Below, piece after piece: positions 1-60,983 of a stretch of 60,983 bases of DNA. Where the stretch lies: positions 499-61,481 of the forward strand of contig JADFYJ010000016.1 of NCBI GenBank assembly GCA_015233115.1, in the 5' to 3' direction. A program made the translations under genes and the position numbers. Positions within the stretch are counted from its first letter, which is position 1. Every line of letters begins with the position of its first letter. Under the pieces are notes generated by a model. That model did no database searches and had not been told where the DNA came from. It saw only the letters and a list, made by a program, of their open reading frames with translations. This DNA comes from Candidatus Omnitrophota bacterium. Lineage in GTDB: Bacteria > Omnitrophota > Gorgyraeia > Zapsychrales > Zapsychraceae.

Positions 1-1
1 A

Positions 2-283
2 TGCCCGTGGATAGCGCAAGCACAGTATACTGGTGGTAATCATAGCGGTTCTGCTGATTCCACGGTTGGCTCCGGTATTTACGTTGGAGGTCCTGAGCAG
101 GGAAATTTTGCCAGCTCATCCAATAGCGGTATTTTAGCTAGCGGCGAAGCCGCATATTTAGTTTTTAAACTGAGTCCTTCTTCTGAAAAACACTCCACAG
201 CTTTTACCCGTCAGCCTATTGTTGAAATACGTGACTCAAGCGGGAACAATACTCGTTGTACCCCAAGCAAACTCTCCTTCTAA
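2..283 (+). pseudogene. 5'-partial, apparently truncated secreted protein with the start of an Ig-like (Big/invasin-type) domain
   Basis: Not in the ORF track. Frame 2 is open from the window edge and reads CPWIAQA|QYTGGNHSGS...AYLVFKLSPSSEKHSTAFTRQPIVEIRDSSGN. This looks like a signal-peptide end plus the LxF..PS....F..QPxVxIxDxxGN pattern of bacterial Ig-like domains. It then reads into the antisense of the neighbouring gene and stops at TAA 281-283. Confidence 0.6.
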
Positions 284-1291
284 TGGATAAACTGGGCCGC
301 GCGCCATTTTTTCATATTCTAATTCTGTGATCGGACGTAAGGTCATCCAGTCTAAAAATGCAGCCAAATCTTGCCACGATAAATAACTTAAAGCACGGTT
401 AGGCCTATCTGATCCACACACTAAAGGCGAACCTGAGCATTGCACTGTATTCCGAAATTTAACCGAATCTGAACCCTTATGTTGATTATCTGTAATATCC
501 CGGTTAGCCCGTGCTGACGCGGCAAGAGAATTAACAAAACCAGTCCACTCTCCTTCATTAACTTCATATTTCATAACATAAAACGAGTTGTAACCTTTAG
601 GATATTCATCAGAAATATCAAAACTGGAACCGGTTGCGTTCTCTCCATCATTTCCACTTGAAACATAATAATATCCATTATTAGCCACACCTGTCACTGG
701 TATTAGTGAGGCGCTGGTAATGTACCATGGGTTTAAATCAGCTGATCCTTTTTTCAATGATCCCGTACTTAGTTTGTCGCCAGCATAAAAAGCACCTTGA
801 GGGATATAAACCATTTCTAATCCAAAAATATTAGCTTTGATCTCATCGCTGTCCGTAAACCCGCAGGCGCCATAATTGACAGTTACCTGAACACCGGTCG
901 AAGAAATTTTAGAAAAAGGGCCAAATTTGGCAGGACGGACAAAAACACCGAGCAGATCTTTAGGAACAACAATATCAATATTTGAAGAACTTCCGGTGGA
1001 TAATCCTATCGGAACTGCTCCAGTAACGGCGATAGGACATAATTTTTTCTCAGAGGAAAGATCACTCGATTTATTCAAACGGATGGTCAGCCAAGCGGCA
1101 TCGTGATTAATCTTGGTTTTCCAAGAATTTTCCCAAGAAATATCAAATTGCACAGATACAGTTTTATTGACTGGATTGCGGCTGCCTAATTTGACATTTG
1201 TAATAGTCAAATTATTAGCTAATACAGGTAACGAAGTAATTAGTAATATTACTAATGTAGTATATATAATTTTTACAATTTTATTATGCAT
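236..1291 (-). CDS. Secreted SUMF1/FGE-sulfatase-fold protein, apparently C-terminally truncated
   Basis: Signal peptide, FDISWENSW, EMVYIPQGAFYAG, FYVMKYEV, LSWQD..AFLDW..LRPITELEYEKMARGP..EFAWG. It stops right after WGTTSIVPA, without the GN..EW/RGG motifs that normally follow in this fold. Confidence 0.7.
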   Translation of the reverse strand: MHNKIVKIIYTTLVILLITSLPVLANNLTITNVKLGSRNPVNKTVSVQFDISWENSWKTKINHDAAWLTIRLNKSSDLSSEKKLCPIAVTGAVPIGLSTGSSSNIDIVVPKDLLGVFVRPAKFGPFSKISSTGVQVTVNYGACGFTDSDEIKANIFGLEMVYIPQGAFYAGDKLSTGSLKKGSADLNPWYITSASLIPVTGVANNGYYYVSSGNDGENATGSSFDISDEYPKGYNSFYVMKYEVNEGEWTGFVNSLAASARANRDITDNQHKGSDSVKFRNTVQCSGSPLVCGSDRPNRALSYLSWQDLAAFLDWMTLRPITELEYEKMARGPVYPLEGEFAWGTTSIVPA

Positions 1292-1339
1292 TTTTTAATC
1301 AACCACCCTGCCGTGAACTTAAATGATTAAGTTGATAAT

Positions 1340-2089
1340 TTACGGATGCTGCTTCTCGAGCGGAGAATCAACCATGCTTCTTAATTGCAATTCCGCGTCA
1401 GTCACCTTGCCGTCAACGAAAGGCTTATCTTTCGAATTCGGGTTCAAATAAAGGTACATTTTATAGTGTTTCAAGGCAGTTTTATAATCATGCAAATATT
1501 CACCACTAACAAAAGCTAAATTATAATGCGCATCTGGATCATCCGGCATTAGCGTCACAGCTTGGTAATATTCACGCGCGGCAATTTCATATTCGCCCCG
1601 TTGAAAATAAATATTGCCCATGTTGTAATGCGCCCGTGCCGCATCCATGCCCAGCTTTTCATCTTTTTCAGCGTAAGCATCGATCTTATATAACAGATCT
1701 AAAGTTTTCTCTTCCCGGTCAACAATATTACCCGTTGATGGGGCGGGTACGTTAACAGCATCCGCAACTTTGATTGACGCGTCCATAGAGCCAAATTGGT
1801 TTTGTGATCCAGCTAATTTTTTTTCTAATTCTGTGACTTGACTGTTAAGTTTTTCAATTTCCTGTGAATATTGTCGATTAGCACTGCGTGTTTTACCCAC
1901 GGTATCAACCAAGTTATCCCGGTCATGTTTTAAAGTTTCTATTTCACTCTTCAATTTTTCCGCATCATCTCCGGTTGAAGCGCTTTCACTATGCGCTAAA
2001 CCTGTACCAATCAAAAACATGATACAAAACACAACTATGAACGCCGCCCCCGCCTTAATAGTTTGTTTATTATTTGATATCGTTATCAT
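1340..2089 (-). CDS. Exported coiled-coil plus TPR protein
   Basis: N-terminal hydrophobic segment, coiled coil, TPRs (AHYNMGNIYFQRGEY, DAHYNLA). Start moved to ATG 2089, which follows a GAGGA RBS. Confidence 0.8.
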   Translation of the reverse strand: MITISNNKQTIKAGAAFIVVFCIMFLIGTGLAHSESASTGDDAEKLKSEIETLKHDRDNLVDTVGKTRSANRQYSQEIEKLNSQVTELEKKLAGSQNQFGSMDASIKVADAVNVPAPSTGNIVDREEKTLDLLYKIDAYAEKDEKLGMDAARAHYNMGNIYFQRGEYEIAAREYYQAVTLMPDDPDAHYNLAFVSGEYLHDYKTALKHYKMYLYLNPNSKDKPFVDGKVTDAELQLRSMVDSPLEKQHP

Positions 2090-2111
2090 CGCGCAATCCT
2101 CTCTGATTAAA

Positions 2112-3692
2112 TTAAATATCACTGCTATATGATTTAAACGGCTTGATACCACCCTCATATGCTTTGTAATCAGCCTCGCTTTTTATAATAGTTGGAGTAA
2201 TGAAAATGACGATTTCGGTTTGTGTAATGGTATCTGACGTGCGTCCAAACAATACTCCGAGCAAAGGAATATCTTTTAATACCGGCAATCCACTTTTGCT
2301 ATGATTTTTGTCATTCTTTTTTAACCCGCCTAATATAATAGTGTAGCCGTCTTTAACCATCACTGTCGTTTCCACCAAAGTTTTATTAACCTGAGGAATG
2401 CCCCCTGACTTGGTTTCCAAACGGGCAGAAACTGTAGAAATTTCTGGCTGGAGCCTCATAGTCACAAATCCATTATCGTTAATGACAGGTGTTACATTTA
2501 ATTTCAGACCAACATCCACGAAACGGACGTCCTCACTCGTGATTGCGTTATCCCCAGTGCCTGATGTTGTTGAAACAATATAAGGAACAGTATCACCAAT
2601 ATGGATCTTCGCTTCTTCATTGTTGGTAACTAATAGCTTGGGATTGGAAATAATTTTTGTGTCACTAACTTTTTCCAGTGCCCTAATATCTGCCTGAATT
2701 ACATCTTTGGAGAAATTCCCTACCATCATATCGCCAAATATATTCTTTAAATTATCAGCGCCACTCATGTTGGCTATATTCGCATAATTATTGTTCACCA
2801 CAAATTTATTTTTGCTGCCAAAATCTGTTTTCCAATCAATACCGACATCATATTGAGGATTAAAAGTAATCTGTAAAACACGGGCATCAACCAAAACTTC
2901 TTTAGTCGGCGTATCTAGTTTGGCAATAATTTGTTCAACTTCTTTAGCTCGTCCGGGTAATGCCCGAACAATGACCTGGTTAGATCTTTCATCAGCTGTT
3001 ACAGAACCTACAGCTTTAGCATCAATACGCGCTTTTAACTTTTCAGCCACTACATCCGCTTTCGCGTATTGGAGGGTATACACAAATGTTTCTAACGGCT
3101 TTTCAACATCTTCGATCGCTTTGATCATGCGTGCCAATGCTTCTTTGGTATCAATCATGACAACTGAACCAGTATCTTCATCGATAATGACTTTGCCCAC
3201 GTTGCTCTTCAGATTATCCAGTGCAGCTAACACATAACTTGGTTTTGAATATTGTAAACGAACAATTTTCACTTCAGCTTTATTCCCAAACCGTTCGCCA
3301 TACATGGATTCATATTCCGCATTAGGCATAATATGAACGATATTGCCTTCGACCTTATAGGCCAAATTGTTTGAAATCACAATAATATCCAAAGAATCTT
3401 TAATTTTGACGTTATTCAATAAAACCGTAGAACGGCCTTGAACAGTAGGACTGACAACAACATTGAATTCGCCTTTGAGCGCCAAAAATTTAATCACATC
3501 GACGACATTCATATCCCGAACGTCTAAGGTGATTTCACGATCCATGCGCTGGGCAATGGCTTCTTCGTCTTTGGTGATCACGATTTGTTTGTTCTCCGCT
3601 AAAATTTTAGCGGCAAAAACAAAACTGAAAACCAAAAGGTAAGCTAAAAAACAAGCACCAATTTTTTGGGTTTTATGGTTTAGGCGTATCAT
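2112..3692 (-). CDS. Secretin (PilQ/GspD family)
   Basis: STN/N domains (ITLDVRDMNVVDVIKFLA, DERSNQVIV) and secretin core (SNPKLLVTNNEEAKIHIG, DVGLKLNVTP, SGLPVLKDIPLLGVLF, EIVIFITPTI). Confidence 0.93.
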   Translation of the reverse strand: MIRLNHKTQKIGACFLAYLLVFSFVFAAKILAENKQIVITKDEEAIAQRMDREITLDVRDMNVVDVIKFLALKGEFNVVVSPTVQGRSTVLLNNVKIKDSLDIIVISNNLAYKVEGNIVHIMPNAEYESMYGERFGNKAEVKIVRLQYSKPSYVLAALDNLKSNVGKVIIDEDTGSVVMIDTKEALARMIKAIEDVEKPLETFVYTLQYAKADVVAEKLKARIDAKAVGSVTADERSNQVIVRALPGRAKEVEQIIAKLDTPTKEVLVDARVLQITFNPQYDVGIDWKTDFGSKNKFVVNNNYANIANMSGADNLKNIFGDMMVGNFSKDVIQADIRALEKVSDTKIISNPKLLVTNNEEAKIHIGDTVPYIVSTTSGTGDNAITSEDVRFVDVGLKLNVTPVINDNGFVTMRLQPEISTVSARLETKSGGIPQVNKTLVETTVMVKDGYTIILGGLKKNDKNHSKSGLPVLKDIPLLGVLFGRTSDTITQTEIVIFITPTIIKSEADYKAYEGGIKPFKSYSSDI

Positions 3693-4296
3693 ATTTTATC
3701 ACGATCTCCTCATTTTGATAGCCGAGTTCGACGCTGTCGGCATAAATGGTTTTAACAAAAATATCACCTATTTTTTCCCCTTTCATCAGGAAATAGGTTT
3801 GATTCTTCTCGGTATCTTCAATCATAACTGAGGCAGAATCGACGGAATCTAACCAGGAAACCCCGACTAAACGAAGGCTTTTTGTGGCCCGGGCAATGTC
3901 TCTATTCGCGGAAACTTCCGCAGACCCCGTGGCGTGTGGTTTTTCATATGGATAAAAGAAATTACGCTTGTGAATATTCGATATATAAACGTCCAAATTT
4001 TTTGAATTATTTTTGGCAAGTAAGCCTGAAATTTTAGGAGCGGCAATTTTAGGTTCAGTAAAAGCAACGGCACGTTTTACCATTTCATTGCCCGCCCTGA
4101 ACTGGCCGAAAATAAGGGCGATGCCCAGCACAATTAACAAAACCAACAACCCATTAACACAACGGATCATAATCAAAAGGTTTTGTTTTTGTTTAACGTC
4201 TTGTTGGGCTTTAGATGAGACGGCTCCGGAACCTGAAGAGGTCTCGATCATCTTAAGCAACTTTTGTTCAGCTGTTTCGTTATTTTTCCCCGCCAT
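3673..4296 (-). CDS. PilP/GspC-like membrane-anchored secretion/pilus assembly protein
   Basis: One TM helix, then RNFFYP and LRLVGVSW...VMIED...TYFLMKGEKIG..VKTIY (HR-domain-like). Overlaps the secretin gene. Confidence 0.65.
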   Translation of the reverse strand: MAGKNNETAEQKLLKMIETSSGSGAVSSKAQQDVKQKQNLLIMIRCVNGLLVLLIVLGIALIFGQFRAGNEMVKRAVAFTEPKIAAPKISGLLAKNNSKNLDVYISNIHKRNFFYPYEKPHATGSAEVSANRDIARATKSLRLVGVSWLDSVDSASVMIEDTEKNQTYFLMKGEKIGDIFVKTIYADSVELGYQNEEIVIKYDTPKP

Positions 4297-4369
4297 ATGT
4301 TCTCATTCTAGTTTGTGTTATCACAACTTCAAGTTAAAAAATATTTTTTTTATAAAATATTTTACAATT

Positions 4370-5251
4370 TTACCGTCGGATATCAAACATAACATCCCGC
4401 TCTGAGATTTCCTGGACCAAATTACGGTCTACGCTTTTTTTATCTTTGATAACCACCTCTTTTAAAACCTTATGACACAACATATTGATCTTCCGCGGAT
4501 AACCTTTAGTTTGAACATAAATTTCACTTATAGCTTCATCACTAAACAACTGCTCGTATCCCCGATAGCCGGCCCGCTGCATTCTAAAATCAATCAACGC
4601 TTTCGTGTCCATGACATCTAACGGGTTCAATGTATATCGAAAACTGATACGGTCCATAAAATTGTCCATGCCAATAATTTTTGGATACAATTCAAGCTGA
4701 CCCATCAAAACAATCTGAATCAATTTATGGTCATTCGTTTCAAAATTTAGTAAAATCCTTAACGCCTCTAAGGTGGCCGGGTCTAATTTTTGAGCTTCAT
4801 CGACAATCAGCATGACTGTTTTATTTTCTTCAATAGTCTTGCGGATCAAAAACTGTTCGATCAGATCCCGGAGCTCGGTCACATCCAAATCCTTCAATTT
4901 GACTTTCGAAGATATTTCAATATTGAAATTTTGTATTAAAGTGACTAAGAACTGTTCCTCACTCGCAAAATACGGATTCAAAATCATGTGAAAGATCATG
5001 TCTCGACGTTGATTCAATTCGTGCAGCAACTTGCGGCACATCGTCGTTTTACCCGTCCCCACATCCCCCAAAATCACGCTTAAACCCCGCCTGAGCCTGA
5101 GCTCAATCAACAACATGGTCAATGCTTTATCGTGTTCTTGAGACGGATAAAAAAAATCAGGATCCGGACTGGTCGCGAACGGCTCCCGTTCGAAGCCTAA
5201 AAGCGAATAATAACCCACATGATATTTTTTTTCGATTGCAACTGTCATCAT
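4370..5251 (-). CDS. ExeA/GspA-family AAA ATPase (ATPase domain only)
   Basis: EPFATSPDPDFFYPSQEH, Walker A GDVGTGKTT, Walker B LIVDEAQ, LMGQLEL, GYPRKINMLC. Confidence 0.9.
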   Translation of the reverse strand: MMTVAIEKKYHVGYYSLLGFEREPFATSPDPDFFYPSQEHDKALTMLLIELRLRRGLSVILGDVGTGKTTMCRKLLHELNQRRDMIFHMILNPYFASEEQFLVTLIQNFNIEISSKVKLKDLDVTELRDLIEQFLIRKTIEENKTVMLIVDEAQKLDPATLEALRILLNFETNDHKLIQIVLMGQLELYPKIIGMDNFMDRISFRYTLNPLDVMDTKALIDFRMQRAGYRGYEQLFSDEAISEIYVQTKGYPRKINMLCHKVLKEVVIKDKKSVDRNLVQEISERDVMFDIRR

Positions 5252-5337
5252 ATCCCCCCGGATATGAAACTTTTTTAAGTTTCATAAATATATTCTACTT
5301 TTCAAAAAGACAACCGCAATATAATTCTAATTTATTA

Positions 5338-6312
5338 TTAATTTTTTTTAATAAAAAAATTAAAAATTCCCGACGCTAATCCAAAAAACCGGTAAAAAGT
5401 TCTCACCCCCATCACGCCAATGTAACTAATTCCATCTGCATTAAATCCATTGAACTTAAAACTGTAGTAAGCTTCCATGATCAATAAACTGACCAGGCAT
5501 AAAAGCTCGACGATAAAAATCCCCCAAGCCAACAACACAAAAGGCAAGCATAGGACTAACATCCCACAGACAAAAATTTCCGCAATATCTTTCAAAAAAG
5601 TATAATCATCACCCCGTGCCATATGTATATGCCGGCCGTAAAGTTTTGCTCTCCAAAATCCATGGCGGTATTGCTCATTTAAATATTTAAAAAATTTTGT
5701 CGGATGATAGTGGTCAACTAACGCCTCCCGGGAAAAATAAATTTTATATCCGGCTTTGCTCACTTTATAACTCAAATCATTATCTTCTCCACTGGCCCGT
5801 CGGTATGATTCATCAAAACCTCCGGCGTCTTCAAACGTTTTCCGGCGGATGGCAAAATTATAACTGCCGAACGCGCGGGGATAATCAGGCATTAAATGCT
5901 GGTGACGAAAAAGAATTTCTTTCCAAACACAACGCGCCAGACGGGATTCGGGATTCGCGATCCCGTAACTTCCAGCCACCACGCCGATATCCGAAGCTAA
6001 AAAATTTTTCATTAATAATTCGACCCAATGGTCTTGCGGCACACAATCCGAATCCGTGAAAATAAAGAATTCTCCCCGGGCGATCCTTGCGCCATGATTG
6101 CGCGCGGACGCAGGACCGGCATTTTCTTGACGGGCATAATGGACATTGGGAAAGGTCCGAATGATTTCAGCTGTTTGGTCTGTAGAGCCATCATCGACGA
6201 CAATGATTTCGAAACACGGGTATGATTGACGAATGATCGCTTCCAGGCAGGGCGCGATCGTCTGAGAACTATTATAGGCAGGCACAATAATACTGACCAA
6301 AGGTTGATTCAT
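5338..6312 (-). CDS. Glycosyltransferase family 2 with C-terminal TM helices
   Basis: VSIIVPAYN, VVDDGSTD, NAGPASARN, FTDSDC, GGFDE, GEDNDL. ATG 6312 overlaps the upstream TGA (TGATG). Confidence 0.9.
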   Translation of the reverse strand: MNQPLVSIIVPAYNSSQTIAPCLEAIIRQSYPCFEIIVVDDGSTDQTAEIIRTFPNVHYARQENAGPASARNHGARIARGEFFIFTDSDCVPQDHWVELLMKNFLASDIGVVAGSYGIANPESRLARCVWKEILFRHQHLMPDYPRAFGSYNFAIRRKTFEDAGGFDESYRRASGEDNDLSYKVSKAGYKIYFSREALVDHYHPTKFFKYLNEQYRHGFWRAKLYGRHIHMARGDDYTFLKDIAEIFVCGMLVLCLPFVLLAWGIFIVELLCLVSLLIMEAYYSFKFNGFNADGISYIGVMGVRTFYRFFGLASGIFNFFIKKN

Positions 6313-6983
6313 CAGGGCCTCGCGATTACAAAAAGGAGCATTCCCCATTTTTTGCCGAATAATTTTTCCGGAGAGCACTTGATGGGCAATACATTAACAC
6401 CGCCGGAACGAATGACTTTTAATCCGTTGCGTTCATGCAAGGAATCCAGTTGCGACAATATAAATGGGGTCTCTTTTATTCCCGGCATATAAAACGGCCG
6501 GATAATCTGCCACGGCGACCATTGATTCGGCACAAACGTAACTATCACTCCGTCGGATTTTAAAACAGAACGGAGATTAGTCAAAATCCGGTTTTGCTCT
6601 TCGCCCGAAAAATGTTCCAAAAGGCCGTCAGAAAATATCACGTCGAATTTCCGATCTATCGAAGTGGAGAAATCCGGCGACAACAAATCTTTCTGCCACG
6701 CCTCCACCCGGCCTTGGGTCAAACGCTTAACAATTTCCAAGGCTTCCGACGAGTAATCCAGAGCCACAGTTTGCGCGCCCCGGTCGGCAAAATATTGAGA
6801 AAAAAATCCACTGCCGCATCCGGCATCCAAAACGGATTTACCCGGCTTTATAAAAGGGTCCAAAACTGTCATGATCCGTTGTTTGGAGCAGCTGATTTGA
6901 GTGAATCTTTTCGTCTGATCCAGACTCCAGAAATGATCCCAATCTTCTGCTTGCGGCCGGAGGTTCGTCATGTTATTTGCCAT
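6312..6983 (-). CDS. Class I SAM-dependent methyltransferase
   Basis: VLDAGCGSG, ALDYS, FDVIFSDGLLEHF, VLKSDG. Confidence 0.9.
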   Translation of the reverse strand: MANNMTNLRPQAEDWDHFWSLDQTKRFTQISCSKQRIMTVLDPFIKPGKSVLDAGCGSGFFSQYFADRGAQTVALDYSSEALEIVKRLTQGRVEAWQKDLLSPDFSTSIDRKFDVIFSDGLLEHFSGEEQNRILTNLRSVLKSDGVIVTFVPNQWSPWQIIRPFYMPGIKETPFILSQLDSLHERNGLKVIRSGGVNVLPIKCSPEKLFGKKWGMLLFVIARP

Positions 6984-7335
6984 CCTGCCCGCCGGGTTTT
7001 TGCTGTAAATCCTTCAACATTTTTTCAAGTATGCCAATTTTTTGCGCCATGATTTCATTACGCCGGTTTTGCTGACATAAAAATATGGTCATCATCAAAG
7101 ACAACAAAACTAAAACACCGAGGATGCAGAAGAACACGAAATTACTGGGGATTTCAAATCCCACCCAACGGGATACAGAAAAAATTGTTTTAGGAAACAT
7201 GGTCACCAAAACCGCGGCGAAACTGGCTATAAGCCAGCCAAACGCGTACTTAAAAGTCAATTTTTCCCGGCGGACAAGGTCGACCACAAATAAAAAAATC
7301 ACCACCGAAACCACCAAAGCAAATATCATCGGCAT
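6973..7335 (-). CDS. DUF2304-like membrane protein
   Basis: Three TM segments, VRREKL..KYA..WL, VGFEIPSN, MAQKIG. Typical partner of the adjacent DPM1-like GT2. Confidence 0.75.
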   Translation of the reverse strand: MPMIFALVVSVVIFLFVVDLVRREKLTFKYAFGWLIASFAAVLVTMFPKTIFSVSRWVGFEIPSNFVFFCILGVLVLLSLMMTIFLCQQNRRNEIMAQKIGILEKMLKDLQQKPGGQDGK

Positions 7336-8054
7336 GACACCAGCTCCTTGGACGTGTGTTTGAATTTATCCAGTAAAATCGCGAAAGTGACTTTGATCAT
7401 ATAATACAGCGTCTTTATGTCGCGGATGGAACTTTTCCCGCCGGAGCGTTTCCGCATGATAACCGGCACTTCCCGGATGACGGCTTTGTATCGGCTGGCT
7501 ACGGCAATGGCTTCTGGTTCGGGAAAATCCTGCGGATAATATCGCGCGAATACATTAATTAATTTTTTATTAAACGCTCTAAATCCCGAGGTAGGATCAG
7601 TGATTTTATGGCCAGTTAACATGCTGATCAAACCCACAAAAAAATTGATCCCGATCCGGCGGGCAAAGGAAGATTGAAAACCTTTTTGAACGGATAAAAA
7701 CCGGCTGCCAATCGTCATATCCGCTTCACCGGTGATAACCGGAGCTAAAAGATCTTTAAGATAAGCGGCATCATGCTGATTATCCCCGTCGACCTGAATC
7801 ATAATATCAAAACCATTATCCCGGGCATACTTAAATCCCGTCTGCACAGCGCCGCCGATCCCCAAATTAAACGGCAGTCTGACCACTTCAGCGCCGGCCA
7901 AAGCTGCCTCTGCCGAGGTAAGATCAGCTGAGCCATCGTCGACGACCAAAACTGAAACAGCCTGGCCGCAATGAAAAACTTCAGCCACAGTTTTTTGGAT
8001 ATTTTCCGCTTCGTTAAAAGCCGGAATCACGACTAAAATTTTGTCCGCAGTCAT
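7326..8054 (-). CDS. GT2 glycosyltransferase, polyprenol-phosphate glycosyltransferase (DPM1)-like
   Basis: VIPAFNE, VVDDGS, NLGIGGAVQTG, QVDGDNQHD, TDPTSGFRA, DFPEPE. Confidence 0.9.
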   Translation of the reverse strand: MTADKILVVIPAFNEAENIQKTVAEVFHCGQAVSVLVVDDGSADLTSAEAALAGAEVVRLPFNLGIGGAVQTGFKYARDNGFDIMIQVDGDNQHDAAYLKDLLAPVITGEADMTIGSRFLSVQKGFQSSFARRIGINFFVGLISMLTGHKITDPTSGFRAFNKKLINVFARYYPQDFPEPEAIAVASRYKAVIREVPVIMRKRSGGKSSIRDIKTLYYMIKVTFAILLDKFKHTSKELVSCR

Positions 8055-8056
8055 TT

Positions 8057-9370
8057 TTATATTTTTATTTTCTTAACATTAATATATTCGATATATTTCA
8101 AAGAATTTTCCATCAATTCATCGTCCGTCTCTCCGGTTTTATCAGGCGTTAAACCCTCGAAACTAAAGGGGATTCCGTCCGCGTGATATCCGCGCGCTGT
8201 AATTAAAAGCAGCATAGAGCCATCATCCAAGTTAAACATACTTTTTAACATTACCTGACCCGCGGAATTGGCTCCCATGAGTACAGCTCTGCCTTTTCGC
8301 TGTAAAATTCCAGAAAATAATTCTGAAGCACTGCCGGATTGTTTGTTGATCCATATCACCAGCGGCCCATGATACTTAAAACGCTCCGGGATAACCGGCA
8401 CGTCCATAATGCCAGGCTCAAAACCTTTTTTATGAAAATACGCGAATTGATCGCCTCCGGGCAGAAAAAACGAAGAAATTTCCCGGGCAGAAAGCGGCGG
8501 GCCGCCCGGATTATTCCGCATATCAAGGATCAAACCTTTAATCTCCCCTTTTTGGCGGAAATATTCCATAAATCTCAGCATGTCTTCTGATGTCATACGG
8601 TTAAAATTTTCGACTTTAAGCCCATAAACTTGGGGCAAAATCGTCGGAAACGGAAACACCGTTTGCTTAAAATATTCCTGGCTTTTAACTTTAATCTGTT
8701 TGCATTGCTGATCTGCCGCGCATTGATAATCGATTCTCACTTCACTATTAATCAATGGATTTAAAAAATCATGTATTTTCGCATCTTCCAATCCGCTGAC
8801 TTTTTGGGTTTCCAACGCGAGAATCATATCCTGCTCCCGCAAGCCTTTGATGTAAGAATCAGAACGCGGCTCAATCTTATCCACCACATAACCTTGCGGT
8901 GTTTTATGGCCTTCGATCCCAATGTCAATTCTCTGGCCTAAAGCTGTTTGTTTATATTCTTTGGCAGGCGCCGGAGGGAACAAAGCAGAAAATATGTCTT
9001 CCTTGCTCTTTAAAAAATCCACTAAAAACGCAGCACTGCGCCATTTAATAAAATCAATAGACTTACCGGTTTCTTTTAACTGCGCGTAAATTTTCTTATT
9101 AAAAACTCCCACAAAACGGTCAAATTCTTCCTGCTTAACCGGCTGGTAATAATTATCTTGCATTACTTTATAAATCTGTTCAAAAAAAGCGATATAGTTT
9201 TTATAGGCAGGATCAGACATAAGCGGATTAACTGATTCTTTGGATTTCTGAGCCGAAATGACTGGCGAAGGCGCTTTTTTAACTGCTTTTGTTCCAGCCG
9301 CTTCGCTTCCTGACGAAAACAAGAATGGAATTAAAACTGTCAGAAATAAGATAGATAATTTTTGATTCAT
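8057..9370 (-). CDS. S41-family (carboxy-terminal processing) protease
   Basis: Signal peptide, PDZ-like region, LILDMRNNPGG, SGSASELFSG, G.NSAG. Confidence 0.85.
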   Translation of the reverse strand: MNQKLSILFLTVLIPFLFSSGSEAAGTKAVKKAPSPVISAQKSKESVNPLMSDPAYKNYIAFFEQIYKVMQDNYYQPVKQEEFDRFVGVFNKKIYAQLKETGKSIDFIKWRSAAFLVDFLKSKEDIFSALFPPAPAKEYKQTALGQRIDIGIEGHKTPQGYVVDKIEPRSDSYIKGLREQDMILALETQKVSGLEDAKIHDFLNPLINSEVRIDYQCAADQQCKQIKVKSQEYFKQTVFPFPTILPQVYGLKVENFNRMTSEDMLRFMEYFRQKGEIKGLILDMRNNPGGPPLSAREISSFFLPGGDQFAYFHKKGFEPGIMDVPVIPERFKYHGPLVIWINKQSGSASELFSGILQRKGRAVLMGANSAGQVMLKSMFNLDDGSMLLLITARGYHADGIPFSFEGLTPDKTGETDDELMENSLKYIEYINVKKIKI

Positions 9371-9474
9371 ATATTCAAAACGTTTCACAAATTGGTCTAA
9401 TCAGATTTAATATAAGATTATACCTATATTCTTATTAAAGAGAACAATTTTTTATAATTGTTGAAAATATTTAT

Positions 9475-10182
9475 TTAAGGAAGCTTTCTGGTAAGAAATT
9501 GTTGTAATAACTGATTCTCAAGACCAAAAACTTGATCTATGGTTTGAATGGCACTAAACTCTTGCGCCATAAGGCGTTTGAATTCTATTACAGAAATAGG
9601 GATATTGCTAACAAAATCAGTATGCGGACGGTTTTGGCGATATGAGGGGATGTCTTTGGGCATTTTTAGATATTGGGGAATTTGGTTTAAATCAAAGTCA
9701 TAGAGAATTGTGCCGTGATGCAGAATGAAATGGCGGCCACGTTTTTGGGCGTTACCGGAAAATTTTTTCTCAGAATCAAGCAAAGCAATATCGGAAATGG
9801 GGAAATATTGGCAGGGACAGCCAAATTGGCTGATAACTTTAACGACTTTATTTAAAATAAAATCATAAGACTTTCGAATATCAGGTAGTTTTGCGTCTAA
9901 ATTTTTGGGCAAAATCAAAGAATAATTTAAGCACCCGGGGCCTTGAACGACTGTACCTCCGCCGGAGGCGCGGCGCAAAACCGGTATCTGATCTTTTTGC
10001 GCGGCTATGAGGTCAATATCCTGTTCAGGCTTTCCGATACGGCCCAAAACGATAAAATAAACCGAGGATTCCCAGAAACGCAAGCAGGCTTCGCCTTGGC
10101 CTGATTCTGCCAGGGACCATAAAACCTCATCAAATAAGATATTTTCCTGGGGAGATTGAAAAGAAATATCGCGAACAATCAT
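9475..10182 (-). CDS. lplA: Lipoate-protein ligase A family
   Basis: RRASGGGTV, KKFSGNAQ, HHGTILY. Lies directly downstream of the gcv genes. Confidence 0.85.
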   Translation of the reverse strand: MIVRDISFQSPQENILFDEVLWSLAESGQGEACLRFWESSVYFIVLGRIGKPEQDIDLIAAQKDQIPVLRRASGGGTVVQGPGCLNYSLILPKNLDAKLPDIRKSYDFILNKVVKVISQFGCPCQYFPISDIALLDSEKKFSGNAQKRGRHFILHHGTILYDFDLNQIPQYLKMPKDIPSYRQNRPHTDFVSNIPISVIEFKRLMAQEFSAIQTIDQVFGLENQLLQQFLTRKLP

Positions 10183-10197
10183 AACATTGTCAGGGAA

Positions 10198-11661
10198 TTA
10201 ACCCCGATAACAGGTATTGATGTCTTTAGCTGCCTTAACTTCGTCCGGACGGGAAATGGGCATGGTTTTGGGCATGTCATGAAAACTTTCCGGAGCTGTC
10301 TTGGATAATTCGTCCGCTTTGATCATAACCTGAATAAATTCGTCGATACTCTGCTTTGATTCAGTTTCTGTCGGTTCGACCATGATCGCTTCTTTGACGG
10401 TCATCGGGAAGTAAACGGTCGGAGGATGATAGCCTTTATCAATCAAAAATTTAGCCACATCAATTGCGTGGACACCACGGGCAACTTGCTTTTCAGCAGA
10501 AAACACGACTTCGTGCATGCAAATGCGATCATACGGGACTGTATAATAATCTTTTAAACACGCGCGGATGTAATTGGCGTTTAAAACCGCGTGGTCGCTG
10601 GTTTGTTTCAAGCCATCTCCGCCGAGGATCAAGGTATAGGCAAAAGCTTTTAATAAAACGCTAAAGTTGCCGTAAAATGAAGAAATATATCCGACAGATT
10701 GCGGATAATCGTAATTTAACGCGAAACTTCCATCCGCACGTTTAATAACCCGTGATATTGGTAGAAAAGGCAATAAACGGTCGCTGACCCCAACCGGACC
10801 GGATCCAGGCCCGCCTCCCCCATGCGGGGCGGAAAAAGTTTTATGGATATTAATGTGCATAACATCAAAGCCGACATCTCCGGGACGGCAGCGTCCTAAA
10901 ATAGCATTCAAATTCGCGCCGTCGTAATACATTAATCCGTCGACAGCGTGAATAATCTCCGCGATTTTATCAATATCAGAATGGAAAATACCGTGCGTGT
11001 CCGGACAAGTCAACATTAAACCTGCCACATCATTATTCACTTTGGATTTAAGATCATCAAGATCCAAAATTCCCTGCGGCGTGGTTTTAACAGAAAGGAT
11101 TTCATAACCTACAATCGAAGCTGTCGCAGGATTCGTTCCATGCGCCGCATCCGGCACAATAATATATTTTTTCTTATTCCCTTTGGCCCTATGATACGCG
11201 GCAATCATCATGACACCGGCTAGTTCGCCGTGCGCGCCTGCCAAAGGCTGAAGGGTAAAAGCTTTCATGCCTGTAATTTCACAGAGCCATTCTTCCATTT
11301 CAAACAAAACCTGTAAAGCGCCTTGCGTAAATTTCTCTCCTTGAAGAAGCTGGGGTAATAAAGGATGCAGATCTGTAAACCCGGACAATTGAGCGATCTT
11401 CTCAGTAATGCGCGGATTGTATTTCATGGTACAGGAACCCAGAGGATAAAAATTCGTATCCACCGAATAATTGAGACGGGACAATAAAGTAAAATGACGA
11501 ACGACATCCAGTTCAGACACTTCCGGCCAATTGCATTCGCTTTTACGCATAAAAGCTTGCGGAATCGGGGCATGCGCATCCACACCCACAGGCGGATTCA
11601 CATAGCCTCTACGGCCTTTGACGCTTTTATTAAAAATTAAGTCTACAGGTTGATTTAGCAT
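10198..11661 (-). CDS. gcvPB: Glycine dehydrogenase (decarboxylating) subunit 2
   Basis: FYPLGSCTMKYNP, QPLAGAHGE, AHGTNPA, HINIHKTFSAPHGGGGPG, EPTETESK. Confidence 0.97.
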   Translation of the reverse strand: MLNQPVDLIFNKSVKGRRGYVNPPVGVDAHAPIPQAFMRKSECNWPEVSELDVVRHFTLLSRLNYSVDTNFYPLGSCTMKYNPRITEKIAQLSGFTDLHPLLPQLLQGEKFTQGALQVLFEMEEWLCEITGMKAFTLQPLAGAHGELAGVMMIAAYHRAKGNKKKYIIVPDAAHGTNPATASIVGYEILSVKTTPQGILDLDDLKSKVNNDVAGLMLTCPDTHGIFHSDIDKIAEIIHAVDGLMYYDGANLNAILGRCRPGDVGFDVMHINIHKTFSAPHGGGGPGSGPVGVSDRLLPFLPISRVIKRADGSFALNYDYPQSVGYISSFYGNFSVLLKAFAYTLILGGDGLKQTSDHAVLNANYIRACLKDYYTVPYDRICMHEVVFSAEKQVARGVHAIDVAKFLIDKGYHPPTVYFPMTVKEAIMVEPTETESKQSIDEFIQVMIKADELSKTAPESFHDMPKTMPISRPDEVKAAKDINTCYRG

Positions 11662-11763
11662 ATATATTTGTCCATTTAAGTACGCCGCTCGCAGGAGCTC
11701 CCGGCACTACTCGGACATTACGTCCTCGGTCGCCGTGTAATTATCTCTTCGCGTTAATTTTCA

Positions 11764-11920
11764 AACCGCGTGCCCATACACAAGGTTTGTGTTTAAACCG
11801 AATCCCAGAGCGAGTTTCCTTGGCGGTTCGGTCGTCATCCCAACTTCATCATGCCATCGCTTCGCCAAGGTTGTTTGAGCGAAAGATTTGGTTTAAATGC
11901 AAACCGCCCTACCGCGCGCT
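11764..11920. repeat. Dispersed structured element, family A copy 1 (157 bp)
   Basis: aaccgcgtgcccatacacaaggtt...gagcgagtt[ccttggcg-37 nt-cgccaagg]ttgtttgagcgaa...aaaccgccctaccgcgcgct. Homologous to 19038-19160 and 39432-39555. Abuts the gcvPA stop codon. Confidence 0.92.
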
Positions 11921-13261
11921 TCATGATACCAAGACTGCTGCTAATGCTTTTGTATAGGCGTCAATTTCTGCTTTGGTTCTTTTTTCAGTTACGGCAATAA
12001 TCATGTAATTATCCATACCCGGATAATAACGGCTCAACGGGAAACCAGCGGCGAAACCTTTTTTGATCATGGCTTCGACCACAGTTGACGCGTCTTTGGG
12101 CAAACAGACGGTAAATTCATTGAATGTCGGAGAACTGCGTTTGACTTGTACGCCTTTGATTTTTTCCAGACATTGCTTCATATATTCGGCTTTATCCGCG
12201 TTAATTCTCGCCAGCTCTTTAAATCCTTCTTTCCCAACCAAAGACATAAAAATCACAGCCTGAAGCGCGCACAAGGCCACATTGGTGCAAATATTTGATG
12301 TGGCTTTTTCCCGGCGGATATGTTGTTCTCTCGCCTGCAAAGTATTCACGTAGCAGCGCCGTCCTTCTTTATCCACAGTCTGTCCGACAATACGTCCGGG
12401 CATCTTTCTGACAAATTCTTTACGTGTGGCCATAAATCCTAAATACGGCCCGCCAAAATTTAAAGCCAAACCTAAACTCTGCCCTTCACCCGTCACAATA
12501 TCCACACCCATTTCACCCGGGGTTTTTAAAAGACCCAAAGAAATCGGGTACACGCTTTCCACGACCAGCGCGCCAGCTTGATGCGCCAGGTCAACAATAT
12601 CAGAATAATCATCAATCGCGCCAAAAAAATTCGGGTTCTGCACCACGACAGCAGCGGTATTTTTATCCAATAAATTTTTGATAGCTGAACGGCTGGCCTG
12701 TCCATGCACCACCGGAGTTTCCACAAATTCAAAATGCAAATTCGTCGTATACGAGCGGATGATTTTTTTATAAATCGGGCTCACTCCGCCGTCAACCAGA
12801 ACCTTTTTACGGTTTGTGGTTCGGATGGCCATCATAACAGCTTCATACAATGCTGTCCCGCCTTCATACAAGGATGCGTTCGCCACTTCCATGTCGGTCA
12901 TCGCACAGATCGCGCTTTGATATTCGAATAAAGCTTGTAATGTCCCCTGCGAGCATTCCGGTTGGTACGGTGTATACGCGGTAAAGAATTCACCCCGGGA
13001 TGTTAATGCGGCAACGACCGCCGGGACATAATGATCATAAAATCCTCCACCGATAAAAGGAACGAGCTGACTAGAATTCTTGGCCGCTAAGGTTTTCAAA
13101 TATTCCAGGACTTCAAACTCAGACTTGCCCTGAGGCAAATTAAACGATTTTGGACGATGTTGCGTTTTAATATCCACAAAAAGATCATCGATGCTTTTGA
13201 CACCGATTTTTTGCAACATTTTCTGCACATCTTCCGCTGTATTGGAAATGTATGGATTCAA
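11921..13261 (-). CDS. gcvPA: Glycine dehydrogenase (decarboxylating) subunit 1
   Basis: TAYTPYQPECSQGTLQ, ANASLYEG, GGPYLG, LQAREQHIRREKATSNICTN. Confidence 0.97.
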   Translation of the reverse strand: MNPYISNTAEDVQKMLQKIGVKSIDDLFVDIKTQHRPKSFNLPQGKSEFEVLEYLKTLAAKNSSQLVPFIGGGFYDHYVPAVVAALTSRGEFFTAYTPYQPECSQGTLQALFEYQSAICAMTDMEVANASLYEGGTALYEAVMMAIRTTNRKKVLVDGGVSPIYKKIIRSYTTNLHFEFVETPVVHGQASRSAIKNLLDKNTAAVVVQNPNFFGAIDDYSDIVDLAHQAGALVVESVYPISLGLLKTPGEMGVDIVTGEGQSLGLALNFGGPYLGFMATRKEFVRKMPGRIVGQTVDKEGRRCYVNTLQAREQHIRREKATSNICTNVALCALQAVIFMSLVGKEGFKELARINADKAEYMKQCLEKIKGVQVKRSSPTFNEFTVCLPKDASTVVEAMIKKGFAAGFPLSRYYPGMDNYMIIAVTEKRTKAEIDAYTKALAAVLVS

Positions 13262-13272
13262 GGATAACTTTC

Positions 13273-13665
13273 TTATTCTTCTTTTTCTGCTTCCAGGAAA
13301 CTTTGGTATTCTTCGGCGTTCATGAGATTGCCGAGCTGATCCAAATCAGCGGCAACGATCTTCGCGATCCAGCCCCGTTCATACGGCGAACGGTTGATCA
13401 ATCCCGGATCAGAATCCAAATTGTGGTTCACATCCACGATGCGGCCGCCGAGCGGTGAAAAAATATCGCTGGCTGCTTTAACGGATTCGACTGAAGCGAG
13501 CTCTTCAAATTGTTCCACTTCAGTATCGACGGTAGGCAATTCCACAAACGTAATATCTCCCAATGATGACTGCGCGTAATCCGTGATTCCGACCATAGCC
13601 GATTCTTCTTCCATGCAAACCCATTCATGATCTTTCGTATAATAGTAATGTTCAATGATCTCCAT
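13273..13665 (-). CDS. gcvH: Glycine cleavage system H protein
   Basis: YTKDHEW, GITDYAQ..LGD, lipoyl-Lys motif VESVKAASDIFSP. Confidence 0.97.
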   Translation of the reverse strand: MEIIEHYYYTKDHEWVCMEEESAMVGITDYAQSSLGDITFVELPTVDTEVEQFEELASVESVKAASDIFSPLGGRIVDVNHNLDSDPGLINRSPYERGWIAKIVAADLDQLGNLMNAEEYQSFLEAEKEE

Positions 13666-13695
13666 TGTTTCCCTTTCTTCTTACCACCATATTCC

Positions 13696-14790
13696 CTATA
13701 ATTTTAATGAACCTTTTTTATAAAATATCCGACTTGAAACAATGGCCGGGTTTTTTGATTTTTCATCGCCGAAAAATATTGTCTGCCCTTGTTCCCCGTA
13801 ACCGGTATTCACAAATCCTAGTCCAATACCTTTGGTTAATGCCGGCGAAAAACTGCCGCTGGTCACCACACCGATTAAAGAACCATCCTCAGAAAATAAT
13901 TTTTGTTCTGCCCGGGGAGAACGACGATCCAAAGCCGTAAAACCAACCACCTTTTCCTTAATGCCACCCACTTGTTGCGCTAAAAGCGCGTGTTTCCCTA
14001 TAAAATCCTTATCAAAATTGACAAACCTTGTCAAGCTTGATTCTAACGGAGTTTTTTTCTCGTTTAATTCATGACCGTATAAACTGTAGCCCACCTCGAG
14101 CCTCAAGACATCGCGCGCTCCTAAACCCGCGGGTTTTACGCGGGAGTCTTTCAACAGCGCTTTCCAAAAATCCGCGGCTTTGGACCATGGCATATAAATT
14201 TCATAACCTAATTCGCCCGTATAACCGGTGCGGCTGATGAGGACTTCTTCCTCTAAAAAACGGAACATGCCGAAAGAATAAAATTCTAATTTTTCTATAC
14301 CGGGCACCATTTGTTTTAAAACATCCCTCGACAACGGGCCTTGAATATCAATTTTTCCGGTCTGGGAGGACAGGTCTTTAAACTGCGCTTTAGCTGACAA
14401 ATGCGCGCGGAAATGCGCCGCGTCTTTTTCTGTAGTCGAGGCATTCACGACGATAAACCATTCCTGCTGAGCTTTGCGGAAGACAATGAGGTCATCCATG
14501 ATCCCGCCGTGTTCGTTGAGCATGCAGCCATAACGGCAAGTCCCCACTGGCATATCAATTATTTTTTGCGTGACTAAATGATCTAATCCGCTTTCAACGG
14601 CATCGCCGGTTACCAAAAATTCGCCCATATGGCAAATATCAAAAATAGCCGCGCCTTGGCGGGCATAGTCATATTCTTTTAAAATGCCGTCATACTGCAC
14701 CGGCATATCCCATCCGCCAAAAGGAACCATTTTCGCTTTTAAGGCGAGGTGTTCTTCATAAATTGGAGTTCGTTTTAGATTTGTGTCCAT
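13696..14790 (-). CDS. gcvT: Glycine cleavage aminomethyltransferase
   Basis: [40 protein letters not shown]. Confidence 0.97.
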
Positions 14791-14815
14791 AAAATTAAAA
14801 TTTATAAAATGTTTA

Positions 14816-14920
14816 AAAAATGGTGTCAGACCTCGACTTGAAACAATTTGCTCGAAATAAAAAAATATAGCTGGTTAACTGCCGACCGCCCATTCTCAGT
14901 CGAGTTCAGACACCATTTTT
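14816..14920. repeat. Inverted-repeat element with 23-bp arms (21/23 match) and a 59-bp spacer
   Basis: aaaaatggtgtcagacctcgact (14816-14838) and agtcgagttcagacaccattttt (14898-14920). Confidence 0.8.
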
Positions 14921-14924
14921 AATA

Positions 14925-14998
14925 CGCGCCTAGAGGGAGTCGAACCCCCGACACCTGATTCCGAAGACCAGTGCTCTATCCAACTGAGCTATAGGCGC
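14925..14998 (-). tRNA. tRNA-Arg(UCG), CCA end not encoded
   Basis: Minus strand GCGCCTATAGCTCAGTTGGATAGAGCA-CTGGT CT TCG GA ATCAG-GTGTC-GGGGGTTCGACTCCCTC-TAGGCGC-G forms a full cloverleaf. Confidence 0.96.
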
Positions 14999-15011
14999 AT
15001 AAAACGTTTTT

Positions 15012-15039
15012 ATATTAAACCTATATTTTGAAATGTCAA
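15012..15039 (-). promoter_or_regulatory. Putative sigma70 promoter for tRNA-Arg
   Basis: TTGACA (15039-15034), 16-nt spacer, TAATAT (15017-15012), ending 13 nt upstream of the tRNA. Confidence 0.6.
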
Positions 15040-15052
15040 AAAATAGAATAAA

Positions 15053-15955
15053 TTATTTTTTAAATCTCTGCACGGCTGACTTCATGTCTTCTGCGGATGA
15101 TGCTGTTGTTTCTATTACTTTAATGACATGCTTATCAAAAAATTTTATGAGCGGGCTCAAATCTAAGTCTCCGCTAAAGGGTACTTGATGATCCCGTTTT
15201 CCGGTCATCCCGTGCAAATGAACTCCGATTAAATATTTGCCATACGCTTCCAAAAAATCCAAATGATCTGTAATCCCCAGCCGGCTGTTCATCTCGGCAT
15301 GTCCCACATCGTGCCAATAACCCAGGCCTTTACGTTCAAACAAATTCAGGAACATTCCGATTTCCTGAAAATCCGGTATTTCCGTCGGATAATAGCGGGT
15401 TTCTAAGCCAACCTTGATTTTTTTTCTGAACGCATAATCCATGACGTCCGTTAAGCTTTCTTCAAGCGCAGCAATATACGGCTCACGATTTTTCTTCCTA
15501 AAATTTAAAATTCGCTTTCGCTCCTGATAAAATTCCGCAGAATCTTTTTGGCCATCCATATAAAGTTCGAATAATTTTTTGGATCGGATATCGTCAGAAT
15601 CAATCATGCCCGCATGTAAGACAATCGCTTTGGCCTTAAATTCTACAGCCGTATCAATGGTGTAACAGGTCCAGCCAACTGCTTTTTTACGCTCCCATTC
15701 ATCCAGCGCAGATAACCGATAGTAATTGGAAAGATGCCGCGGTGAAGGATCATCATCAGGAGTGGGACAAAAGTTGTGAACACTCGAAATCGCCAGCCCC
15801 AATTTCGGTAAAGTTTTATGAATTTGCTGTAAATGCGGACGGGACAAATGATAGTCCAATTCAATAGCATTAAAACCTAACTCCTTGACCTGAATCAGCC
15901 AGTCATGAATATCAATATCCGGCGAATAATTCCAGCATGAAGAAAGTGATAACAT
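15053..15955 (-). CDS. Sugar-phosphate isomerase/epimerase-like TIM barrel protein
   Basis: GFNAIEL, SSVHNFCP, VLHAG, GLETR, WHDVGHA, GVHLHG..G.RDH. Confidence 0.8.
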   Translation of the reverse strand: MLSLSSCWNYSPDIDIHDWLIQVKELGFNAIELDYHLSRPHLQQIHKTLPKLGLAISSVHNFCPTPDDDPSPRHLSNYYRLSALDEWERKKAVGWTCYTIDTAVEFKAKAIVLHAGMIDSDDIRSKKLFELYMDGQKDSAEFYQERKRILNFRKKNREPYIAALEESLTDVMDYAFRKKIKVGLETRYYPTEIPDFQEIGMFLNLFERKGLGYWHDVGHAEMNSRLGITDHLDFLEAYGKYLIGVHLHGMTGKRDHQVPFSGDLDLSPLIKFFDKHVIKVIETTASSAEDMKSAVQRFKK

Positions 15956-15972
15956 GTTTTTTATCCCTGCGT

Positions 15973-16170
15973 TTATTTGTCTTTATCCAAATCTTCGACT
16001 ACTTTTTTTACTTCCAATTCCGCCTTTTCGATTTTCTCTTTACAGGTCTTAATCAATTTAACGGCTTCTTTCACATGAGCTGATAATTCATCCACATCAA
16101 CATTTTCATCTTCGATCCGTTCAATAATTTCGGTTAAACGGCTCATGGAATCTTTATACGTGTCTTTCAT
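15973..16170 (-). CDS. xseB: Exodeoxyribonuclease VII small subunit
   Basis: L.EII.RIE....DVDEL...VKEA..LIK.C..K...AE. AGGAG RBS; follows xseA. Confidence 0.9.
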   Translation of the reverse strand: MKDTYKDSMSRLTEIIERIEDENVDVDELSAHVKEAVKLIKTCKEKIEKAELEVKKVVEDLDKDK

Positions 16171-16184
16171 GTACAACTCCTTAT

Positions 16185-17489
16185 TTATTTTACCGTGCTC
16201 TCCACATTCCCATCGCCTAATTGCGTCATTATATCATCATCTTTTTTTACATGCTGAACACTTTTTAAGGCTCGACCAGTACTGTCGCGGGTGATGCTGA
16301 ATCCGCGTTTTAACGTGTTTTCGGGATGCAAAGCTCTGACTACTTTTTCAAAATTGATGAGGCGGTCATTTTCTTTTCGAAAGCGGATCTTTATTTCCCT
16401 CGTTAAATTTTCTTCGGTCCGCAGAACTTTTTGTTTTTCAGCCGACAATCCTTTTCCTGCCGCTTGCCGGACAGTTTCTTCCAATCGTGTAATAAAATCA
16501 TGATGCGCCTTAAAAAACATGTGGGTTTTCGTTTGAACAGACATGGCGTCATTCATCAATTGTTTCTTTTTCCGATCCAACAATGTCGTGCTTCCCCGCA
16601 AAACTGTATCCAAACCCTCATTCAGGCTATCCACAAATTCCTGCACCCGCCCTACAATAAACTGCGCGATGGCTGTCGGTGTTTTTGCAAACGTATGTGC
16701 GGCCAAGTCCGTAATGGTAATATTGATCTCGTGCCCTATGCCGCTTAAAACCGGAATAGTTGACGCCGCGATAGCCTCCGCGATCAGCTGACTGTCAAAG
16801 CAACTAAGATCCGCGATAGATCCGCCGCCGCGGGTAATCACAATCACGTCCAGCCCTTTGATCTCCTGCAATTCTTTAAGGCCGTAAACATTTTCCGCTT
16901 CAGCCCGTTTGCCTTGCATCAAGGTATTGCGCACATGAATTTTAAACCCGAATCCGCTTTTTTTAAGCTCTGAAATAAAATCATTGTACGCTGCCGAATC
17001 AGCTGAGGTGATCAACCCAATATTGAGCGGTACAGTCGGCAAAACCAAATGTTTATTCTTATCCAATACGCCTTTGGCTTTTAGTGCCGCGATTAACTTC
17101 TGTTTTTCCTGTGCCAGTTTACCGAGTGTATAAACCGGATCAATGCTTTCCACCACTAAACGCACTGCGCCGTGGGGAACATAATAATCCACTTTGCACG
17201 CGAATTTGACTTCAATATCATCTTTCAGTTCAAAGGCATTCTCGCTCTTTTTCAAAATTTGATTGATCTGTGCTTTTTTCCCCTCCCAAATCACCACGCC
17301 CACCCGCGCTTTTACATCTTTTGACCGTTCATCTTTTTCAACCAGTTCGAAAAAAATATGGCTCTTCCCTTTGTTCCGGTCAAAACCCTGAATTTCGCCG
17401 CAGACCCAGACAGTTTGCGGGAATCCAGCGTTGAGCACGTCTTTGATGAAACCGTTTAATTCTGAAATAGTAAAAAGGTTATCCGGCAC
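16185..17489 (-). CDS. xseA: Exodeoxyribonuclease VII large subunit
   Basis: VWVCGEI, IGLITS..SAAY.D, RGGGSIADL, SGIGHE, TPTA, HPENTLKRGFSI. Confidence 0.95.
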   Translation of the reverse strand: MPDNLFTISELNGFIKDVLNAGFPQTVWVCGEIQGFDRNKGKSHIFFELVEKDERSKDVKARVGVVIWEGKKAQINQILKKSENAFELKDDIEVKFACKVDYYVPHGAVRLVVESIDPVYTLGKLAQEKQKLIAALKAKGVLDKNKHLVLPTVPLNIGLITSADSAAYNDFISELKKSGFGFKIHVRNTLMQGKRAEAENVYGLKELQEIKGLDVIVITRGGGSIADLSCFDSQLIAEAIAASTIPVLSGIGHEINITITDLAAHTFAKTPTAIAQFIVGRVQEFVDSLNEGLDTVLRGSTTLLDRKKKQLMNDAMSVQTKTHMFFKAHHDFITRLEETVRQAAGKGLSAEKQKVLRTEENLTREIKIRFRKENDRLINFEKVVRALHPENTLKRGFSITRDSTGRALKSVQHVKKDDDIMTQLGDGNVESTVK

Positions 17490-18147
17490 TTTGTTCCTTT
17501 TTCAAATCATTCAATGAAATGTACATCTGCACTTGGCAAAGATAAATGTACGGCGCGGCTATGGCAGTCCAAACAGAAATGAGGCTGTCCGCGTATTTGA
17601 AATTTATATACTTCAAGACCAAAACCGGGACGGAAATAATTATGGCAGTTAAAAACAACATGGTTAACGTAGGCCAAAAAAATCCTTTAACTAATTTTGC
17701 GCTTTGTTTAAATGATTCTGAAAACCAAGCTTCTTCATGTTTAAGATCAAGAACCAGGATCGGCGCGAACCAAAAAATTCCCAGGAAAAAAAATCCTGGA
17801 ATAACCAGCAGTAACAGCCCGGAAAAAATCATTATCTGAAAAGCGAACACAGTCGCCAAATATGCTCCCCAGAGGGCAGACAACCCCTGTTGAAAATCTT
17901 CCGGTGTGTCTCCGTTGCGGATGACATGTAAACACCACAAATATAAAATCATCTGCGGCCAACTGGTAAATATGGTTCCAATAATGACGCCCCAAAACAT
18001 CATCATGGTTTCATTTTGAGCAATTTTCATCACAAAGGCATTGCCAATAGCCGCGGCTACGGCCAAAAAAAATCCCCACGGCAAAAGCCGCCGGTAATAT
18101 TTTTTATATAAAATAAAAGATTGTTTAAGAATCCAAGATATATTCAT
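17479..18147 (-). CDS. Multi-pass membrane protein of unknown function
   Basis: About 5-6 TM segments with GLLLLVIPG and S..LVKG.FW patterns; co-oriented and overlaps xseA. Confidence 0.7.
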   Translation of the reverse strand: MNISWILKQSFILYKKYYRRLLPWGFFLAVAAAIGNAFVMKIAQNETMMMFWGVIIGTIFTSWPQMILYLWCLHVIRNGDTPEDFQQGLSALWGAYLATVFAFQIMIFSGLLLLVIPGFFFLGIFWFAPILVLDLKHEEAWFSESFKQSAKLVKGFFWPTLTMLFLTAIIISVPVLVLKYINFKYADSLISVWTAIAAPYIYLCQVQMYISLNDLKKEQSAG

Positions 18148-18149
18148 AA

Positions 18150-19001
18150 TTAATCAAAAATAACTGTTTTATTACCATAACCTAAAATCTTTTTTTGTAA
18201 ATGCCAACGTACCGCTCTGCTCAAGACCATTTTTTCCAAATCTTCGCCCTTACGGATTAAGTCCTCTAATTCATCACGGTGACTGATGCGTACCGTATCC
18301 TGCTCAATAATGGGTCCTTGATCTAAATCAGCGGTGACATAATGGCTCGTTGCTCCAATGATCTTTACCCCTTTACGAAACGCTTGTTCATACGGTTTCT
18401 GCCCGACGAAAGCCGGCAAAAAAGAGTGATGAATATTAATGATACGGTTATGGTACGATTGCACAAATTGCGGGCTTAAAATTTGATGATACCTGGCCAG
18501 CACAATCGTATCTATTTTTTCCTGAGTTAAAATTTCCAATTGCCGGTGTTCTTGTTCTGTTTTATTTTCGGCAAAAACCGGAAAATGACAAAAACGGATC
18601 CCAAACTGTTTAGCTAATGGTTCAGCGTCCTGATGATTACTGACAATCAAAGGGATATCACAATCAAAATGCCCGGCCTGTCGGCGGTATAACAGATCAA
18701 ATAAACAATGCAGTTGACGGGAAACAAAAATAGCCATCCGGCTTTTCTGGTCAGAAAAATTAAGTGACCACTCCATATGGAAATTTTGCGCGATAGGGGC
18801 AAATATTTGTTTGATATCATCCCGAGGAATATCAAAACCAGTCAAGTCCCATTCAACCCGCATGAAAAATGTATTAGTCTGATCATCCGTATGCTGGTCA
18901 GCATGAAGAATATTCCCGTTATGCTGATAAATAAAATGAGTGATCGCGGCAGTAATCCCACGATGATCCGGGCAGGAAATCAGCAGAACTGCTTTAGGCA
19001 T
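18150..19001 (-). CDS. purU: Formyltetrahydrofolate deformylase
   Basis: ACT domain SCPD..GI, LARYHQILS, INIHHSFLPAF.G..PY, LDQGPIIEQD. Start moved to ATG 19001 (AGGAG RBS). Confidence 0.96.
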   Translation of the reverse strand: MPKAVLLISCPDHRGITAAITHFIYQHNGNILHADQHTDDQTNTFFMRVEWDLTGFDIPRDDIKQIFAPIAQNFHMEWSLNFSDQKSRMAIFVSRQLHCLFDLLYRRQAGHFDCDIPLIVSNHQDAEPLAKQFGIRFCHFPVFAENKTEQEHRQLEILTQEKIDTIVLARYHQILSPQFVQSYHNRIINIHHSFLPAFVGQKPYEQAFRKGVKIIGATSHYVTADLDQGPIIEQDTVRISHRDELEDLIRKGEDLEKMVLSRAVRWHLQKKILGYGNKTVIFD

Positions 19002-19037
19002 AGACAACTCCTTAAAATAAAATATAATCAAATTTAT

Positions 19038-19160
19038 AACCGCGTGCCCATGCACAAGGTTAGCATTGAAACCGAATCCCAGAGCGAGTTCAGCGACGCC
19101 GAGTCGCTGCTGTTTGAGCGAAGGATTTGGTTTAAATGCAAACCGCCCAACCGCGCGCTT
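19038..19160. repeat. Dispersed structured element, family A copy 2 (123 bp)
   Basis: Same scaffold as copy 1, with the apical hairpin replaced by cagcgac-gccga-gtcgctg. Lies 4 nt from the helicase stop codon. Confidence 0.92.
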
Positions 19161-19164
19161 TAAA

Positions 19165-20505
19165 CTATTCGATATTTGTTATTTTTATGATTTCTTCTAC
19201 AAATCGTAGCACATGGGCATCTATCAGTATATCTTTTTTTGCAATAGGGCGCTTTAAAATAATCCCTTCAAAATGCGTGCATCGGCTTAACGCGACATAA
19301 ATCTGTCCGCACGCGAACGCGCCCCATCCAACGTCAACGATCACTTTTGAAAAAGTTTTTCCCTGGCTTTTGTGTATGGTCACAGCCCAGGCCAGACGCA
19401 GGGGATATTGTTTGAACAGGCCCACACTTTCCGATTGCAAACGGTCTAATTCTTCATCGTAATAAAAACGATACATGTCCCATTGATGCGGATTTACATC
19501 AACGATCCGGCCGTCTTCCAATTCGACCACAACTTTGTCTTCTTCATCCGCAATTCTGATCACCCGGCCCACAGTTCCGTTCACCCACCGGCTTTCCGGA
19601 TCATTATTCAGCATCATCACTTGCGCGCCGACCTTTAATTCAAGGTCTTCTTTCGTGGGATAACTTTTCGGATCAAACTTGCCGGAAACTTCCGCGGAAA
19701 ACCGGCGTTTAGGGCCGATGAGCTTAGAGAGCTCTTTTTCATTCACTTCGTCGGCCAGCCGGTTAGTCGTAGTTAAATATATAAAAAAATCATTATCCGG
19801 CGGGACAAAATCACGGGCCACCCGGCTGTTGATCAGGTTCATATCCTCTCCACTCAATTTCCCTTCGCGGATATGTGCCAAAAGCTGAATAAAATCATCA
19901 TCTTTTTGACGGTAAATTTTGTCCAGTTCAATAAAATTAATCTTTTTTTCCTTGATCAAATCCTGGAACACTTTTGAATCAAAAAAATACGCGCTTTTGT
20001 AGGACGATTTAAAAATGGATTCCTCAGGGGAACTCACCACCGGCGGAAGCTGTAACAGGTCGCCGATAAAAACCATTTGCACTCCACCAAACGGCAGATC
20101 AGGGTTTTTGCCAAAAGCGCGCAAGAAATTATCCACGCAGTCCAAAAGATCTGCTCTCACCATGGATATTTCATCAATGACAATAGTTTCTAAATTCTTG
20201 TATAATTCTTTTTGCGCTTTGCGCAGGCGGATATCATAAACACTCTCGGGAGTGGTGTCTGGCCTCAGGCAAAAAAACGAATGGATGGTCTGCCCTTGAA
20301 TATTGACCGCGGCTACTCCGGTGGGAGCTAACACCACGGCATTTTTCAGAGTGTGTTCTCGGAAATATTTCAGCAGAGTGGATTTTCCCGTTCCGGCTTT
20401 CCCGGTAATGAGGGCATTTTGGCTGGTATTTTCCAGCAGATCAATAGTAAAAACAAACCGCTCGTTAAACTCGAGCGGTTCGCGAAAAGTCGATTTTAAA
20501 ATCAT
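19165..20505 (-). CDS. Pif1-family (SF1B) DNA helicase
   Basis: GKAGTGKS, APTGVAA, DEISMV, GDLLQLPPV, YRQ, QYPLRLAWAVTIHKSQG, GQIYVALSR. Confidence 0.9.
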   Translation of the reverse strand: MILKSTFREPLEFNERFVFTIDLLENTSQNALITGKAGTGKSTLLKYFREHTLKNAVVLAPTGVAAVNIQGQTIHSFFCLRPDTTPESVYDIRLRKAQKELYKNLETIVIDEISMVRADLLDCVDNFLRAFGKNPDLPFGGVQMVFIGDLLQLPPVVSSPEESIFKSSYKSAYFFDSKVFQDLIKEKKINFIELDKIYRQKDDDFIQLLAHIREGKLSGEDMNLINSRVARDFVPPDNDFFIYLTTTNRLADEVNEKELSKLIGPKRRFSAEVSGKFDPKSYPTKEDLELKVGAQVMMLNNDPESRWVNGTVGRVIRIADEEDKVVVELEDGRIVDVNPHQWDMYRFYYDEELDRLQSESVGLFKQYPLRLAWAVTIHKSQGKTFSKVIVDVGWGAFACGQIYVALSRCTHFEGIILKRPIAKKDILIDAHVLRFVEEIIKITNIE

Positions 20506-20539
20506 ATATTATTTTCTAGTGTCTGATCTCCACTATTGG

Positions 20540-21028
20540 TTATTCTTCTAATATTCCAGCTAAATAAAGCAAAATGTTGTGATCTGTGACCAGGCCTTTA
20601 ACTTTCATCTTTTCATCCACAATAGGAATACAAGATAAATTTTTTTGTGCTATATCGATCAGGGCTGTTGTCATCTTATCTTCCGGATGTAAAAAATATG
20701 GATTTTTTTTCATGACATATTCGAGAATATAACGATCCAAAGAGGATTTATCATACAAACCATCCGCTCCATCCGTCATTAATCCGGAATCATAAAGCAC
20801 ATCATCGCTCAGAAGCTTACGCGGAGATTGCGTCCGATACAAATATTTATGGCTAAATGTTCCGACCAGCCGGTGACTGCGGTCAATGACAACTAAATGA
20901 CTAATATTGTACGAAGAAAATTTAGTTAAAGCATCACTCAAATTTTCATCCGAATAAATTGTCACCACCGGAGTCCGCATAATATCCCGGACTTTCAAAT
21001 TTTCAAATATCTTTTGAAACTGCTCCAT
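20540..21028 (-). CDS. CBS-domain protein
   Basis: KVRDIMRTPVVT, ISHLVVID, VMKKNP, CIPIVD..VKGLVT. Start moved to ATG 21028. Confidence 0.85.
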   Translation of the reverse strand: MEQFQKIFENLKVRDIMRTPVVTIYSDENLSDALTKFSSYNISHLVVIDRSHRLVGTFSHKYLYRTQSPRKLLSDDVLYDSGLMTDGADGLYDKSSLDRYILEYVMKKNPYFLHPEDKMTTALIDIAQKNLSCIPIVDEKMKVKGLVTDHNILLYLAGILEE

Positions 21029-21047
21029 AAATTTTTTTCCCTTATCT

Positions 21048-21422
21048 TTACATATATGATTTAGCACTGCGTTTTTTGACCACAATTTTTTCATCTTTAG
21101 GAATAGATGTACCGCAGCATCCCGATTTTTCGCATGAACCATTATTCGCTGGTTTGACGATTGCCTCGGTATTAATCGGTTTTACGCATGACTCGGTACT
21201 GGCTGGTTTAGCACAGCATTCTGCCGGTTTACCATTTTTCTTTAAATCAGGTTTAAAATACGCAATCCATCCGTCCGCGTAATTATCCAGCCAATCCTGT
21301 TTGGCTTTTTCAAAACCAATATCATACCCTTTTTTTTCACTTTCCAGCCAAAGATGCCGTTTGATCTCTTCGATCACCGCCGGAAGTTGTAGTAATTGTT
21401 TTTCATCAAAATTACGTGCCAC
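21048..21422 (-). CDS. DUF4032-like protein with a Cys-rich C-terminal tail
   Basis: EEIKRHLWLESEKKGYDIGFEKAKQDW. GTG start with AGGAGG RBS. Confidence 0.65.
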   Translation of the reverse strand: MARNFDEKQLLQLPAVIEEIKRHLWLESEKKGYDIGFEKAKQDWLDNYADGWIAYFKPDLKKNGKPAECCAKPASTESCVKPINTEAIVKPANNGSCEKSGCCGTSIPKDEKIVVKKRSAKSYM

Positions 21423-21470
21423 GTGAACCCTCCTTGTTTATAAGTAAAAAATCAAATATTCGTTTTTAAA

Positions 21471-23951
21471 TTATCGTGCCGGTACTTTCCATATTTCTTT
21501 AGCATACTCACCAATGGTCCGATCGCTGGAAAACATGCCTGACCTCGCCACGTTCATGATGGATTTTGCATTCCACCCGTCTTTATCCTGATACTGCTTG
21601 GACACCACGTCTTGCATTTTTAAGTACGCATCAAAATCCGCGCAGACCATATAATGATCATTATAAAAAATATTCTGCACGATTGGATCAAAAATCCCTA
21701 ATTCATATTGCGAAAAGAAATTATCTGATAATAACCCGTTAATTTCTTTTAATATCGGTGAACGCTGAACAAAATCCTGCGGATGATATCCCTGTTGTTT
21801 GAGCGCATCCACTTCTGGTGTCTTCATCCCGAAAATAAAGATATCATCTTTATTGAGCGCTTCCGCCATCTCGACATTCGCGCCATCCAAAGTCCCAATG
21901 GTTAAAGCGCCGTTCATCATGAACTTCATGTTCCCAGTGCCGGACGCTTCCGTACCTGCCGTTGATATCTGCTCAGATAACTCGCTGGCTGGAAAGATTT
22001 TTTCCGCCAAGGAAACCCGGTAATTCTCCAAAAAGATCAGTTTAATCTTATCGGACACGGATTTATCGTTATTGATCACGCACGACACATTATTGATAAA
22101 CTTGATGATCAATTTTGCCATAAAATAACCCGGTGCCGCTTTTCCTCCGAGCATAAAGGTGCGAGGCTGGACAAACGCTTTCGGATTATGTTTGATCTTT
22201 AAATACTCCGAAATAATGTAGAAGGTAAATAACAACTGACGCTTATACTCATGGATTCTTTTGACCTGAATATCAAACATCGAATACGGGTCAATTTGCA
22301 CCCCGGTGGTCTTTAAAATATAATCCGCAAAATCTTTTTTATTCGCAACCTTTACTTCTGCCCACTGATCCCGGAAAGTTTTTTTCTCTCTAAATTTTTC
22401 TAATTTCTTAATCTCACTCATGTCTGTTGCCCAGCCGTCACCAATAGCTTCGTTGATGACTTTACACAAGCGCGGATTCGCTTTCAGGAGCCAGCGGCGG
22501 GGATTGATCCCGTTTGTTTTATTGTTAAACTTATTGGGATCCATGTCATAAAAATCTTTAAACAATCTTTCCTTTAACAAATCCGAATGAAGGCGGGATA
22601 CTCCATTAACAGAATGGCTTCCCACAATGCATAAATTCGCCATGCGGATTCTTTTTTCCCCGTCTTCAGCGACTAAGGACATTCTTTCCACTTTCGCAGG
22701 GTCATTAATATAACGGCGGTGCACTTCATCTAAAAACCGGGCATTAATCTCATAAATGATCTGCAAATGCCGGGGCAAAACTCTCTGCAAGAGTTCCACG
22801 GACCAGCATTCAAGGGCTTCAGGCATTAATGTATGATTGGTGTACGCGAACGTTTTTTGAGTGGCTTGCCAGGCAGAGTCCCAATCAATGTTATACTCAT
22901 CGATCAAAACCCGCATCAGCTCAGCTATCGCCAAAGCAGGATGAGTATCATTCAGCTGAATGGCTGCTTGATCCGGCAATTTCGTAAGATCTTTATTTTC
23001 CGAGAAATACCGGCGGATAATATCCCTAATAGACGCGGCTGTAAAGAAATATTCCTGCTTTAAACGCAATTCTTTTCCAAAGCTTTGCTTATCGTTCGGA
23101 TAAAGCACTTTGGAAATATTTTCAGAAAAAATCTTTCGATAAACCGCCTGTTCGTAATCCCCGTTATTGAAATAATCAAAATCAAATTCTTCCGTACTGC
23201 GCGCTGACCACAAACGCAAAGTATTCACTATGTCATTCTTATATCCGACAATCGGCGTATCATAAGGTACGGCTAATATATCCTGCGTATCTACCCAGGT
23301 TTGTCGCATAACACCTTTATCATCTTTCCTTGGTTCAACCCGGCCATAAAACTTAATCTTTACTGTATATTCTGGACGCGGAAATTCCCATGGACAGCCG
23401 TGACGCAGCCATTCATCCGGAATTTCAACCTGATTACCGTTGATGATCTTCTGATGAAAAATACCATAATCATAACGGATTCCATAACCATGAGCCGGAA
23501 TATCTAAACTCGCCATCGATTCCAAGAAACACGCGGCTAAACGTCCTAAACCGCCATTACCCAAACCAGCATCTACCTCTTCTTCGCGCAATTCTTCCAG
23601 TTTATATCCCAAGGTTTCCAGCGATTCCTTACTTTCATTTTCAATCCCTAAATTGTAAAGGTACATTCCCAGTAAACGTCCAATTAAAAATTCCATGGAA
23701 AAGTAGTAAACACGCTTTAAATTATTTTTGTGGTAATATTGCTGAGTTTCAATCCAGCGTTCGACAATGCGGTCCCGGATGGATAAAGCCAAACCCCAAT
23801 AATTATCCCGCTGAGTAGCTGTGTATTGGTCCTTGGCTAAAACATATTCACGGTTAGCCTTGAAAGAAAGCTCTAAACCATGAACAGACATGTCTTTATA
23901 GATATTTAACCAATCGTGTTGATTTTCCGCGACTTTACGTACTCTTGCCAT
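21471..23951 (-). CDS. glgP: Glycogen/alpha-glucan phosphorylase
   Basis: GLGNGGLGRLAACF, IQLNDTHP, KRIHEYKRQ, PLP-lysine motif EASGTGNMKF. Confidence 0.97.
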   Translation of the reverse strand: MARVRKVAENQHDWLNIYKDMSVHGLELSFKANREYVLAKDQYTATQRDNYWGLALSIRDRIVERWIETQQYYHKNNLKRVYYFSMEFLIGRLLGMYLYNLGIENESKESLETLGYKLEELREEEVDAGLGNGGLGRLAACFLESMASLDIPAHGYGIRYDYGIFHQKIINGNQVEIPDEWLRHGCPWEFPRPEYTVKIKFYGRVEPRKDDKGVMRQTWVDTQDILAVPYDTPIVGYKNDIVNTLRLWSARSTEEFDFDYFNNGDYEQAVYRKIFSENISKVLYPNDKQSFGKELRLKQEYFFTAASIRDIIRRYFSENKDLTKLPDQAAIQLNDTHPALAIAELMRVLIDEYNIDWDSAWQATQKTFAYTNHTLMPEALECWSVELLQRVLPRHLQIIYEINARFLDEVHRRYINDPAKVERMSLVAEDGEKRIRMANLCIVGSHSVNGVSRLHSDLLKERLFKDFYDMDPNKFNNKTNGINPRRWLLKANPRLCKVINEAIGDGWATDMSEIKKLEKFREKKTFRDQWAEVKVANKKDFADYILKTTGVQIDPYSMFDIQVKRIHEYKRQLLFTFYIISEYLKIKHNPKAFVQPRTFMLGGKAAPGYFMAKLIIKFINNVSCVINNDKSVSDKIKLIFLENYRVSLAEKIFPASELSEQISTAGTEASGTGNMKFMMNGALTIGTLDGANVEMAEALNKDDIFIFGMKTPEVDALKQQGYHPQDFVQRSPILKEINGLLSDNFFSQYELGIFDPIVQNIFYNDHYMVCADFDAYLKMQDVVSKQYQDKDGWNAKSIMNVARSGMFSSDRTIGEYAKEIWKVPAR

Positions 23952-23971
23952 ATTTTCCCCCTATTGTTGCG

Positions 23972-24451
23972 CTAATTTTTTGCTTTTTGCATCAGAATCC
24001 GATATTTCCCAAAAACCGACTCCAAGACCGAACTCCACTCCAAATGATACTTCTCATCAAAATAAACCGTGTTACTGACTGGCTGATTATTTACTACCAC
24101 TAATTGCACCCCAATATCGTATTTTCGATGATCTCCTGAGGAAGCTAACGGCGCAACCCAGCGGACTTCCCCCTGCATTTGCACTTGATCAGCATCTTTG
24201 GGTAAAAAAACATTCAAATTTAAACAATCGCCTATCTTAAGATCAGTATCAGCGGTAAAACATAATCCTTCAACGCTCATATTTTTAATTAAACCATTAA
24301 AAGGCGTCCCACTGGCCTGATTGCTCCATTTATCAAATTTCTGAAAAATGACTTTAGTCGCAATTTCATAGAGAAAATGCGATCCTAATTTCTCTTGAAT
24401 CGAATGCCGGGGATGAATTCTGCGGTCACTCTGCTGAGATGCCATATTCAT
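23972..24451 (-). CDS. Stand-alone PilZ-domain protein
   Basis: DRRIHPR (RxxxR), NMSVEGL (D/NxSxxG), GEVRW, IGVQL. Confidence 0.8.
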   Translation of the reverse strand: MNMASQQSDRRIHPRHSIQEKLGSHFLYEIATKVIFQKFDKWSNQASGTPFNGLIKNMSVEGLCFTADTDLKIGDCLNLNVFLPKDADQVQMQGEVRWVAPLASSGDHRKYDIGVQLVVVNNQPVSNTVYFDEKYHLEWSSVLESVFGKYRILMQKAKN

Positions 24452-24506
24452 ACGGTCATCTTTCAAAAATTATTAAAATAAAATTTATGTCCTAAGTGTA
24501 CATCAT

Positions 24507-24534
24507 ATTTTAAATGAGAATAGGTTTATGTCAA
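24507..24534 (-). promoter_or_regulatory. Putative sigma70 promoter upstream of pilZ-glgP
   Basis: TTGACA (24534-24529), 16-nt spacer, TAAAAT (24512-24507). Confidence 0.55.
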
Positions 24535-24589
24535 GTTAAATACTTGTCGTATAAGAACTTGGGACACAAAACTAATTTTAAATTATTTC

Positions 24590-24674
24590 TGGTTGATAGT
24601 TAATGGTTTTTAGTTTTTGGAAAAAGCAAATCTTTTCAACAACCAAAAACCAACAACCAACAACTAAAAACTAA
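24590..24674. repeat. Inverted pair of 7-mer arrays (GTTKTTR / YAAMAAC)
   Basis: gttgata gttaatg gttttta gtttttg ... caacaac caaaaac caacaac caacaac taaaaac, with a 16-bp spacer. Confidence 0.85.
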
Positions 24675-24685
24675 TATATGTTTAT

Positions 24686-25336
24686 TTATTCTTCTCCTGT
24701 TAATTCTCGAATAACTCCTGCTTCAGCCTGTTGTTTGACGTAAACTCCGTCATATTTTCTAAACCAGTAGTTCCGGCTAAAAAATTTTGCCCATCCTTCC
24801 GGAGCCCACCAAATTTGGTAACATTCCATTTTTTGACCGTTAACTTCAATAATATCAATGCCTTTCTTAACTGTTTTCATTTTTAAAAAATCTAAATTAT
24901 CAGACCTGACACCCCAAAATATCAAAGAATTTTCCTGGGACAACGCAAAACCCATCAGCCCTAATTTGGGGTTGAAATAAAAAGGCCGAGCATCAATGTT
25001 AATCACTTTTGATATAGACCGTCCTTTAAACATTCCAGTTATAACTATTTTATTTCCAATACGTTCCCCTTTGTACTCCGTATTATCCCCGGTGATTTTA
25101 ACAGCCCAGGACAAGGTAGCATAATTGGGATCTAAGACATATTCTTCATCTTCAACCCGATCTTTAATCTTACGCTGCCACTGAACCCGCCTGGACGAAT
25201 CCTTGAGCGGTCCGATGGCACATGAAAATTCATTAATGATACCTTTCGCGCTAAACGAGCGATAATGATAGGTCTTGGCCCACACCGGAACCGCGCAGGT
25301 CAGCATAAACAGCATTAAAAAGATTTTTTTTATCAT
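24686..25336 (-). CDS. Exported hypothetical protein
   Basis: Clear signal peptide (AVPVWA|K), 216 aa, beta-rich composition. Confidence 0.7.
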   Translation of the reverse strand: MIKKIFLMLFMLTCAVPVWAKTYHYRSFSAKGIINEFSCAIGPLKDSSRRVQWQRKIKDRVEDEEYVLDPNYATLSWAVKITGDNTEYKGERIGNKIVITGMFKGRSISKVINIDARPFYFNPKLGLMGFALSQENSLIFWGVRSDNLDFLKMKTVKKGIDIIEVNGQKMECYQIWWAPEGWAKFFSRNYWFRKYDGVYVKQQAEAGVIRELTGEE

Positions 25337-25378
25337 GGATTGACTTTTACCGAAAATAATTTAATACTAATGTTAAAT

Positions 25379-26200
25379 ATGAAACTTGAAAATTTATATA
25401 TTTCCTTGATCTGTATATTCGCATTAAGCGGCTGTAGTGTCAAAAACTATCTGTTCAATTATAGCCAGCCCAACCGCCCCCGTTTTGCCCAACTCAACAC
25501 GTTCACTCCTCCTTCAGAAATTAAAGATACGATCAAAGTCGTTTCCTATAATATCAAATTCTCGCGAAAAATCGAACTAGCCATCCAATTACTGACTACT
25601 GATCCGGACTTAAAGAACGCGGATATTTTATTATTACAAGAAATGGATGAAACCGGGGCACAAACAATTGCCCTCGCTTTAAAATGCAATTACGTTTATT
25701 ATCCAGCCGTGATCTACCCACGTAAAGGAAAAGATTTTGGTAATGCTATTCTTTCCAAATGGGAAATGTCTGATGATGAAAAAATTATTTTGCCAAACTT
25801 TTCCATCAATCAACGTGAACGGATAGCCGTTGGAGCGACAATCCAAATCCAAGATAAAAAAATCCGGGTCTATTGTGTGCATTTAGGAGTTTTTGTTAAA
25901 CCCACAGACCGTAAAATGAGAATTTCCCGGGTAGTGGATAGAATACCCGCGGACATAAAATATGCCGTTATAGGAGGAGATTTTAACAGTTTTACTAAAA
26001 AAGACCGCAAAGAAATCAATGAAGCATTCACAAAAAATAATTTTGATAACAGCACTTCCGGCATTGGGTGGACGCATGCCTTAGGCAAAAAAATCCAGCT
26101 CGATCATATCTACACCAAAGGCTTTACGGTTGTATCAAAAGGAAAAGTTATCAATAGAAAGCCGAGCGATCATTTGCCGGTATGGATAGAAATTAAATAA
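25379..26200 (+). CDS. Endonuclease/exonuclease/phosphatase-family lipoprotein
   Basis: Lipobox LSGC, VVSYNI, LLLQE, GNAILSK, VHL, GGDFN, LDHIY, SDHLPV. Start uncertain (25340/25370/25379). Confidence 0.88.
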   Translation: MKLENLYISLICIFALSGCSVKNYLFNYSQPNRPRFAQLNTFTPPSEIKDTIKVVSYNIKFSRKIELAIQLLTTDPDLKNADILLLQEMDETGAQTIALALKCNYVYYPAVIYPRKGKDFGNAILSKWEMSDDEKIILPNFSINQRERIAVGATIQIQDKKIRVYCVHLGVFVKPTDRKMRISRVVDRIPADIKYAVIGGDFNSFTKKDRKEINEAFTKNNFDNSTSGIGWTHALGKKIQLDHIYTKGFTVVSKGKVINRKPSDHLPVWIEIK

Positions 26201-28016
26201 GCGGCTTGGCAAGACCGACAAAGGCCTTTAACAAAATAACCTGAACTTGCCCTTGCGTTACCGGGACTTCGGGGAATTGTCCGACTTCATGGTAGTTTTG
26301 ATAAAAACGTTTATCATAAAAAGGCACAGGATCTGCACCATCTTTGAGCTCGAACATGGCAATATGTTGAAACGGCCACACATCGCCAATAGGCAGGGTC
26401 GTCATGACTTTATCGACAATCATATTTAGCTGTTTGATAATAGGAAAACCTGATTTACGTCCCACCACCCAGCTGTTGCCTAGAGCAATATCTAGATCCA
26501 TATTTTCTTTCAACGCGCGGGTAAACGCCTCATCCCAGACGATCAAACCTGCCTCCGTATTCAAATGCGCGGAACGCGGATCCAAATTGAATGATCCCAC
26601 CCAGGCAATTTTATCATCAATGACAAAAGATTTAGCGTGGAGGCAGACATGACGCTTGTTCTGCGGCAAGGTTATCGAATCAACAGCCCATTCCAGAAGA
26701 GAGTCCTTATGTGAAGGAAAAAATTCTTCAGGATGCTGATTATAATCGGGAAGCATGGAGGAAATATCTTTTGGGACAGGTTTTAATTCAAAAATCCGAA
26801 AATGTAACGCATCCACAAAAAAACTTTTTTGTTTATAAGACTGCGCGTAGGCCGTGATGTGATCTGTCGCAGCCAGGCTATTGGTCGATATGAGAATATC
26901 CAAACCCTTATTTTGCTTTTGAATTTTTCTAATGCCTTTCACTAAATAAGTGTCTAAGATGAGATACGGCGTTTGAAAAATAATTTGCTTCTGCGCTTTG
27001 CCCATAATATCTAACAATTCTTCTGTTGCCCGGCTGCCGGTTGCGCACCCTGGCAGTTTGTTTTTTCCTGGAAGATCAACGGACAATTTCACATGCTCGA
27101 CGCGAAAAGCTTTTTGGACAAAATGCTGTTCAATAAATTGAGGCGCAGCAAGTTGGTCCTCAAAATCTTTAAACAAATTGCCAAATTCAAAAGTTTTATC
27201 TGTAATTTTAGATAGATAATTTTTATTTTTAATCAACGCATCAATATCCGTCATATCTTTTGCACTAACCGATTGTTGAAAAGCCCAATATTTAGTGAAT
27301 GAATCGGTCATCTGCTTTACGACCGGACCGACTAACAGGACATCCCGATCTTTAAAATTTCGAAACCGATTTAAGTCAAAATAATCATTCTGATAATTAC
27401 GGCCGCCCATGATCGCGATCTGATCATCCATGATCAAAGTTTTATTGTGCATCCGTTTGTTCATATCATCGAAACGAAAAGCGCATTGTCCGGCCATTTG
27501 CAGAGCCAAAGGATTAATCCGTTTCACATGCGGATTATAAAATTTCACTTCTAAATTCGGGCTGACATCGGCAAAATACGCCCAAAAATCCAAATCTTTA
27601 TTCGCGCCTAAGGCATCAATCAATACCCGCACTTTAACTCCGCGCTGAGCCGCAGCAACCAGTTCTTTCATGAAAAACCTGCCGGTTTCATCTTTGTCCC
27701 AAATATAAGTCTGCAATAAAATATATTTTTTAGCATTCCGGATCAAGTGCACCCTCGCCCAAAACGCGTCCTCGCCAGTATTGAGCAAGTTTACATAATG
27801 GGGGGCAAATCCTGCCATAACAGGAACCTGACCGTTAAATGTTTCATCGACTAACCGGCTATACGCCGAATTCTCATAAGAAATTTTCTCATAAACATGC
27901 AGGTCTTCAAAAGCGCAAAACATATTCTTCCCCTGCCCTATCCCCAAAAAAGAACAGGAAGAAATAAAAGTTGCAACCAAAACTGTCAGGAAAATTTTTA
28001 ACAAATGTTTTTGCAT
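26193..28016 (-). CDS. Phospholipase D / cardiolipin synthase (ClsC-like) lipoprotein
   Basis: Two HKD motifs (RMHNKTLIMD, LHAKSFVID), GGRN, GSFNLDPRS, lipobox ISSC. Start moved to ATG 28016. Confidence 0.9.
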   Translation of the reverse strand: MQKHLLKIFLTVLVATFISSCSFLGIGQGKNMFCAFEDLHVYEKISYENSAYSRLVDETFNGQVPVMAGFAPHYVNLLNTGEDAFWARVHLIRNAKKYILLQTYIWDKDETGRFFMKELVAAAQRGVKVRVLIDALGANKDLDFWAYFADVSPNLEVKFYNPHVKRINPLALQMAGQCAFRFDDMNKRMHNKTLIMDDQIAIMGGRNYQNDYFDLNRFRNFKDRDVLLVGPVVKQMTDSFTKYWAFQQSVSAKDMTDIDALIKNKNYLSKITDKTFEFGNLFKDFEDQLAAPQFIEQHFVQKAFRVEHVKLSVDLPGKNKLPGCATGSRATEELLDIMGKAQKQIIFQTPYLILDTYLVKGIRKIQKQNKGLDILISTNSLAATDHITAYAQSYKQKSFFVDALHFRIFELKPVPKDISSMLPDYNQHPEEFFPSHKDSLLEWAVDSITLPQNKRHVCLHAKSFVIDDKIAWVGSFNLDPRSAHLNTEAGLIVWDEAFTRALKENMDLDIALGNSWVVGRKSGFPIIKQLNMIVDKVMTTLPIGDVWPFQHIAMFELKDGADPVPFYDKRFYQNYHEVGQFPEVPVTQGQVQVILLKAFVGLAKPLI

Positions 28017-28019
28017 ATT

Positions 28020-28051
28020 TACTTTGTACTCTGTACTCTCTACTCTGTACT
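28020..28051. repeat. Solo 7-mer array (TACTCTG)
   Basis: tactttg tactctg tactctc tactctg tact, 7 nt after the dinB stop codon. Confidence 0.75.
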
Positions 28052-28058
28052 TTTTCAA

Positions 28059-29219
28059 TTATCCACGCTTTATCGCGCCTTCACCAAATTTATTTTTTAT
28101 TTTATCAACGGCCAAATGGACACGTTCTTTTTTAAGGCTGCCGGGTTTTTCAAACAAACTGTCTTGCACGAACAGGTCTTCAAAATTTGATACTTTAACC
28201 CCCAAAAGCCGAATCACTTCCCGCCCGCCGATAGAAGCATAAAATTCGTCAAACAATTCTTTCGCAGGGTGATAAATATCATCAAAATAATTAGTCCGCC
28301 GATCCAGGGTCCGCGCCCGAGTCACGGTTTTAAACCCACCGGTACGGATCTTTACAGTTAATGTTTTTCCTTTTAAATCATCCTGCCGTAAACGGTATGA
28401 CACTTTTTCAGCCAGCCAGGAAAGCGTCTGGTGCAAAATATTTATATCCCGGGTATCTTCATCAAACGTGTGCTCATTGCTCACGGATTTCACTTCATGA
28501 TCTAAAGTCACTTCCCGGTAATCGCGGCCATGAGCTAATTCATAAAGAGCCAGGCCGTGCTCCCCCAAGCGGTGATGCAATTGCTCTAAAGAAGCGTGCG
28601 CAATATCACCAACTGTAAACATGCCCAGCCGGTTCAATGTCTCTTTGGTTTTTTCACCCACGCCCCAAATCTTATTGACAGACAAAGGCCACAAAAAATC
28701 CAAAAGTTTTCCCGCGGTAATTTCTAATAGTCCATCCGGCTTGCAATAGTCTGAGGCAATCTTCGCGATCATTTTATTCGGAGCTATGCCGACCGAACAA
28801 TTGAGATTCAAATCTTTTTTTATACGGTCCTTAATAGTTTGCCCGACGGATAACGGCGTTTTCCATAAATGGTATGAGCCGGTAATGTCTAAAAAAGCCT
28901 CATCAATACTCACCGGTTCCACATCAGGAGTAAAATCACGCAAAATGGTAAACACTTGTTCTGAAACTTCGCTATATTTATTCATATCCGGATGCAAATA
29001 AAATCCTGCCGGACATTTCCGGTACGCCAAAGAAATCGGCATGGCGGAATGAACGCCAAATTTACGCGCCTCATACGAGCAAGTTGAAACGACTCCCCGG
29101 CCCTTCCCGCCCATTGGATCCGCGCCGATAATTACGGGTTTTCCTCGCAACGCGGGATTATCCCGCTGTTCTACGGCAGCAAAAAAGGCGTCCATGTCGA
29201 CATGAAGAATAAATTTCAT
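28059..29219 (-). CDS. dinB: DNA polymerase IV (Y family)
   Basis: HVDMDAFFAAVEQ, SYEARKFGVHSAM, SIDEAFLD, AKIASD..KPDG, WGVG. Confidence 0.96.
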   Translation of the reverse strand: MKFILHVDMDAFFAAVEQRDNPALRGKPVIIGADPMGGKGRGVVSTCSYEARKFGVHSAMPISLAYRKCPAGFYLHPDMNKYSEVSEQVFTILRDFTPDVEPVSIDEAFLDITGSYHLWKTPLSVGQTIKDRIKKDLNLNCSVGIAPNKMIAKIASDYCKPDGLLEITAGKLLDFLWPLSVNKIWGVGEKTKETLNRLGMFTVGDIAHASLEQLHHRLGEHGLALYELAHGRDYREVTLDHEVKSVSNEHTFDEDTRDINILHQTLSWLAEKVSYRLRQDDLKGKTLTVKIRTGGFKTVTRARTLDRRTNYFDDIYHPAKELFDEFYASIGGREVIRLLGVKVSNFEDLFVQDSLFEKPGSLKKERVHLAVDKIKNKFGEGAIKRG

Positions 29220-29225
29220 ACATCT

Positions 29226-30095
29226 TTATTTTTTATCCGGAGTTTTAACAGGAAGCACCCCAGCCATTTCTCCGATCACATTCACCAAGTCGCTTCCGGT
29301 TGGAACAACGATTTTGGCATTTGCTCTTAAAGCATTCTCCACCATCTCAAGTTTTCTTAAGATTTGGGCATTGCCCACAAAGTACTTTTCTGCCGCCTCA
29401 TTAACCAATTGAATCGCTGCTGCCTCACCCTCAGCCGCGAGAATCTTAGCCTGCTTAATACCTTCAGCTTTCTTAATCTCCGCGCGTTTAGCACCGTCAG
29501 CTGCAGTTTCAGTAGCCGTCGCGAAATCAATTGCCGCGATTTTTTCATTCTCAGCTTTGACAACTTTGTTCATCGTTTCCTGAACATCTTTAGGAGGATC
29601 AATCTCTTTAAGTTCTGTACGCACAATCTGAATGCCCCAGCTTTCTGTCTCACGCAATAAAACGGCATGTAGATCCGAATTAATTCTTCCCCGTTCGCTG
29701 TTGGCGGTCTTCAGCGTCATGGTTCCGATAATATTACGCAAAGTCGTCCGGGCCAGATTGACAATCTGATACTGACAATTCTGAACATTGTATACAGCAT
29801 TTTTCACACTGGCTTCGTCAGAACGAATTTTAAAATAAACCTGGGCGTCCACCTTGGCATTCAAATTATCATTTGTGATGATTTCCTGCGGATTGGCTTC
29901 AATCATTTGCTCCGTGATATTTAACATATAAATAGTCTCAACACCCGGCAAGACCCAGTTAAATCCCGGATTCGCGAAACGGTTATATTTACCGAACCGC
30001 TCAATTAAACCGCGCTGAGTAGGACGAACAATCCTGATCCCTAACAAAAACAACACCACAACTCCGATTACGACCATTAACATGACTTCCGGCAT
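29226..30095 (-). CDS. SPFH/band-7 (stomatin/QmcA-like) protein
   Basis: N-terminal TM, ERFGKY, QEIITNDN, TTLRNIIG, WGIQI.R.E.KEI.PP, AEGEA. Confidence 0.9.
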   Translation of the reverse strand: MPEVMLMVVIGVVVLFLLGIRIVRPTQRGLIERFGKYNRFANPGFNWVLPGVETIYMLNITEQMIEANPQEIITNDNLNAKVDAQVYFKIRSDEASVKNAVYNVQNCQYQIVNLARTTLRNIIGTMTLKTANSERGRINSDLHAVLLRETESWGIQIVRTELKEIDPPKDVQETMNKVVKAENEKIAAIDFATATETAADGAKRAEIKKAEGIKQAKILAAEGEAAAIQLVNEAAEKYFVGNAQILRKLEMVENALRANAKIVVPTGSDLVNVIGEMAGVLPVKTPDKK

Positions 30096-30178
30096 ACATC
30101 CTCCTCTTTAAAATAAAAATTAAAGGTTAAAAGTAAAACAAAAGCCAACAACAAAAATATCCCCAATAACAGCGCGAA

Positions 30179-30802
30179 CTAAATGCGAGTATAATAAATC
30201 ACTTCCCTCGCCTTTTCCGGATTAATCTTGTAGACGTACGTATGCAACAACCCCCGACTCGTAGTTCGCTTTACCCCTTCAGTACTTTTATTCGGATCAA
30301 CGTCTTTCGCGTTAGTCTCAACAAATTGACGCTCTTTTTTAAATATGGGCGGATCGTTAATAGCGTCAATTTTCGCTTCCGACTGCTTATAAGATAGGGA
30401 CATAGACAATTGATAGGCATCTTTACTTTTTACGCTATTTATAAAAATACTATTAGTTGTCTCCATGATAATAATGCGGTTAACTTCATTAAGAAAATAG
30501 CTTACTGGCGGTTGCTTTTCTAACTGAAAAACGATTTTTTCTTGATCGATGGAAAAATCAAAGGCCTGCTTTTCCGGGAACAACACCATCATAATTATTC
30601 CAATTGTCCGCGCCATAACAATAAATACAGACGCCGCGCTCCCAATGGCTGAGATTAAAAAAACAGAAAAAACAAAAATATTTTTGTTTATGTGAAACAT
30701 ATAAGTAATTATACCAATGGTTACGAAACCGCCCAAAACCAACAGGCTCCTCACCCATTCGAAAAACCATTGCGCCTTACTTTTATCACTTGAAGACATC
30801 AT
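30179..30802 (-). CDS. Hypothetical membrane protein
   Basis: Two TM helices, AGGAG RBS, co-oriented with neighbours. Confidence 0.65.
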   Translation of the reverse strand: MMSSSDKSKAQWFFEWVRSLLVLGGFVTIGIITYMFHINKNIFVFSVFLISAIGSAASVFIVMARTIGIIMMVLFPEKQAFDFSIDQEKIVFQLEKQPPVSYFLNEVNRIIIMETTNSIFINSVKSKDAYQLSMSLSYKQSEAKIDAINDPPIFKKERQFVETNAKDVDPNKSTEGVKRTTSRGLLHTYVYKINPEKAREVIYYTRI

Positions 30803-30830
30803 CCTTCTCCTTTTATTTAGAGGAAAATCT

Positions 30831-31526
30831 TTATAGATAACTATATATCCACTTTCGAATTAAAAATAATAGAAAAAATGAGACAATATTAATGATCAAA
30901 CCGGTGGTCATTTTTTTGTGTTCTTTGGCAGAGAGCCAATAGACGAGGACGGTGATAGACAAAAAGCCGAACAAATGAGCGAAATGGCTTACGCCGTCAT
31001 TGACCCGGTTTAGCACACCCCGAAAATCCGCGTAGAAAAACAGCCAGGCTTTGAGCATGACCGGCAGAGGGATAATCATTTCCCAGGTGATGCTGAACGG
31101 CTCTAATAACATCGCCGTGGAAATCAAGCCCATTAAAGCGCCGGAGGCGCCCATCAAGGCTACGTTTTTTTGCAGGATCATATACGCGATCATGGAACAC
31201 AGCATGGAGATAAACAAAGCGCCGAAATATATATAAAAAGTTTTCGCGATGCCTAATTGCCGTTCGACGATGCGGCCAAAAACCAGGACGCCCAGCATAT
31301 TGAAAAATATATGCGAAAAGTCCCGGTGCATGAAGGCAGAGGTAAGAATAGTCCACACATAGCCGCGCAGTAGATTTCCAGGATACAAAACCAGATCCTG
31401 AATCGGTGGCTTAGGAAGGTGCGAATAATAGTAATACCAGAAAACGAGGAAGTTTAAAAAAATAATAACCAATGCGGCTTGCGCTTGGCTGAAAAAATTA
31501 ATAAAAACATTCTTGGATTTTTTCAT
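30831..31526 (-). CDS. Rhomboid intramembrane serine protease
   Basis: TSAFMH...HIFFNM, GASG (catalytic Ser), AHLFGF (catalytic His). Confidence 0.92.
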   Translation of the reverse strand: MKKSKNVFINFFSQAQAALVIIFLNFLVFWYYYYSHLPKPPIQDLVLYPGNLLRGYVWTILTSAFMHRDFSHIFFNMLGVLVFGRIVERQLGIAKTFYIYFGALFISMLCSMIAYMILQKNVALMGASGALMGLISTAMLLEPFSITWEMIIPLPVMLKAWLFFYADFRGVLNRVNDGVSHFAHLFGFLSITVLVYWLSAKEHKKMTTGLIINIVSFFLLFLIRKWIYSYL

Positions 31527-31528
31527 AT

Positions 31529-31790
31529 GTTGTTTGGGCTCGCTACGGGGATACGTCTGTGCTCAAACAGGCCTGGCGGCAAACTGCGCGCAGCCATATC
31601 CCCTCCGTTCGCACAAACAACGTTTACTTTAATCTCTATCACGTTTACACCCCTGTACTTTTATCCATCGTATCTCATTACGACGCTACCGTGTGGCACA
31701 TCCTGAGCAAAGTCGAAGGACTCAAACAGGCCTGGCGGCGAACTGCGCGCGCTCATATCCCCTCCGTTCATTCAAACAACGTTAATTTTA
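31529..31790. repeat. Structured element family B, tandemly duplicated at a 159-bp offset
   Basis: 31562-31631 and 31721-31790 match at about 61/70 nt. The first copy is closed by gttgtttg/caaacaac and ggggata/tatcccc stems. Confidence 0.85.
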
Positions 31791-31819
31791 CCTTTATCCC
31801 CTTTACATTTAACGCTTTT

Positions 31820-31880
31820 CATCCTTCGTCCCTCGTCCATCGTTTCACCACATACTACATACCACGCACTACATACTGCT
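31820..31880. repeat. Stacked 7-mer arrays (CRTCCHT x3, then CATACYA x4) overlapping the zwf stop codon
   Basis: catcctt cgtccct cgtccat ... catacta catacca cgcacta catactg. Confidence 0.8.
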
Positions 31881-33383
31881 TTTAGGTCCCCACGTCCCTG
31901 ATTGATAATTCGGAAAATCCTGGGGTACATTTTTATTCCAATATTGGATAATCGGGTCAACGATCGACCACATAACCTCCACTTCGTCTTGACGCGCAAA
32001 TAGCATGGCATCGCCCCTGATGCAGTCAATAAGCAAGCGTTCATAAGGCGGCAAGCGCCGGTCTTTGAACATAGCGTCATAATCAAATATCATGGGAACA
32101 GTTTGCGGCTGATTCAGAATGCCCGGGCGTTTGATATTTAATTGCCAGCAAATTTTTTCTTCCGGCTGAATCCGGAAGCTGAGGACATTGGGTTCTAATT
32201 CCCGGCATTGATTTCCGAATAAATGCAACGGCGGAAATTTAAAATGCACGGATATTTCCGTTTCCCGTGAGGCTAAACGTTTTCCCGCGCGAATATAAAA
32301 CGGCACGTCGACCCAGCGGCCATTATCTATAAAAAATTTTCCAGCAAAATAAGTCGGGATCTTGGAATCCGGCGCAACATTCGCTTCCTGACGATAACCA
32401 GGCACGTTCTGACCATTCACGACTCCCTGACCATATTGACCAGCTGTCATAAATTGCTGGATATGATCATCTGTGACAGGGCGGATATGCCGCAGGACAT
32501 TCACTTTCTCATCACGGATATATTCGGCTTCAAATCCTACCGGAGGTTCCATAGCGATTAAAGACAAAAGTTGCAAAGCATGATTCTGAACCACGTCCCG
32601 CATAATGCCCGACTGTTCGTATAATTTCCCCCTGCTCTCAATTCCGATATCTTCAGCGACGGTAATTGTGACATGATCAATATAATTTCTGTTCCATAAC
32701 GGCTCTAAAATACTGTTGCCAAAACGGAAAAACAAAATATTCTGGACTGTGTCTTTTCCTAAATAATGGTCCATACGATAGATTTGATCTTCGTCAAACA
32801 CTTTGGTCAATTGCTTATTCAGCGCAATGGCCGAGGCCCGATTATGGCCGAATGGTTTCTCAATTATGACCTTGCTGTTAGGCGCGTTCTGACACAATTC
32901 AACTTTGCGCAAGCGTTCAATGACTTCAGGAACCATGTCAGGATGGACGGCCAAATAATATATGGTGTGTTTAACTTCATGCGTGTGGGAGGCGTAAATA
33001 GCGGAGATCCGGTCACACAATTCACCGTAATGCCCAGCCTGGTTAAGATCATGGCTGTGATAATATAAATGCTTTAGAAAATCATTGGCTTTTTGATCAT
33101 CATACAATGGATTGCTGTTTTCACGAATAGACGCCAAAGCCATAGACCGGTATTCTTCATCCGTGATTTGACGAGAACCGACGGACAATACGGAAAATTC
33201 ATCGACCAGTTTTGCTTCAGCAAATAAATTATAAAGCGATGGGAGAAGCTTTTTACGGCTCAAATCGCCGGTTCCGCCAAAAATAACCAATACAAAAGGC
33301 GAGACTTTTTCCACTTGAGACTCATCGCAAGGCTCCGGGCGGATAATCTTTAGCATTGCGGGATCGAATTTAAATTCGACCAT
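31869..33383 (-). CDS. zwf: Glucose-6-phosphate 1-dehydrogenase
   Basis: [47 protein letters not shown]. Confidence 0.97.
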
Positions 33384-33386
33384 AGT

Positions 33387-34289
33387 TTACCCCTGTTTTT
33401 TAACCGCATGGCCACCAAATTCATTCCTCAACGCGGCAATAAATTTATTTCCGAATGATTGATCTTGACGGGAACGGAAACGTTCAAACAAAGCTAAGGC
33501 AATCGTCGGAGCAGGCACATCCATGTCAATCGCTTCTTTCGCGCTCCAGCGGCCTTCGCCGGAATCTTCCACAAAACCTTTGATACTTTCCAAACGAGGA
33601 TCTTTTTTGAGCGCGTCTTCTGCCAATTCCAAAAGCCAAGACCTGACCACACTACCCTGATTCCACAAGTGCGCGATAGCCGGAAGATCCAAATTAAATT
33701 CTTTTTTAGCGTTTAAAATTTCAAATCCTTCGGCATAAGCCTGAAGCAGCGCGTATTCAATACCGTTATGCATCATTTTTACAAAATGGCCAGAGCCGTT
33801 TGGCCCTACATGCAAATATCCGTCTTTAGGCGCTAAAGTTTTGAATACGGGTTCCAACTGAGAAACTATTTCTTTCTCGCCGCCGTACATGAGACAATAC
33901 CCAATCTTAAGCCCCCAGATCCCGCCGCTGGTTCCGCAATCAATATATCCCATATCTTTTTGTTTATACCATTTCGCCCGGCGCGCAGAATCCTTATAAT
34001 TCGAATTCCCGCCGTCAATGACTGTATCGCCTTTAGATAACAAATTCCATAACTCACGGATTGTTTCTTCCGTTGCCTCCCCTTCCGGCACCATGACCCA
34101 AACTTTGCGGGGAGCTTCTAACTGATCGACCAGCTCTTCCAAGGAAGCCACAGTGGTTGCGCCCATAGCTTTAGCCGGTTCACGAGAAGATTCTTTACGC
34201 GCATAAGCCACAATATCGTGACCATCATTACGCAATCGCTGGACCATATTCAATCCCATGCGGCCTAGACCTACGAATCCTATTTTCAT
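33387..34289 (-). CDS. gnd: 6-phosphogluconate dehydrogenase (short, YqeC-type)
   Basis: GLGRMG, IDGGNS, DCGTSGG, GHFVKMMHNGIEY, DSGEGRW, RNEFGGH. Start at ATG 34289 (AGGAG RBS). Confidence 0.95.
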   Translation of the reverse strand: MKIGFVGLGRMGLNMVQRLRNDGHDIVAYARKESSREPAKAMGATTVASLEELVDQLEAPRKVWVMVPEGEATEETIRELWNLLSKGDTVIDGGNSNYKDSARRAKWYKQKDMGYIDCGTSGGIWGLKIGYCLMYGGEKEIVSQLEPVFKTLAPKDGYLHVGPNGSGHFVKMMHNGIEYALLQAYAEGFEILNAKKEFNLDLPAIAHLWNQGSVVRSWLLELAEDALKKDPRLESIKGFVEDSGEGRWSAKEAIDMDVPAPTIALALFERFRSRQDQSFGNKFIAALRNEFGGHAVKKQG

Positions 34290-34305
34290 ACTGATCTCCT
34301 CTTTC

Positions 34306-35379
34306 TCACACACTAAATCTAAAATTCACCACGTCTCCGTCTTGCATGACGTATTCTTTTCCTTCGAGGGTGATAAGTTTGTTGTCGACAATGGCTTTGT
34401 AGGAACCTAAGCGTTCGAAATCTTTGTATTTATAAATTTCCGCGCGGATGAAACCGCGTTCTATGTCAGAATGGATTTTGCCTGCGGCTTGTGGCGCTTT
34501 AGTGCCTTCGGAAATGATCCATGAACGGGTTTCTTTGTCCCCGGCAGTTAAGAAACAAATTTGTTTTAACAATTTTTGCCCTTCACGCGCCAGACGGTGT
34601 AAACCTGGTTCAGTAATTCCGGCAGTTTGGTAAAATTCTTCCCGTTCTTCAGGCGGAAGCTGAATAATTTCGGCTTCGATTTTAGTGCATAAAACCACGA
34701 TGCCGGCATTTTCCCTGGCCGCGCGTTCTTCTAACGCTTTCACTAAATCAGGACGGGAATTATTTTCGTCAACATTTGCCACATACATCATAGGTTTCGC
34801 GGTCAAGAGTTGATATTCCCGAATCATGTCCATGTCCACTTTTTGCCTACGGACAGGGATTCCCTTACCCAATTCAGCGACTACCATATCTAATATTTCA
34901 CATTTTTTCTGAGCTTCGCGGTCGCCGGCTTTAGCTGTCTTTCTAACTCGTTCGATGCTTTTTTCAATCTGTTGCAAATCTGCCAATAATAATTCAGTTT
35001 CAATGGTTTCCGCGGCGGAAATCGGATCCAGCTCTGCCATCACATTCACCACATTGTCATCTTCAAAACAACGGACCACATGAGCCACAGCTTCCACGGA
35101 GCGGATATTTCCCAAAAATTTATTTCCCAAACCCTCACCCTTACTCGCGCCTTTAACCAAACCCGCGATGTCCACAAAACGGATTCCGGATGGCGTAATT
35201 TTCTGCGTATTAAATTCTTTTCCTAAATGCTCCAGACGCGGATCAGGAATCGGCACCACGCCGACATTCGGCTCGATCGTCGTAAACGGAAAATTTTCCG
35301 CGGCAACGCCTGCCCCGGTCAAAGCATTAAACAAAGAAGACTTCCCGACATTTGGTAAACCTACAATACCTATTTCCAT
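34306..35379 (-). CDS. ychF: Ribosome-binding ATPase YchF
   Basis: GIVGLPNVGKS, NFPFTTIEPN, DIAGLVKGASKGEGLGNKFL, EGKEYVMQDGD. Confidence 0.97.
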   Translation of the reverse strand: MEIGIVGLPNVGKSSLFNALTGAGVAAENFPFTTIEPNVGVVPIPDPRLEHLGKEFNTQKITPSGIRFVDIAGLVKGASKGEGLGNKFLGNIRSVEAVAHVVRCFEDDNVVNVMAELDPISAAETIETELLLADLQQIEKSIERVRKTAKAGDREAQKKCEILDMVVAELGKGIPVRRQKVDMDMIREYQLLTAKPMMYVANVDENNSRPDLVKALEERAARENAGIVVLCTKIEAEIIQLPPEEREEFYQTAGITEPGLHRLAREGQKLLKQICFLTAGDKETRSWIISEGTKAPQAAGKIHSDIERGFIRAEIYKYKDFERLGSYKAIVDNKLITLEGKEYVMQDGDVVNFRFSV

Positions 35380-36674
35380 TAAATTCCCTTCGGTTCTTGT
35401 TCCACTTCTTTTAAATTTCCCAAATCATTTAAAATCCGTATTAATCTTGATTTAATTTCTGATGTATCAACAGCTACCCCTAAGATACGTTGATTAAACG
35501 CGTGCTGGCGGTCTGCCCAATCCGTCACAATATCCGACGCCGTACCCTGCGGACGATATACAGTACCAAAGAATGACCAAGCACTGGCCATCATTTCATC
35601 TAAAGCCTGGTTTTGAATATTATCTTGAAGCGCCAAATCAGCGATCAATTGTTCTGAAATAATTTTATTCTGAATGTGTTGTTTAAGCAGTTTCCCCGTT
35701 TCTCCCATTAATTTTTCATCAACAGCGTCAGCCATCAGATCTGTGCCATCCCAAAACACTTTACTGTTTTGTAAAAACCGTTCCTGGTTCAGGCGTAAAT
35801 TACTCCAATAATCTTCTTCCTGAGTCAGCCAGCCATTCAACCGGTTCAACACCCCGCCTGGGTGTTTGGCCTTGATCAAATTTATATCATTATTCACCTG
35901 TTCACTCATGCTCAAAAGCGCTTGTTCTGTGGCCTTGGTATTATTTTTCAATAATTCAAACTCATGATTCAAGGTTTCCCACATCTCGCCCCAAACTTTG
36001 ACAATGGCGGATTTCTTGATGAGTATATCCAAGTCATACGTCCGGATATTCTGCTCAAAATTTTCAAACACTTTTTTGCTGCAGCTGATCTGATCTGTGC
36101 AGTCAGCGCTGTCCAATAATTTTTTATTCAGGATCACTTGATCCAGTTGGCCAGTCAAGACAGACAAACGCCCGTCTAATTTCGGGATATCAATCTTTAA
36201 CGGTTCAAATAAACCATTAACCTGCTTTTTAAAATCCGTATATTTCAAAGAAATATCCGCAGCCGAGTTTTCCGACAACAACAATAAAAATTGACTGCTG
36301 GCAGATTTATAATCCAACAAAGCATTTTCCAAAATTTTCTGGTCTTTATCCAACTTGACCAACAAAGACTTGCTTTCCTGCAAACTTGAGCCAAAAATTT
36401 CTCCCAGCTTTTTAAAATCCTCACCCCGTTTTTGGTCAACGACTTCTGTTTTCGACACAAAATTACGGTACGTCCCGTCAACATCGATGTCCGCGGCATT
36501 TTTGCTGGCAATCGGCACCGCAGGTATCTGCCCTTTTAGATTATTCGCTAAACGGACCATCTGATCATTAAGCTGTTTTGTGTTTTCAGGATTCAACGCC
36601 CGGCTAATAAAATAAACCCCGACGACCAAGACTGCAAAAATAAACAGATATTGTACTTTGTCATCTTTTTTCAT
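35379..36674 (-). CDS. Hypothetical membrane-anchored helical protein
   Basis: 431 aa, N-terminal TM. Its stop overlaps the ychF start (TAATG). Confidence 0.7.
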   Translation of the reverse strand: MKKDDKVQYLFIFAVLVVGVYFISRALNPENTKQLNDQMVRLANNLKGQIPAVPIASKNAADIDVDGTYRNFVSKTEVVDQKRGEDFKKLGEIFGSSLQESKSLLVKLDKDQKILENALLDYKSASSQFLLLLSENSAADISLKYTDFKKQVNGLFEPLKIDIPKLDGRLSVLTGQLDQVILNKKLLDSADCTDQISCSKKVFENFEQNIRTYDLDILIKKSAIVKVWGEMWETLNHEFELLKNNTKATEQALLSMSEQVNNDINLIKAKHPGGVLNRLNGWLTQEEDYWSNLRLNQERFLQNSKVFWDGTDLMADAVDEKLMGETGKLLKQHIQNKIISEQLIADLALQDNIQNQALDEMMASAWSFFGTVYRPQGTASDIVTDWADRQHAFNQRILGVAVDTSEIKSRLIRILNDLGNLKEVEQEPKGI

Positions 36675-36703
36675 TTCAGTCTTCTCTCACCCATCGCTTT
36701 TTC

Positions 36704-36748
36704 CTTTACCACCTTTACCACCTTTACCACCTCTACCACGTTTATCAC
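36704..36748. repeat. Solo 9-mer array (CTTTACCAC x5)
   Basis: ctttaccac x3, ctctaccac, gtttatcac; 6 nt after the trpB2 stop codon. Confidence 0.85.
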
Positions 36749-36754
36749 TTTTTC

Positions 36755-38146
36755 TTACCATTTCCCCGTTTTATGAATTTTGGCTTTTGGTAATTTTTTT
36801 AATACTTCCATCGATGCTTTTAATTCTTCATCTGGCAAAGTATAACCTTCCAGTTGGCCAGTCAGATATTTATCATATCCCATTAAATCTAAAAGTCCAT
36901 GGCCGCTGTATGAGAACAAAATAACCTTTTCTTTTCCTTCTTCGCGCGCCTTGATTGCTTCATCAATCGTCGCGGCGATCGCGTGGCTGGTTTCCGGCGC
37001 GCAGATCATGCCCTCGGTTTTCGCCCATATCATCGCGGATTTATAGGCATTAAGCTGGTCACACGCGCGCGGCGCGAGTAAACCTTCCACAACAGCCTGA
37101 CTGACCAAAGGCGCCATACCGTGATACCGCAATCCTCCGGCGTGAACCGGAGCTGGAACAAATTGATGGCCCAGCGTATTCATGGGTAGTAACGGTGTCA
37201 TCTCCGCTGTATCGCCAAAATCATAAGCAAATTCTCCCCGGGTCATTTTCGGGCAAGAGGCAGATTCCACAGGAATAATTTCGATCTTTTTCCCGTGAAT
37301 TTTATCCGCCACAAATGGAAAAGATATTCCCGCGAAATTACTTCCGCCGCCCGCGCATCCGATCACCACATCCGGCCCTTTTTCTCCGGCAATTTCTAAT
37401 TGCTTCTTGGCTTCCAAACCAATGATCGTCTGATGCAAAAGCACATGATTTAAAACACTGCCCAAAGCGTAACGGGTCGTGCCGCTTGGGTCAGATACGG
37501 CTTCTTCAATCGCTTCGCTGATCGCGATTCCCAAACTCCCCGGAGTATTGGGGTCTTTTTTCAAAATTTCCCGTCCGGCATGCGTATATTCACTCGGGCT
37601 GGACACGCAATGCCCTCCCCAGATCTGCATCAATATTTTACGCATAGGTTTCTGATCAAAACTAACGCGCACCATGTACACTTTACATTCCAGACCAATC
37701 ATATTACACGCCAAAGCTAAAGCCGTTCCCCACTGACCCGCGCCTGTTTCTGTCACCAATCGCTTGATCCCGAATTGTTTATTATACCAAGCCTGAGGAA
37801 TAGCGGAATTGGTCTTGTGGCTGCCTGCGGGACTGATGCTTTCATCTTTATAATAAATCCTCGCCGGAGTTTTTAAATAAGCTTCCAAACCAGTTGCGCG
37901 GCGCAAGGGTACCGGCCGCCAATGGCATAACAAATCCAACACCTCTTCAGGAATATCAATCCAGCGTTCCCTGCTCATTTCCTGGTCGATTAAATTCATC
38001 GGAAACACCGGAGCTAATTTTTCCGGCGTAATCGGTTTCCCATCCTTACCCAACGGCGGCAGCATCGGCGTAGGCAAATCCGCGGCTAAATTGTACCATT
38101 GACGCGGCATATCTTTGGGGCTGAGATGGATGTTGATTTCTTTCAT
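36755..38146 (-). CDS. trpB2: TrpB2-type tryptophan synthase beta chain
   Basis: WYNLAADLP, SPAGSHKTN, TETGAGQWG, GCAGGGSNFAG, HAGGLRYHG, APETSHA, SGHG. Confidence 0.9.
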   Translation of the reverse strand: MKEINIHLSPKDMPRQWYNLAADLPTPMLPPLGKDGKPITPEKLAPVFPMNLIDQEMSRERWIDIPEEVLDLLCHWRPVPLRRATGLEAYLKTPARIYYKDESISPAGSHKTNSAIPQAWYNKQFGIKRLVTETGAGQWGTALALACNMIGLECKVYMVRVSFDQKPMRKILMQIWGGHCVSSPSEYTHAGREILKKDPNTPGSLGIAISEAIEEAVSDPSGTTRYALGSVLNHVLLHQTIIGLEAKKQLEIAGEKGPDVVIGCAGGGSNFAGISFPFVADKIHGKKIEIIPVESASCPKMTRGEFAYDFGDTAEMTPLLPMNTLGHQFVPAPVHAGGLRYHGMAPLVSQAVVEGLLAPRACDQLNAYKSAMIWAKTEGMICAPETSHAIAATIDEAIKAREEGKEKVILFSYSGHGLLDLMGYDKYLTGQLEGYTLPDEELKASMEVLKKLPKAKIHKTGKW

Positions 38147-38159
38147 GCGAATTCCTCCA

Positions 38160-39374
38160 TTATTTTTTTTTCCATAAATAAACCTTATCCTGCGGATTGG
38201 CGATAAAGGGCAATTTCACGCCGATATCGGTTCCGCGCACGGCTTTATCAATATACACATTATCTTTTTGAATTTCATCAGCCACCACATACTCGGCAGC
38301 AGTTGATTTTCCGATAATAATTAAAGTATCGCCTTTAGACAAATCACCGGCCTGCAAACGGATCTGGGCTACGCTGATCTGCTTAAAAAATTTCATGACA
38401 TAGCCGATATAAATTTTTTCATAAATATGTTCAAACGTCCGGCTGTTTTCATCCTGAGGCTGGCCAAAATAAAAACCGGTTGAAAGCCCGCGGTTATAAA
38501 CAGTCTTCAATTGCTCTTTAAGTTCCAGTTTTAAAGGCGCATCCAAATTGCCTTCATAAAACGCGTCAATAGCCCGACGGTAAGCGCTCACCACCACCCG
38601 CGCGTATTCTGGAGAACGCATCCGGCCTTCAATTTTAAAAGAATCAATTCCCGCCTTGATCATCTCATCGATAAAATCCATGGTACACAAATCTTTGGGA
38701 CTCAACACATAATCCTGGCCCAGGACAAATTCCGCTTGCTGGTTGACATCTTTAATAAAATATTCCCGCCGGCAAGGCTGAATACACTGACCCTGATTCG
38801 CGGACTTGCCATGCGCATATTGGGACAGAAAACACCGGCCGCTAATGCTCACGCACATAGCGCCATGAATAAAGGTTTCGATCTCACACGGAATATTTTC
38901 TCTGCGTTTCAGCTGAACCATACGGCTGATATCATCAAGGGTGCACTCTCTCGCCAACACCACCCGGCTGACGCCCAATCCCTGATAAAACTTCAAGGCT
39001 TCAAAATTCGCCACGCTGGCCTGGGTCGACAAATGAATATCTAACCCTTTTTCCTTAGCCATTTTCAAAGCCGCCATATCCCACAAAATCACCGCGTCAA
39101 CGCCGACCTTCTTCGCTTCCGTCAAAATATTTTCAGCCTTGGCTAAATCATCCTCCATTAAAATTGTATTGAGCGTTAAATAACCTTTCCGTCCTGACTG
39201 GCGCAATAGGTCCATGACCTTTCCTAATTCCAACATATCAAAATTAGAGGCCAAATGACGCATGTTAATACTTTTCACGCCAAAATAAACACTATCCGCG
39301 CCGCAATCAACGGCCGCTTTTAAAGAAGGCCAATCGCCGGCCGGAGCTAATAATTCAGGAGTTCGATTTATCAT
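38160..39374 (-). CDS. Peptidase U32-family protein (probable Fe-S RNA hydroxylase, TrhP-like)
   Basis: PELLAPAG, GADSVYFG, HLSTQ, HGAMCVSISGRC, C.QPCR, KIEGR. Confidence 0.88.
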   Translation of the reverse strand: MINRTPELLAPAGDWPSLKAAVDCGADSVYFGVKSINMRHLASNFDMLELGKVMDLLRQSGRKGYLTLNTILMEDDLAKAENILTEAKKVGVDAVILWDMAALKMAKEKGLDIHLSTQASVANFEALKFYQGLGVSRVVLARECTLDDISRMVQLKRRENIPCEIETFIHGAMCVSISGRCFLSQYAHGKSANQGQCIQPCRREYFIKDVNQQAEFVLGQDYVLSPKDLCTMDFIDEMIKAGIDSFKIEGRMRSPEYARVVVSAYRRAIDAFYEGNLDAPLKLELKEQLKTVYNRGLSTGFYFGQPQDENSRTFEHIYEKIYIGYVMKFFKQISVAQIRLQAGDLSKGDTLIIIGKSTAAEYVVADEIQKDNVYIDKAVRGTDIGVKLPFIANPQDKVYLWKKK

Positions 39375-39431
39375 AAATTTTTATACGTTAAAATTCTCAA
39401 ATAACAAAACCAAATCTTTTTTGTACATACT

Positions 39432-39555
39432 AACCGCGTGCCCATACACAAGGTTAGCGTTTAAACTGAATCCCCGAGCGAGTTTCCTTGGGCAACGCCC
39501 AAGGTTGTTTGAGCGAAGGATTCGGTTTAAATGCCAACCGCCCAACCGCGCGCTT
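39432..39555. repeat. Dispersed structured element, family A copy 3 (124 bp)
   Basis: Same scaffold, with apical hairpin ccttgggc-aac-gcccaagg. Lies 2 nt from the upstream stop codon. Confidence 0.92.
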
Positions 39556-39557
39556 TA

Positions 39558-39818
39558 TCACTTTTTAGTAATACTTCTTTCCAATTCTTCCACATCCTTC
39601 TGAGCCGCATCATGATTGACCTTAAAAATTTCACAATACGTTTTTATGGCTAATTCTTTCCTTCCGGCGATCAAATATTGACGGACCTGGAATAAAGTTT
39701 TAATATTTTTATTATCAACCGGCGCCGGATTATTTTTCCTGCGGTGAAAAAACCAGGCTAATTGCACAAATAGATAAAAAGCTGCCACTCCGGCTAAAAA
39801 AATAATAAATCGATTCAT
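39558..39818 (-). CDS. Small membrane-anchored hypothetical protein
   Basis: AGGAG RBS, N-terminal TM, C-terminal GRK..AIK.Y.......A...VE pattern resembling the L7/L12 C-terminal domain. Confidence 0.65.
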   Translation of the reverse strand: MNRFIIFLAGVAAFYLFVQLAWFFHRRKNNPAPVDNKNIKTLFQVRQYLIAGRKELAIKTYCEIFKVNHDAAQKDVEELERSITKK

Positions 39819-39825
39819 AAATCTC

Positions 39826-40197
39826 CTATTGATTAGGGCCCAAGCATTGCACAATTTTCTGCTGCAGCGCATTCAGGTCATTAATTGGCTTCACAAAATA
39901 TCCTTTAACCCCTTCCAGACGGAACACATCTTCCATGGTTTCATTAGCCGTCAACATGATCACCGGCGTAATATCAAAGCCCTGCATGCGTTTGAGCTCA
40001 TTCATGAATTCAAATCCATTCATTTTCGGCATTAAAACATCCAGCACAATCAGATCCGGTTTGTCTTTTTCGACTGAAGCCAGCCCTTGCTCTCCGTCTG
40101 CCGCCGTAATGATTGTATACCCATGTTCAGCTAAACCAAATTTAATCAATGCCGTATTAACCCGGTCATCATCCACCAATAAAATCTTATGCGGCAT
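39826..40197 (-). CDS. Single-domain response regulator (receiver)
   Basis: ILLVDDD, PDLIVLDVLMPKMNG, MLTA, KP. Confidence 0.93.
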   Translation of the reverse strand: MPHKILLVDDDRVNTALIKFGLAEHGYTIITAADGEQGLASVEKDKPDLIVLDVLMPKMNGFEFMNELKRMQGFDITPVIMLTANETMEDVFRLEGVKGYFVKPINDLNALQQKIVQCLGPNQ

Positions 40198-40229
40198 TAT
40201 GGTCTCCTAATGTTTTGAACATTTGTATA

Positions 40230-40421
40230 GGTCACAAGAGCACACAAAAGGTTGCACATAAAGTCACAAGGTCACAAAGACAAAAAATATAAATCGATCA
40301 ATTAAAATGTTAAATAACAAAAAAATAATTCTAATAATTTAAATTCTTATCGTATTTATTATTTTTTTATCATTTTTTGAAATTTTTCTTTGTGACATTG
40401 TGACCTTGTGACTTTGTGACC
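40230..40421. repeat. Inverted pair of 8-mer arrays (GTCACAAN / NTTGTGAC)
   Basis: gtcacaag...gtcacaag gtcacaaa (40230-40286) versus tttgtgac attgtgac cttgtgac tttgtgac (40389-40420), around a roughly 100-bp AT-rich spacer. Confidence 0.85.
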
Positions 40422-40567
40422 TTTTGTATCTTACCACGAGCCTATTTTTTTCAAAACTGTTAATTAGTCTTAATATATTTATTGATAAATGGTAAAGAGG
40501 CTAAAGGTCTGTTACTTGGCGAAAATTGTGGCCGGTAAGTTATTTTGCATTCAAACTCTTTTTTAAA

Positions 40568-41725
40568 TTATGATAATTCAAACATCGCCTTCATCCCGTT
40601 CATGATCAGATGAAACGGAACGACGGAAACTTTCTTATGAAGCTCATACCGCTTCTGACCGGGGTAAATAACCGCAATACGCTCAAGTTTTAAATCTTCC
40701 AGAGCAATTCGCATGGACGGCGTCATGGTCGGTGCGTCTTGACGCTTGATCTCAACGCCATACATCCGCCCGCCTTTAAACAAAATCAGATCGATCTCCG
40801 CGCCTTGATGAGTCGCCCAAAAATACACATCATCCGGCTCAATCGCGTGGATGACCTCTTCGATCACAAACCCTTCCCAAGACGCGCCGCAACTAGGGTG
40901 ACGCGGAACATCCGCTGCGGTCTTTATCCCAAGCAATGAATTAAGAATCCCCGTGTCTCGAATATAAATTTTCGGTGCCTTGACCTGACGCTTTTTGATA
41001 TTCGCATACCACGGCTGGATCTGGCGAATCATGAACAAACCCGTCAAAATATCCAAATACTTCCGCACGGTCGGCTGGCTTAATCCAAGAGAGGTCGCAA
41101 AAGGCGCAGCATTCCATATTTGTCCGTGACTGTGCGCGAGCATGGTCCAAAACCGATGCAAAGCAACCGTCGGTACATCAATCCCCTGCTGGCGAAGATC
41201 CCGCTCAAGAAATGTCTTTATAAAACTGTTCCGCCAAGCAAAGCTATCCGCATCGCTCTTGGCAAGGAACGACAACGGAAATCCGCCCCGTGACCAAAGA
41301 GATGATGATTTCTTCTCTCCCACCTCGGACAGATTGAACCCGTCCATTTCGATCAATTCAAGACGTCCGGCAAGAGATTCGGAAGATTGTCTTAATAGGT
41401 CAGGTGAAGCGCTTCCAAGGATCAGAAACTTAGCAGGTAACGGCGTACGATCTAACAATACTCGCAGGATTGGAAATATTTCTGGACGCCGCTGAACTTC
41501 ATCAATAACAACCAGTCCCTTTAAAGGGGCAAGCGCGGTCTTAGGATCAGCCAAACCGATCAGGTTGGAATTGTCTTCAAGGTCAAAATAATTGGGAGAA
41601 TCAATATCAACAAACTCCCGCGCCAAGGTGGTCTTGCCGCACTGACGCGGCCCCAATAAGGCTACTGCTCGGCTTCGGCCTATCGCCTTCTCAATATACT
41701 CTTTGTAAGCGTATCGTTTTATCAT
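40568..41725 (-). CDS. AAA+ ATPase (AAA_14 type) with DUF4143 and C-terminal PD-(D/E)xK-like domain
   Basis: GPRQCGKTT, IDEVQ, LGSAS, SESLAGR, RGGFP, KAPKIYIRDTG, GASWE, EIDLI...VEIK. Confidence 0.9.
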   Translation of the reverse strand: MIKRYAYKEYIEKAIGRSRAVALLGPRQCGKTTLAREFVDIDSPNYFDLEDNSNLIGLADPKTALAPLKGLVVIDEVQRRPEIFPILRVLLDRTPLPAKFLILGSASPDLLRQSSESLAGRLELIEMDGFNLSEVGEKKSSSLWSRGGFPLSFLAKSDADSFAWRNSFIKTFLERDLRQQGIDVPTVALHRFWTMLAHSHGQIWNAAPFATSLGLSQPTVRKYLDILTGLFMIRQIQPWYANIKKRQVKAPKIYIRDTGILNSLLGIKTAADVPRHPSCGASWEGFVIEEVIHAIEPDDVYFWATHQGAEIDLILFKGGRMYGVEIKRQDAPTMTPSMRIALEDLKLERIAVIYPGQKRYELHKKVSVVPFHLIMNGMKAMFELS

Positions 41726-41731
41726 GTCTCA

Positions 41732-41773
41732 AGCATACCATGAAATAAGAAAAAGTCAATTTCTTATTTCATG
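41732..41773 (-). promoter_or_regulatory. Promoter with a 14-bp perfect inverted-repeat operator; probable leaderless transcript
   Basis: catgaaataagaaa-N7-tttcttatttcatg (41739-41773). TTGACT in the spacer, 16 nt, then extended -10 TGgTATGCT ending 6 nt before the ATG. Confidence 0.7.
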
Positions 41774-41787
41774 CAATAAAAATCCGT

Positions 41788-41828
41788 GAAAAAGCCCCTC
41801 TCCGACGATATCTCGAAGCAGGGCTTTC
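41788..41828 (-). terminator. Possible intrinsic terminator after ftsA
   Basis: Minus strand aaagccct-g-cttcga-loop-tcggag-a-ggggcttt followed by tt. Confidence 0.45.
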
Positions 41829-41853
41829 GCCAACACAGTATACGCACCGCGAT

Positions 41854-41889
41854 CTTTATCACCTTTACTCCGTTTATCACCTTTACCAC
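41854..41889. repeat. Solo 9-mer array (CTTTAYCAC x4)
   Basis: ctttatcac ctttactcc gtttatcac ctttaccac; 4 nt after the ftsA stop codon. Confidence 0.8.
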
Positions 41890-41893
41890 TTTA

Positions 41894-43138
41894 TTAGAAA
41901 TATTCCTGATACAAATCCAGCAGTTTCGAAGCGAAATTTTTGACGCCGCGGTTATCTTTACCTAAGCCGTCCCACAGGTGGGGTTTGGTTCGGAAACCCT
42001 GCATGGAAAGGCCGACTGCGGAAATGAGTTCTGAGACGTAAGCGGCTTGAGGGTGATGGATATGGCGCAAACGGCCGGCATTCGCGGGCGTAGCTATAGC
42101 GAGGCCGATCCGTTCAATGAGACCGGGCAAAAGTGAACCTCCGCCGATTACGACCATACCGTCAGACATATCATCGTATAAATGTTCTTTAAAAATAAAT
42201 TCTTTAAGCGCTGTATTATACGCTTCCACCTTTGGATCCAAAGCATCGAATATCGCGCTGCGTTTAATAGGCTTATAAGCATTGCTTTGTTTAATTAAAA
42301 TTTCTTCCTGCCCATCCTGCTCCCCTGCCACGACATAACCATGCGAACGTTTAATGCTTTCCGCCAAATCAAAAGATACGCCCAAGCCATCCGCGATGGC
42401 CTGGCTGAAATCATCGCCGCCCATGGCCATCTTGTCAAAAAATTTCAAAATGCCGTTTTTAAAAACTAATAAATTGGTGGATTGCGCGCCGATATCGAGC
42501 ACTGCACAGCCACGCATACTGTCCTGATCGCGCAAAACCACAGAGGCTGAAGCATAAGTATTAAACATCACATGGGCGATCTCATATCCGGCCTGGCTGA
42601 CTGCTTTAAATATATTTTTTAAACGGTTCGCGTTGACTAGAATCATGAGAGTATTAATCTCACATTTCCGGGCATACAAACCAATCGGGTTCAAAGCCTG
42701 ATTACTATCATCCACAACATAATGCTGCGGAATATCATGAATCAATTCTTCGTCGATCTTCGCGCTTAACATTTTCGCTAAATCGCGGAGTTTATAAAGA
42801 TCGCGCTGGGTGATCACTTTATGGCCTCTTTCCACTAAAGGTATTGTGGTGGAAGTCCGGCGGCTCACGACCAAATCGCTTCCTAATCCTAAATTTAATT
42901 CCTTAACCTTCACCTGTGCTTTTTGCGAAGCAGACTGAACAGCAGAGCGGATGCTTTCCGATAGTTCGGCTATATCCGTCACAGAGGCTTTCTTAAAGCC
43001 ATGCACTTTGCTGATCGAATCGCCGATCAATTCATACTCTCCGTCAACCGAAGAAGATTTTAAAATCGCGACCTTGATCCGGTTTGCGCCCAGATCCAGA
43101 CCGCAGAATATTTTTTGTTTTAAAAATTTTTTGACCAT
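41894..43138 (-). CDS. ftsA: Cell division protein FtsA
   Basis: GLDLGA..IK, HDIPQHYVVD, NPIGL, VLDIGAQST, GGDDFS..IA, GGGSLLPG; follows ftsQ. Confidence 0.92.
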   Translation of the reverse strand: MVKKFLKQKIFCGLDLGANRIKVAILKSSSVDGEYELIGDSISKVHGFKKASVTDIAELSESIRSAVQSASQKAQVKVKELNLGLGSDLVVSRRTSTTIPLVERGHKVITQRDLYKLRDLAKMLSAKIDEELIHDIPQHYVVDDSNQALNPIGLYARKCEINTLMILVNANRLKNIFKAVSQAGYEIAHVMFNTYASASVVLRDQDSMRGCAVLDIGAQSTNLLVFKNGILKFFDKMAMGGDDFSQAIADGLGVSFDLAESIKRSHGYVVAGEQDGQEEILIKQSNAYKPIKRSAIFDALDPKVEAYNTALKEFIFKEHLYDDMSDGMVVIGGGSLLPGLIERIGLAIATPANAGRLRHIHHPQAAYVSELISAVGLSMQGFRTKPHLWDGLGKDNRGVKNFASKLLDLYQEYF

Positions 43139-43140
43139 TA

Positions 43141-43947
43141 TTATCCTGCCTTGTTAACCATTTTTTTCGCGCCTTTGGGCTCAGGTTTACTTTTTAGAAC
43201 CGGTTCCTTAAAACGCAAATCAATATACTCTATCTGTTCCGGCTTTAAATCTTTTTGCTGAAGCATGATAGCCAGATCGCCGATCTTTTCCGGAATTTGA
43301 TCCCTGGATAAATAAATTAATAAATTATTACTTAACACCATCTCAACTTTAGATGTGTTGGTAACATCCATCGCTTTAATCGTCAAACTGGCCAAGCGCG
43401 GCTCCATGGCAAACTCCCGGAACAAAGCCACAGCCACAAAAGCGTTATCTGAATGCAGCCGGTATCCCAAAGTGATCGTCGGGCCAGAGACCTTCAATCC
43501 TTTAATCAAAGGCAATTTATCATTGCGCAATTGATCATAAAACAAAATATATCCATTACGATCCAAAGTGATCAACTTGCGGTTATATTCAAACTGCAAA
43601 TACGGATCACGTTTTTGTGCCGCGATCATAATTTCATCCGGAAAACGCCGCTCTACACGCAAGTTGGCCAATTGCGGATAACGCAATTCCAAACCCTGCT
43701 TTAAGCGCGGCATATCCACATCAAAAATACTTTTCCCGACCATGTAGGAAAAATCAGTTCTCTGGATAAAATCCAAAGACTGCTCTACTACCACCCGGCG
43801 GACTTTAAAATAAGGAGCGTGAACAACAAAATCTAACACAGATTTTGAAACCCAAAACCCCAAGCCGAACAAGACGATAAGTATGACGATATCCCGAATG
43901 AGAGCAACCGGAATTTTTTGTTTAGTTTTCTTTGCCGCTTTTCCCAT
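43141..43947 (-). CDS. ftsQ: Cell division protein FtsQ/DivIB
   Basis: Single TM, POTRA region (YFKVRRVVV, VERRFPD), C-terminal YIDLRF. Confidence 0.88.
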   Translation of the reverse strand: MGKAAKKTKQKIPVALIRDIVILIVLFGLGFWVSKSVLDFVVHAPYFKVRRVVVEQSLDFIQRTDFSYMVGKSIFDVDMPRLKQGLELRYPQLANLRVERRFPDEIMIAAQKRDPYLQFEYNRKLITLDRNGYILFYDQLRNDKLPLIKGLKVSGPTITLGYRLHSDNAFVAVALFREFAMEPRLASLTIKAMDVTNTSKVEMVLSNNLLIYLSRDQIPEKIGDLAIMLQQKDLKPEQIEYIDLRFKEPVLKSKPEPKGAKKMVNKAG

Positions 43948-44884
43948 ATGCCATCTCTGTTAATCTCAGACACAATGACTGAAAATCCATCCCTGATTGA
44001 CGAGCCGCTTTAGGCAGCAAGCTGGTCTCTGTGAAACCGGGTATGGTATTGATCTCTAATACATAAGCGTTATTATTCTGATCCAGCATCACATCGACCC
44101 GCGACACATCCGCGCAACCCAACGCCTTATGCGCTGACAAAGCCAGCTGTTGAACCTTAACCGCCACATCCTCGGGAATTGGCGCGGGAATTAAATAATC
44201 CGTCAAACCTTTTTGATATTTCGCCGTATAATCAAAAAAATCCCGTTTCGGCCTGATCTCAATGACTGGCAGACAGCTGTCTCCCAAAATTCCCACAGTT
44301 AATTCACGGCCCCGGATAAATCTTTCGATCAAAACCTGATCACCAAAAGACCATGATGATTCAATGGCACCGATCAACGCTTCTTTACTGACCGCGAAAT
44401 ACACGCCAATCGACGATCCTTCACATGCCGGCTTGACCACTAGAGGAAATAAACCGCCTAATTTTTTAATAATTTCATCTGCGGAAAAATCGTCGCCTTG
44501 ATGTAAAGAAATATAATCCGGTGACTTGATCCCGTTCTGAGTAAAAATCATGTGAGACAAGACTTTATTCAAAGATAACTGGCTCGCCTGAACGCCAGAA
44601 CCGGTATAAGAAATTGCCAATTCTTCCAAAATTTTCTGAATCTGACCATCTTCGCCGAGTCTACCGTGCAGCGCGATAAAAGCCAGATCAATTTTCTCAT
44701 CTTGGATTTGTTTAGTAATGACTCTTTCATCATTGGACACAATATCCACACCCTTAGCATCGCACCCTGCCGCCACCAAAGCCTCTAAAATAGCCTTTCC
44801 CGAACGCAAAGAAACGTCGCGCTCCGACGAATACCCCCCCATCAAAACACCTACACAACCGAATTTCTTAAATTTTTGATCCAT
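43922..44884 (-). CDS. ddl: D-alanine-D-alanine ligase
   Basis: GGYSSERDVSLRSG, ALHG..GEDG, EGSSIG, FDYTAKY, LEINTIPG.T..SL.P. Confidence 0.96.
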   Translation of the reverse strand: MDQKFKKFGCVGVLMGGYSSERDVSLRSGKAILEALVAAGCDAKGVDIVSNDERVITKQIQDEKIDLAFIALHGRLGEDGQIQKILEELAISYTGSGVQASQLSLNKVLSHMIFTQNGIKSPDYISLHQGDDFSADEIIKKLGGLFPLVVKPACEGSSIGVYFAVSKEALIGAIESSWSFGDQVLIERFIRGRELTVGILGDSCLPVIEIRPKRDFFDYTAKYQKGLTDYLIPAPIPEDVAVKVQQLALSAHKALGCADVSRVDVMLDQNNNAYVLEINTIPGFTETSLLPKAARQSGMDFQSLCLRLTEMAYGKSGKEN

Positions 44885-44892
44885 ATTTATTG

Positions 44893-45069
44893 AGTAGTAA
44901 ACGTGGTAAAGGTGATAAAGGTGCTAAACGCAAAAAAACAAAAAAATAAATTTTTTAACACCATTTGTGTTTAATGATGAGCCAAGATGCCATTGGTTTT
45001 AAACCATCGCTTTTCTCACCATTCGTTTTTTCCTTTACCACATTTACCGCCTTTACCTCCTTTACCACT
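44893..45069. repeat. Inverted pair of 9-mer arrays (GTGRTAAAS / CTTTACCAC)
   Basis: gtagtaaac gtggtaaag gtgataaag gtgctaaac (44894-44929) versus ctttaccac atttaccgc ctttacctc ctttaccac (45033-45068). Confidence 0.88.
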
Positions 45070-45075
45070 ATTAAT

Positions 45076-46437
45076 TTATATTTTTGCCAACACTTCTTTC
45101 CCTAATTTTGTGATATCTCCGGCGCCTAGGGTTAAAACCAGGTCTCCCGGACGCGCCAAACCCAAAATACATTCTAATAATTTATCACGATTGACGTAGA
45201 TTACTTCATTTTTTGTAATTTTTTTCATGGAGTCCACAAAAACCTCTGCGCGGATGCCTTCTATCGGCTGTTCACTGGCCGCGTAAACATCCGTAACCAG
45301 TAAAACATCGCATCCTTCGAAACATGTGAGGAATTCATTCCATAAATGCTTCAAACGGGTGTACCGGTGCGGTTGAAACACGGCCACCACTCTTTGGATC
45401 TTCTCCCCCTTTAGCGAACTGGCTACTTGGCAGGTGGCTTTAATTTCCGTCGGGTGATGGGCATAATCATCGTAAACCGTTATGCCGTTTTTTTCTCCGA
45501 TCAGCTGAAATCTCCGCTCAACTCCGCGGAAACTTTCCAAGGCCTTTACAATATCGTCAAATTTAATGCCAATTTCCAAACAGACAGCCATGCACGCCAG
45601 CGCGTTGATAATATTATGCCGGCCCGGAACATTTAAAATAACCTGCCCCAAAACTTCATTATCCAGCACGCAATCAAACTGGCTTTGCAGTTTATTGATC
45701 CATACATTCTCCGGATGGATTAAATTTTCTTTATTAAGCCCAAAAGTAACAAATGACCGGCCGCTTTTTTTCGCGATTGCCATTAAATTCGCGTCATCCC
45801 CGCAGAGAAAAATCATGCCCTGTTTGCTAGTCTGTTCTAAATATTGTTGATACAATTCACCGATATGATCGAGATCCCGGTAAAAATCCATATGTTCCCG
45901 GTCCATATTGGTGATCACGGAATAATCCGGATGAAAAAATAAATGAGTGCCATCGCTGTCATCCACTTCTGCGACAAAATAATTTCCTTCTCCCAATGCG
46001 ATATTAGTCGAAAGCGTACGGACAATCCCGCCGATAGCGCCTGTAGGCGATAAGTTATTCACCTGCAGAGTATGCAATATCATCGACGAAGTGGTTGTTT
46101 TGCCATGCGCGCCAGTCACCGCAATATTTTTGTAATCTTTCATCAATTGCGCCAACAACTGCGCGCGGCGCAGAACTGGAATATTTTTTTCCCTAGCAAC
46201 AACGATTTCCGGATTATCCGCTTTGATCGCTGTGGATACAGCTACGAAATCCGGATTTCCCACATGGGACGCCTGATGCCCAATGGTAATCTCTGCCCCC
46301 TGCTTGCGCAGCATCACAATCATGTCATTTTCTTTCACATCCGACCCCGTGACTTTATATCCCGCCGCCAAAAGTAATCCAGCCAACCCACCCATCCCTA
46401 TACCGCCAACACCTACCAAATGATAATGCTGTTTCAT
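45076..46437 (-). CDS. murC: UDP-N-acetylmuramate-L-alanine ligase
   Basis: GVGGIGM, GAHGKTTT, DDYAHHPTE, FQPHRYTR, GAGDI. ATG 46437 overlaps the upstream TGA (ATGA). Confidence 0.96.
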   Translation of the reverse strand: MKQHYHLVGVGGIGMGGLAGLLLAAGYKVTGSDVKENDMIVMLRKQGAEITIGHQASHVGNPDFVAVSTAIKADNPEIVVAREKNIPVLRRAQLLAQLMKDYKNIAVTGAHGKTTTSSMILHTLQVNNLSPTGAIGGIVRTLSTNIALGEGNYFVAEVDDSDGTHLFFHPDYSVITNMDREHMDFYRDLDHIGELYQQYLEQTSKQGMIFLCGDDANLMAIAKKSGRSFVTFGLNKENLIHPENVWINKLQSQFDCVLDNEVLGQVILNVPGRHNIINALACMAVCLEIGIKFDDIVKALESFRGVERRFQLIGEKNGITVYDDYAHHPTEIKATCQVASSLKGEKIQRVVAVFQPHRYTRLKHLWNEFLTCFEGCDVLLVTDVYAASEQPIEGIRAEVFVDSMKKITKNEVIYVNRDKLLECILGLARPGDLVLTLGAGDITKLGKEVLAKI

Positions 46438-47228
46438 TTTCTCTCCAAATAATCGACCCAATTGTCATTTAGTCGCTTGATACTGCGCACCTGAGGATAT
46501 ACTTTTTCCAGTACCGGTTCAAAAGAAAATCCTTCCTTAAGTTTTTTACACAGCCGAAAAAATCGGACATCTTCGTATTCATTAATTAAAAAATTAACCG
46601 CACTGGCAGATTCTTCGTAAAACAAATCCACCTCTGTTTTGGATATCTCATGGGTTAACTGCATTTGTGATAATTGTGCCAAAGTTTTAAATCGTTTATT
46701 TTTTATCGCCTCTTTCACATATTGATCTGAACCATACCGTTTAGCCTTTTCCTGATTCATCGCTACACCTTCTTCCAGCCATAAAGGAATTTCCGTCTCA
46801 AACCCGATCACTTCCCGAAAAATAATGTGCCCTAATTCATGAGGCAGGACCGAATCAAAAAAACCATTTTCAGCCGGAAAGGTGCGAATTGTTTTATCCT
46901 TTGCGTGCGCCACTCCGCTCGACCATGGAAAACCTTTTAAAGCCGCCACATAGTCATCATGGTTCGGGTAAATATAAATTTTGGCCCGATCATCCAAAGT
47001 CCAGGGCACTTCACTGCTCATCCCCAAATTTTCTTTAATCGTTCTAAAACACTCTTCTGCCGACTCTTGAACAGTTTTAACCAAATCATAAGGAACATTT
47101 TTGTAATAAACTAAAAAATGCCGCGTCCGTTCTACAGACCAGCCTTCAGGAACGTCCACCCGCGCCCATGCCTGGATAGTCATGGAAAAAAATAAAATTA
47201 ATAATAAGATTAAACTGCATTTATACAT
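46434..47228 (-). CDS. Exported zinc metallopeptidase (peptidase MA / gluzincin-like)
   Basis: Signal peptide, TRHFLVYY, HELGH and downstream PLWLEEGVA. Confidence 0.8.
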   Translation of the reverse strand: MYKCSLILLLILFFSMTIQAWARVDVPEGWSVERTRHFLVYYKNVPYDLVKTVQESAEECFRTIKENLGMSSEVPWTLDDRAKIYIYPNHDDYVAALKGFPWSSGVAHAKDKTIRTFPAENGFFDSVLPHELGHIIFREVIGFETEIPLWLEEGVAMNQEKAKRYGSDQYVKEAIKNKRFKTLAQLSQMQLTHEISKTEVDLFYEESASAVNFLINEYEDVRFFRLCKKLKEGFSFEPVLEKVYPQVRSIKRLNDNWVDYLERK

Positions 47229-47253
47229 TTAGATTAATAATTTTGATTGTTAG

Positions 47254-47721
47254 TTAAAAATTAAAATGTCCTTGCGGATGTTCTTTTTTGATTTCCTCTT
47301 TAATAATTTTAATAAATTCACAAGCTGATTCTAAAGCGCTTTTCGCGTCAGTCATAGAAACATGAAACTTCCAAGGCTCATAAATAAAATTATTACGGTT
47401 TTTACGCATATAATCAAACTTCTCAGTCAACGCTTTATATCTATTCCCTAAAAAGTAGGACGCAAAACTAACAACTGTTTTATGCTGGAAATTAGTTGTA
47501 GGCCGAAAACCTTTCACAAACACAAAGGCCCTTGCCGCATGAAGCATCGCGGTATAAGCCGTTTCGTAAGCATGCCCTTCATCAATCGAAAGCAATTTTT
47601 CTGAAACCTGAAGATTTTTTTCAGCGCTGTTCATGACTTTCTCTATCTGATCAAAGCCTATCTTCTCCGGCTTTATCAGATTCTTTTCTGTATATTCATT
47701 TAAAAATTCTTTAGAGGTCAT
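47254..47721 (-). CDS. HEPN-domain protein
   Basis: AY.AM.HAARA, H..V and R..RN...Y (RxxxxY variant). Overlaps the upstream MNT gene by 11 nt. Confidence 0.8.
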   Translation of the reverse strand: MTSKEFLNEYTEKNLIKPEKIGFDQIEKVMNSAEKNLQVSEKLLSIDEGHAYETAYTAMLHAARAFVFVKGFRPTTNFQHKTVVSFASYFLGNRYKALTEKFDYMRKNRNNFIYEPWKFHVSMTDAKSALESACEFIKIIKEEIKKEHPQGHFNF

Positions 47722-48283
47722 CTTTGCTTCCTTTAATAAATATTTTCTTGCCCTTTATGACCTCTAAAACAAAAGAATTTTTTTTCTTTTTCTCTTTTTG
47801 ATACTCGCCATTTGTATAACGGGTATAATTAATTTCTTTAAACAATTTTTTCTCAAGATTACTAATATTGATCACCAACTTATCTTCATCAATGTCATCG
47901 CCGATCAAAAATATATCTATATCGCTATCCTGCCGCTCTTCCCCCTTAGCAAAAGACCCGTATATAAAAGCAGCCTTGACTCCGTTTATCTTAATTAAAC
48001 AGTCTTGTACCAGTTTTATCACGCCTGCTGTTTTATAAACGATATTTTTTAATTCTTCATAAACCGGATTTTGCTTATTCAAATAAAAAAGCTTAATGTT
48101 GCCAACCTCCCGCACATTAAGGATCCCTAAAAAAATAAGTTTCTTAATCTCCCGATGCAGAGTCCCTACAGACATTTTGTGCATCGACGCCAGTTGTCTT
48201 GTGTAGTACTCATTTCCCGGATTGCTAAAAAAAGTATTTAATAAAACTTGCCGCGTTTTTGATCCTAATAGACCAGACAACAT
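47711..48283 (-). CDS. wHTH plus minimal nucleotidyltransferase (MNT) protein
   Basis: N-terminal HTH (SKTR..LL..FF.NP..EYY.RQLA) and IYGSFAKG.....SDIDIF (GS...DxD). Confidence 0.88.
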   Translation of the reverse strand: MLSGLLGSKTRQVLLNTFFSNPGNEYYTRQLASMHKMSVGTLHREIKKLIFLGILNVREVGNIKLFYLNKQNPVYEELKNIVYKTAGVIKLVQDCLIKINGVKAAFIYGSFAKGEERQDSDIDIFLIGDDIDEDKLVINISNLEKKLFKEINYTRYTNGEYQKEKKKKNSFVLEVIKGKKIFIKGSKDDL

Positions 48284-48285
48284 AA

Positions 48286-48332
48286 TGTTCCCCTTTTGAG
48301 AACAATTGTATCAATTTTGAGAACATAATCAA
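48286..48332 (-). promoter_or_regulatory. Promoter with tandem operator-like boxes for the MNT-HEPN pair
   Basis: TTGATT, 16-nt spacer, TACAAT (extended TGa). Two 19-bp boxes, tgttccccttttgagaaca and tgtatcaattttgagaaca, spaced 21 bp apart. Confidence 0.6.
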
Positions 48333-48350
48333 TAAATATTGATGATTTTT

Positions 48351-48398
48351 CGTCCCTGCCTACCGGCAGGCAGGCTTCATCCCTCGTCCCGCATCCCT
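48351..48398. repeat. 7-mer array (CRTCCYK) interrupted by the 20-bp palindrome cctgcctaccggcaggcagg
   Basis: cgtc[48355-48374]ctt catccct cgtcccg catccct, abutting the murG stop codon. Confidence 0.8.
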
Positions 48399-49465
48399 CA
48401 CCTACAAATAAATATTTCCCTCGCCAATTTTTTCGCTGCGTCAGGCTGATAAATACCCGCTTCGCTTAATTGCGATAAACTGGAACTGCCTTGTAAAAAT
48501 CCTTCAATAGCGCCGCTCACTTCTCCAGAATTAAAATATTTTTCGTCAATCACTTTCGCCCAGCCGGCTTTAGCCAAGGCTTGAGCATTAAATTTTTGAT
48601 GGCCGCCGGCATGCGGATAAGGAATTAATACTGATGGACGTTTAAACATGGCTAATTCAAAAACAGTCATAGCGCCCGAACGTCCAATAACTAAATCCGC
48701 CATGGTATAAAGTTCCGCCATTTTGTTGGAAAAATTGAATACTTGCACGGGGATTCCGGTCTTCAGATATCGATCCTTAACGTCTGAAAAATCCTTGTAT
48801 CCGCTGACATGAATTATTTGGAAAGAATACTGGGCTTTTAACTTTTCCAGGATGCTAACCAAGTCACGATTAAATTTCTGACTGCCCTGACTTCCGCCAA
48901 AAATCAAAATAGTTTGACGATTCGCATCCAGACCATACTCAGACAAAAGATCATTTTTGCTTTTGGCGGGAAATTGAATCGTGACCGGACAGCCGGTAAG
49001 AACAGTTTTTTGCGGCGGAAAATAAAGGGTGCTTTCCTGAAAACTGACAGCAATTTTGGAAACCAAATACGCTAAAATTTTATTCGCTTTCCCAGGTTTC
49101 ACATTTTGTTCATGCAATAGACACGGGATTCTTAAAATCACGGCAGCTAACACTATGGGAAATGCGCTATAACAACCAAACCCGCAGACCACATCCGGCT
49201 TGATATCATAAAGTTTTTTTCCAGCTCTAAATACCGCCGTCATCGCCCGGCCCATGGCACTCAGTATCTTAATTGGATTTAAAGACGTGATTCCCCGGCT
49301 GTCAATATTAACCACTGTGTAGCCATCATCTTCAATCAATTTCTGATTTTTCCGGAAGTCCCCGCAAAATATAACCCGATGGCCCACAGCCGTCAACTCC
49401 CGCGCCGTTGCCAGCGCCGGAAACAAATGCCCACCCGTCCCCCCGGTAGCTAATACAATTTTCAT
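48398..49465 (-). CDS. murG: Undecaprenyl-PP-MurNAc-pentapeptide GlcNAc transferase
   Basis: GGTGGHLFP, HEQN..PG.AN, GGSQGS, RSGA.T..E, HQ..NA. Start moved to ATG 49465. Confidence 0.96.
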   Translation of the reverse strand: MKIVLATGGTGGHLFPALATARELTAVGHRVIFCGDFRKNQKLIEDDGYTVVNIDSRGITSLNPIKILSAMGRAMTAVFRAGKKLYDIKPDVVCGFGCYSAFPIVLAAVILRIPCLLHEQNVKPGKANKILAYLVSKIAVSFQESTLYFPPQKTVLTGCPVTIQFPAKSKNDLLSEYGLDANRQTILIFGGSQGSQKFNRDLVSILEKLKAQYSFQIIHVSGYKDFSDVKDRYLKTGIPVQVFNFSNKMAELYTMADLVIGRSGAMTVFELAMFKRPSVLIPYPHAGGHQKFNAQALAKAGWAKVIDEKYFNSGEVSGAIEGFLQGSSSLSQLSEAGIYQPDAAKKLAREIFICR

Positions 49466-49486
49466 TAAATTTATGTTTTCGGTTGT

Positions 49487-49612
49487 TGTAGGGGCGATCT
49501 CCCGATCGCCCGCATCAATAAAATTGTTTTTCAATCATTCGTGTCTAAAATCAATTGTTTATAACAAAAAAACGACAATTTTGTAACGGGAGATCAGGAG
49601 ATCTCCCCTACA
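49487..49612. repeat. GTAG-type REP doublet (REPIN-like)
   Basis: tGTAGgggcgatc-tccc-gatcgcccg (49487-49512) and the inverted copy tGTAGgggagatc-tcct-gatctcccg (49612-49587), with a 74-bp spacer. Confidence 0.88.
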
Positions 49613-49619
49613 GATCTGG

Positions 49620-50708
49620 TTATAAGTCTTCTGTTCTCGAAATATTCAATAACAATCCTACAGCAACCATATTAAAAATTAAGGCTGAACCTCCATAGCT
49701 GATAAAAGGCAGAGGCAATCCTTTAGTTGGCAATGCTCCCATGCTCACACCGACATTTACCATAGCTTGTGTCCCCAGCATCGCGACAATACCGCTGGCC
49801 AGATAATAACCGAACGGGTCTTGAGTCCGTTTGGCAATCCGCGCGCCTTGCCAAACAAAAATTATAAACAGCATAATCACCGTAAAAGCGCCTAACAATC
49901 CCAGTTCTTCTCCGATAATTGACATAATAAAATCTGTGTGCGCCGCAGGTAAATAAAATAATTTTTGAACACTTTTTCCCAAGCCTAATCCGAATATTCC
50001 GCCCGAACCAAACGCGATGTGCGATTGGGTTAATTGAAAACCCGCGCCCAAACTGTCTTTCCATGGATCCAAAAATGCCACCATGCGCCGCATACGATAA
50101 GGTTCAAATTTAATCAACACAATAATTGCACCCAACGCCATAATAGCGATCGACATCACATGGCTTAATTTCGCGCCGCCGATAAACATCAGCACCCACA
50201 CCATAAGACCGATCAACACCGCATTCCCCATATCTGGCTCTTTTAATATGAGTAAACAAGTTATTCCCATGACCATCATTAAGGGAAAGAATCCCCTGCT
50301 CAAACTGCGGATCTCATTTTTCTTTCTGGCTAAAAAATCTGCCACATAAATCAGCATGGTTAATTTGGCTAACTCCGAAGGCTGAAAATTGATCGGCCCA
50401 ATCTTAAACCACCGGCGGGCGCCAAAGCTGGATTTTCCTAGATGGGGGATTAAAACCAGGACTAATAACACAATCGAAATCAACATCATAGGCTTGGCAT
50501 ATTTCCGAAGTTCCCGGTAGTCGATCAGCATAACCGGTATAGTGGCGATCACGCCCATTAATACAAATAATAAATGCCGGGTTAAAAAATATGTAGAATT
50601 TTTTAATTCCTGCTGAGCATAAATCCCGCTGGCACTATAGATCATAATGATCCCAATGCACAAAAACAAAATCACCACCATAGCTAAAGAAACTCTGAGT
50701 TCTTTCAT
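49620..50708 (-). CDS. ftsW: SEDS peptidoglycan polymerase FtsW
   Basis: GARRW, FQPSELAK, EPDMG, FLDPW, LPAAHTDFI...GEELG, LPTKGLPLPFISYGGS. Confidence 0.96.
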   Translation of the reverse strand: MKELRVSLAMVVILFLCIGIIMIYSASGIYAQQELKNSTYFLTRHLLFVLMGVIATIPVMLIDYRELRKYAKPMMLISIVLLVLVLIPHLGKSSFGARRWFKIGPINFQPSELAKLTMLIYVADFLARKKNEIRSLSRGFFPLMMVMGITCLLILKEPDMGNAVLIGLMVWVLMFIGGAKLSHVMSIAIMALGAIIVLIKFEPYRMRRMVAFLDPWKDSLGAGFQLTQSHIAFGSGGIFGLGLGKSVQKLFYLPAAHTDFIMSIIGEELGLLGAFTVIMLFIIFVWQGARIAKRTQDPFGYYLASGIVAMLGTQAMVNVGVSMGALPTKGLPLPFISYGGSALIFNMVAVGLLLNISRTEDL

Positions 50709-50724
50709 AATAAATAAAATAATT

Positions 50725-50857
50725 TGGTTGATGGTTTTTGGTTGTTGGTTTTTGGTTAAAAAAAACGAATAATTGTTTGGTTGTTAGTTTTGGATAATTG
50801 TTTTTTGTGTTGATTAAAATATTATTCGTTTTTCAAAAATTAAAAGCCATAAACTTA
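50725..50857. repeat. Degenerate inverted pair of 7-mer arrays (same family as 24590-24674)
   Basis: gttgatg gtttttg gttgttg gtttttg, internal 13-bp IR aaaaacgaataat/attattcgttttt, and a decayed right arm caaaaat taaaagc cataaac. Confidence 0.7.
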
Positions 50858-50876
50858 TATAATCAATTTGTTAATT

Positions 50877-52163
50877 TCATAATTCATTAACAATTCTTTT
50901 GAATTCTTCCCCCCGATGTTCAAAATTATTGAACATATCAAAACTCGCGGTCATCGGACTTAACAAAACACAATCTCCCGGCTGAGCTAATTTCCGGGCG
51001 CAATCGATTGACTGCTTAAAATCCTCTGCCAGAGTCAACGGCACTACATCAGCAAAAGCTTCTTTTATTTTCATCCGGATCGCGCCCATGGCGACCACAT
51101 GTTTGACTTTGCGGCTCACCAAATCACGAAGCGGAGTATAATCCAAATTTTTATCCGACCCGCCGCAAATCATAATAAACGGCTTGGTCATATTTTTAAT
51201 CGCCCATTCCCCGGCTTCAACGGTCGTAGATTTGGAGTCATTAATATAATCAACCCCGTCTAAATTCCTCACCCATTCCAGCCGGTGTGGGATCCCCTTA
51301 AACTCATGAAATACTTCCCGGCACACATCCGGTTTAATATTTAAAATTTGCGCCACTTTCATAACTGCCAATTGATTATCATTCAAAGCCTCATTGGGCG
51401 TAACCGCGTATTTATCATAAAATTCTATTTTCGACGGTAAACGCTGGGCCAGGCCGCGCAGACGGGGAGAATTCCCGCTTAATACCGCGAATTCCTCAGC
51501 CGTATGATTTAAAAATATCTGCGCTTTGGCGTCAAAATATTCATCAATGTCTTTATGCCGGTCTAAATGATTAGGATTAAAATTGAGAATGACCCCAATA
51601 TAGGGCTTAAAACCTTTGAACCCCTCGCTCCCAGGTTTCATCAAAGATTCCATCTGAAACGAACTGACCTCCAACACCACATAATCATTTTTATTCACAT
51701 CTATCGCGTACTCACAAAAAGGCGTTCCCACATTGCCGCACAAACACGCTTTGTATCCGGCTTTTAATAAAACATTTTTAATCAAATTAACCGTCGTGGT
51801 CTTGCCATTACTGCCCGTGACCGCAATCACCGGAATATCGCAAAACTGAAACGCGAATTCAATCTCCCCCAATACCGGAATTTTTTTCTCATGCGCCCAT
51901 TGAACCGGCTGTGCATCATAACGCACTCCGGGGCTGAGCACCACCAAATCCGCATCCTGCACAAATTCTTGAGTATGCCCGCCCCATTCCAGCTCTATCC
52001 CGAAATCTTTAAAAAACTGATGCACATCCGCGCCAAATTTCTCAGGCATGGCTGTTTCAGAAATTTTCACACAAGCCGCGCCAGCTCGCTTAGCCAATTT
52101 AGCAGCAGCCAACCCGCTTTTCTGGGCACCTACAATAACCACTCGTTTATTGATTAAATTCAT
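50877..52163 (-). CDS. murD: UDP-MurNAc-L-Ala-D-glutamate ligase
   Basis: SPGV, TGSNGKTT, EVSSFQ, HLDRH, HRLE, NDSKST, SP..ASFDMF.NFEHRG. Confidence 0.96.
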   Translation of the reverse strand: MNLINKRVVIVGAQKSGLAAAKLAKRAGAACVKISETAMPEKFGADVHQFFKDFGIELEWGGHTQEFVQDADLVVLSPGVRYDAQPVQWAHEKKIPVLGEIEFAFQFCDIPVIAVTGSNGKTTTVNLIKNVLLKAGYKACLCGNVGTPFCEYAIDVNKNDYVVLEVSSFQMESLMKPGSEGFKGFKPYIGVILNFNPNHLDRHKDIDEYFDAKAQIFLNHTAEEFAVLSGNSPRLRGLAQRLPSKIEFYDKYAVTPNEALNDNQLAVMKVAQILNIKPDVCREVFHEFKGIPHRLEWVRNLDGVDYINDSKSTTVEAGEWAIKNMTKPFIMICGGSDKNLDYTPLRDLVSRKVKHVVAMGAIRMKIKEAFADVVPLTLAEDFKQSIDCARKLAQPGDCVLLSPMTASFDMFNNFEHRGEEFKRIVNEL

Positions 52164-52176
52164 AAGTTAATCCTGA

Positions 52177-52270
52177 TAGTATGTGGTTCGTAGTATGTCG
52201 TATGTAGTAAAACAACAAAACGAATAATTCGCATTTTGCCACATACTACATGCCACATACCACGTACTGC
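52177..52270. repeat. Inverted pair of 7-mer arrays (TRGTATG / CATACYA)
   Basis: tagtatg tggttcg tagtatg tcgtatg versus catacta catgcca catacca cgtactg, with a 30-bp spacer. Confidence 0.88.
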
Positions 52271-52277
52271 TTTAAAG

Positions 52278-53363
52278 TTATCTAATTTTCAAAGTAGTCA
52301 AAGCTACAAGTGCAAAAATTACCGCTAAAATCCAAAACCTCACAATAATTTTCGATTCTTTCCACCCGCTTAATTGCAAATGATGATGAAACGGCGCCAT
52401 TTTGAAAATTCTTTTGCCGGTCATTTTAAACGACGCCACCTGCAAAATAACGGACAATGCTTCCAATACAAAAACTCCGCCCATGATCGGCAGTAATAAT
52501 TCTTTTTTAATAAACACCGCAATCACACCCAATGTTCCGCCTAAAGCCAATGAACCCACATCCCCCATAAACACATTCGCCGGATGGCAATTAAACCACA
52601 AAAATCCTAAGCTCGCGCCCGCAATCGCGGCGCAAAAAACTGTCAATTCCCCAGTACCCGGAATATATGGTAAAAGCAAATAGTTAGAAAACAAAGCGTG
52701 GCCAGTGATATAGCATAAAACGGCTAACGTCAAACTGGTGAACAACACGCACCCGATCGCCAAACCATCCAGCCCATCGGTAAAATTGACCGCGTTGCTC
52801 GTTCCGATAATAACCACCGCCGCGAAAATAATATAACCCCACCCTATATTCACCGCGATCTTGGTAAACGGAAACGTAATGTCAGCCGGAATGAACGGAC
52901 TAAAATACACATATGATCCTAAAAAACAACCTAAAAGCACCTGCCACATAAATTTCGTGCGCATGGATAACCCGCGGTGCTTGCCAATCCCTTTTAATTT
53001 CACATAATCATCAATCCCGCCTAAAATTCCTAAATATAAACATGTAAACGTCGTAAAAAGAATATAGCAATTCGTCATGTCTCCCCATAACAGCACAGAG
53101 ATTAAAATGCTAATGACAATAAAAATACCGCCCATCGTGGGCGTGCCTTCTTTAACTACCTGAAATTTATCCAAACCCGGAGCATCATTGCGTTTAGCGA
53201 TCTCTTGAACCCGAAGCGCATTCAGCCATTTGATAAACATCGGGCCAAAAATCAAACAAAATAAAAAAGTTGTAATTCCAGCCATCCCGGCGCGGAACGT
53301 AATATAACGAAATATGTTAAATCCGAAGAAAAATTCTTTAAATTGACTTAAATAAAAAAACAT
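52278..53363 (-). CDS. mraY: Phospho-MurNAc-pentapeptide transferase
   Basis: GTPTMGG, DDYVK, SNAVNFTDGLDGLA, FMGDVGSLALG, APFHHH. Confidence 0.97.
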   Translation of the reverse strand: MFFYLSQFKEFFFGFNIFRYITFRAGMAGITTFLFCLIFGPMFIKWLNALRVQEIAKRNDAPGLDKFQVVKEGTPTMGGIFIVISILISVLLWGDMTNCYILFTTFTCLYLGILGGIDDYVKLKGIGKHRGLSMRTKFMWQVLLGCFLGSYVYFSPFIPADITFPFTKIAVNIGWGYIIFAAVVIIGTSNAVNFTDGLDGLAIGCVLFTSLTLAVLCYITGHALFSNYLLLPYIPGTGELTVFCAAIAGASLGFLWFNCHPANVFMGDVGSLALGGTLGVIAVFIKKELLLPIMGGVFVLEALSVILQVASFKMTGKRIFKMAPFHHHLQLSGWKESKIIVRFWILAVIFALVALTTLKIR

Positions 53364-53372
53364 GGCTCTGTT

Positions 53373-54737
53373 CTATAATGTTTTAAAATATTGTTTTAAG
53401 AAATCCACCACGCGTTCCATTTTCATGCCGCGTGAACCCTTCACCAACACGACGGCATTTGATTTCGCGCATAATAATTTCAACCGTGCTTCGATTTGTT
53501 GGAGTGTCTGGCAAATATAAACTTTTTTTGAATTCAACTTCTTTACAGCCTGGCCAATGAAAGCCGCCCCTTCACCTAAAGTGACGACCGCGTCAATATC
53601 CGTCTCATTAATCGCTTCACCAACCGAACGGTGCTGCTCCGCGCTGCCTTCCCCTAACTCCAGCATGTCCCCGCACACCATGATCTTTTTTAACCCCGCG
53701 GGCCATTGTCCTAATGTGGCAACAGCACTGCGATAAGATACGGGATTGGCATTATACGTATCATCAATCACCATACTCTTGTTTATAGCATAAAAATTCT
53801 GCCGTCCGTCAGGATTCTTAAATTTTTTTAGTCCGTTCTGAATCGCGTCATCCGGCACTTTCAACAATTTTCCGCACACCAAAGCCGCTAAGGCGTTATA
53901 AACGTTGTGAATCACCGGATCATTCAGAATAAATTTTTTATTTTGGACCGTAAAAGAAATATTTTCTTGCTGTTGAATGTGTTCCGCCTGATAATCGCTT
54001 TTTTGTGCCACGGAATAGCTCACTCGAGAAAAATGATATTTGTCTGAAGCCAATTTCCGTAAAAATTTATTATCCGCGTTATAGACGACCACACCGTTTG
54101 ACCGCATAAATTTAACCATCTGACTTTTTTCCCGGAACACGCCGAGTTCGCTGCCCAAGCCTTCCAAATGAGATTCTCCAATCGCGGTAAAAACACATAT
54201 TGTGGGCGCTGCTATCCGCGCTAAACCCGCGATCTCTCCTTTATGGTTAGTCCCCAGCTCTAATATAAGGACGCGGTATTCTTTCCGTAATTTCAAAATG
54301 GTCAAAGGCACGCCAAATTGATTATTAAAACTTTTCGCGCTCTTTAACGCCTGATACCGCGTTGATAAAACCTCCGCGATCATATCTTTCGTCGTAGTTT
54401 TCCCCACGCTCCCTGTAACCGCGATCACTGGAATATCAAATTTACTCCGGTAATAACGGGCTAAATCGCCGAGAGCTTGAGTCGTATCTTTCACTTTAAT
54501 GACCACAATCTTACGCGGACATACCACATCCTCAGACACCAGCATGACAGACACACCTTTTTGCGCCACTTCATTAACAAACGCATGCCCGTCGAATTTC
54601 TCCCCTTTAATCGCGATAAATAATTCACCAGGTTGAACAGTTCGTGAATCCGTCGATACCCCCGCCACCAAGCCGGTCTTTACCTCACTGATCACTTGAC
54701 CATTAACCGCTTTAATAATTTCTCTAATTGTTAACAT
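53373..54737 (-). CDS. murF: UDP-MurNAc-tripeptide D-Ala-D-Ala ligase
   Basis: STDSR, FDGH, TGSVGKTTTK, NN.FGVP, DDTYNANP.S, GDMLELG, KGSRGM.ME. Confidence 0.96.
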   Translation of the reverse strand: MLTIREIIKAVNGQVISEVKTGLVAGVSTDSRTVQPGELFIAIKGEKFDGHAFVNEVAQKGVSVMLVSEDVVCPRKIVVIKVKDTTQALGDLARYYRSKFDIPVIAVTGSVGKTTTKDMIAEVLSTRYQALKSAKSFNNQFGVPLTILKLRKEYRVLILELGTNHKGEIAGLARIAAPTICVFTAIGESHLEGLGSELGVFREKSQMVKFMRSNGVVVYNADNKFLRKLASDKYHFSRVSYSVAQKSDYQAEHIQQQENISFTVQNKKFILNDPVIHNVYNALAALVCGKLLKVPDDAIQNGLKKFKNPDGRQNFYAINKSMVIDDTYNANPVSYRSAVATLGQWPAGLKKIMVCGDMLELGEGSAEQHRSVGEAINETDIDAVVTLGEGAAFIGQAVKKLNSKKVYICQTLQQIEARLKLLCAKSNAVVLVKGSRGMKMERVVDFLKQYFKTL

Positions 54738-54781
54738 ACCAACCCAATCTTAAATTAAATTTGAATTTATTAATAAAAAAA

Positions 54782-55678
54782 TCATTTTCCACTTTTCCAC
54801 AATGGCGACTCTTTCCAGTTATTTAAAAATCCCATAACCTCATAAAAGTTAGGAATAGCAACAGGTTGACTTAATAATGAATTCACCTCAAAATGCCACT
54901 CATCCCTAATCCGTTGTTCTATAGGTAATTTGGATAAAAAATTGTTAACCGCGAAAACAACTGACCCCACACGCTTTGTATTTATATCATGCCACCCATC
55001 ATGTTTAGGAACAACCATAGCAATGGCTAGTTCCCTATTCCATATTCTGCTATGATGCGCGCAAATATTACGGATATAAGTAAAAGTATGAAGCCACGAG
55101 GATACAACGGTAGAATGGTACCCGATAATTTGAGCTAAAGCGATCTGATCATCCCGAAGCAGATTGTGGTAAAGCTGAGATAAAGACCCAAACGACATAA
55201 CTTCAACGGCCATCCATAAAGGCAAATGCGGAAATTCTTCATATTTATTCTTATAATGATCAATAAATGTTTCTTTCGACCGGACAGTCTCGTCATGAAT
55301 CTTGGTAATCCATTCCGCGTGCTTGGATTTATCAAAAAAAATTTTAGCGTCCTCGTGAACAAAAGCCCCATATTTACGCGCCAAATAATACGAAATAGTC
55401 GAACGCACAGAAATTTCAATAACTTCGAGAGCTTCGTCAATCAAAAAACGTAACCGGCGATCAAATTCGTAAAGTTGTTGTATTCGTTCAAATGTAACGC
55501 CAGAATGGAATTGGTGACGTTTCAATTCAAAAGGCAGACAATACGCGCTGAAACGATAATAACTAACCTGACTCAAAAATTTCTCAGACTTTGACGGATT
55601 GGCAATTATAAGGCCGCGGCTGGCAAGTAGATTTATTTGTTTATCATACGAAAGAGGGGGCTTGTTATATTTTTCCAT
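54782..55678 (-). CDS. Abi_2 family (AbiD/AbiF-like) HEPN ribonuclease
   Basis: KPPLS...QI.LL.SRGL, SYYRFSAY, YEFDRRLR, PLW...EVMSFG.LS, HEPN motif RNICAH followed by HSRIWNR. Confidence 0.92.
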   Translation of the reverse strand: MEKYNKPPLSYDKQINLLASRGLIIANPSKSEKFLSQVSYYRFSAYCLPFELKRHQFHSGVTFERIQQLYEFDRRLRFLIDEALEVIEISVRSTISYYLARKYGAFVHEDAKIFFDKSKHAEWITKIHDETVRSKETFIDHYKNKYEEFPHLPLWMAVEVMSFGSLSQLYHNLLRDDQIALAQIIGYHSTVVSSWLHTFTYIRNICAHHSRIWNRELAIAMVVPKHDGWHDINTKRVGSVVFAVNNFLSKLPIEQRIRDEWHFEVNSLLSQPVAIPNFYEVMGFLNNWKESPLWKSGK

Positions 55679-55691
55679 AACACTCCCTTAA

Positions 55692-55754
55692 GAAAAGAAA
55701 AACCCGCCCAAAATGCGCACTAAGCCGAAGCTCAGGAGGCGTGGCGGGTATGTT
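55692..55754 (-). ncRNA. Candidate abiF-type structured RNA (putative antitoxin or leader)
   Basis: ACCCGCC/GGCGGGT closing stem, internal UGAGC-UUCG-GCUUA hairpin, GCCUCC and GUGCGCAU internal segments, then a U-rich tail just before the RBS. Confidence 0.7.
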
Positions 55755-55760
55755 GATCAT

Positions 55761-55789
55761 AATATACCCGATCTTGTTAAAGAAGGCAA
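55761..55789 (-). promoter_or_regulatory. Internal sigma70 promoter for the RNA plus abi gene
   Basis: TTGCCT (55789-55784), 17-nt spacer, TATATT (55766-55761). Confidence 0.65.
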
Positions 55790-55806
55790 CCTCTTTTATT
55801 TTTCTT

Positions 55807-57264
55807 TTAACCATTTTTCAGAATTTCCCTTACGACCAACCGTTCATCATAATCAATCGTCTTATCTCTAAATATCTGATACGTTTCATGACCTTTGCCG
55901 GCCAAGAGAACAATATCCCCCTTTTTCGCTGACCCTAAAGCTTTTCGTATCGCTTCAGTACGATCAACTTCAATCATAAAATTTTCTTTCGCAAAACCTT
56001 TCACCACTTCATCAATAATTTGCCGTGGTTCTTCACTGCGCGGATTATCTGAAGTCACAACACAAATATCCGCCAATTCTCCGGCGATTTTTGCCATTTT
56101 AGGGCGTTTGATTTTATCCCGGTCTCCGCCGCAGCCAAAAACCAGAATAATTTTTCCATGAGGTAAACGGCGGACGGATTCCAGCACATTTTTTAACGCG
56201 TCGTCCGTGTGAGCGTAATCAATAAAAATCAAATAATCTGTCCCGCATTCTACCTTTTCCAGCCGGCCCTTAACCAGATCACATTTCAAAATACCCTGCT
56301 GTATAAATTTTGGATCAATATTTTCATTGAGCGCGGCTGACGCGGCTGCCAGAATATTATAAATATTATGTTTCCCAATTAAACGTGTTTCAAGCGGAAA
56401 AGTCCCTCGAGAATGAGCAAGATTAAACTTGGATCCGGACGCGTCCATTTGAATATCAACCGCCATCACTTCCGCCTTATGATCAATGGCATATCCCATA
56501 ACTTTGGCTTGAGTCATACGGCCTAACCGTTCGCCCATCTTATCATCCATATTAATAACCGCGAATGATTTGGGGTGCAAGTGTGTAAAGAGCTTTGATT
56601 TTGCCAAAAAATATTCTTCTTCCGTCTTGTGATAATCCATATGATCCTGCGTCAAATTCGTAAACAACGCTTGACGAAAATCGATCAGATCGACGCGTCC
56701 TTGGGCCAATCCATGAGACGAAACTTCCATGGCGCAATATTTCATCCTGTGATCGCGCATGAGAGCAACATATTTTTGAATATCCACCAGCCCCGGTGTA
56801 GTATTTTTTGCCTCAATCACATCATCGCCGATCACATGCTGAATCGTCCCCATAATCCCACAAGGCTGTCCTGCTTCCTGAAAAATTGACCGCAATAAAT
56901 ATGTGATGGTCGTTTTGCCATTGGTTCCGGTAATCCCTAAACAGCACACTTGGCCTGACGGATGGCCGTAAAATCTGTCTACAGCCTGGCGCAAAATTTG
57001 CCCGGGATTTGACACATGAACATACAAAATGCCGTCTTCAACCCGATACCCGGCAATCCCATTCTGAACCACAGTTTTGGCGCCGCGGAGCACCGCATCT
57101 TTAATAAATTGTTCCCCGTTCTTCACGCTCCCTTCCACCGCAAAAAATAAACAATCCGTCTCTGCCAGCCGCGAATCACAGACCACCACAGAAATTTCCC
57201 GCGCCCCCAAATCATGAGGCAATTGACAGGTAATTTCTGCTGGTAATATTTTTTTTAATTTCAT
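55807..57264 (-). CDS. murE: UDP-MurNAc-dipeptide meso-DAP ligase
   Basis: GITGTNGKTT, NTTP, MEVSSHGL, TNLTQDHMDYH, DYAHT, FGCGGDRD..KR, DNPR (DAP-type), AGKGHE. Confidence 0.96.
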   Translation of the reverse strand: MKLKKILPAEITCQLPHDLGAREISVVVCDSRLAETDCLFFAVEGSVKNGEQFIKDAVLRGAKTVVQNGIAGYRVEDGILYVHVSNPGQILRQAVDRFYGHPSGQVCCLGITGTNGKTTITYLLRSIFQEAGQPCGIMGTIQHVIGDDVIEAKNTTPGLVDIQKYVALMRDHRMKYCAMEVSSHGLAQGRVDLIDFRQALFTNLTQDHMDYHKTEEEYFLAKSKLFTHLHPKSFAVINMDDKMGERLGRMTQAKVMGYAIDHKAEVMAVDIQMDASGSKFNLAHSRGTFPLETRLIGKHNIYNILAAASAALNENIDPKFIQQGILKCDLVKGRLEKVECGTDYLIFIDYAHTDDALKNVLESVRRLPHGKIILVFGCGGDRDKIKRPKMAKIAGELADICVVTSDNPRSEEPRQIIDEVVKGFAKENFMIEVDRTEAIRKALGSAKKGDIVLLAGKGHETYQIFRDKTIDYDERLVVREILKNG

Positions 57265-57265
57265 G

Positions 57266-59008
57266 TTAATCTTTAAATTTTGGTTCATTTTTCGTTTCGT
57301 CCGGGCTTGTGGCGATTACTTTACCTTGCCATTCGCCCTTCGCCTGCAAATATCTTAATGAATCTTCGACTATTCTTTGAAATACTGGCGCGCTGACTGT
57401 ACCGCCGTAATAACTCGGATGCGGCTCATCATATACCACAATGCAGGCCAAAAGCGGGTTATCCGCCGGGGCAAAACCCATAAACGTCGCATAAAATTTA
57501 CTGTGCGTATACTGGCCGTTTTCTACTTTTTGAGCGGTTCCAGTTTTTCCAGCAACTCGAATACCTTTGATCTTCGCTTTTGTCGCAGTACCACGCTCCA
57601 CAACTCCGACCAAAATTTCCGTCATCCGGCGGGCAATATCCACGCCGATCACGCGCTCTTCCGCTTGCGGTTCAAATGATTTAATAACTTTATTGTCCGC
57701 ATCCCGTATAGCCTTGACGACGAACGGTTTCATATAAACACCATCATTTCCTATTGAAGCGATTGCGGATACCAATTGCAAAGGCGTCACAGTGACTTCT
57801 TGCCCAATCGGGATCGCGCCTATAGAAGTTTTAGACCATAAACGGGGCGGCTTCACCATCCCGCGTACCTCCCCTTTTAGATCGATTCCCGTCGCTCTCC
57901 CAAACCGGAATTTCTGTATATATTCATAAACTTTATCTGGTCCGACCTTTTGAGCAATCTTGGTGACACCAATGTTGCTGGACACTTCAATGACTTGTTG
58001 AAAAGTTATAATTCCCGACGGGTGATGATCATGCAAAATGTGATTCCCTACTTTGTACTGACCATTTTCACAATTTATTTTATCCGTTTCCGTGAACACT
58101 CCTTCAGACAAGGCCGCTGACGCGGTTACGATTTTAAAAACCGAGCCTGGTTCATACGTAAAACTGATCGCCCGATCCGTCCGGCTGGCTACGTCGCTTT
58201 GGGCATACGCGGAAAGGTCATAAGTCGGCCGGTTGGCTAATGCCAGAATTTCTCCGGTTCTCACATTCATCACAATAGCTGATCCGCCTTTGGCATTGTT
58301 TTTGCGATAACCTTCTTCCAAGGCTTTTTCAGCAATATATTGGATTGTCTCGTCGATGGTTAACTCAATGGAATTTCCATTTTTAGGCACTAAATATTCA
58401 TCGTCAATCTGCAGTTCTCTCAAACGGGCATCCCGCAAAACATTCATCCAGCCCGCAGTCCCTTTCAACTCATTGTTAAATTGTAATTCCACCCCTTCCA
58501 TCCCCTGGTTATCCACACTCGCAAAGCCAAGGATGTGAGACGCTAAATACGCGTTAGGATAAAACCGTTTCGATTCTTTTCGAAATCCGATGCCATGGAT
58601 TTTAAGCGCTTTAATCTTTTCTGTTACATCCCAATCCATCTTCCGTTTTAACCATATAAAATAACGGCTCTTGGCTAAATGATCATCGATGTATTCTGTC
58701 GACTCACCCATCAAACCCGGAAGCTCTGCCCTGGCCCGGACTTTATCAGCTTCTTTCATCTGCCGGGTATTGGCGAAGACGGAATAAACAGTCGTATTGA
58801 ATGCTAAGGGACGGAGATTTCGATCATAAACAGTGCCGCGGATAGGCTCCAAATCAACCATATGACGCTGTTGCCGGTCAGCCATTTCCGTAAGGTAAGA
58901 TGAACTAAAAGCATAGAGGAGAATGAGGCGGATGGCAAAATAAATGAACAGGCTGATTAAGCCTAAGAAAATAACGCCAAACCTTATGACATATCTTTGA
59001 TTATGCAC
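57266..59008 (-). CDS. ftsI: Class B PBP transpeptidase FtsI/PBP3
   Basis: RGTVYDRN, R.YP, G.EG.E, EPGSVFK (SxxK), SSN, KTGTAQ. Confidence 0.94.
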   Translation of the reverse strand: MHNQRYVIRFGVIFLGLISLFIYFAIRLILLYAFSSSYLTEMADRQQRHMVDLEPIRGTVYDRNLRPLAFNTTVYSVFANTRQMKEADKVRARAELPGLMGESTEYIDDHLAKSRYFIWLKRKMDWDVTEKIKALKIHGIGFRKESKRFYPNAYLASHILGFASVDNQGMEGVELQFNNELKGTAGWMNVLRDARLRELQIDDEYLVPKNGNSIELTIDETIQYIAEKALEEGYRKNNAKGGSAIVMNVRTGEILALANRPTYDLSAYAQSDVASRTDRAISFTYEPGSVFKIVTASAALSEGVFTETDKINCENGQYKVGNHILHDHHPSGIITFQQVIEVSSNIGVTKIAQKVGPDKVYEYIQKFRFGRATGIDLKGEVRGMVKPPRLWSKTSIGAIPIGQEVTVTPLQLVSAIASIGNDGVYMKPFVVKAIRDADNKVIKSFEPQAEERVIGVDIARRMTEILVGVVERGTATKAKIKGIRVAGKTGTAQKVENGQYTHSKFYATFMGFAPADNPLLACIVVYDEPHPSYYGGTVSAPVFQRIVEDSLRYLQAKGEWQGKVIATSPDETKNEPKFKD

Positions 59009-59056
59009 GGTGAAACGATTCTTAAGCGAATAGAAAAGTTAGAGGTTAGATTAAAA

Positions 59057-59416
59057 TTATTTCTTAATACCATTATTCAGCATACTTAAAAGTGAACCCG
59101 CCAGGTCTTTTTTTTCCGGGGCAGCAGGTTCCGCCGCGGTTGCCACTGGCACGCTGGAAACAGTAATCACATTGGCCTGATCAACAAATTTCATATCCGA
59201 TTTATCAGCAAAAATTTTATCGCCGATATAATTGGCGGATTTTAAATGCAGAATCGCGTAACGCATGTTGCCGTTAGTTTCTGATAATTCTTTGATGCGC
59301 TGGTCTTGTCTCTCTTGAATATAAGCGTTGTCAATGATGCTCATCTGCATATGAATGTAGATTAACGCTAAAAACGTCAGAAATCCAACCCATTTGACGA
59401 ATTTAAATAAATTCAT
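59057..59416 (-). CDS. ftsL: FtsL-like cell division protein
   Basis: Small TM plus coiled-coil protein located between rsmH and ftsI. Confidence 0.65.
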   Translation of the reverse strand: MNLFKFVKWVGFLTFLALIYIHMQMSIIDNAYIQERQDQRIKELSETNGNMRYAILHLKSANYIGDKIFADKSDMKFVDQANVITVSSVPVATAAEPAAPEKKDLAGSLLSMLNNGIKK

Positions 59417-60342
59417 TAATTTCTTTCTGCGGCGCGCAATTTCGCGCTGCGGGACCGCGGATTACCTTGGGCCTCTTCGTCGGAGGGGGTCAAAGGTTTC
59501 TTGGTCAAAATTTGTAAATGACCCGCTAAAGCTTCTTCTTTAAAAATATTTTTTACGATCCGGTCTTCCAAAGAATGAAAAGAAATCACCACGATCCGTC
59601 CACCGCGCTTCAACCTCGGAATCAACGCTCTTAAACCTATATTCAACACATCCAATTCCTGATTAACGGCAATACGAAAAGCTTGAAAAGTTCTGGTTGC
59701 TGGGTGAATCTTCTGCCATGCCCGGCCCGGCGGCATTGCTTTACTGACCACCCGGCGGAGATCTTCTGTCGTCGCAATCGGCGCAATTGCCCGGTGATAA
59801 CAAATTGACTTCGCGATCCGTTTACTGAAACGGTCTTCGCCATATTCCCTGATAATGCGCTCCAACTCCGCCTCTGGCAAAGAATTCACCAATTCATAAG
59901 CGGAAACGGGCCCTTGGCTATTCATACGCATATCCAACGGCCCATCACCTTTTATGCTGAAGCCCCGAAGCGCTTCATCTAACTGATAACTGGAAACCCC
60001 CAAATCCAGCAGAGCCCCATCTATTGTCTGCTCCCCCCGAGCATTCAAAATCGCGTCAATATTTTTAAAATTATCATGAACAAAAACACAGCGGTCTTTA
60101 TAATCCACTAACCGCTTTTGGGCTTGATCTAACGCCCCTAGATCCTGGTCGATAGCGATTAGACGGCCACTCCCCCCTAATGACTTTAAAATCATTTCGG
60201 CATGACCGCCTAATCCTAGCGTACCATCAACGTAAACTCCCCCCGGAGTTACAGATAAAAACTCGCAAACTTCTTTCGGCATGACTGATACATGTCCGAA
60301 GAGTGCCTCCCCCCGAGTCGAGTTTTTATCATTAATATCCAA
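59416..60342 (-). CDS. rsmH: 16S rRNA m4C1402 methyltransferase
   Basis: DGTLGLGGH, DLGVSSYQLD, PLDMRM, HPATRTFQA.RIAVN.EL, SFHSLEDR, NPRSRSAKLR. Confidence 0.97.
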   Translation of the reverse strand: MDINDKNSTRGEALFGHVSVMPKEVCEFLSVTPGGVYVDGTLGLGGHAEMILKSLGGSGRLIAIDQDLGALDQAQKRLVDYKDRCVFVHDNFKNIDAILNARGEQTIDGALLDLGVSSYQLDEALRGFSIKGDGPLDMRMNSQGPVSAYELVNSLPEAELERIIREYGEDRFSKRIAKSICYHRAIAPIATTEDLRRVVSKAMPPGRAWQKIHPATRTFQAFRIAVNQELDVLNIGLRALIPRLKRGGRIVVISFHSLEDRIVKNIFKEEALAGHLQILTKKPLTPSDEEAQGNPRSRSAKLRAAERN

Positions 60343-60373
60343 TAGCTTTATCCGATATGCGCGTCATTCGCAT

Positions 60374-60811
60374 TTATAGATCGATCATACTTTCAGCAAT
60401 TTGTTCAAACGACTCATTCGACGCAGCATAAAAAGTATCCCAGGTCTTACGATCCCAAATCTCAATGCGATTAGATACCCCAATCAACACTGTATCTTTA
60501 TCAATCGCGGCATAATCTTTTAAATATTGCGGAACTATAAAACGCCCTTGTTTGTCAGGAATCGTATCTACGGCTCCGGAAAAAAACAAACGGTTAAACA
60601 TACGCGTTTCTTTTTTCGTAAATGGCTTAGCCCGGAATTTTTGTTCCTGAATGCGCCATTCTTCTTCCGTAAACATAAAAACGCATTTATCCAGCCCGCG
60701 TGTAAGAAAGAACTTTTCAATGCCATGCTCAGTACAAGTTTCCCTGAACTTGGAGGGGAGGATGATGCGTCCTTTTTCATCTAAACTGTGTCGAAATTCA
60801 CCGTAAAACAT
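60374..60811 (-). CDS. mraZ: Transcriptional regulator MraZ
   Basis: MFYGEF.H.LDEKGRI..P, DKQGR...P, RIEIW. Confidence 0.97.
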   Translation of the reverse strand: MFYGEFRHSLDEKGRIILPSKFRETCTEHGIEKFFLTRGLDKCVFMFTEEEWRIQEQKFRAKPFTKKETRMFNRLFFSGAVDTIPDKQGRFIVPQYLKDYAAIDKDTVLIGVSNRIEIWDRKTWDTFYAASNESFEQIAESMIDL

Positions 60812-60836
60812 AGTTTTTGAAATCTCTTCCTTTAAA

Positions 60837-60899
60837 CCACTTTACTCCACATCCCCCCACCACGTATTCAAATATACTCACCGAGCCCTCCCTTGTCAA
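60837..60899 (-). promoter_or_regulatory. dcw promoter with three MraZ-type GTGG boxes
   Basis: TTGACA (60899-60894), 17-nt spacer, TATATT (60876-60871). GTGG at 60860, 60850 and 60840, an exact 10-bp period. Confidence 0.85.
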
Positions 60900-60983
60900 T
60901 AAAAAAATGTGGAGAAATTATATTTCCAAAAACGATTTTAAATTATTTAAGGGAGTGACACTGATGATCATTGGAAAAAAACC

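Follow-up and report, generated by a model that had tools for sequence, protein, structure and literature searches.

A hairpin with a short conserved centre recurs in many unrelated bacteria and looks like an undescribed kind of small mobile DNA

The same hairpin, built around a short conserved centre, occurs in many unrelated bacteria and looks like an undescribed kind of small mobile DNA hairpin. It came to notice as three copies in a 60,983-nt stretch of a Candidatus Omnitrophota genome (contig JADFYJ010000016.1, positions 499 to 61,481; the window). The reading preferred here, to which a probability of about one half is given, is that the hairpin is mobile but non-autonomous, that it travels as a single strand and that its core is a putative recognition site for an enzyme. 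With about even confidence, the copies resembling those in the window (family A) may be regarded as a recently amplified branch, 40 copies strong, of a family of non-autonomous mobile hairpins that is both old and widespread. The initial annotation had offered a mobile RNA or single-stranded DNA element or a multicopy non-coding RNA scaffold; the multicopy structured element and its behaviour as inserted DNA, seen in empty sites of a same-genus genome and in nesting, withstood analysis and the scaffold did not.

Copies in the window

The three copies have a single orientation, as first described, and align with a mean column identity of 79% (Table 1). Each lies 0-4 nt from a stop codon (TGA, TAG and TGA), as had been noted, and the genes concerned are on the opposite strand and run toward the 3' end of the element. 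The 104-aa gene beside copy 3 had no NCBIfam family match. The fold originally predicted, with a basal GCGUGC/GCGCGC stem, a 22-bp stem, GAGCGA opposite GAGCGA and an apical stem, was recovered at -59.6, -50.9 and -57.5 kcal/mol for copies 1, 2 and 3 on the strand first read (z -5.55, -5.36 and -6.92), and none of 200 shuffles of each copy matched the native fold. The ends, AACCGCGTGC and AACCGCGCGC, are indeed direct repeats, because CGCG is self-complementary.

Table 1. Positions in the window of the three copies, their parts and the adjoining genes
Feature	Position	Strand	Remarks
Copy 1	11764..11920	+	157 nt, long-tip variant
Copy 1 basal stem	11768-11773 with 11914-11919	+	
Copy 1 arm	11784-11805 with 11884-11905	+	
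Copy 1 core 5' half	11808-11814	+	GAGCGAG
Copy 1 apical region	11818-11870	+	34-nt insert in loop
Copy 1 core 3' half	11871-11883	+	TTGTTTGAGCGAA
Copy 2	19038..19160	+	123 nt
Copy 2 basal stem	19042-19047 with 19153-19158	+	
Copy 2 arm	19058-19079 with 19123-19144	+	
Copy 2 core 5' half	19082-19090	+	GAGCGAGTT
Copy 2 apical hairpin	19091-19109	+	CAGCGAC type
Copy 2 core 3' half	19110-19122	+	CTGTTTGAGCGAA
Copy 3	39432..39555	+	124 nt
Copy 3 basal stem	39436-39441 with 39548-39553	+	
Copy 3 arm	39452-39473 with 39518-39539	+	
Copy 3 core 5' half	39476-39482	+	GAGCGAG
Copy 3 apical hairpin	39486-39504	+	CCTTGGGC type
Copy 3 core 3' half	39505-39517	+	TTGTTTGAGCGAA
gcvPA (glycine dehydrogenase subunit 1)	11921..13261	-	TGA stop 11921-11923, 0-1 nt from copy 1 3' end
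gcvPB	10198-11661	-	downstream of gcvPA
RecD2-like helicase gene	19165..20505	-	TAG stop 19165-19167, 4 nt from copy 2
purU	likely start ATG near 19002	-	downstream of RecD2-like helicase gene
104-aa gene	39558..39872	-	TGA stop 39558-39560, 2 nt from copy 3
U32-family gene	38160-39374	-	downstream of 104-aa gene
Promoter-like site TAGACA-16-TATAAT	19001..19028	+	11/12 matches, aimed into copy 2

Copy number and structure

The expectation of many more copies genome-wide proved correct, with 57 nhmmer matches in the 2.39-Mb source assembly (91% complete), 40 of them full-length and 17 partial, divergent or broken. Scaffold identity among the full copies averaged 88% (range 74-98%) and their tips were exchangeable, as had been proposed: 20 were of the CAGCTCC type, 14 of the short CCTTGG type (12 identical, 2 variants), two of the CAGCGAC type and four were long (55-67 nt) and carried tip inserts. 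In the divergent copies the core GAGCGAG-UU-(hairpin)-YUGUUUGAGCGAA is invariant and the 20-22 bp arms differ yet stay complementary. Fourteen of the 17 divergent or broken matches are singletons with an intact core, near-perfect despite widely differing arms. The conserved unit is the ~45-nt core rather than the 123-nt scaffold. Such cores in singletons are not predicted by plain selfish decay and, together with the divergent arms, suggest either selection on each copy, i.e. a host function, or a homogenising process.

Each element is one long imperfect hairpin in which arms of ~20-22 bp are free in sequence and required to pair, a purine-rich core is invariant (CCGAGCGAG-UU on the 5' side, YUGUYUGAGCGAA on the 3' side) and the tip hairpin is free in both sequence and length. 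The facing GAGCGA blocks could pair as G.A/A.G - G-C/C-G - G.A/A.G. Covariation, proposed as a check on the family, was strong in each of three sets, drawn from the source genome, from 11 of 40 related genomes and from 42 of 80 metagenome contigs. An alignment of 37 of the 54 intact-core copies of the source genome had 93.0% of cells paired versus 78.8% in shuffles and 22 of 30 pairs varied on both sides, which none of 500 shuffles attained; sliding the partners left 23-49% of cells paired. For 47 distinct metagenome rows, in an alignment fitted to the model, the corresponding figures were 91.8% versus 47.5%, with 38-43% for slid partners, and in the outer helix of this fitted alignment 94.7% of cells were paired and all 22 pairs varied on both sides. 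Selection acts on structure and leaves the sequence free.

Distribution and insertion

Of 40 further genomes from the order, 11 had matches to motif R1, nine among 24 genomes from other genera of the same family and two from two other families; the motif was absent from the remaining 29, the same-genus genome included. Metagenome searches gave 49 matches in 42 of 80 loci, the G+C of the matched stretch ranging from 0.39 to 0.76, and the core-bearing contigs included marine and human-gut ones by contig name, with many other samples represented. Copy number across genomes varied from 0 to 54.

Comparison of filled with empty sites, as originally recommended, was made for ten copies against the same-genus genome (77% complete), which had no element match. 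At four orthologous sites that genome has 0-7 nt between the genes versus 133-190 nt in the source genome and is essentially empty, with the limit that a paralogous place for one of the four has a 251-nt spacer; five sites have an unrelated spacer and one copy lies within a 2.1-kb stretch that is missing. In the same-genus genome the RecD2-like helicase gene and purU flanking copy 2 are 3 nt apart, and the 104-aa and U32-family genes flanking copy 3 overlap by ATGA. Among relatives in other genera, 11 of 18 matches are nested, each lying in the loop at the tip of a surrounding family member that points the other way. That the element behaves as inserted DNA is supported by these observations.

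No target site duplication (TSD) was detected, in agreement with the initial annotation. The longest word shared by the 12-nt flanks of the 40 full copies had a mean of 3.58, versus 3.59 +/- 0.14 for re-paired flanks, and 1140 of 2000 shuffles reached the observed value; a DDE-type MITE was rejected on this TSD result. After GCGCGC the first base is T in 33 of the 40 copies, the second T in 27, the third T in 20 and the fourth A in 19. Most copies begin 0-30 nt past a stop codon and 37 of the 40 lie between co-directional genes.

The 3'-side gene is convergent in 54 of 57 matches in the source genome, where the folding strand is thus antisense to the upstream gene that converges on it, and in 27 of the 34 metagenome cases with a callable ORF; gene ends there are faced by 27/34 callable 3' sides and 21/37 callable 5' sides. 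The folding strand was the C-rich strand in 57/57 matches and, since it carries the lagging-strand sequence, lies on the leading-strand template. Because 1337 of the 1431 long ORFs of this genome (93%) are on the G-rich strand, replication and transcription are inseparable as the cause of the orientation.

Known families and candidate movers

At the gathering threshold the whole window, searched against Rfam 15 as had been advised, yielded only a tRNA at 14925-14998, and at E<=10 eight source-genome copies produced three matches only, to miRNA and snoRNA models, at 10.7-21.7 bits where gathering thresholds are 50-90.

No mover enzyme was found among the Y1, IS110, TnpB and integron integrase families checked in the 91%-complete source genome. 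It has six Y1_Tnp (RAYT-like) places, and one of its RAYT-like genes is over the NCBIfam cut-off. A RAYT or HUH gene flanked by copies, which the initial annotation had thought worth seeking, was not among them; none of the six Y1 genes adjoins an nhmmer match. One of them has no flanking inverted repeat, and around the others lie a CACCATTTTTT array or inverted repeats of their own that are unrelated to the element. In the relatives, judged by coordinates, no listed Y1 gene was beside any R1 match, and Y1 presence (12/12 motif-positive and 22/29 motif-negative genomes) does not track the motif. A GTAG or CGTC head is absent from the family-A consensus, and GTAG occurs within 16 nt upstream of 11/49 metagenome matches (six from one subfamily) and 1/18 matches in relatives. 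On these tests a REP/RAYT system was rejected.

IS110 and TnpB had no match in the source genome. The best score for the integron integrase model TIGR02249 was 89.9 bits, where the cut-off is 265, its sub-threshold matches being Xer-like, and inspection alone of the element ends revealed no consistent RYYYAAC/GTTRRRY box pair; integron attC was rejected on both counts. The arms are inverted repeats that differ between copies. A long version with core halves 150-5000 nt apart had no candidate in the source genome. The 56 flanking ORFs fell across 60 Pfam families; among the 25 families listed the commonest had three members and none was a transposase, and there is no fixed neighbour gene in the contexts examined. 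An intrinsic terminator was also rejected: of nine terminator-like sites in 11600-19400 none coincides with copy 1 or copy 2, and what comes after the hairpin on the gene-sense strand is only GGTT(T/A). Family A is followed by TTTATT just on the antisense strand, and divergent copies lack this sequence.

Likeness to described elements

Like REP/REPIN-RAYT systems, the elements are short intergenic hairpin repeats in tens of copies without TSD, often in transcribed spacers after genes; REPs too are thought to be single-strand movers and RAYT-like genes are present in the genome. The pattern of conservation is the reverse of that in REPINs, whose arms are conserved around a free middle; here an invariant middle lies between free arms. 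With Correia (nemis), ERIC and RUP/BOX-type MITEs the family shares a length of 100-160 bp, long hairpins, co-transcription with neighbours and subfamilies with internal indels. In those MITEs the terminal inverted repeats are conserved and there is a TSD, of TA or another sequence; the present family has no TSD and its termini vary around a conserved centre.

Integron attC sites resemble the element in lying directly past a stop codon, in a folded recombining strand antisense to the gene and in a conserved structure with varied sequence and a variable terminal structure. The folded attC strand of chromosomal integrons is likewise on the leading-strand template. The flanking genes here are syntenic housekeeping genes, not cassettes. 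The palindrome-associated elements (PATEs) derived from IS200/IS605 also lack a TSD, are recognised as hairpins in single-stranded DNA, have an orientation tied to replication and prefer a short flank (TTTA/TAAA here, in 19-33 of 40 copies by position). They differ in having two subterminal hairpins rather than one long one, and in the source genome TnpB had no match and the Y1 genes are of RAYT type with their own repeats. In IS200/IS605 the active strand is on the lagging-strand template, opposite to the 57/57 placement found here; this position of the GAGCGA folding strand, on the leading-strand template, counts against the mobile-hairpin reading.

By published description, the closest points of comparison include QMITE2 of Coxiella burnetii, reported as a very stable hairpin of 150-190 bp in about 50-78 copies, mostly in 3' UTRs where it overlaps the last 1-10 bp of ORFs, with full-size forms and small ones, a tip that diverges more than the stem and occurrence outside the species (PMC5896051). 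Size, size variants, stability, copy number, 3'-end location, tip divergence and occurrence beyond one species are alike on that description; the GTAG REP, TIRs, 7-11 nt direct repeats and IS1111 target that it gives for QMITE2 (Wachter et al. 2018, PMC5896051) were not found for the GAGCGA element.

Interpretation

For the mobile hairpin we infer the following course. A folded single strand, most likely DNA and the GAGCGA-bearing strand, would be the form both moved and recognised, and the core would be the place where an enzyme provided in trans binds or cleaves. Insertion would proceed without target duplication into A/T-rich DNA just beyond stop codons or into the loops of pre-existing hairpins, in an orientation fixed with respect to replication and transcription.

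Mobility could instead be only the origin of what is now a cis-acting part of mRNA, co-transcribed as the reverse complement in 3' UTRs or between cistrons, where it might protect against 3' exonucleases, be processed by RNase III or RNase E, or slow terminating ribosomes. Such roles have been reported for REP, ERIC and Correia elements, and the 22-bp arm is close in length to a typical RNase III substrate. Placement just past stop codons between co-directional genes, the gene ends faced in metagenome loci and the intact core of old singletons all agree with it, and copies 2 and 3 read as reverse complements retain folds of -46.7 and -51.8 kcal/mol. The z of these folds is only -2.80 and -3.61, versus the -5.4 and -6.9 of the other strand, and wobble pairs favour that other strand: the outer helix of the metagenome alignment has 94 G-U cells versus 7 A-C cells, G-U exceeding A-C in 37 of 47 sequences and A-C exceeding G-U in none, and these would be mismatches on the mRNA strand. 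There the core would be a large pyrimidine loop, UUCGCUCAAACA opposite AACUCGCUCGG, with no evident pairing, and nested pairs place one element of each orientation on either strand. A cis-acting mRNA role is judged unlikely.

The same G-U asymmetry, with the covariation, would suit a family of small structured RNAs made from the folding strand in convergence with the upstream gene and acting as antisense or through protein binding at the GA-rich core, a purine-rich internal loop that may resemble a protein-binding RNA motif. Family A also ends in a GC stem followed by TTTATT, and a near-consensus promoter is aimed into copy 2; this site is probably incidental, since it is absent as a family feature. 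Sigma-70-like sites directed into the folding strand accompany only 2 of 40 full copies versus 3.9% of AT-rich control windows, and that strand is antisense to the neighbouring genes, which together disfavour the multicopy RNA scaffold. The T tract is missing in relatives as well as divergent copies, and none of the nine terminator-like sites in 11600-19400 coincides with a copy. About 54 RNA genes would all run counter to a genome in which 93% of the genes lie on one strand, and nesting and presence/absence differences better fit DNA insertion. Small RNA genes are a distinctly improbable explanation.

Judged equally improbable is a site in host DNA that works when extruded as a hairpin or cruciform, is spread by recombination rather than transposition and is bound by a universal protein of replication, repair or recombination, e.g. 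as a priming or restart signal or an Xer-like recombinase site. No accessory gene accompanies the element in the contexts examined, matches from 39% to 76% G+C would fit a partner common to all bacteria, orientation with skew is strict and old copies keep their cores; however, a patchy distribution that leaves out even a same-genus genome is odd for a host function, as is a copy number of 0 to 54, and the nesting and 40-copy burst look selfish.

A wider proposal is advanced tentatively, with more doubt than belief. Across many bacterial groups GAGCGA-core hairpins may be substrates of a new class for the recombination or transposition of single strands, recognised by shape and by a symmetric G.A-paired core and inserted past stop codons with the folding strand antisense, like attC bottom strands. 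The enzyme would be universal or of a kind not yet tied to mobile DNA, and old copies would be kept through host use.

Small hairpin repeats such as REPs, REPINs and MITEs shape bacterial operons, and each described family is, to our knowledge, tied to one lineage and usually to one transposase. Breadth sets the present family apart, its 45-nt core being invariant in matches from 39% to 76% G+C. So does its inverted conservation, with a fixed middle and with arms and tip that need only pair, and a third distinction is that no companion gene was seen in the contexts examined. A covariance model lets annotators mask or label a repeat that is currently unannotated, and the tip is a natural site that tolerates inserts. 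Were the mover identified, a new mode of DNA hairpin movement would be defined, and if the mover proved to be a RAYT acting on a repeat that does not flank its gene, the known range of RAYTs would be widened. Should hosts have kept old copies, a common 3'-end element would be added to bacterial gene structure.

The repeat family

The repeat centres on a core, GAGCGAG-UU-[tip hairpin]-YUGUUUGAGCGAA, flanked by complementary arms of 20-22 bp, and the strand carrying GAGCGA is referred to here as the folding strand. Direct comparison and alignment of the three copies in the window confirmed the initial annotation, which had described them as similar and co-oriented, and each forms, as claimed, a single long hairpin with a stability well above that of shuffled sequence. 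On the strand originally read, copies 1, 2 and 3 have an MFE of -59.6, -50.9 and -57.5 kcal/mol (z -5.55, -5.36 and -6.92), with 0 of 200 shuffles as stable in each case; for copies 2 and 3 the opposite strand folds more weakly (z -2.80 and -3.61). In the 61-kb window nearly all long ORFs are on the minus strand, and each copy therefore points its 3' end at the stop codon of a convergent gene, at the reported distance of 0-4 nt. The 104-aa gene beside copy 3 matched no NCBIfam family. The sole Rfam match in the window was a tRNA gene. Copy 1 and three further family-A copies are preceded on the 5' side by a second repeat of ~40 nt, ggagctcccggcactactcggacattacgtcctcggtcgc; flank pieces that include it gave 9-19 short BLAST matches in the source genome assembly (G000).

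Many more copies had been anticipated genome-wide, and an iterated nhmmer profile indeed found 57 matches in G000 (2.39 Mb, 37 contigs, 41% G+C), 40 of them full length (family A) and 17 partial. Most full copies are 118-126 nt long, with four long-tip copies of 156-171 nt, and scaffold identity among the 40 is 88% (range 74-98%). Their tips form four groups, in agreement with the exchangeable apical hairpin originally proposed: 14 of a short CCTTGG type, 20 CAGCTCC, 2 CAGCGAC and 4 long, the last reaching 55-67 nt through an insert within the tip loop. Fourteen of the partial matches are divergent copies in which GAGCGAG-TT-[hairpin]-YTGTTTGAGCGAA is nearly letter-perfect and the arms, still complementary, are genome-unique except for two similar pairs and one lone arm. 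The other three are broken copies (L058, L060, L061), of which two are split by a 20-nt palindrome, CCTGCCTGCCGGCAGGCAGG, sitting between GAGCG and AGTT. This palindrome, with only 2 exact copies in G000, also breaks an outer core in another genus (L069) and may be a tiny mobile palindrome in its own right. In intergenic regions many family-A copies have (AGTAACMG)n arrays, with a unit of 8 nt, beside them, and flank pieces with these gave 88-242 short BLAST matches. Since many copies adjoin other repeat families, the G000 spacers are mosaics. Homology searches aimed at placing the organism taxonomically gave one distant locus, from a Flavobacteriales MAG (39% identity), and neither PDB matches nor a protein atlas yielded a placement; LpxC is present, and IcmL was matched neither here nor in the control genomes.

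Locations of the copies and of associated features (window coordinates for the first five rows; C, contig; L, fetched locus; G001, same-genus genome)
Feature	Location	Neighbours or content	G001 counterpart
Copy 1	11764-11920 (+)	3' side: gcvPA stop, 0-1 nt off; other side: gcvPB, same strand as gcvPA	
Copy 2	19038-19160 (+)	3' side: RecD2-like helicase stop, 4 nt off; other side: purU, helicase's strand	near-empty, TAG-tgt-ATG
Copy 3	39432-39555 (+)	3' side: 104-aa gene stop, 2 nt off; other side: U32-family gene, same strand	near-empty, ATGA overlap
Second repeat	about 11700-11745	ggagctcccggcactactcggacattacgtcctcggtcgc	
tRNA gene	14925-14998 (-)		
Copy	G000 C11:42621-42743		near-empty, 7 nt (G001:C41 copy)
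Divergent singleton	G000 C11:43665-43747		near-empty, about 5 nt
Copy	G000 C31:104484-104654		
Copies split by CCTGCCTGCCGGCAGGCAGG	G000 C32:37947-37994 and C33:131533-131614		
(AGTAACMG)n examples	G000 flanks of C33:53884-54127; C4:11891-11950; C8:14993-15052		
Group II intron RT, 5'-cut	G000 C37:1-2891 (L002), contig end	then RAYT gene	
Xer-like tyrosine recombinase gene	G000 C33:92510-93289 (-)	directly beside divergent copy C33:93455-93543 (+)	
Hairpin in gcvPA-gcvPB spacer	L082 2890-2960 (G001)		
Tandem array	L106 1000-1511 (metagenome contig)	10-nt unit GAGCGAGTYT	

Covariation and the folding strand

The structure was set by hand as an outer helix of 22 pairs and a tip helix of 8 pairs. 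The G000 alignment comprised 37 of the 54 intact-core copies, leaving out 6 near-identical family-A copies, 4 long-tip copies and 7 arm-indel copies misplaced by MAFFT; the broken copies L058, L060 and L061 are absent from every alignment. Covariation, named in the initial annotation as the check on the fold, is evident: 93.0% of pairing cells pair against 78.8% in shuffles, and both sides have changed in 22 of 30 pairs, which 0 of 500 shuffles attain. When partners were slid by 1-3 columns as a control only 23-49% of cells paired.

A covariance model derived from this alignment was used to fit a second one, of 47 distinct metagenome sequences, in which 91.8% of pairing cells pair (47.5% in shuffles). 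In its outer helix the figure is 94.7%, all 22 pairs have changed on both sides, and there are 94 G-U cells against 7 A-C cells; G-U exceeds A-C in 37 of the 47 sequences and the reverse occurs in none. The strand under selection to fold is therefore the one that carries GAGCGA. From G000 alone this inference is weak, being based on two or three inherited family-A wobble positions, and eight divergent G000 copies hold 11 G-U against 8 A-C.

Orientation

The gene on the 3' side is convergent for 40/40 full and 14/17 partial matches in G000, and for 37 of the 40 full copies the genes on both sides run in the same direction. The folding strand is also the locally C-rich strand in 57/57 matches. 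Strand asymmetry is very strong in this genome (local GC skew 0.12-0.23) and 1337 of 1431 long ORFs (>=150 aa) are on the G-rich strand, so replication and transcription are inseparable there as the basis of the rule. At metagenome loci the 3'-side ORF was convergent in 27 of 34 callable cases and the element lay on the C-rich strand 33 times, on the G-rich strand 9 times and in flat sequence 7 times, with a counter-case on one gut-type contig, where an AraC-type gene has a copy on either side, both in sense orientation. The orientation rule is therefore general, not absolute.

Evidence for insertion

Synteny between G000 and G001 holds around ten copies. At four of these sites G001 is nearly empty between the genes and G000 has 133-190 additional bases; at the paralogous place of one of them (C11:42621-42743), on G001:C12, there is a 251-nt spacer instead. 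The copy on C31 lies inside a 2.1-kb stretch absent from G001, and the remaining five sites have an unrelated G001 spacer of 50-280 nt. The G001 gcvPA-gcvPB spacer contains a different hairpin, GAATTC-GAGCGGG-[hairpin]-GAGCGAG-AATTC, in gene-sense orientation, which may be a distant relative missed by the covariance model. Nesting was found in other genera, where 11 of 18 matches occupy the tip loop of an oppositely oriented outer element belonging to the same family.

Flank comparison found no target duplication around the family copies, as the initial annotation had noted for the window. The bases after the terminal GCGCGC are T, T, T and A in 33, 27, 20 and 19 of the 40 copies, and the base preceding AACCG is A or T without exception. 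The idea that a core-only unit drops into pre-existing hairpins was rejected, as the arms of divergent copies are mostly genome-unique and G001 is without both arms and core at the one divergent-copy site compared; a loose regular expression for core-less hairpins returned 616 matches, all noise. A longer autonomous version in G000 was likewise rejected, with 0 split cores.

Distribution beyond G000

The covariance model matched 11 of 40 other genomes of the order, with 1-12 copies each: 9 of 24 other-genus genomes of the same family and two genomes from two other families. Searching the same-genus G001 (77% complete) gave no match. The core in the positive relatives reads AUCAC-CGAGCGAG-UU..tip..CUGUYUGAGCGAAUGAU. 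In public metagenome contigs the exact core pattern was found in at least 118 stretches. By our own arithmetic chance matches occur at ~1e-10 per base, so some of these stretches may be chance matches or tandem arrays; the metagenome count was restricted to the 42 of 80 fetched loci confirmed by the model, which held 49 matches. One such array, on the metagenome contig L106, makes the core word a microsatellite and is interspersed with units GAACGAnACTGTT..TTGTTTGAGCGAG. The model-confirmed matches range in G+C from 0.39 to 0.76, their neighbours are ordinary metabolic and housekeeping genes, and contig names point to marine and human-gut samples, among others. Viral contigs gave 0 matches to the exact core pattern, leaving a phage link unsupported.

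Relation to known elements and candidate enzymes

The closest described elements are REPINs, QMITE2 of Coxiella, integron attC sites, IS200/IS605 PATEs and Correia/ERIC-type MITEs, QMITE2 being compared by its description in PMC5896051. In its mode of action the element would most resemble REPINs or attC sites, but the membership features tested for REP/RAYT, attC and MITEs that make target duplications are absent. A search of the open literature found no paper describing the GAGCGA core, core strings matching primer-like or unrelated text only.

REP/RAYT membership was rejected. The HUH or RAYT gene flanked by copies that the initial annotation had proposed to look for was found neither among the six Y1 genes of G000, whose surroundings hold their own repeats or none and lack the element, nor among those of relatives, none of which adjoins a match to the model. 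Five of the six are closest to REP-associated tyrosine transposases, with one above the curated cut-off. A GTAG head is not a family feature, and Y1 does not track the motif, being present in 12/12 positive and 22/29 negative genomes. The RAYT gene on C37 (REP_Tyr_transpos, 86.8 bits, cut-off 80) is accompanied by an array of (TCTGA)CACCATTTTTT repeats, and an array motif, GACACCATTTTT, also adjoins some family-A copies. An attC identity was rejected with no integron integrase scoring above cut-off in G000, which also gave no IS110 and no TnpB match. The adjacency of a Xer-like gene to a divergent copy was seen only once and could be a coincidence.

Promoter-driven sRNA genes, and with them the multicopy ncRNA scaffold suggested initially, find no support: promoter-like sites directed into the folding strand occur at 2/40 copies, against 3.9% of control windows, and thus the one ahead of copy 2, although a good match, is probably incidental. 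A MITE making target duplications was rejected on the missing duplications, a terminator because copies 1 and 2 are not called as such, and a known RNA family because Rfam has no match to the element, as the initial annotation had supposed.

Mechanism

The core is invariant and asymmetric, the helices are free in sequence but paired, the tip is hypervariable and wobble pairs fall on one strand. Such a pattern is expected where a protein recognises a nucleic acid folded as a single strand. The GAGCGA block occurs as a direct repeat, once on each of the opposing arms, and facing each other antiparallel the two blocks would give G.A, A.G, G-C, C-G, G.A and A.G, a two-fold symmetric non-canonical duplex of a kind that would suit a dimer. 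The oligonucleotide d(ATGAGCGAAT) forms a classic tandem G.A duplex with sheared G.A pairs, of just the kind that the facing blocks would give.

The burst, nesting, empty sites and patchy distribution suggest that the element is selfish and non-autonomous. Because target duplication is missing and a strand rule holds, movement may proceed through single strands, by an HUH-type or hairpin-recombinase-type mechanism rather than by a DDE transposase. We give a mobile hairpin served by an enzyme in trans a probability of roughly one half; an mRNA element, an sRNA family and a host DNA site share the remaining weight, and these readings are not mutually exclusive. Two observations fit the mobile hairpin poorly. 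The sequence of the folding strand is that of the lagging strand, contrary to IS608-type elements, which follow the opposite strand rule. Old singleton copies, moreover, retain a perfect core, pointing to preservation by hosts or by some process of homogenisation.

Follow-up and report, generated by a model that had tools for sequence, protein, structure and literature searches.

What are the short tandem arrays that sit behind stop codons in the genome of Candidatus Omnitrophota bacterium: ends of mobile cassettes, sites used by the host, or simple repeats? The question was raised by an earlier note on a 60,983-nucleotide stretch of this genome (herein the window, whose coordinates are used throughout), which described inverted and solitary arrays of 7-, 8- and 9-nt units and read them as the ends of small gene cassettes inserted at operon junctions, here mostly emptied or decayed. 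To our knowledge, intergenic heptamer arrays have been reported from bacteria since ~1990 (cyanobacteria, Xanthomonas, Beggiatoaceae) and have no accepted explanation, and we know of no function for the PF05635 four-helix-bundle proteins since their discovery in rRNA intervening sequences. Herein we characterized the arrays of the window, those of the 2.39 Mb assembly to which it belongs (37 contigs, 91% complete, labelled G000 in the comparisons) and the corresponding junctions in relatives.

Tandem-repeat arms behind stop codons

The array observation was confirmed. The window contains six unit families, in line with the at least six units of one architecture counted previously, namely the TGGTT-type, TACTCTG, GGACGAG/GGGAYG-type and GTATGT 7-mers, the 8-mer GTGACnTT and the 9-mer TGGTAAAGG, with 3–5.6 imperfect units in each array. 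All copies in the window lie between protein-coding genes and none within a 23S rRNA gene helix; no Rfam family matches the elements, the sole Rfam match in the window being a tRNA. Four of the five regions listed in the note as inverted pairs fold arm to arm (z −4.5 to −7.6, sense strand against 100 dinucleotide shuffles; no strand is assigned to the features themselves). The first consists of a TGGTT-family arm (24590..24620, GT-rich on the plus strand) that pairs in the fold (z −5.9) with a complementary TRF-detected arm of 4–5 CAACAAC/CAAAAAC units (24637..24674), 11 nt below the stop of the ORF at 24686..25336. The other three are complete gene-less elements: a GTGAC 8-mer element at 40230..40423 (arms 40230-40284 and 40390-40423 around an AT-rich spacer, z −6.7), located 146 nt after the stop of an AAA/DUF4143 gene and 32 nt before a response-regulator start; a TGGTAAAGG 9-mer element at 44893..45069 (arms 44898-44928 and 45032-45068, z −7.6), which fills the murC-ddl junction and carries the inner motif AAAACGAATGGTGAGAAAAGCGATGG on its stop-codon side; and a GTATGT 7-mer element at 52177..52270 (arms 52177-52209 and 52239-52267, z −4.5), which fills the mraY-murD junction. 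The fifth region, 50725-50857, was rejected as an inverted pair: it holds a single TGGTT-family arm in the murD-ftsW junction (50723..50757) and a 14-nt inner inverted repeat (z −3.5), with no partner arm at ~50830-50857.

All six solo arms of the note were also present. A TACTCTG x4.6 arm (28020..28051) lies 7 nt below the stop of a Y-family polymerase gene (28059..29219), and a TCCATCG x3.1 arm (31822..31843, GGACGAG-type in the mRNA sense) is stacked behind a GTATGT-family arm (31850..31877) that overlaps, and supplies the TAG stop of, a glucose-6-phosphate dehydrogenase gene (31869..33383). The stop codon of 36755..38146 is followed after 2 nt by the 9-mer arm CCTTTACCA x5.6 (36703..36752), from which another 28 nt lead to the next start; CCCATCGCTTTTT, the opposite-strand reading of the inner motif, lies on the inner side of this arm. 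Two further arms sit at the upstream edge of accessory genes, just as the note had claimed: a 9-mer arm, CTTTATCAC x4.7 (41854..41894), which lies directly at the ftsA stop, on the upstream side of the AAA/DUF4143 gene, and an arm of GGGAYGM-type heptamers (mRNA sense) with a small internal hairpin (48351..48395), which follows the murG stop after 2 nt and precedes an MNT-HEPN pair. The reported closeness to stop codons held as well, the distances to the upstream stop being 11, 7, overlap (31850-31877), 2, 0, 7, 2 and 7 nt, with 40230-40421 (146 nt) and 31822 (behind another arm) as the exceptions.

At the genome level, TRF rows with a period of 6–10 and at least 2.8 copies numbered 576, which merged into 566 arrays, compared with 25 and 22 in two genomes simulated with a third-order Markov model. 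The arrays were predominantly intergenic (440 of 566), despite the fact that our crude ORF calls (longest ORFs of at least 70 aa, greedy resolution) cover 90% of bases, and had 3 to 9 units with periods mainly of 7 (253), 8 (228) and 9 (51). Neighbouring arrays were inverted in 144 cases and direct in 13. The 124 adjacent inverted pairs with a spacer of at most 450 nt, which constitute our pair set, had a median fold z of −6.9, with arm-to-arm pairing in the minimum-energy fold of 116; the median element was 217 nt long, with arms of ~32 nt comprising 4–5 phased units, and spacer lengths peaked at 100–200 nt with few at 300–450 nt. GTTACT was the largest arm family (49 pairs). The main units (GTATGT, GTTACT, GTGAC, TGGTT) contain no GGG runs, which are found only in the minor GGGAYGM-type arm at 48351. 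All six solo arms of the window are pyrimidine/C-rich on the plus strand, as had been noted, and hence purine/G-rich in the mRNA sense; across the genome this is merely a tendency (97 solo arrays purine-rich vs 69 pyrimidine-rich on the sense strand).

Arm sequence, orientation and the same junctions in relatives

Each arm family proved to be one fixed ~32-nt sequence, which is new here. Core positions are at least 90% conserved and the 1–2 variable positions per unit 50–70%; the units inside one array are non-identical, and arrays at different loci have a common order of variable positions. The polarity from the outside inward is identical at 90/90 ends for GTATGT, 98/98 for GTTACT and 36/38 for GTGAC. 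Also new is an inner motif common to the families, AAAGCGATTGGTG, which faces the upstream stop codon in 58 elements and the start codon in 9 (p = 7e-10), a bias present in all three large families. Partner arms were no more complementary to each other than to the arms of other elements (0.912 vs 0.901, 0.893 vs 0.887 and 0.882 vs 0.827), and the arm is therefore held to its motif and not to its partner.

Placement within operons is likewise non-random. Arrays occupy 277 of 1827 co-directional junctions (15%), with a median gap of 203 nt vs 28 nt in junctions without them. Among the pairs, the median distance is 4 nt between the stop and the first arm and 18 nt between the second arm and the start, and the gap on the stop side is smaller than that on the start side in 86 pairs and larger in 17; that the elements hug the stop and leave ~18 nt to the next start is also new here. 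Solo arms similarly lie 17 nt from the upstream ORF vs 106 nt from the downstream one. Neither promoter-like sites (52 vs 40.9 ± 6.8) nor terminator-like sites (22 vs 18.8 ± 4.4) were enriched.

The junctions named in the note (mraY-murD, murD-ftsW and murC-ddl) were compared in up to 20 relatives and found to be mostly tight and array-free, with gaps of at most 25 nt in 17/20, 16/20 and 15/18 genomes, respectively; murC-ddl measures −15 to +8 nt in 14/18. In a relative from the same genus (G001), the three gaps are 42, −4 and −14 nt, all array-free, and arrays occur at two other junctions; at the murG junction (the site of our 48351..48395 arm), this relative has a TAAAGGTGG x6.4 arm followed by a DUF559 gene. 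Three-unit patterns searched in 40 relatives gave 172 matches here and 0 elsewhere for GTTACTNN; RTATGTN matched 94 times here and once in G001, with no match in the remaining 39. Judged from this comparison, the elements are lineage-specific insertions at operon junctions, most of which are tight in the 20 relatives.

Roles in the host have previously been suggested for both TAACTGA repeats and REPs, and the arrays could in principle be phased binding sites for a regulator (RNA or DNA) or mRNA-stabilising or decoupling hairpins that were spread by selection. Conserved cores with drifting variable positions and spacers, arms held to a motif rather than to a partner, a strict orientation and ~18 nt kept clear before starts would all fit such a role, and translational regulation has been suggested for heptamer repeats (MacGregor 2015, PMC4679880). 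This explanation is nevertheless unlikely, as the junctions of essential cell-wall genes are array-free in 20 relatives, the arm families hardly occur outside this species, several unrelated units with one architecture would require several regulators, and there is neither promoter- or terminator-like enrichment nor an Rfam match. Arms stay ~90% alike while spacers drift, an observation equally compatible with use of the arms by the host.

Four-helix-bundle genes and the gene-less copies

The arms are common to a rare gene. All three PF05635 genes of this genome lie between inverted arms, those of three families that are also in the window, where no PF05635 gene itself occurs: GTGAC-family arms (as in 40230..40423) flank G000:C32:70307-70660, TGGTT-family arms (as at 50723..50757) flank G000:C2:56956-57312, and GTATGT-family arms (as in 52177..52270) flank G000:C22:74709-75076, which is broken by a frameshift and 2 stops. 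The three genes are co-oriented with their neighbours, and the C32 cassette matches gene-less elements of the GTGAC family over the 40 nt adjoining one of its arms (E 1e-6 to 1e-3). In five relatives, 11 of 12 PF05635 genes were arm-flanked when judged by eye, with the unit differing from gene to gene. For the GTTACT family, no four-helix-bundle gene is present in the 91% of the genome that is assembled, and two relatives with 4 and 7 such genes (G011 and G019) have no arrays in their dcw clusters, so gene number does not predict gene-less copy number. Inside arms, the four-helix-bundle gene was the only gene found, other seemingly enclosed genes, e.g., hisB, being ordinary neighbours. Similar arrays had been mentioned in the note around four-helix-bundle and GxxExxY genes of other bacteria; the former association holds here in 3/3 cases, while no GxxExxY gene was found in this genome. 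Solo arms do not in general behave as marks of cargo, as their inner-side genes are of ordinary size genome-wide and 0/3 accessory insertions in the window (MNT-HEPN, AAA/DUF4143, Abi_2) are enclosed by a pair.

Taken together, we consider it probable that the arrays form the inverted ends, or arms, of species-specific small hairpin-forming elements, kin to the four-helix-bundle cassettes and mostly present as gene-less copies. The elements and the PF05635 ('23S rRNA intervening-sequence protein') cassettes would then form one element family, in which most copies would be gene-less derivatives copied to new sites as such, comparable to MITEs next to full transposons or to REPINs next to a RAYT locus. 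Insertion would occur into the 20–30-nt gaps of co-transcribed genes, immediately behind the upstream stop codon or in some cases across it, in an orientation fixed relative to host transcription and with ~18 nt left to the next start codon. We infer that the elements move, or once moved, as whole units and that gene-bearing elements gave rise to the gene-less form.

The interpretation in the earlier note is thus partly supported: insertion at operon junctions and the enclosure of four-helix-bundle genes stand, while emptying or decay in place does not. Were each locus the remnant of a cassette whose gene was lost where it stood, gene-less elements would be expected to keep the orientation of gene-bearing cassettes, as they do (58 vs 9, with three co-oriented genes); the visible decay of one gene in three and the subterminal sequence common to the C32 cassette and gene-less copies point the same way. 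Yet 122 of the 124 pairs lack an ORF of at least 70 aa, and none of these 122 spacers contains a four-helix-bundle remnant above the reversed-protein control (tblastn with the three local proteins, best E 0.05), a whole-genome search for PF05635 at E ≤ 10 adding only two weak sites elsewhere. Spacer lengths cluster at 100–200 nt, and the spacers resemble one another (81 pairs at E ≤ 1e-4 vs 3 after shuffling), which fits one or a few deletions followed by copying rather than ~120 independent losses. We therefore regard in-place loss as improbable; gene-less elements were most likely copied as gene-less units, as MITEs or REPINs are, since their spacers are alike. There are no near-identical copies (two spacers reach at best 80% identity, over 196 nt), and therefore no recent movement was caught. 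No element-specific target-site duplication was found by the longest common flank word (4.54 nt for own flanks vs 4.35 nt for those of other elements), a test that a duplicated conserved A/T-rich target would escape, as all element flanks have a common A/T-rich TTTTAAAA-like context.

Hairpins, the lack of a target-site duplication and orientation bias are typical of single-strand HUH transposition, and the elements, which form hairpins, showed no duplication of their own in the flank comparison and are strongly oriented, might be REPIN-like repeats moved in trans on single-stranded hairpins by the six IS200-like Y1 (PF01797) transposase genes of this genome; REPINs, as reportedly described by Bertels and Rainey in 2011, are likewise hairpin doublets in hundreds of copies. 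This we find very doubtful: no array lies within 1.5 kb of 5/6 Y1 genes, several of the Y1 genes carry other repeats (a palindrome flanks the C2 copy on either side, and GACACCATTTTTT-type repeats occur at two others), and the array-flanked gene is the four-helix-bundle gene. Local polymerase slippage without copying between sites, the explanation of heptamer excess in a hypothesis cited by Rehm et al. 2015 (PMC4692102), would account for unit numbers varying from 3 to 9 and is highly improbable given the non-identical units, the ordered variants, inner motifs and spacers common to different loci, the 144 inverted vs 13 direct pairs and the fixed polarity.

Within our preferred reading of the arrays as arms of four-helix-bundle-related elements, the copying step deserves comment. 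No transposase or other enzyme tied to the elements was found in this genome, and we know of no catalytic activity of the four-helix-bundle fold. The RNase III gene was not found either (PF14622, TIGR02191 and PF00636 in the 91%-complete genome), and PF14622 matched only 2 of the 41 genomes searched in the order, this genome being one of the 39 without a match. This is new here and weakens the intervening-sequence processing model for this genome; textbook processing of these elements can therefore not be taken for granted. The genome also carries a single partial gene for a reverse transcriptase.

Our leading guess for copying is that an oligomeric four-helix-bundle protein would recognise the phased arm cores and that host replication or repair would then act on an extruded hairpin. 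A ring protein can grip a single strand, as in TRAP-type recognition, and Avd relatives of the four-helix-bundle protein partner with reverse transcriptases. Most arms have 4–5 conserved cores spaced by 1–2 free positions, the layout expected of a ring protein gripping one strand; S23p of Xanthomonas is described as a homopentamer (PMC4990558). The phased arms might thus be docking sites of oligomeric four-helix-bundle (IVS-protein/Avd-family) proteins, and protein and arms together a hitherto unrecognised type of mobile cassette that lacks both DDE and HUH transposases, an idea we advance only tentatively and to which we give a small chance of being right. Gene-less offspring would in that case multiply in a REPIN-like manner and enter operons in a single orientation, right after stops, possibly through an RNA or single-strand intermediate. 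If true, the docking of such proteins would explain a decades-old excess of heptamer repeats in bacterial genomes.

Comparison with known repeat systems

The repeat class itself has already been published (Xanthomonas, cyanobacteria), and the cyanobacterial STRR heptamers were reportedly described by Mazel in 1990. What this genome adds, should the preferred reading hold, is a view of heptamer arrays and PF05635 genes as one system, with a handful of gene-bearing cassettes and more than 100 gene-less copies that fill junctions in a single lineage, including those of an essential cell-division/cell-wall operon. The fixed arms, the orientation rule and the inner motif offer concrete handles for binding and mobility assays.

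The closest published class is described by Rehm et al. 2015 (PMC4692102) as convergent intergenic pairs of heptamer arrays in Xanthomonas (GGGAATC), with heptamer arrays also in Nostoc; units are 7 nt, mostly at least 4 per array, 89–93% of arrays are intergenic with 70–75 convergent pairs per genome, and arrays lie 28 nt from the upstream ORF vs 160 nt from the downstream one and vary between close relatives. Tandem ~7-nt units in at least three copies, over-represented, mostly intergenic and frequently in inverted pairs, are found here too, as is the proximity to the upstream ORF (17 vs 106 nt for solo arms). That class, however, has one G-rich unit read as a G-quadruplex former, whereas there are at least six units of 7, 8 and 9 nt here, most without G-runs, and the passages of that paper drawn on here hold no four-helix-bundle link, common inner motif or orientation rule. 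The intergenic TAACTGA direct repeats of Beggiatoaceae, cyanobacteria and Bacteroidetes (2–6 copies; MacGregor 2015, PMC4679880) are similarly abundant heptamers, mixed with others and absent at the same junction in close relatives, but are reported mostly as single arrays just upstream of starts, with one indirect repeat among 170 sets, whereas inverted pairs dominate here and arrays abut stop codons.

MITEs, too, are short and lack genes, have an AT-rich interior between terminal inverted repeats, and occur in many copies whose ends are common to a rarer gene-bearing form; they differ in that the elements here have no transposase-encoding parent, no demonstrable target-site duplication and internally periodic arms. 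The REPIN/RAYT system matches in its hundreds of short, species-specific intergenic hairpin doublets and singletons and in a low-copy gene flanked by the same repeats, while REP arms are single imperfect palindromes and not phased tandem units, and the repeats flank a Y1 transposase gene there and the four-helix-bundle gene here, the Y1 genes of this genome not being array-flanked. The intervening sequence (IVS) of the Coxiella burnetii 23S rRNA, as described in PMC4990558, is located within an rRNA gene and excised at the RNA level by RNase III, whereas the elements here lie between protein genes, are ORF-less in 122/124 cases and occur in a genome with no RNase III gene found. Its S23p gene, a decaying ORF, sits in the loop of a ~28-bp terminal-inverted-repeat stem, with GACAGAT tandem heptamers of strain-variable copy number in the 5′ stem region (PMC4990558). 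Both systems thus have an inverted-repeat stem of ~25–30 bp (here arms with a median of 32 nt) and an optional S23p/PF05635 ORF in the loop, as at three loci in this genome.

Periodic arms in the window and across the genome

The window, positions 499–61481 of contig C7, belongs to an assembly of 2.39 Mb in 37 contigs (~41% G+C, 91% complete) and carries nearly all of its genes on the minus strand, among them the cell-division and cell-wall (dcw) cluster at 41.9–60.8 kb (ftsI, murE, murF, mraY, murD, ftsW, murG, murC, ddl, ftsQ and ftsA). This cluster is broken by defence-like insertions, namely an Abi_2 gene at the murE-murF junction (54782–55678), an MNT-HEPN pair at the junction of murG and a Peptidase_MA gene (47254–48283) and, past ftsA, an AAA/DUF4143 gene (40568–41725). 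The arrays that an earlier note had listed here were recovered by Tandem Repeats Finder (TRF) with sequences fitting its description, and they fall into six unit families: TGGTT-type, TACTCTG, GGACGAG/GGGAYG-type and GTATGT heptamers, GTGACnTT octamers and TGGTAAAGG nonamers. All six solo arms (single arrays without an inverted partner) are C/pyrimidine-rich on the plus strand, as it had stated. Of the five inverted pairs proposed there, four fold on the sense strand with one arm pairing to the other (z −4.5 to −7.6 against 100 dinucleotide shuffles), but the fifth, at 50725–50857, is a single TGGTT arm with a 14-nt inner inverted repeat. The placement behind stop codons held at eight sites, where arrays start 0–11 nt from the upstream stop or overlap it, the TAG stop of the glucose-6-phosphate dehydrogenase (G6PD) gene being supplied by the arm at 31850–31877; it failed at 40230–40421 (146 nt off), at the single arm of 50725–50857 (on the start-codon side) and at 31822 (behind another arm). 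An Rfam search of the window returned a single tRNA, and promoter and terminator scans of 36000–53500 showed neither enrichment nor canonical terminators where the elements lie.

Other repeats were noticed in the same stretch. At 31540–31800, between the rhomboid and G6PD genes, a ~90–120-nt unit with a G+C-rich core (CAAACAGGCCTGGCGGC...CATATCCCCTCCGTTC) stands twice in tandem, with further copies on contigs C8 (24233–24326) and C6 (3601–3688 and 44802–44832) and no Rfam match; this is a small dispersed repeat or RNA distinct from the arrays. The ftsW-murG gap holds a hairpin of a different type, CTGTAGGGGAGATCTCCTGATCTCCC (49535–49619), with a GTAG head as in classical REP elements.

Across the genome, one TRF setting gave 576 rows, merging into 566 arrays of period 6–10 and at least 2.8 copies (253 of them with heptamer, 228 with octamer and 51 with nonamer units; array and pair thresholds are our own choice), against 25 and 22 arrays in two simulated third-order Markov genomes of equal size. 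On crude gene calls (ORFs of at least 70 aa, taken longest first and covering 90% of bases), 440 of the 566 arrays are intergenic, at densities of ~2.0 per kb in co-directional (394 arrays in 197,763 bp) and in convergent DNA (24 in 12,255 bp) and 0.85 per kb in divergent DNA (21 in 24,620 bp). Neighbouring arrays no more than 4 kb apart were inverted copies of each other in 144 cases, direct copies in 13 and unrelated in 241. The 124 inverted pairs with a spacer of at most 450 nt, referred to here as elements, measure 217 nt (median), with a median spacer of 154 nt at 24% G+C, and fold with a median z of −6.9 relative to mononucleotide shuffles; at least 60% of one arm is paired with its partner in 116 of them. 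Arms are uniform in size, with medians of 4.25 units and 32 nt, and 200 of the 248 have 4–5 units.

Occupation of gene junctions in a single lineage

Arrays are present in 277 of 1827 co-directional junctions, where the median gap is 203 nt vs 28 nt in the others. Within the 104 two-array co-directional junctions, the first arm starts a median of 4 nt past the stop codon (overlapping it in 34 and lying within 20 nt on either side in 86), and the second ends a median of 18 nt before the next start (10–30 nt in 82 and less than 10 nt in 6). Of the two distances, that to the stop is the smaller in 86 of these junctions and the greater in 17 (p 3e-12), and both residual flanks together have a median of 23 nt, approximately the size of an unoccupied junction. 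Our reading is that the elements occupy former ordinary short spacers, pressed to the stop codon and leaving the translation-initiation region of the next gene free; either insertion preference or selection may have caused the stop-side placement.

The idea that arrays insert at operon junctions was borne out by comparison with relatives. We found murD in 40 relatives and fetched the dcw cluster for 20, in which every junction was measured. Gene order is kept across the relatives compared, and at the junctions where the window has gaps of 114 nt (mraY-murD), 168 nt (murD-ftsW) and 191 nt (murC-ddl), arrays are absent and the gap is at most 25 nt in 17 of 20, 16 of 20 and 15 of 18 relatives, respectively. 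Enlarged, array-free junctions occur in a few relatives (e.g., 178 and 225 nt in locus L008, 200 nt in L007 and 414 nt in L013), and one relative, G002, has TACAGCT x4.1 at murD-ftsW. The murE-murF junction, which holds Abi_2 in the window, measures −17 to +18 nt in the 19 relatives measured of the 20 fetched. The sole relative with comparable arrays is the same-genus genome G001, which carries them at junctions other than these three: TAAAGGTGG x6.4 directly past murG, and AAGGTCA x3.6 at ftsQ-ftsA, a gap of 2 nt in the window. A three-unit pattern of the octamer family matched 172 times in the window's genome and never in the 40 relatives, and that of the GTATGT family matched 94 times, once in G001 and not in the other 39, with 0–1 matches for reversed control patterns. 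On these comparisons the array population is specific to its species-level lineage. Even the nearest relative, G001, is distant (73% MurD identity), and in a MurD search of metagenome contigs the best relatives were 46–54% identical, none at strain level.

Solo arms stand close to the outer-side gene (median 17 nt) and farther from the inner-side gene (median 106 nt); partner traces occur on the inner side of 50 of 162 and on the outer side of 33. Inner-side genes as cargo were considered and rejected, these being of ordinary size (median 291 vs 306 aa). The association of solo arms with accessory genes stands insofar as arms precede both the MNT-HEPN pair and AAA/DUF4143; neither is bracketed by a pair, and Abi_2 likewise lies outside any. 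In G001 (locus L001, 6473–6960), the arm past murG is followed by a 128-aa gene for DUF559 (Vsr-like endonuclease fold), which has a G+C-rich inverted repeat of its own, CCCCTCCCCTTGTGGGAGGGG, on either side. In both species the murG junction has acquired small genes, different in each and preceded by an arm; as two cases, this is no more than suggestive.

Defined arms, shared interiors and four-helix-bundle cassettes

Read from the outside inwards, polarity is identical in 90 of 90 GTATGT, 98 of 98 GTTACT and 36 of 38 GTGAC ends, and the ends of a family fit one consensus, e.g., TAGTATGTAGTATGTGGTATGTCGTATGTAGTA followed by an A-run. Arm cores of 5–6 nt are at least 90% conserved and the 1–2 positions between cores 50–70%; to judge from this conservation, each arm family is a defined sequence and no generic microsatellite. 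Within families, complementarity to the own partner barely differs from that to arms of other elements (0.912 vs 0.901, 0.893 vs 0.887 and 0.882 vs 0.827, none significant), which argues that an arm is held to its family motif rather than co-evolving with its partner. A universal polarity was rejected: the left arm is purine-rich in 117 of 124 pairs, but the TGGTT family and several relatives' cassettes are reversed, and we therefore claim fixed polarity within families only.

Inside one arm, an A-run is followed by a motif near AAAGCGATTGGTG, often in two or three copies. Its narrow form occurs at 93 of 248 inner flanks vs 4 of 248 outer flanks; a broader pattern, with a background of 9% in 10,326 intergenic windows, is found on one side in 73 elements, on both in 18 and on neither in 33. 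Between co-directional genes the inner motif marks the stop-codon side in 58 elements and the start-codon side in 9 (p 7e-10), a bias seen in the GTTACT (32:1), GTATGT (18:5) and GTGAC (6:1) families. Spacers resemble each other in 81 pairs at E ≤ 1e-4 vs 3 among shuffled spacers, and similar spacers have an arm family in common in 58% of cases (31% expected), the others crossing families, so that the elements have a common interior but different arms.

Genes of the four-helix-bundle family (PF05635, S23p, “23S rRNA intervening-sequence protein”) occur at three loci of the genome, each between inverted arms and in the orientation of its neighbours: C2:56956–57312 (TGGTT-family arms), C32:70307–70660 (GTGAC) and a broken copy at C22:74709–75076 (GTATGT). 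These three arm families are also found in the window, and matches to the 40 nt adjoining one C32 cassette arm occur in several gene-less elements of the GTGAC family. In five relatives, inverted periodic arrays surround 11 of 12 PF05635 genes, with a different unit each time, as judged by eye from printed sequence without a statistic; the PF05635 gene of G001 has an inverted pair upstream only. One cassette, L115 (G011:C64:24791–28084), has arms of CCTAAAT/CCCTAAA-type heptamers resembling plant-type telomere repeats. We conclude that the gene-less elements and the four-helix-bundle cassettes are one family.

The earlier note had seen the arrays as ends of gene cassettes mostly emptied or decayed, but no four-helix-bundle remnant was detected in 122 gene-less spacers. 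The gene-less form most probably originated on a few occasions and multiplied by copying, ~120 independent in-place gene losses being much less likely. Its suggested link to GxxExxY genes found no counterpart, as the genome has no PF13366 or TIGR04256 gene. The genome-wide scan for enclosed genes did return the four-helix-bundle cassettes; the other enclosing pairs look like neighbouring independent elements. Inverted pairs as carriers of larger genes were rejected: there are 20 vs ~9 direct pairs at similar distances, two of the 20 are four-helix-bundle cassettes, and the rest resemble independent neighbours. At C22:73882–75085, hisB has a gene-less GTATGT-family element on one side and the broken GTATGT-armed cassette on the other, an arrangement by which independent neighbours can mimic a gene “enclosed” by arms.

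Possible mobility and relation to known repeats

A Y1 (IS200-like) transposase as the arm-flanked gene was discarded. The genome has six such genes of 186–262 codons (C2:14562–15062, C37:1020–1724, C32:67699–68352 and three more) without flanking arrays, and several have other repeats: a 35-nt palindrome on both flanks of the C2 copy, and runs of a GACACCATTTTTT-type repeat adjoining the C37 and C32 copies. A contig end carries one partial gene for a reverse transcriptase. Target-site duplications gave no own-specific signal in a test limited by the common A/T-rich flanks. We commit only to the elements being a hairpin-forming, orientation-specific family, formerly or currently mobile and related to the four-helix-bundle cassettes; in our preferred hypothesis, the oligomeric four-helix-bundle protein would recognise the phased arm cores. 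Elsewhere, a GTTACTNN x3 pattern matched more than 115 viral contigs, with arrays in both orientations within 600 nt in 5 of 80 fetched loci (L215, L228, L235, L258 and L274), so that viruses may carry similar repeat-armed hairpins.

Among gene-less hairpin doublets, REPINs, the subject of PMC3116915, are the best known. Paired inverted heptamer arrays near an upstream ORF are described for Xanthomonas (PMC4692102), and heptamer direct repeats for Beggiatoaceae, cyanobacteria and Bacteroidetes (PMC4679880). The nearest described counterpart is the 23S rRNA intervening sequence that bears an ORF: in Coxiella, S23p lies within a terminal stem of 28 bp that has tandem GACAGAT heptamers and is cleaved by RNase III (PMC4990558). 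PF14622, TIGR02191 and PF00636 detected no RNase III gene in the 91% complete genome, so RNase III excision cannot be assumed in this organism; in a search of 41 genomes of the taxonomic order (this one and 40 relatives), PF14622 was found in only two. Should this absence be genuine, rRNA and double-stranded RNA would be processed in the lineage by means other than classical RNase III, and operon transcripts may tolerate long stems more easily; by itself it does not explain the expansion, because relatives also without the gene have no arrays. Beyond the remark on intervening-sequence heptamers in PMC4990558, our literature search returned no paper linking gene-less periodic hairpins or arrays to PF05635 cassettes. 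The repeat class itself is known and unexplained, and new here are its octamer and nonamer versions, the fixed family sequences, the shared inner motif and the strict orientation.

Follow-up and report, generated by a model that had tools for sequence, protein, structure and literature searches.

A predicted AbiF-type RNA-antitoxin cassette between murE and murF of a Candidatus Omnitrophota bacterium

The cassette and its protein

In the 60,983-nucleotide stretch of Candidatus Omnitrophota DNA analysed here (hereafter referred to as the window), an open reading frame (ORF) of 298 amino acid (aa) residues separates two full-length cell-wall genes, murE and murF. All three are located on the minus strand, in the order murE (57288–55807), a gap of 128 nt, the ORF (54782–55678, with its ATG at 55678 and its stop at 54782), a gap of 44 nt and murF (54737–53373). 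Comparison with relatives, as presented below, defines the stretch from the murE stop to the murF start (54738–55806, minus strand, 1,069 bp) as the entire insertion.

The 128-nt gap contains, on the same strand, a sigma70-type promoter match, TTGCCT-17-TATATT (55761–55789), with its −35 element TTGCCT at 55789–55784, its −10 element TATATT at 55766–55761 and a 17-bp spacer between them, which scores 9/12 and is positioned 6 nt upstream of the AACA sequence at which the leader starts. This promoter is followed by an abiF-type RNA of approximately 60 nt (55694–55756, AACA from 55754), delineated by a homolog-derived model, folding and covariation and predicted to act as both antitoxin and attenuator. 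Its P1 stem, formed by ACCCGCC (55749–55743) and GGCGGGU (55708–55702), encloses a P2 helix of CGC (55741–55739) and GCG (55718–55716) as well as a variable cUUCGg hairpin (55735–55720); a CAUUUUG bulge is also part of the RNA, and a U-rich tail extends from 55702 to 55691. The ribosome-binding site AAGGGAG (55683–55689) is located 4 nt upstream of the ATG. An initial annotation of this DNA had proposed a promoter with 17-bp spacing, an RNA of about 60 nt with this stem, hairpin and U-tail, and a ribosome-binding site preceding an Abi_2 gene with an intact RxxxxH motif, and all of these elements are indeed present on the minus strand.

The 298-aa protein matches Pfam Abi_2 over the whole length of the model (E = 5.8e-55) and the PADLOC AbiD profile over 289 residues (E = 1e-76), while no family was found for it in NCBIfam. 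PbAbiF (PDB 8VZ6) is its sole significant solved-structure relative by sequence (E = 8.9e-41). The structure predicted for the protein (pLDDT 94.3) matches 8VZ6 with a TM-score of 0.85 (E = 1.1e-17, 30% identity), and the comparison with the PDB returned no other match at E ≤ 0.001. Alignment with PbAbiF places R203 and H208 of the HEPN motif RNICAHH (R203-N-I-C-A-H208-H209, residues 203–209) opposite the catalytic residues R210 and H215. Among the 60 sequences aligned of the 120 homologs listed, R203, N204, C206, A207 and H209 are invariant, while H208 is conserved in at least 90%.

A genome-wide search identified this as the single Abi_2 gene of the genome. Near homologs of the protein exist at 81–86% identity, and the closest named ones, at 72–73% identity, carry the label Candidatus Omnitrophica, which, the gene being mobile, constitutes weak evidence as to lineage. 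An AbiF homolog frame of approximately 398 aa, with some 75 extra internal residues, was observed in another genome (L254 1279–2469, minus strand, G141), where an abiF-type RNA is still located upstream.

The leader RNA and its promoter

Comparison with the Rfam abiF model, as suggested in the initial annotation, yielded a sub-threshold match only: RF03085 is the top match in the gap (55748–55702) with 21.4 bits (E = 0.22), against a gathering cut-off of 37. At gathering, abiF is not called anywhere in the window, the sole match being a tRNA; a single tRNA gene is present at 14925–14998 (minus strand). The core of the leader, CCCGCCA-GCCUC...GC-CA-U-GGCGGGU, fits all 37 positions of the model, and the score remains at 21.4 bits because an insert of 17 nt in the leader takes the place of 8 nt in the model. 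Among 20 homologous loci, 7 pass the gathering cut-off of RF03085, mostly with short-loop forms, and 13 are missed.

The 66-nt core folds with an energy of −22.3 kcal/mol, and the z-score of the fold varies with the boundaries chosen, being −3.1 for this core and −1.1 when all 128 nt between the genes are included. A standard terminator scan did not call the leader stem, as its 7 bp close a stretch of 34 nt and not a short loop, while a promoter scan of the window sequence alone returned 5 sites versus 4.9 in shuffled sequences, which is chance level. It is the comparison with homologs that lifts both the fold and the promoter above chance.

For this comparison 173 homologous loci were gathered, 167 of which had sufficient upstream DNA (six being too short), resulting in 133 distinct leaders. 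A pattern consisting of a stem strand, GCCYY, the second stem strand and a U-tail was found in 71 of these, as against 1.5 (maximum 5) in shuffled or resampled controls. Covariance model R1, built from the alignment of the 71 pattern-bearing leaders with the window's sequence held out, assigned 62.4 bits to the window's leader and 12.6 bits to the runner-up match; outside its seed it matched 47 of 62 leaders at E ≤ 0.04, every one of them at the gene start. An abiF-type RNA is consequently found ahead of 118 of the 133 distinct homologous genes, while neither the pattern nor R1 matched the leaders of the other 15. Since the seven Rfam-passing leaders are contained in the seed of the homolog-derived model, the wider leader set is tied to RF03085. 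R1 did not reveal a second antitoxin copy in the genome among the 150 of 418 candidates that were scored.

Standard pairs occupy 98% of the pair cells in the 71-leader alignment, a proportion to which P1 contributes in a circular manner, its pairing having been chosen by the search pattern, and 8 of the 10 pairs vary on both sides. The first P2 pair, which was not subject to this selection, is C-G, U-A, A-U, G-C or G-U in 63 of 69 distinct rows and unpaired in six, with two-sided change in 28 of the 69 sequences. The unpaired AACA, CUC and A after P2 are invariant or at least 90% conserved across the 71 leaders, and the UUCG hairpin represents a variable insert that is different or missing in many homologous leaders.

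The register of the promoter was assessed in 110 of 117 leaders, which were anchored and had 45 nt of upstream sequence. A sigma70 match of at least 9/12 ending 3–8 nt before AACA is present in 56 of the 110, compared to 1.3 (maximum 5) in shuffled sequences, and among the 65 leaders scoring at least 8/12 the distance to AACA is 6 nt in 55 and the spacer 17 bp in 51. The promoter of the window has exactly this modal register (6 nt, 17-bp spacer), although it scores only 9/12 and its −35 element is weak. As it shares the register of its homologs, the predicted promoter is very probably real.

Two further observations concern the distribution of this RNA. In a group of AbiF homologs on viral contigs (L137–L158 and L161; 33–35% identity) no leader match was obtained for L137, L149–L151, L156 and L161, and such homologs may have a longer leader or be controlled by a different element. 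Two of 40 relatives in which no Abi_2 gene was found also contain the RNA motif, each time with 56–58 bits: in G038 (L247 1501–1565, minus strand) a DUF3800 gene lies approximately 210 nt downstream of it, and in G014 (L248 1501–1554, minus strand) it precedes, by approximately 90 nt, a short ORF of the RhuM family close to which a MazF-like pair is situated. Motif and toxin are therefore separable, and the leaders lacking an Abi_2 gene could be remnants, orphan antitoxins or elements reused by other genes. DUF3800 genes are described as associated with many RNA motifs by Weinberg 2017 (PMC5737381), in the main text of which the word 'abiF' is absent.

The insertion site within the dcw operon

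In larger stretches of 37 related genomes, murE is followed directly by murF in 36, and in 28 of 29 murF loci of relatives the distance from the end of murE to the start of murF ranges from −26 to +18 nt, as opposed to 1,069 nt in the window; murE and murF of the same-genus genome G001 share a 14-nt overlap. The cassette of 1,069 bp is thus an insertion, with both flanking genes whole and the site empty in 36 of the 37 relatives. In the exception, G014, this junction is occupied by a type I restriction-modification cassette of 9.4 kb. The GC content of the insert is 38%, that of murE and murF 43–44%. No terminal repeats or target-site duplication were found around the insert, and the TTAA present at both of its ends is uninformative, one being the required murE stop and the other falling within the murF start.

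Abi_2 is present in 1 of 40 relatives, and among 400 genomes of the class six have a match over the cut-off (some of these six loci may overlap DNA among the 173 homologous loci); an abiF-type RNA accompanies all six, and none of four sub-cut-off matches. The neighbours of these abiF genes, as judged from ORF translations, are varied and often belong to restriction-modification or other defence systems, with no mur genes among them, and no other abiF copy examined is located at a murE–murF junction. The best explanation is that the cassette was acquired horizontally and landed at this junction, leaving both genes whole. Going by titles, no literature was found on abiF or toxin-antitoxin cassettes within the division/cell-wall (dcw) operon or at murE–murF, and in passages of an Omnitrophota preprint (10.64898/2026.06.07.730766) Abi, dcw and murF are not mentioned.

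The insertion places a predicted terminator inside the dcw operon, upstream of murF to ftsA. A strong promoter match, TTGACA-17-TATATT (60899–60871), is located ahead of mraZ, while between the leader and murF no minus-strand promoter match of at least 9/12 with 16–18-bp spacing was found, but only weaker or oddly spaced ones. Expression of murF to ftsA is therefore likely to depend on read-through of the leader terminator, by transcripts from the operon and cassette promoters, or on a weak internal promoter.

This arrangement could be taken to mean that the cassette regulates or locks the expression of murF to ftsA by means of an upstream hairpin that lets operon transcripts pass the terminator while cassette transcripts stop. 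Such a hairpin can be drawn: CGGGUAU (55770–55764) pairs with AUACCCG (55751–55745) at −8.0 kcal/mol, which is possible only in transcripts begun upstream. Of 5 pre-P1 snapshots, 4 have this competitor as their minimum-energy fold (partly displaced in one), and the fifth contains it within its fold. Its 7-bp match is longer than in all 110 homologs (maximum 6), and the lack of a promoter match of the above quality extends to the minus strand between abiF and murF. At equilibrium, however, P1 prevails with a probability of 0.82–0.96; a competitor of equal or stronger energy occurs in 7 of the 110 homologs, and competitors located behind a co-directional gene do not exceed the others in strength (medians −0.85 versus −0.91 kcal/mol, p = 0.27, 50 versus 53 loci). 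In addition, the 5′ arm of the hairpin is largely the −10 consensus itself, and the murE–murF junction is, as stated above, peculiar to this abiF copy among those examined. A regulatory or locking role is accordingly improbable, and an antiterminator acting on read-through transcripts only was unsupported when tested on the 110 homologs.

A broader proposal would have the AbiF cassette hard-wired into an essential operon, where the read-through-only antiterminator couples cell-wall expression, toxin dose and antitoxin supply, and where defence cassettes of the lineage repeatedly find a safe harbour at dcw junctions. This is unlikely; if true, silencing of the cassette would carry a cost, the leader being a checkpoint in the dcw transcript. 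Defence cassettes within dcw clusters number three in this genome and others occur in 3 of 37 relatives, one of them exactly at murE–murF. The cluster is not established as a special hotspot, many such cassettes being present elsewhere in the genome, and the cassette families were picked after the window had been seen, so that these counts provide no valid enrichment statistic.

The dcw cluster of the window and its relatives displays several other features. An HTH-nucleotidyltransferase and HEPN pair (47254–48283, minus strand; PADLOC PDC-M05A, E = 1.6e-53, and Pfam HEPN; 34–35% GC) follows murG, at a spot occupied by a DUF559 gene in G001, and an AAA_14/DUF4143 ATPase gene (40568–41725, minus strand) follows ftsA, the genome having 12 DUF4143 matches. 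In G014, murE and murF are separated by a type I restriction-modification system that includes a DUF3800 gene (L046 2649–11777, G014:C6), and ftsW and murG by an AbiE pair, while in G023 four genes, one of them RhuM/Fic, are placed between murD and ftsW; the further cassette positions in these two genomes are L234 5370–7044 and L222 9382–13033. Together with G001, these genomes make up the 3 of 37 relatives mentioned above. A Peptidase_MA_2 gene between murG and murC (46434–47228, minus strand) is retained in nearly all relatives covering the region and is thus a lineage-specific member of the cluster. The genes that come after ftsA encode a response regulator and a U32 peptidase, both here and in relatives where the stretch is traceable, and an ORF of ftsZ size was not observed in between.

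Relation to known systems and proposed mechanism

AbiF systems with an RNA antitoxin have already been described, the AbiF proteins of a Prevotellaceae bacterium and of C. difficile having been characterised in 2025, and the present copy is another member. In sequence and predicted structure, the locus fits this family by every tested feature except the Rfam cut-off. PbAbiF–AbiFr (Prevotellaceae bacterium; Zilberzwige-Tal et al., Cell 2025; PDB 8VZ6) shares the length and fold of the window's AbiF, and each has one upstream ncRNA motif per gene; they differ in that protein identity is 30% and that the window's leader has an extra UUCG hairpin, AbiFr being compared by its description in reviews only. 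These reviews (PMC12737573, PMC13064643) present PbAbiF as an AbiF with an upstream ncRNA whose structure was solved in the RNA-bound state, and an R210/H215 double mutant is reported as inactive in the Discussion of 10.1101/2025.04.15.648962.

AbiF(Cd)–RCd22 of the C. difficile phi027 prophage combines promoter, abiF-motif RNA, terminator, ribosome-binding site and Abi_2 gene in one unit, as does the window. It is likewise inserted within a host gene module, between holin and endolysin, and insertion of this kind is therefore not new, although the site is a prophage lysis module there and a chromosomal cell-wall operon here. RCd22 (98–132 nt) contains two motifs and a separate terminator hairpin, whereas the window's leader contains one motif, the P1 stem of which itself runs into the U-tail. 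In C. difficile, R202/H207 mutants of AbiF are non-toxic, and the RNA provides rescue in trans as well as co-purifying with the protein (10.1101/2025.04.15.648962). With the lactococcal AbiD/AbiD1/AbiF group the window's protein shares its fit to the PADLOC AbiD profile (E = 1e-76); phage defence was shown in that group and is putative for the present copy. Control in the lactococcal systems is described as requiring a conserved upstream sequence (review PMC13064643).

Two other types of system were considered and rejected. Type III toxin-antitoxin systems of the ToxIN/AbiQ type are discounted by the lack of tandem RNA repeats, there being a single RNA copy in window and genome and no array near the gene. 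Cas13 (type VI CRISPR) systems have an adjacent CRISPR array and two HEPN domains per chain. Neither Cas13 nor its miniature forms are indicated here, as no CRISPR repeat was found at Rfam gathering in the window and no array at 54600–55950, and the protein is one 298-aa chain with the AbiF fold.

Protein family, motif, fold, RNA, promoter register and empty site all support the earlier reading of the locus as an AbiF RNA-antitoxin (type III-like) cassette. Sequence, structural model and analogy together make it highly likely that the cassette is a toxin-antitoxin unit of this type that has a promoter of its own and was introduced at the murE–murF junction. Its mode of action may be proposed since two AbiF relatives, from Prevotellaceae and C. 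difficile, have been characterised. The cassette promoter would yield an abundant RNA of approximately 60 nt ending at its own stem and U-tail; most transcripts would stop at this tail while a minority would read through into abiF, resulting in an excess of RNA over protein. AbiF would, judging by its likeness to 8VZ6, dimerise with R203 and H208 at the interface, and the RNA would bind the dimer and block its RNase activity. Where phage infection or stress tips this balance, free AbiF would cut RNA and arrest growth.

It is very improbable that the leader acts in cis only, as a transcription attenuator that lowers abiF expression without neutralising the protein. The stem does run straight into a U-tract 12–24 nt ahead of the start codon, and in C. 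difficile the RNA cuts toxin expression 17-fold in cis, its deletion raising abiF expression by that factor (10.1101/2025.04.15.648962). The conserved unpaired AACA, CUC and A after P2 would, however, be needless for a plain terminator, and both the rescue in trans and co-purification of the C. difficile RNA and the ncRNA bound in the PbAbiF structure argue for an interaction with the protein. There is equally little likelihood that the host carries the cassette as a passenger, silent or in decay, with an intact sequence yet unexpressed or non-toxic. The scarcity of Abi_2 among the 40 relatives, the weak −35 element and the many similar small cassettes in the genome (12 DUF4143, 8 Polbeta-type MNT and 4 HEPN matches) would suit a passenger, but the full-length ORF retains all invariant residues, the RNA pairs are intact, the promoter has the modal register and near homologs exist at the identities given above.

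As an RNA-antitoxin cassette, this AbiF copy is unusual only in its site between two essential cell-wall genes. The long-hairpin form of the abiF RNA escapes the Rfam cut-off (13 of 20 loci), and the RNA family is thus wider than annotated. The modest value of the present locus as an example lies in its being a minimal, one-motif cassette whose natural boundaries are given by the empty site, and it raises the question of how essential genes located behind an inserted terminator are expressed.
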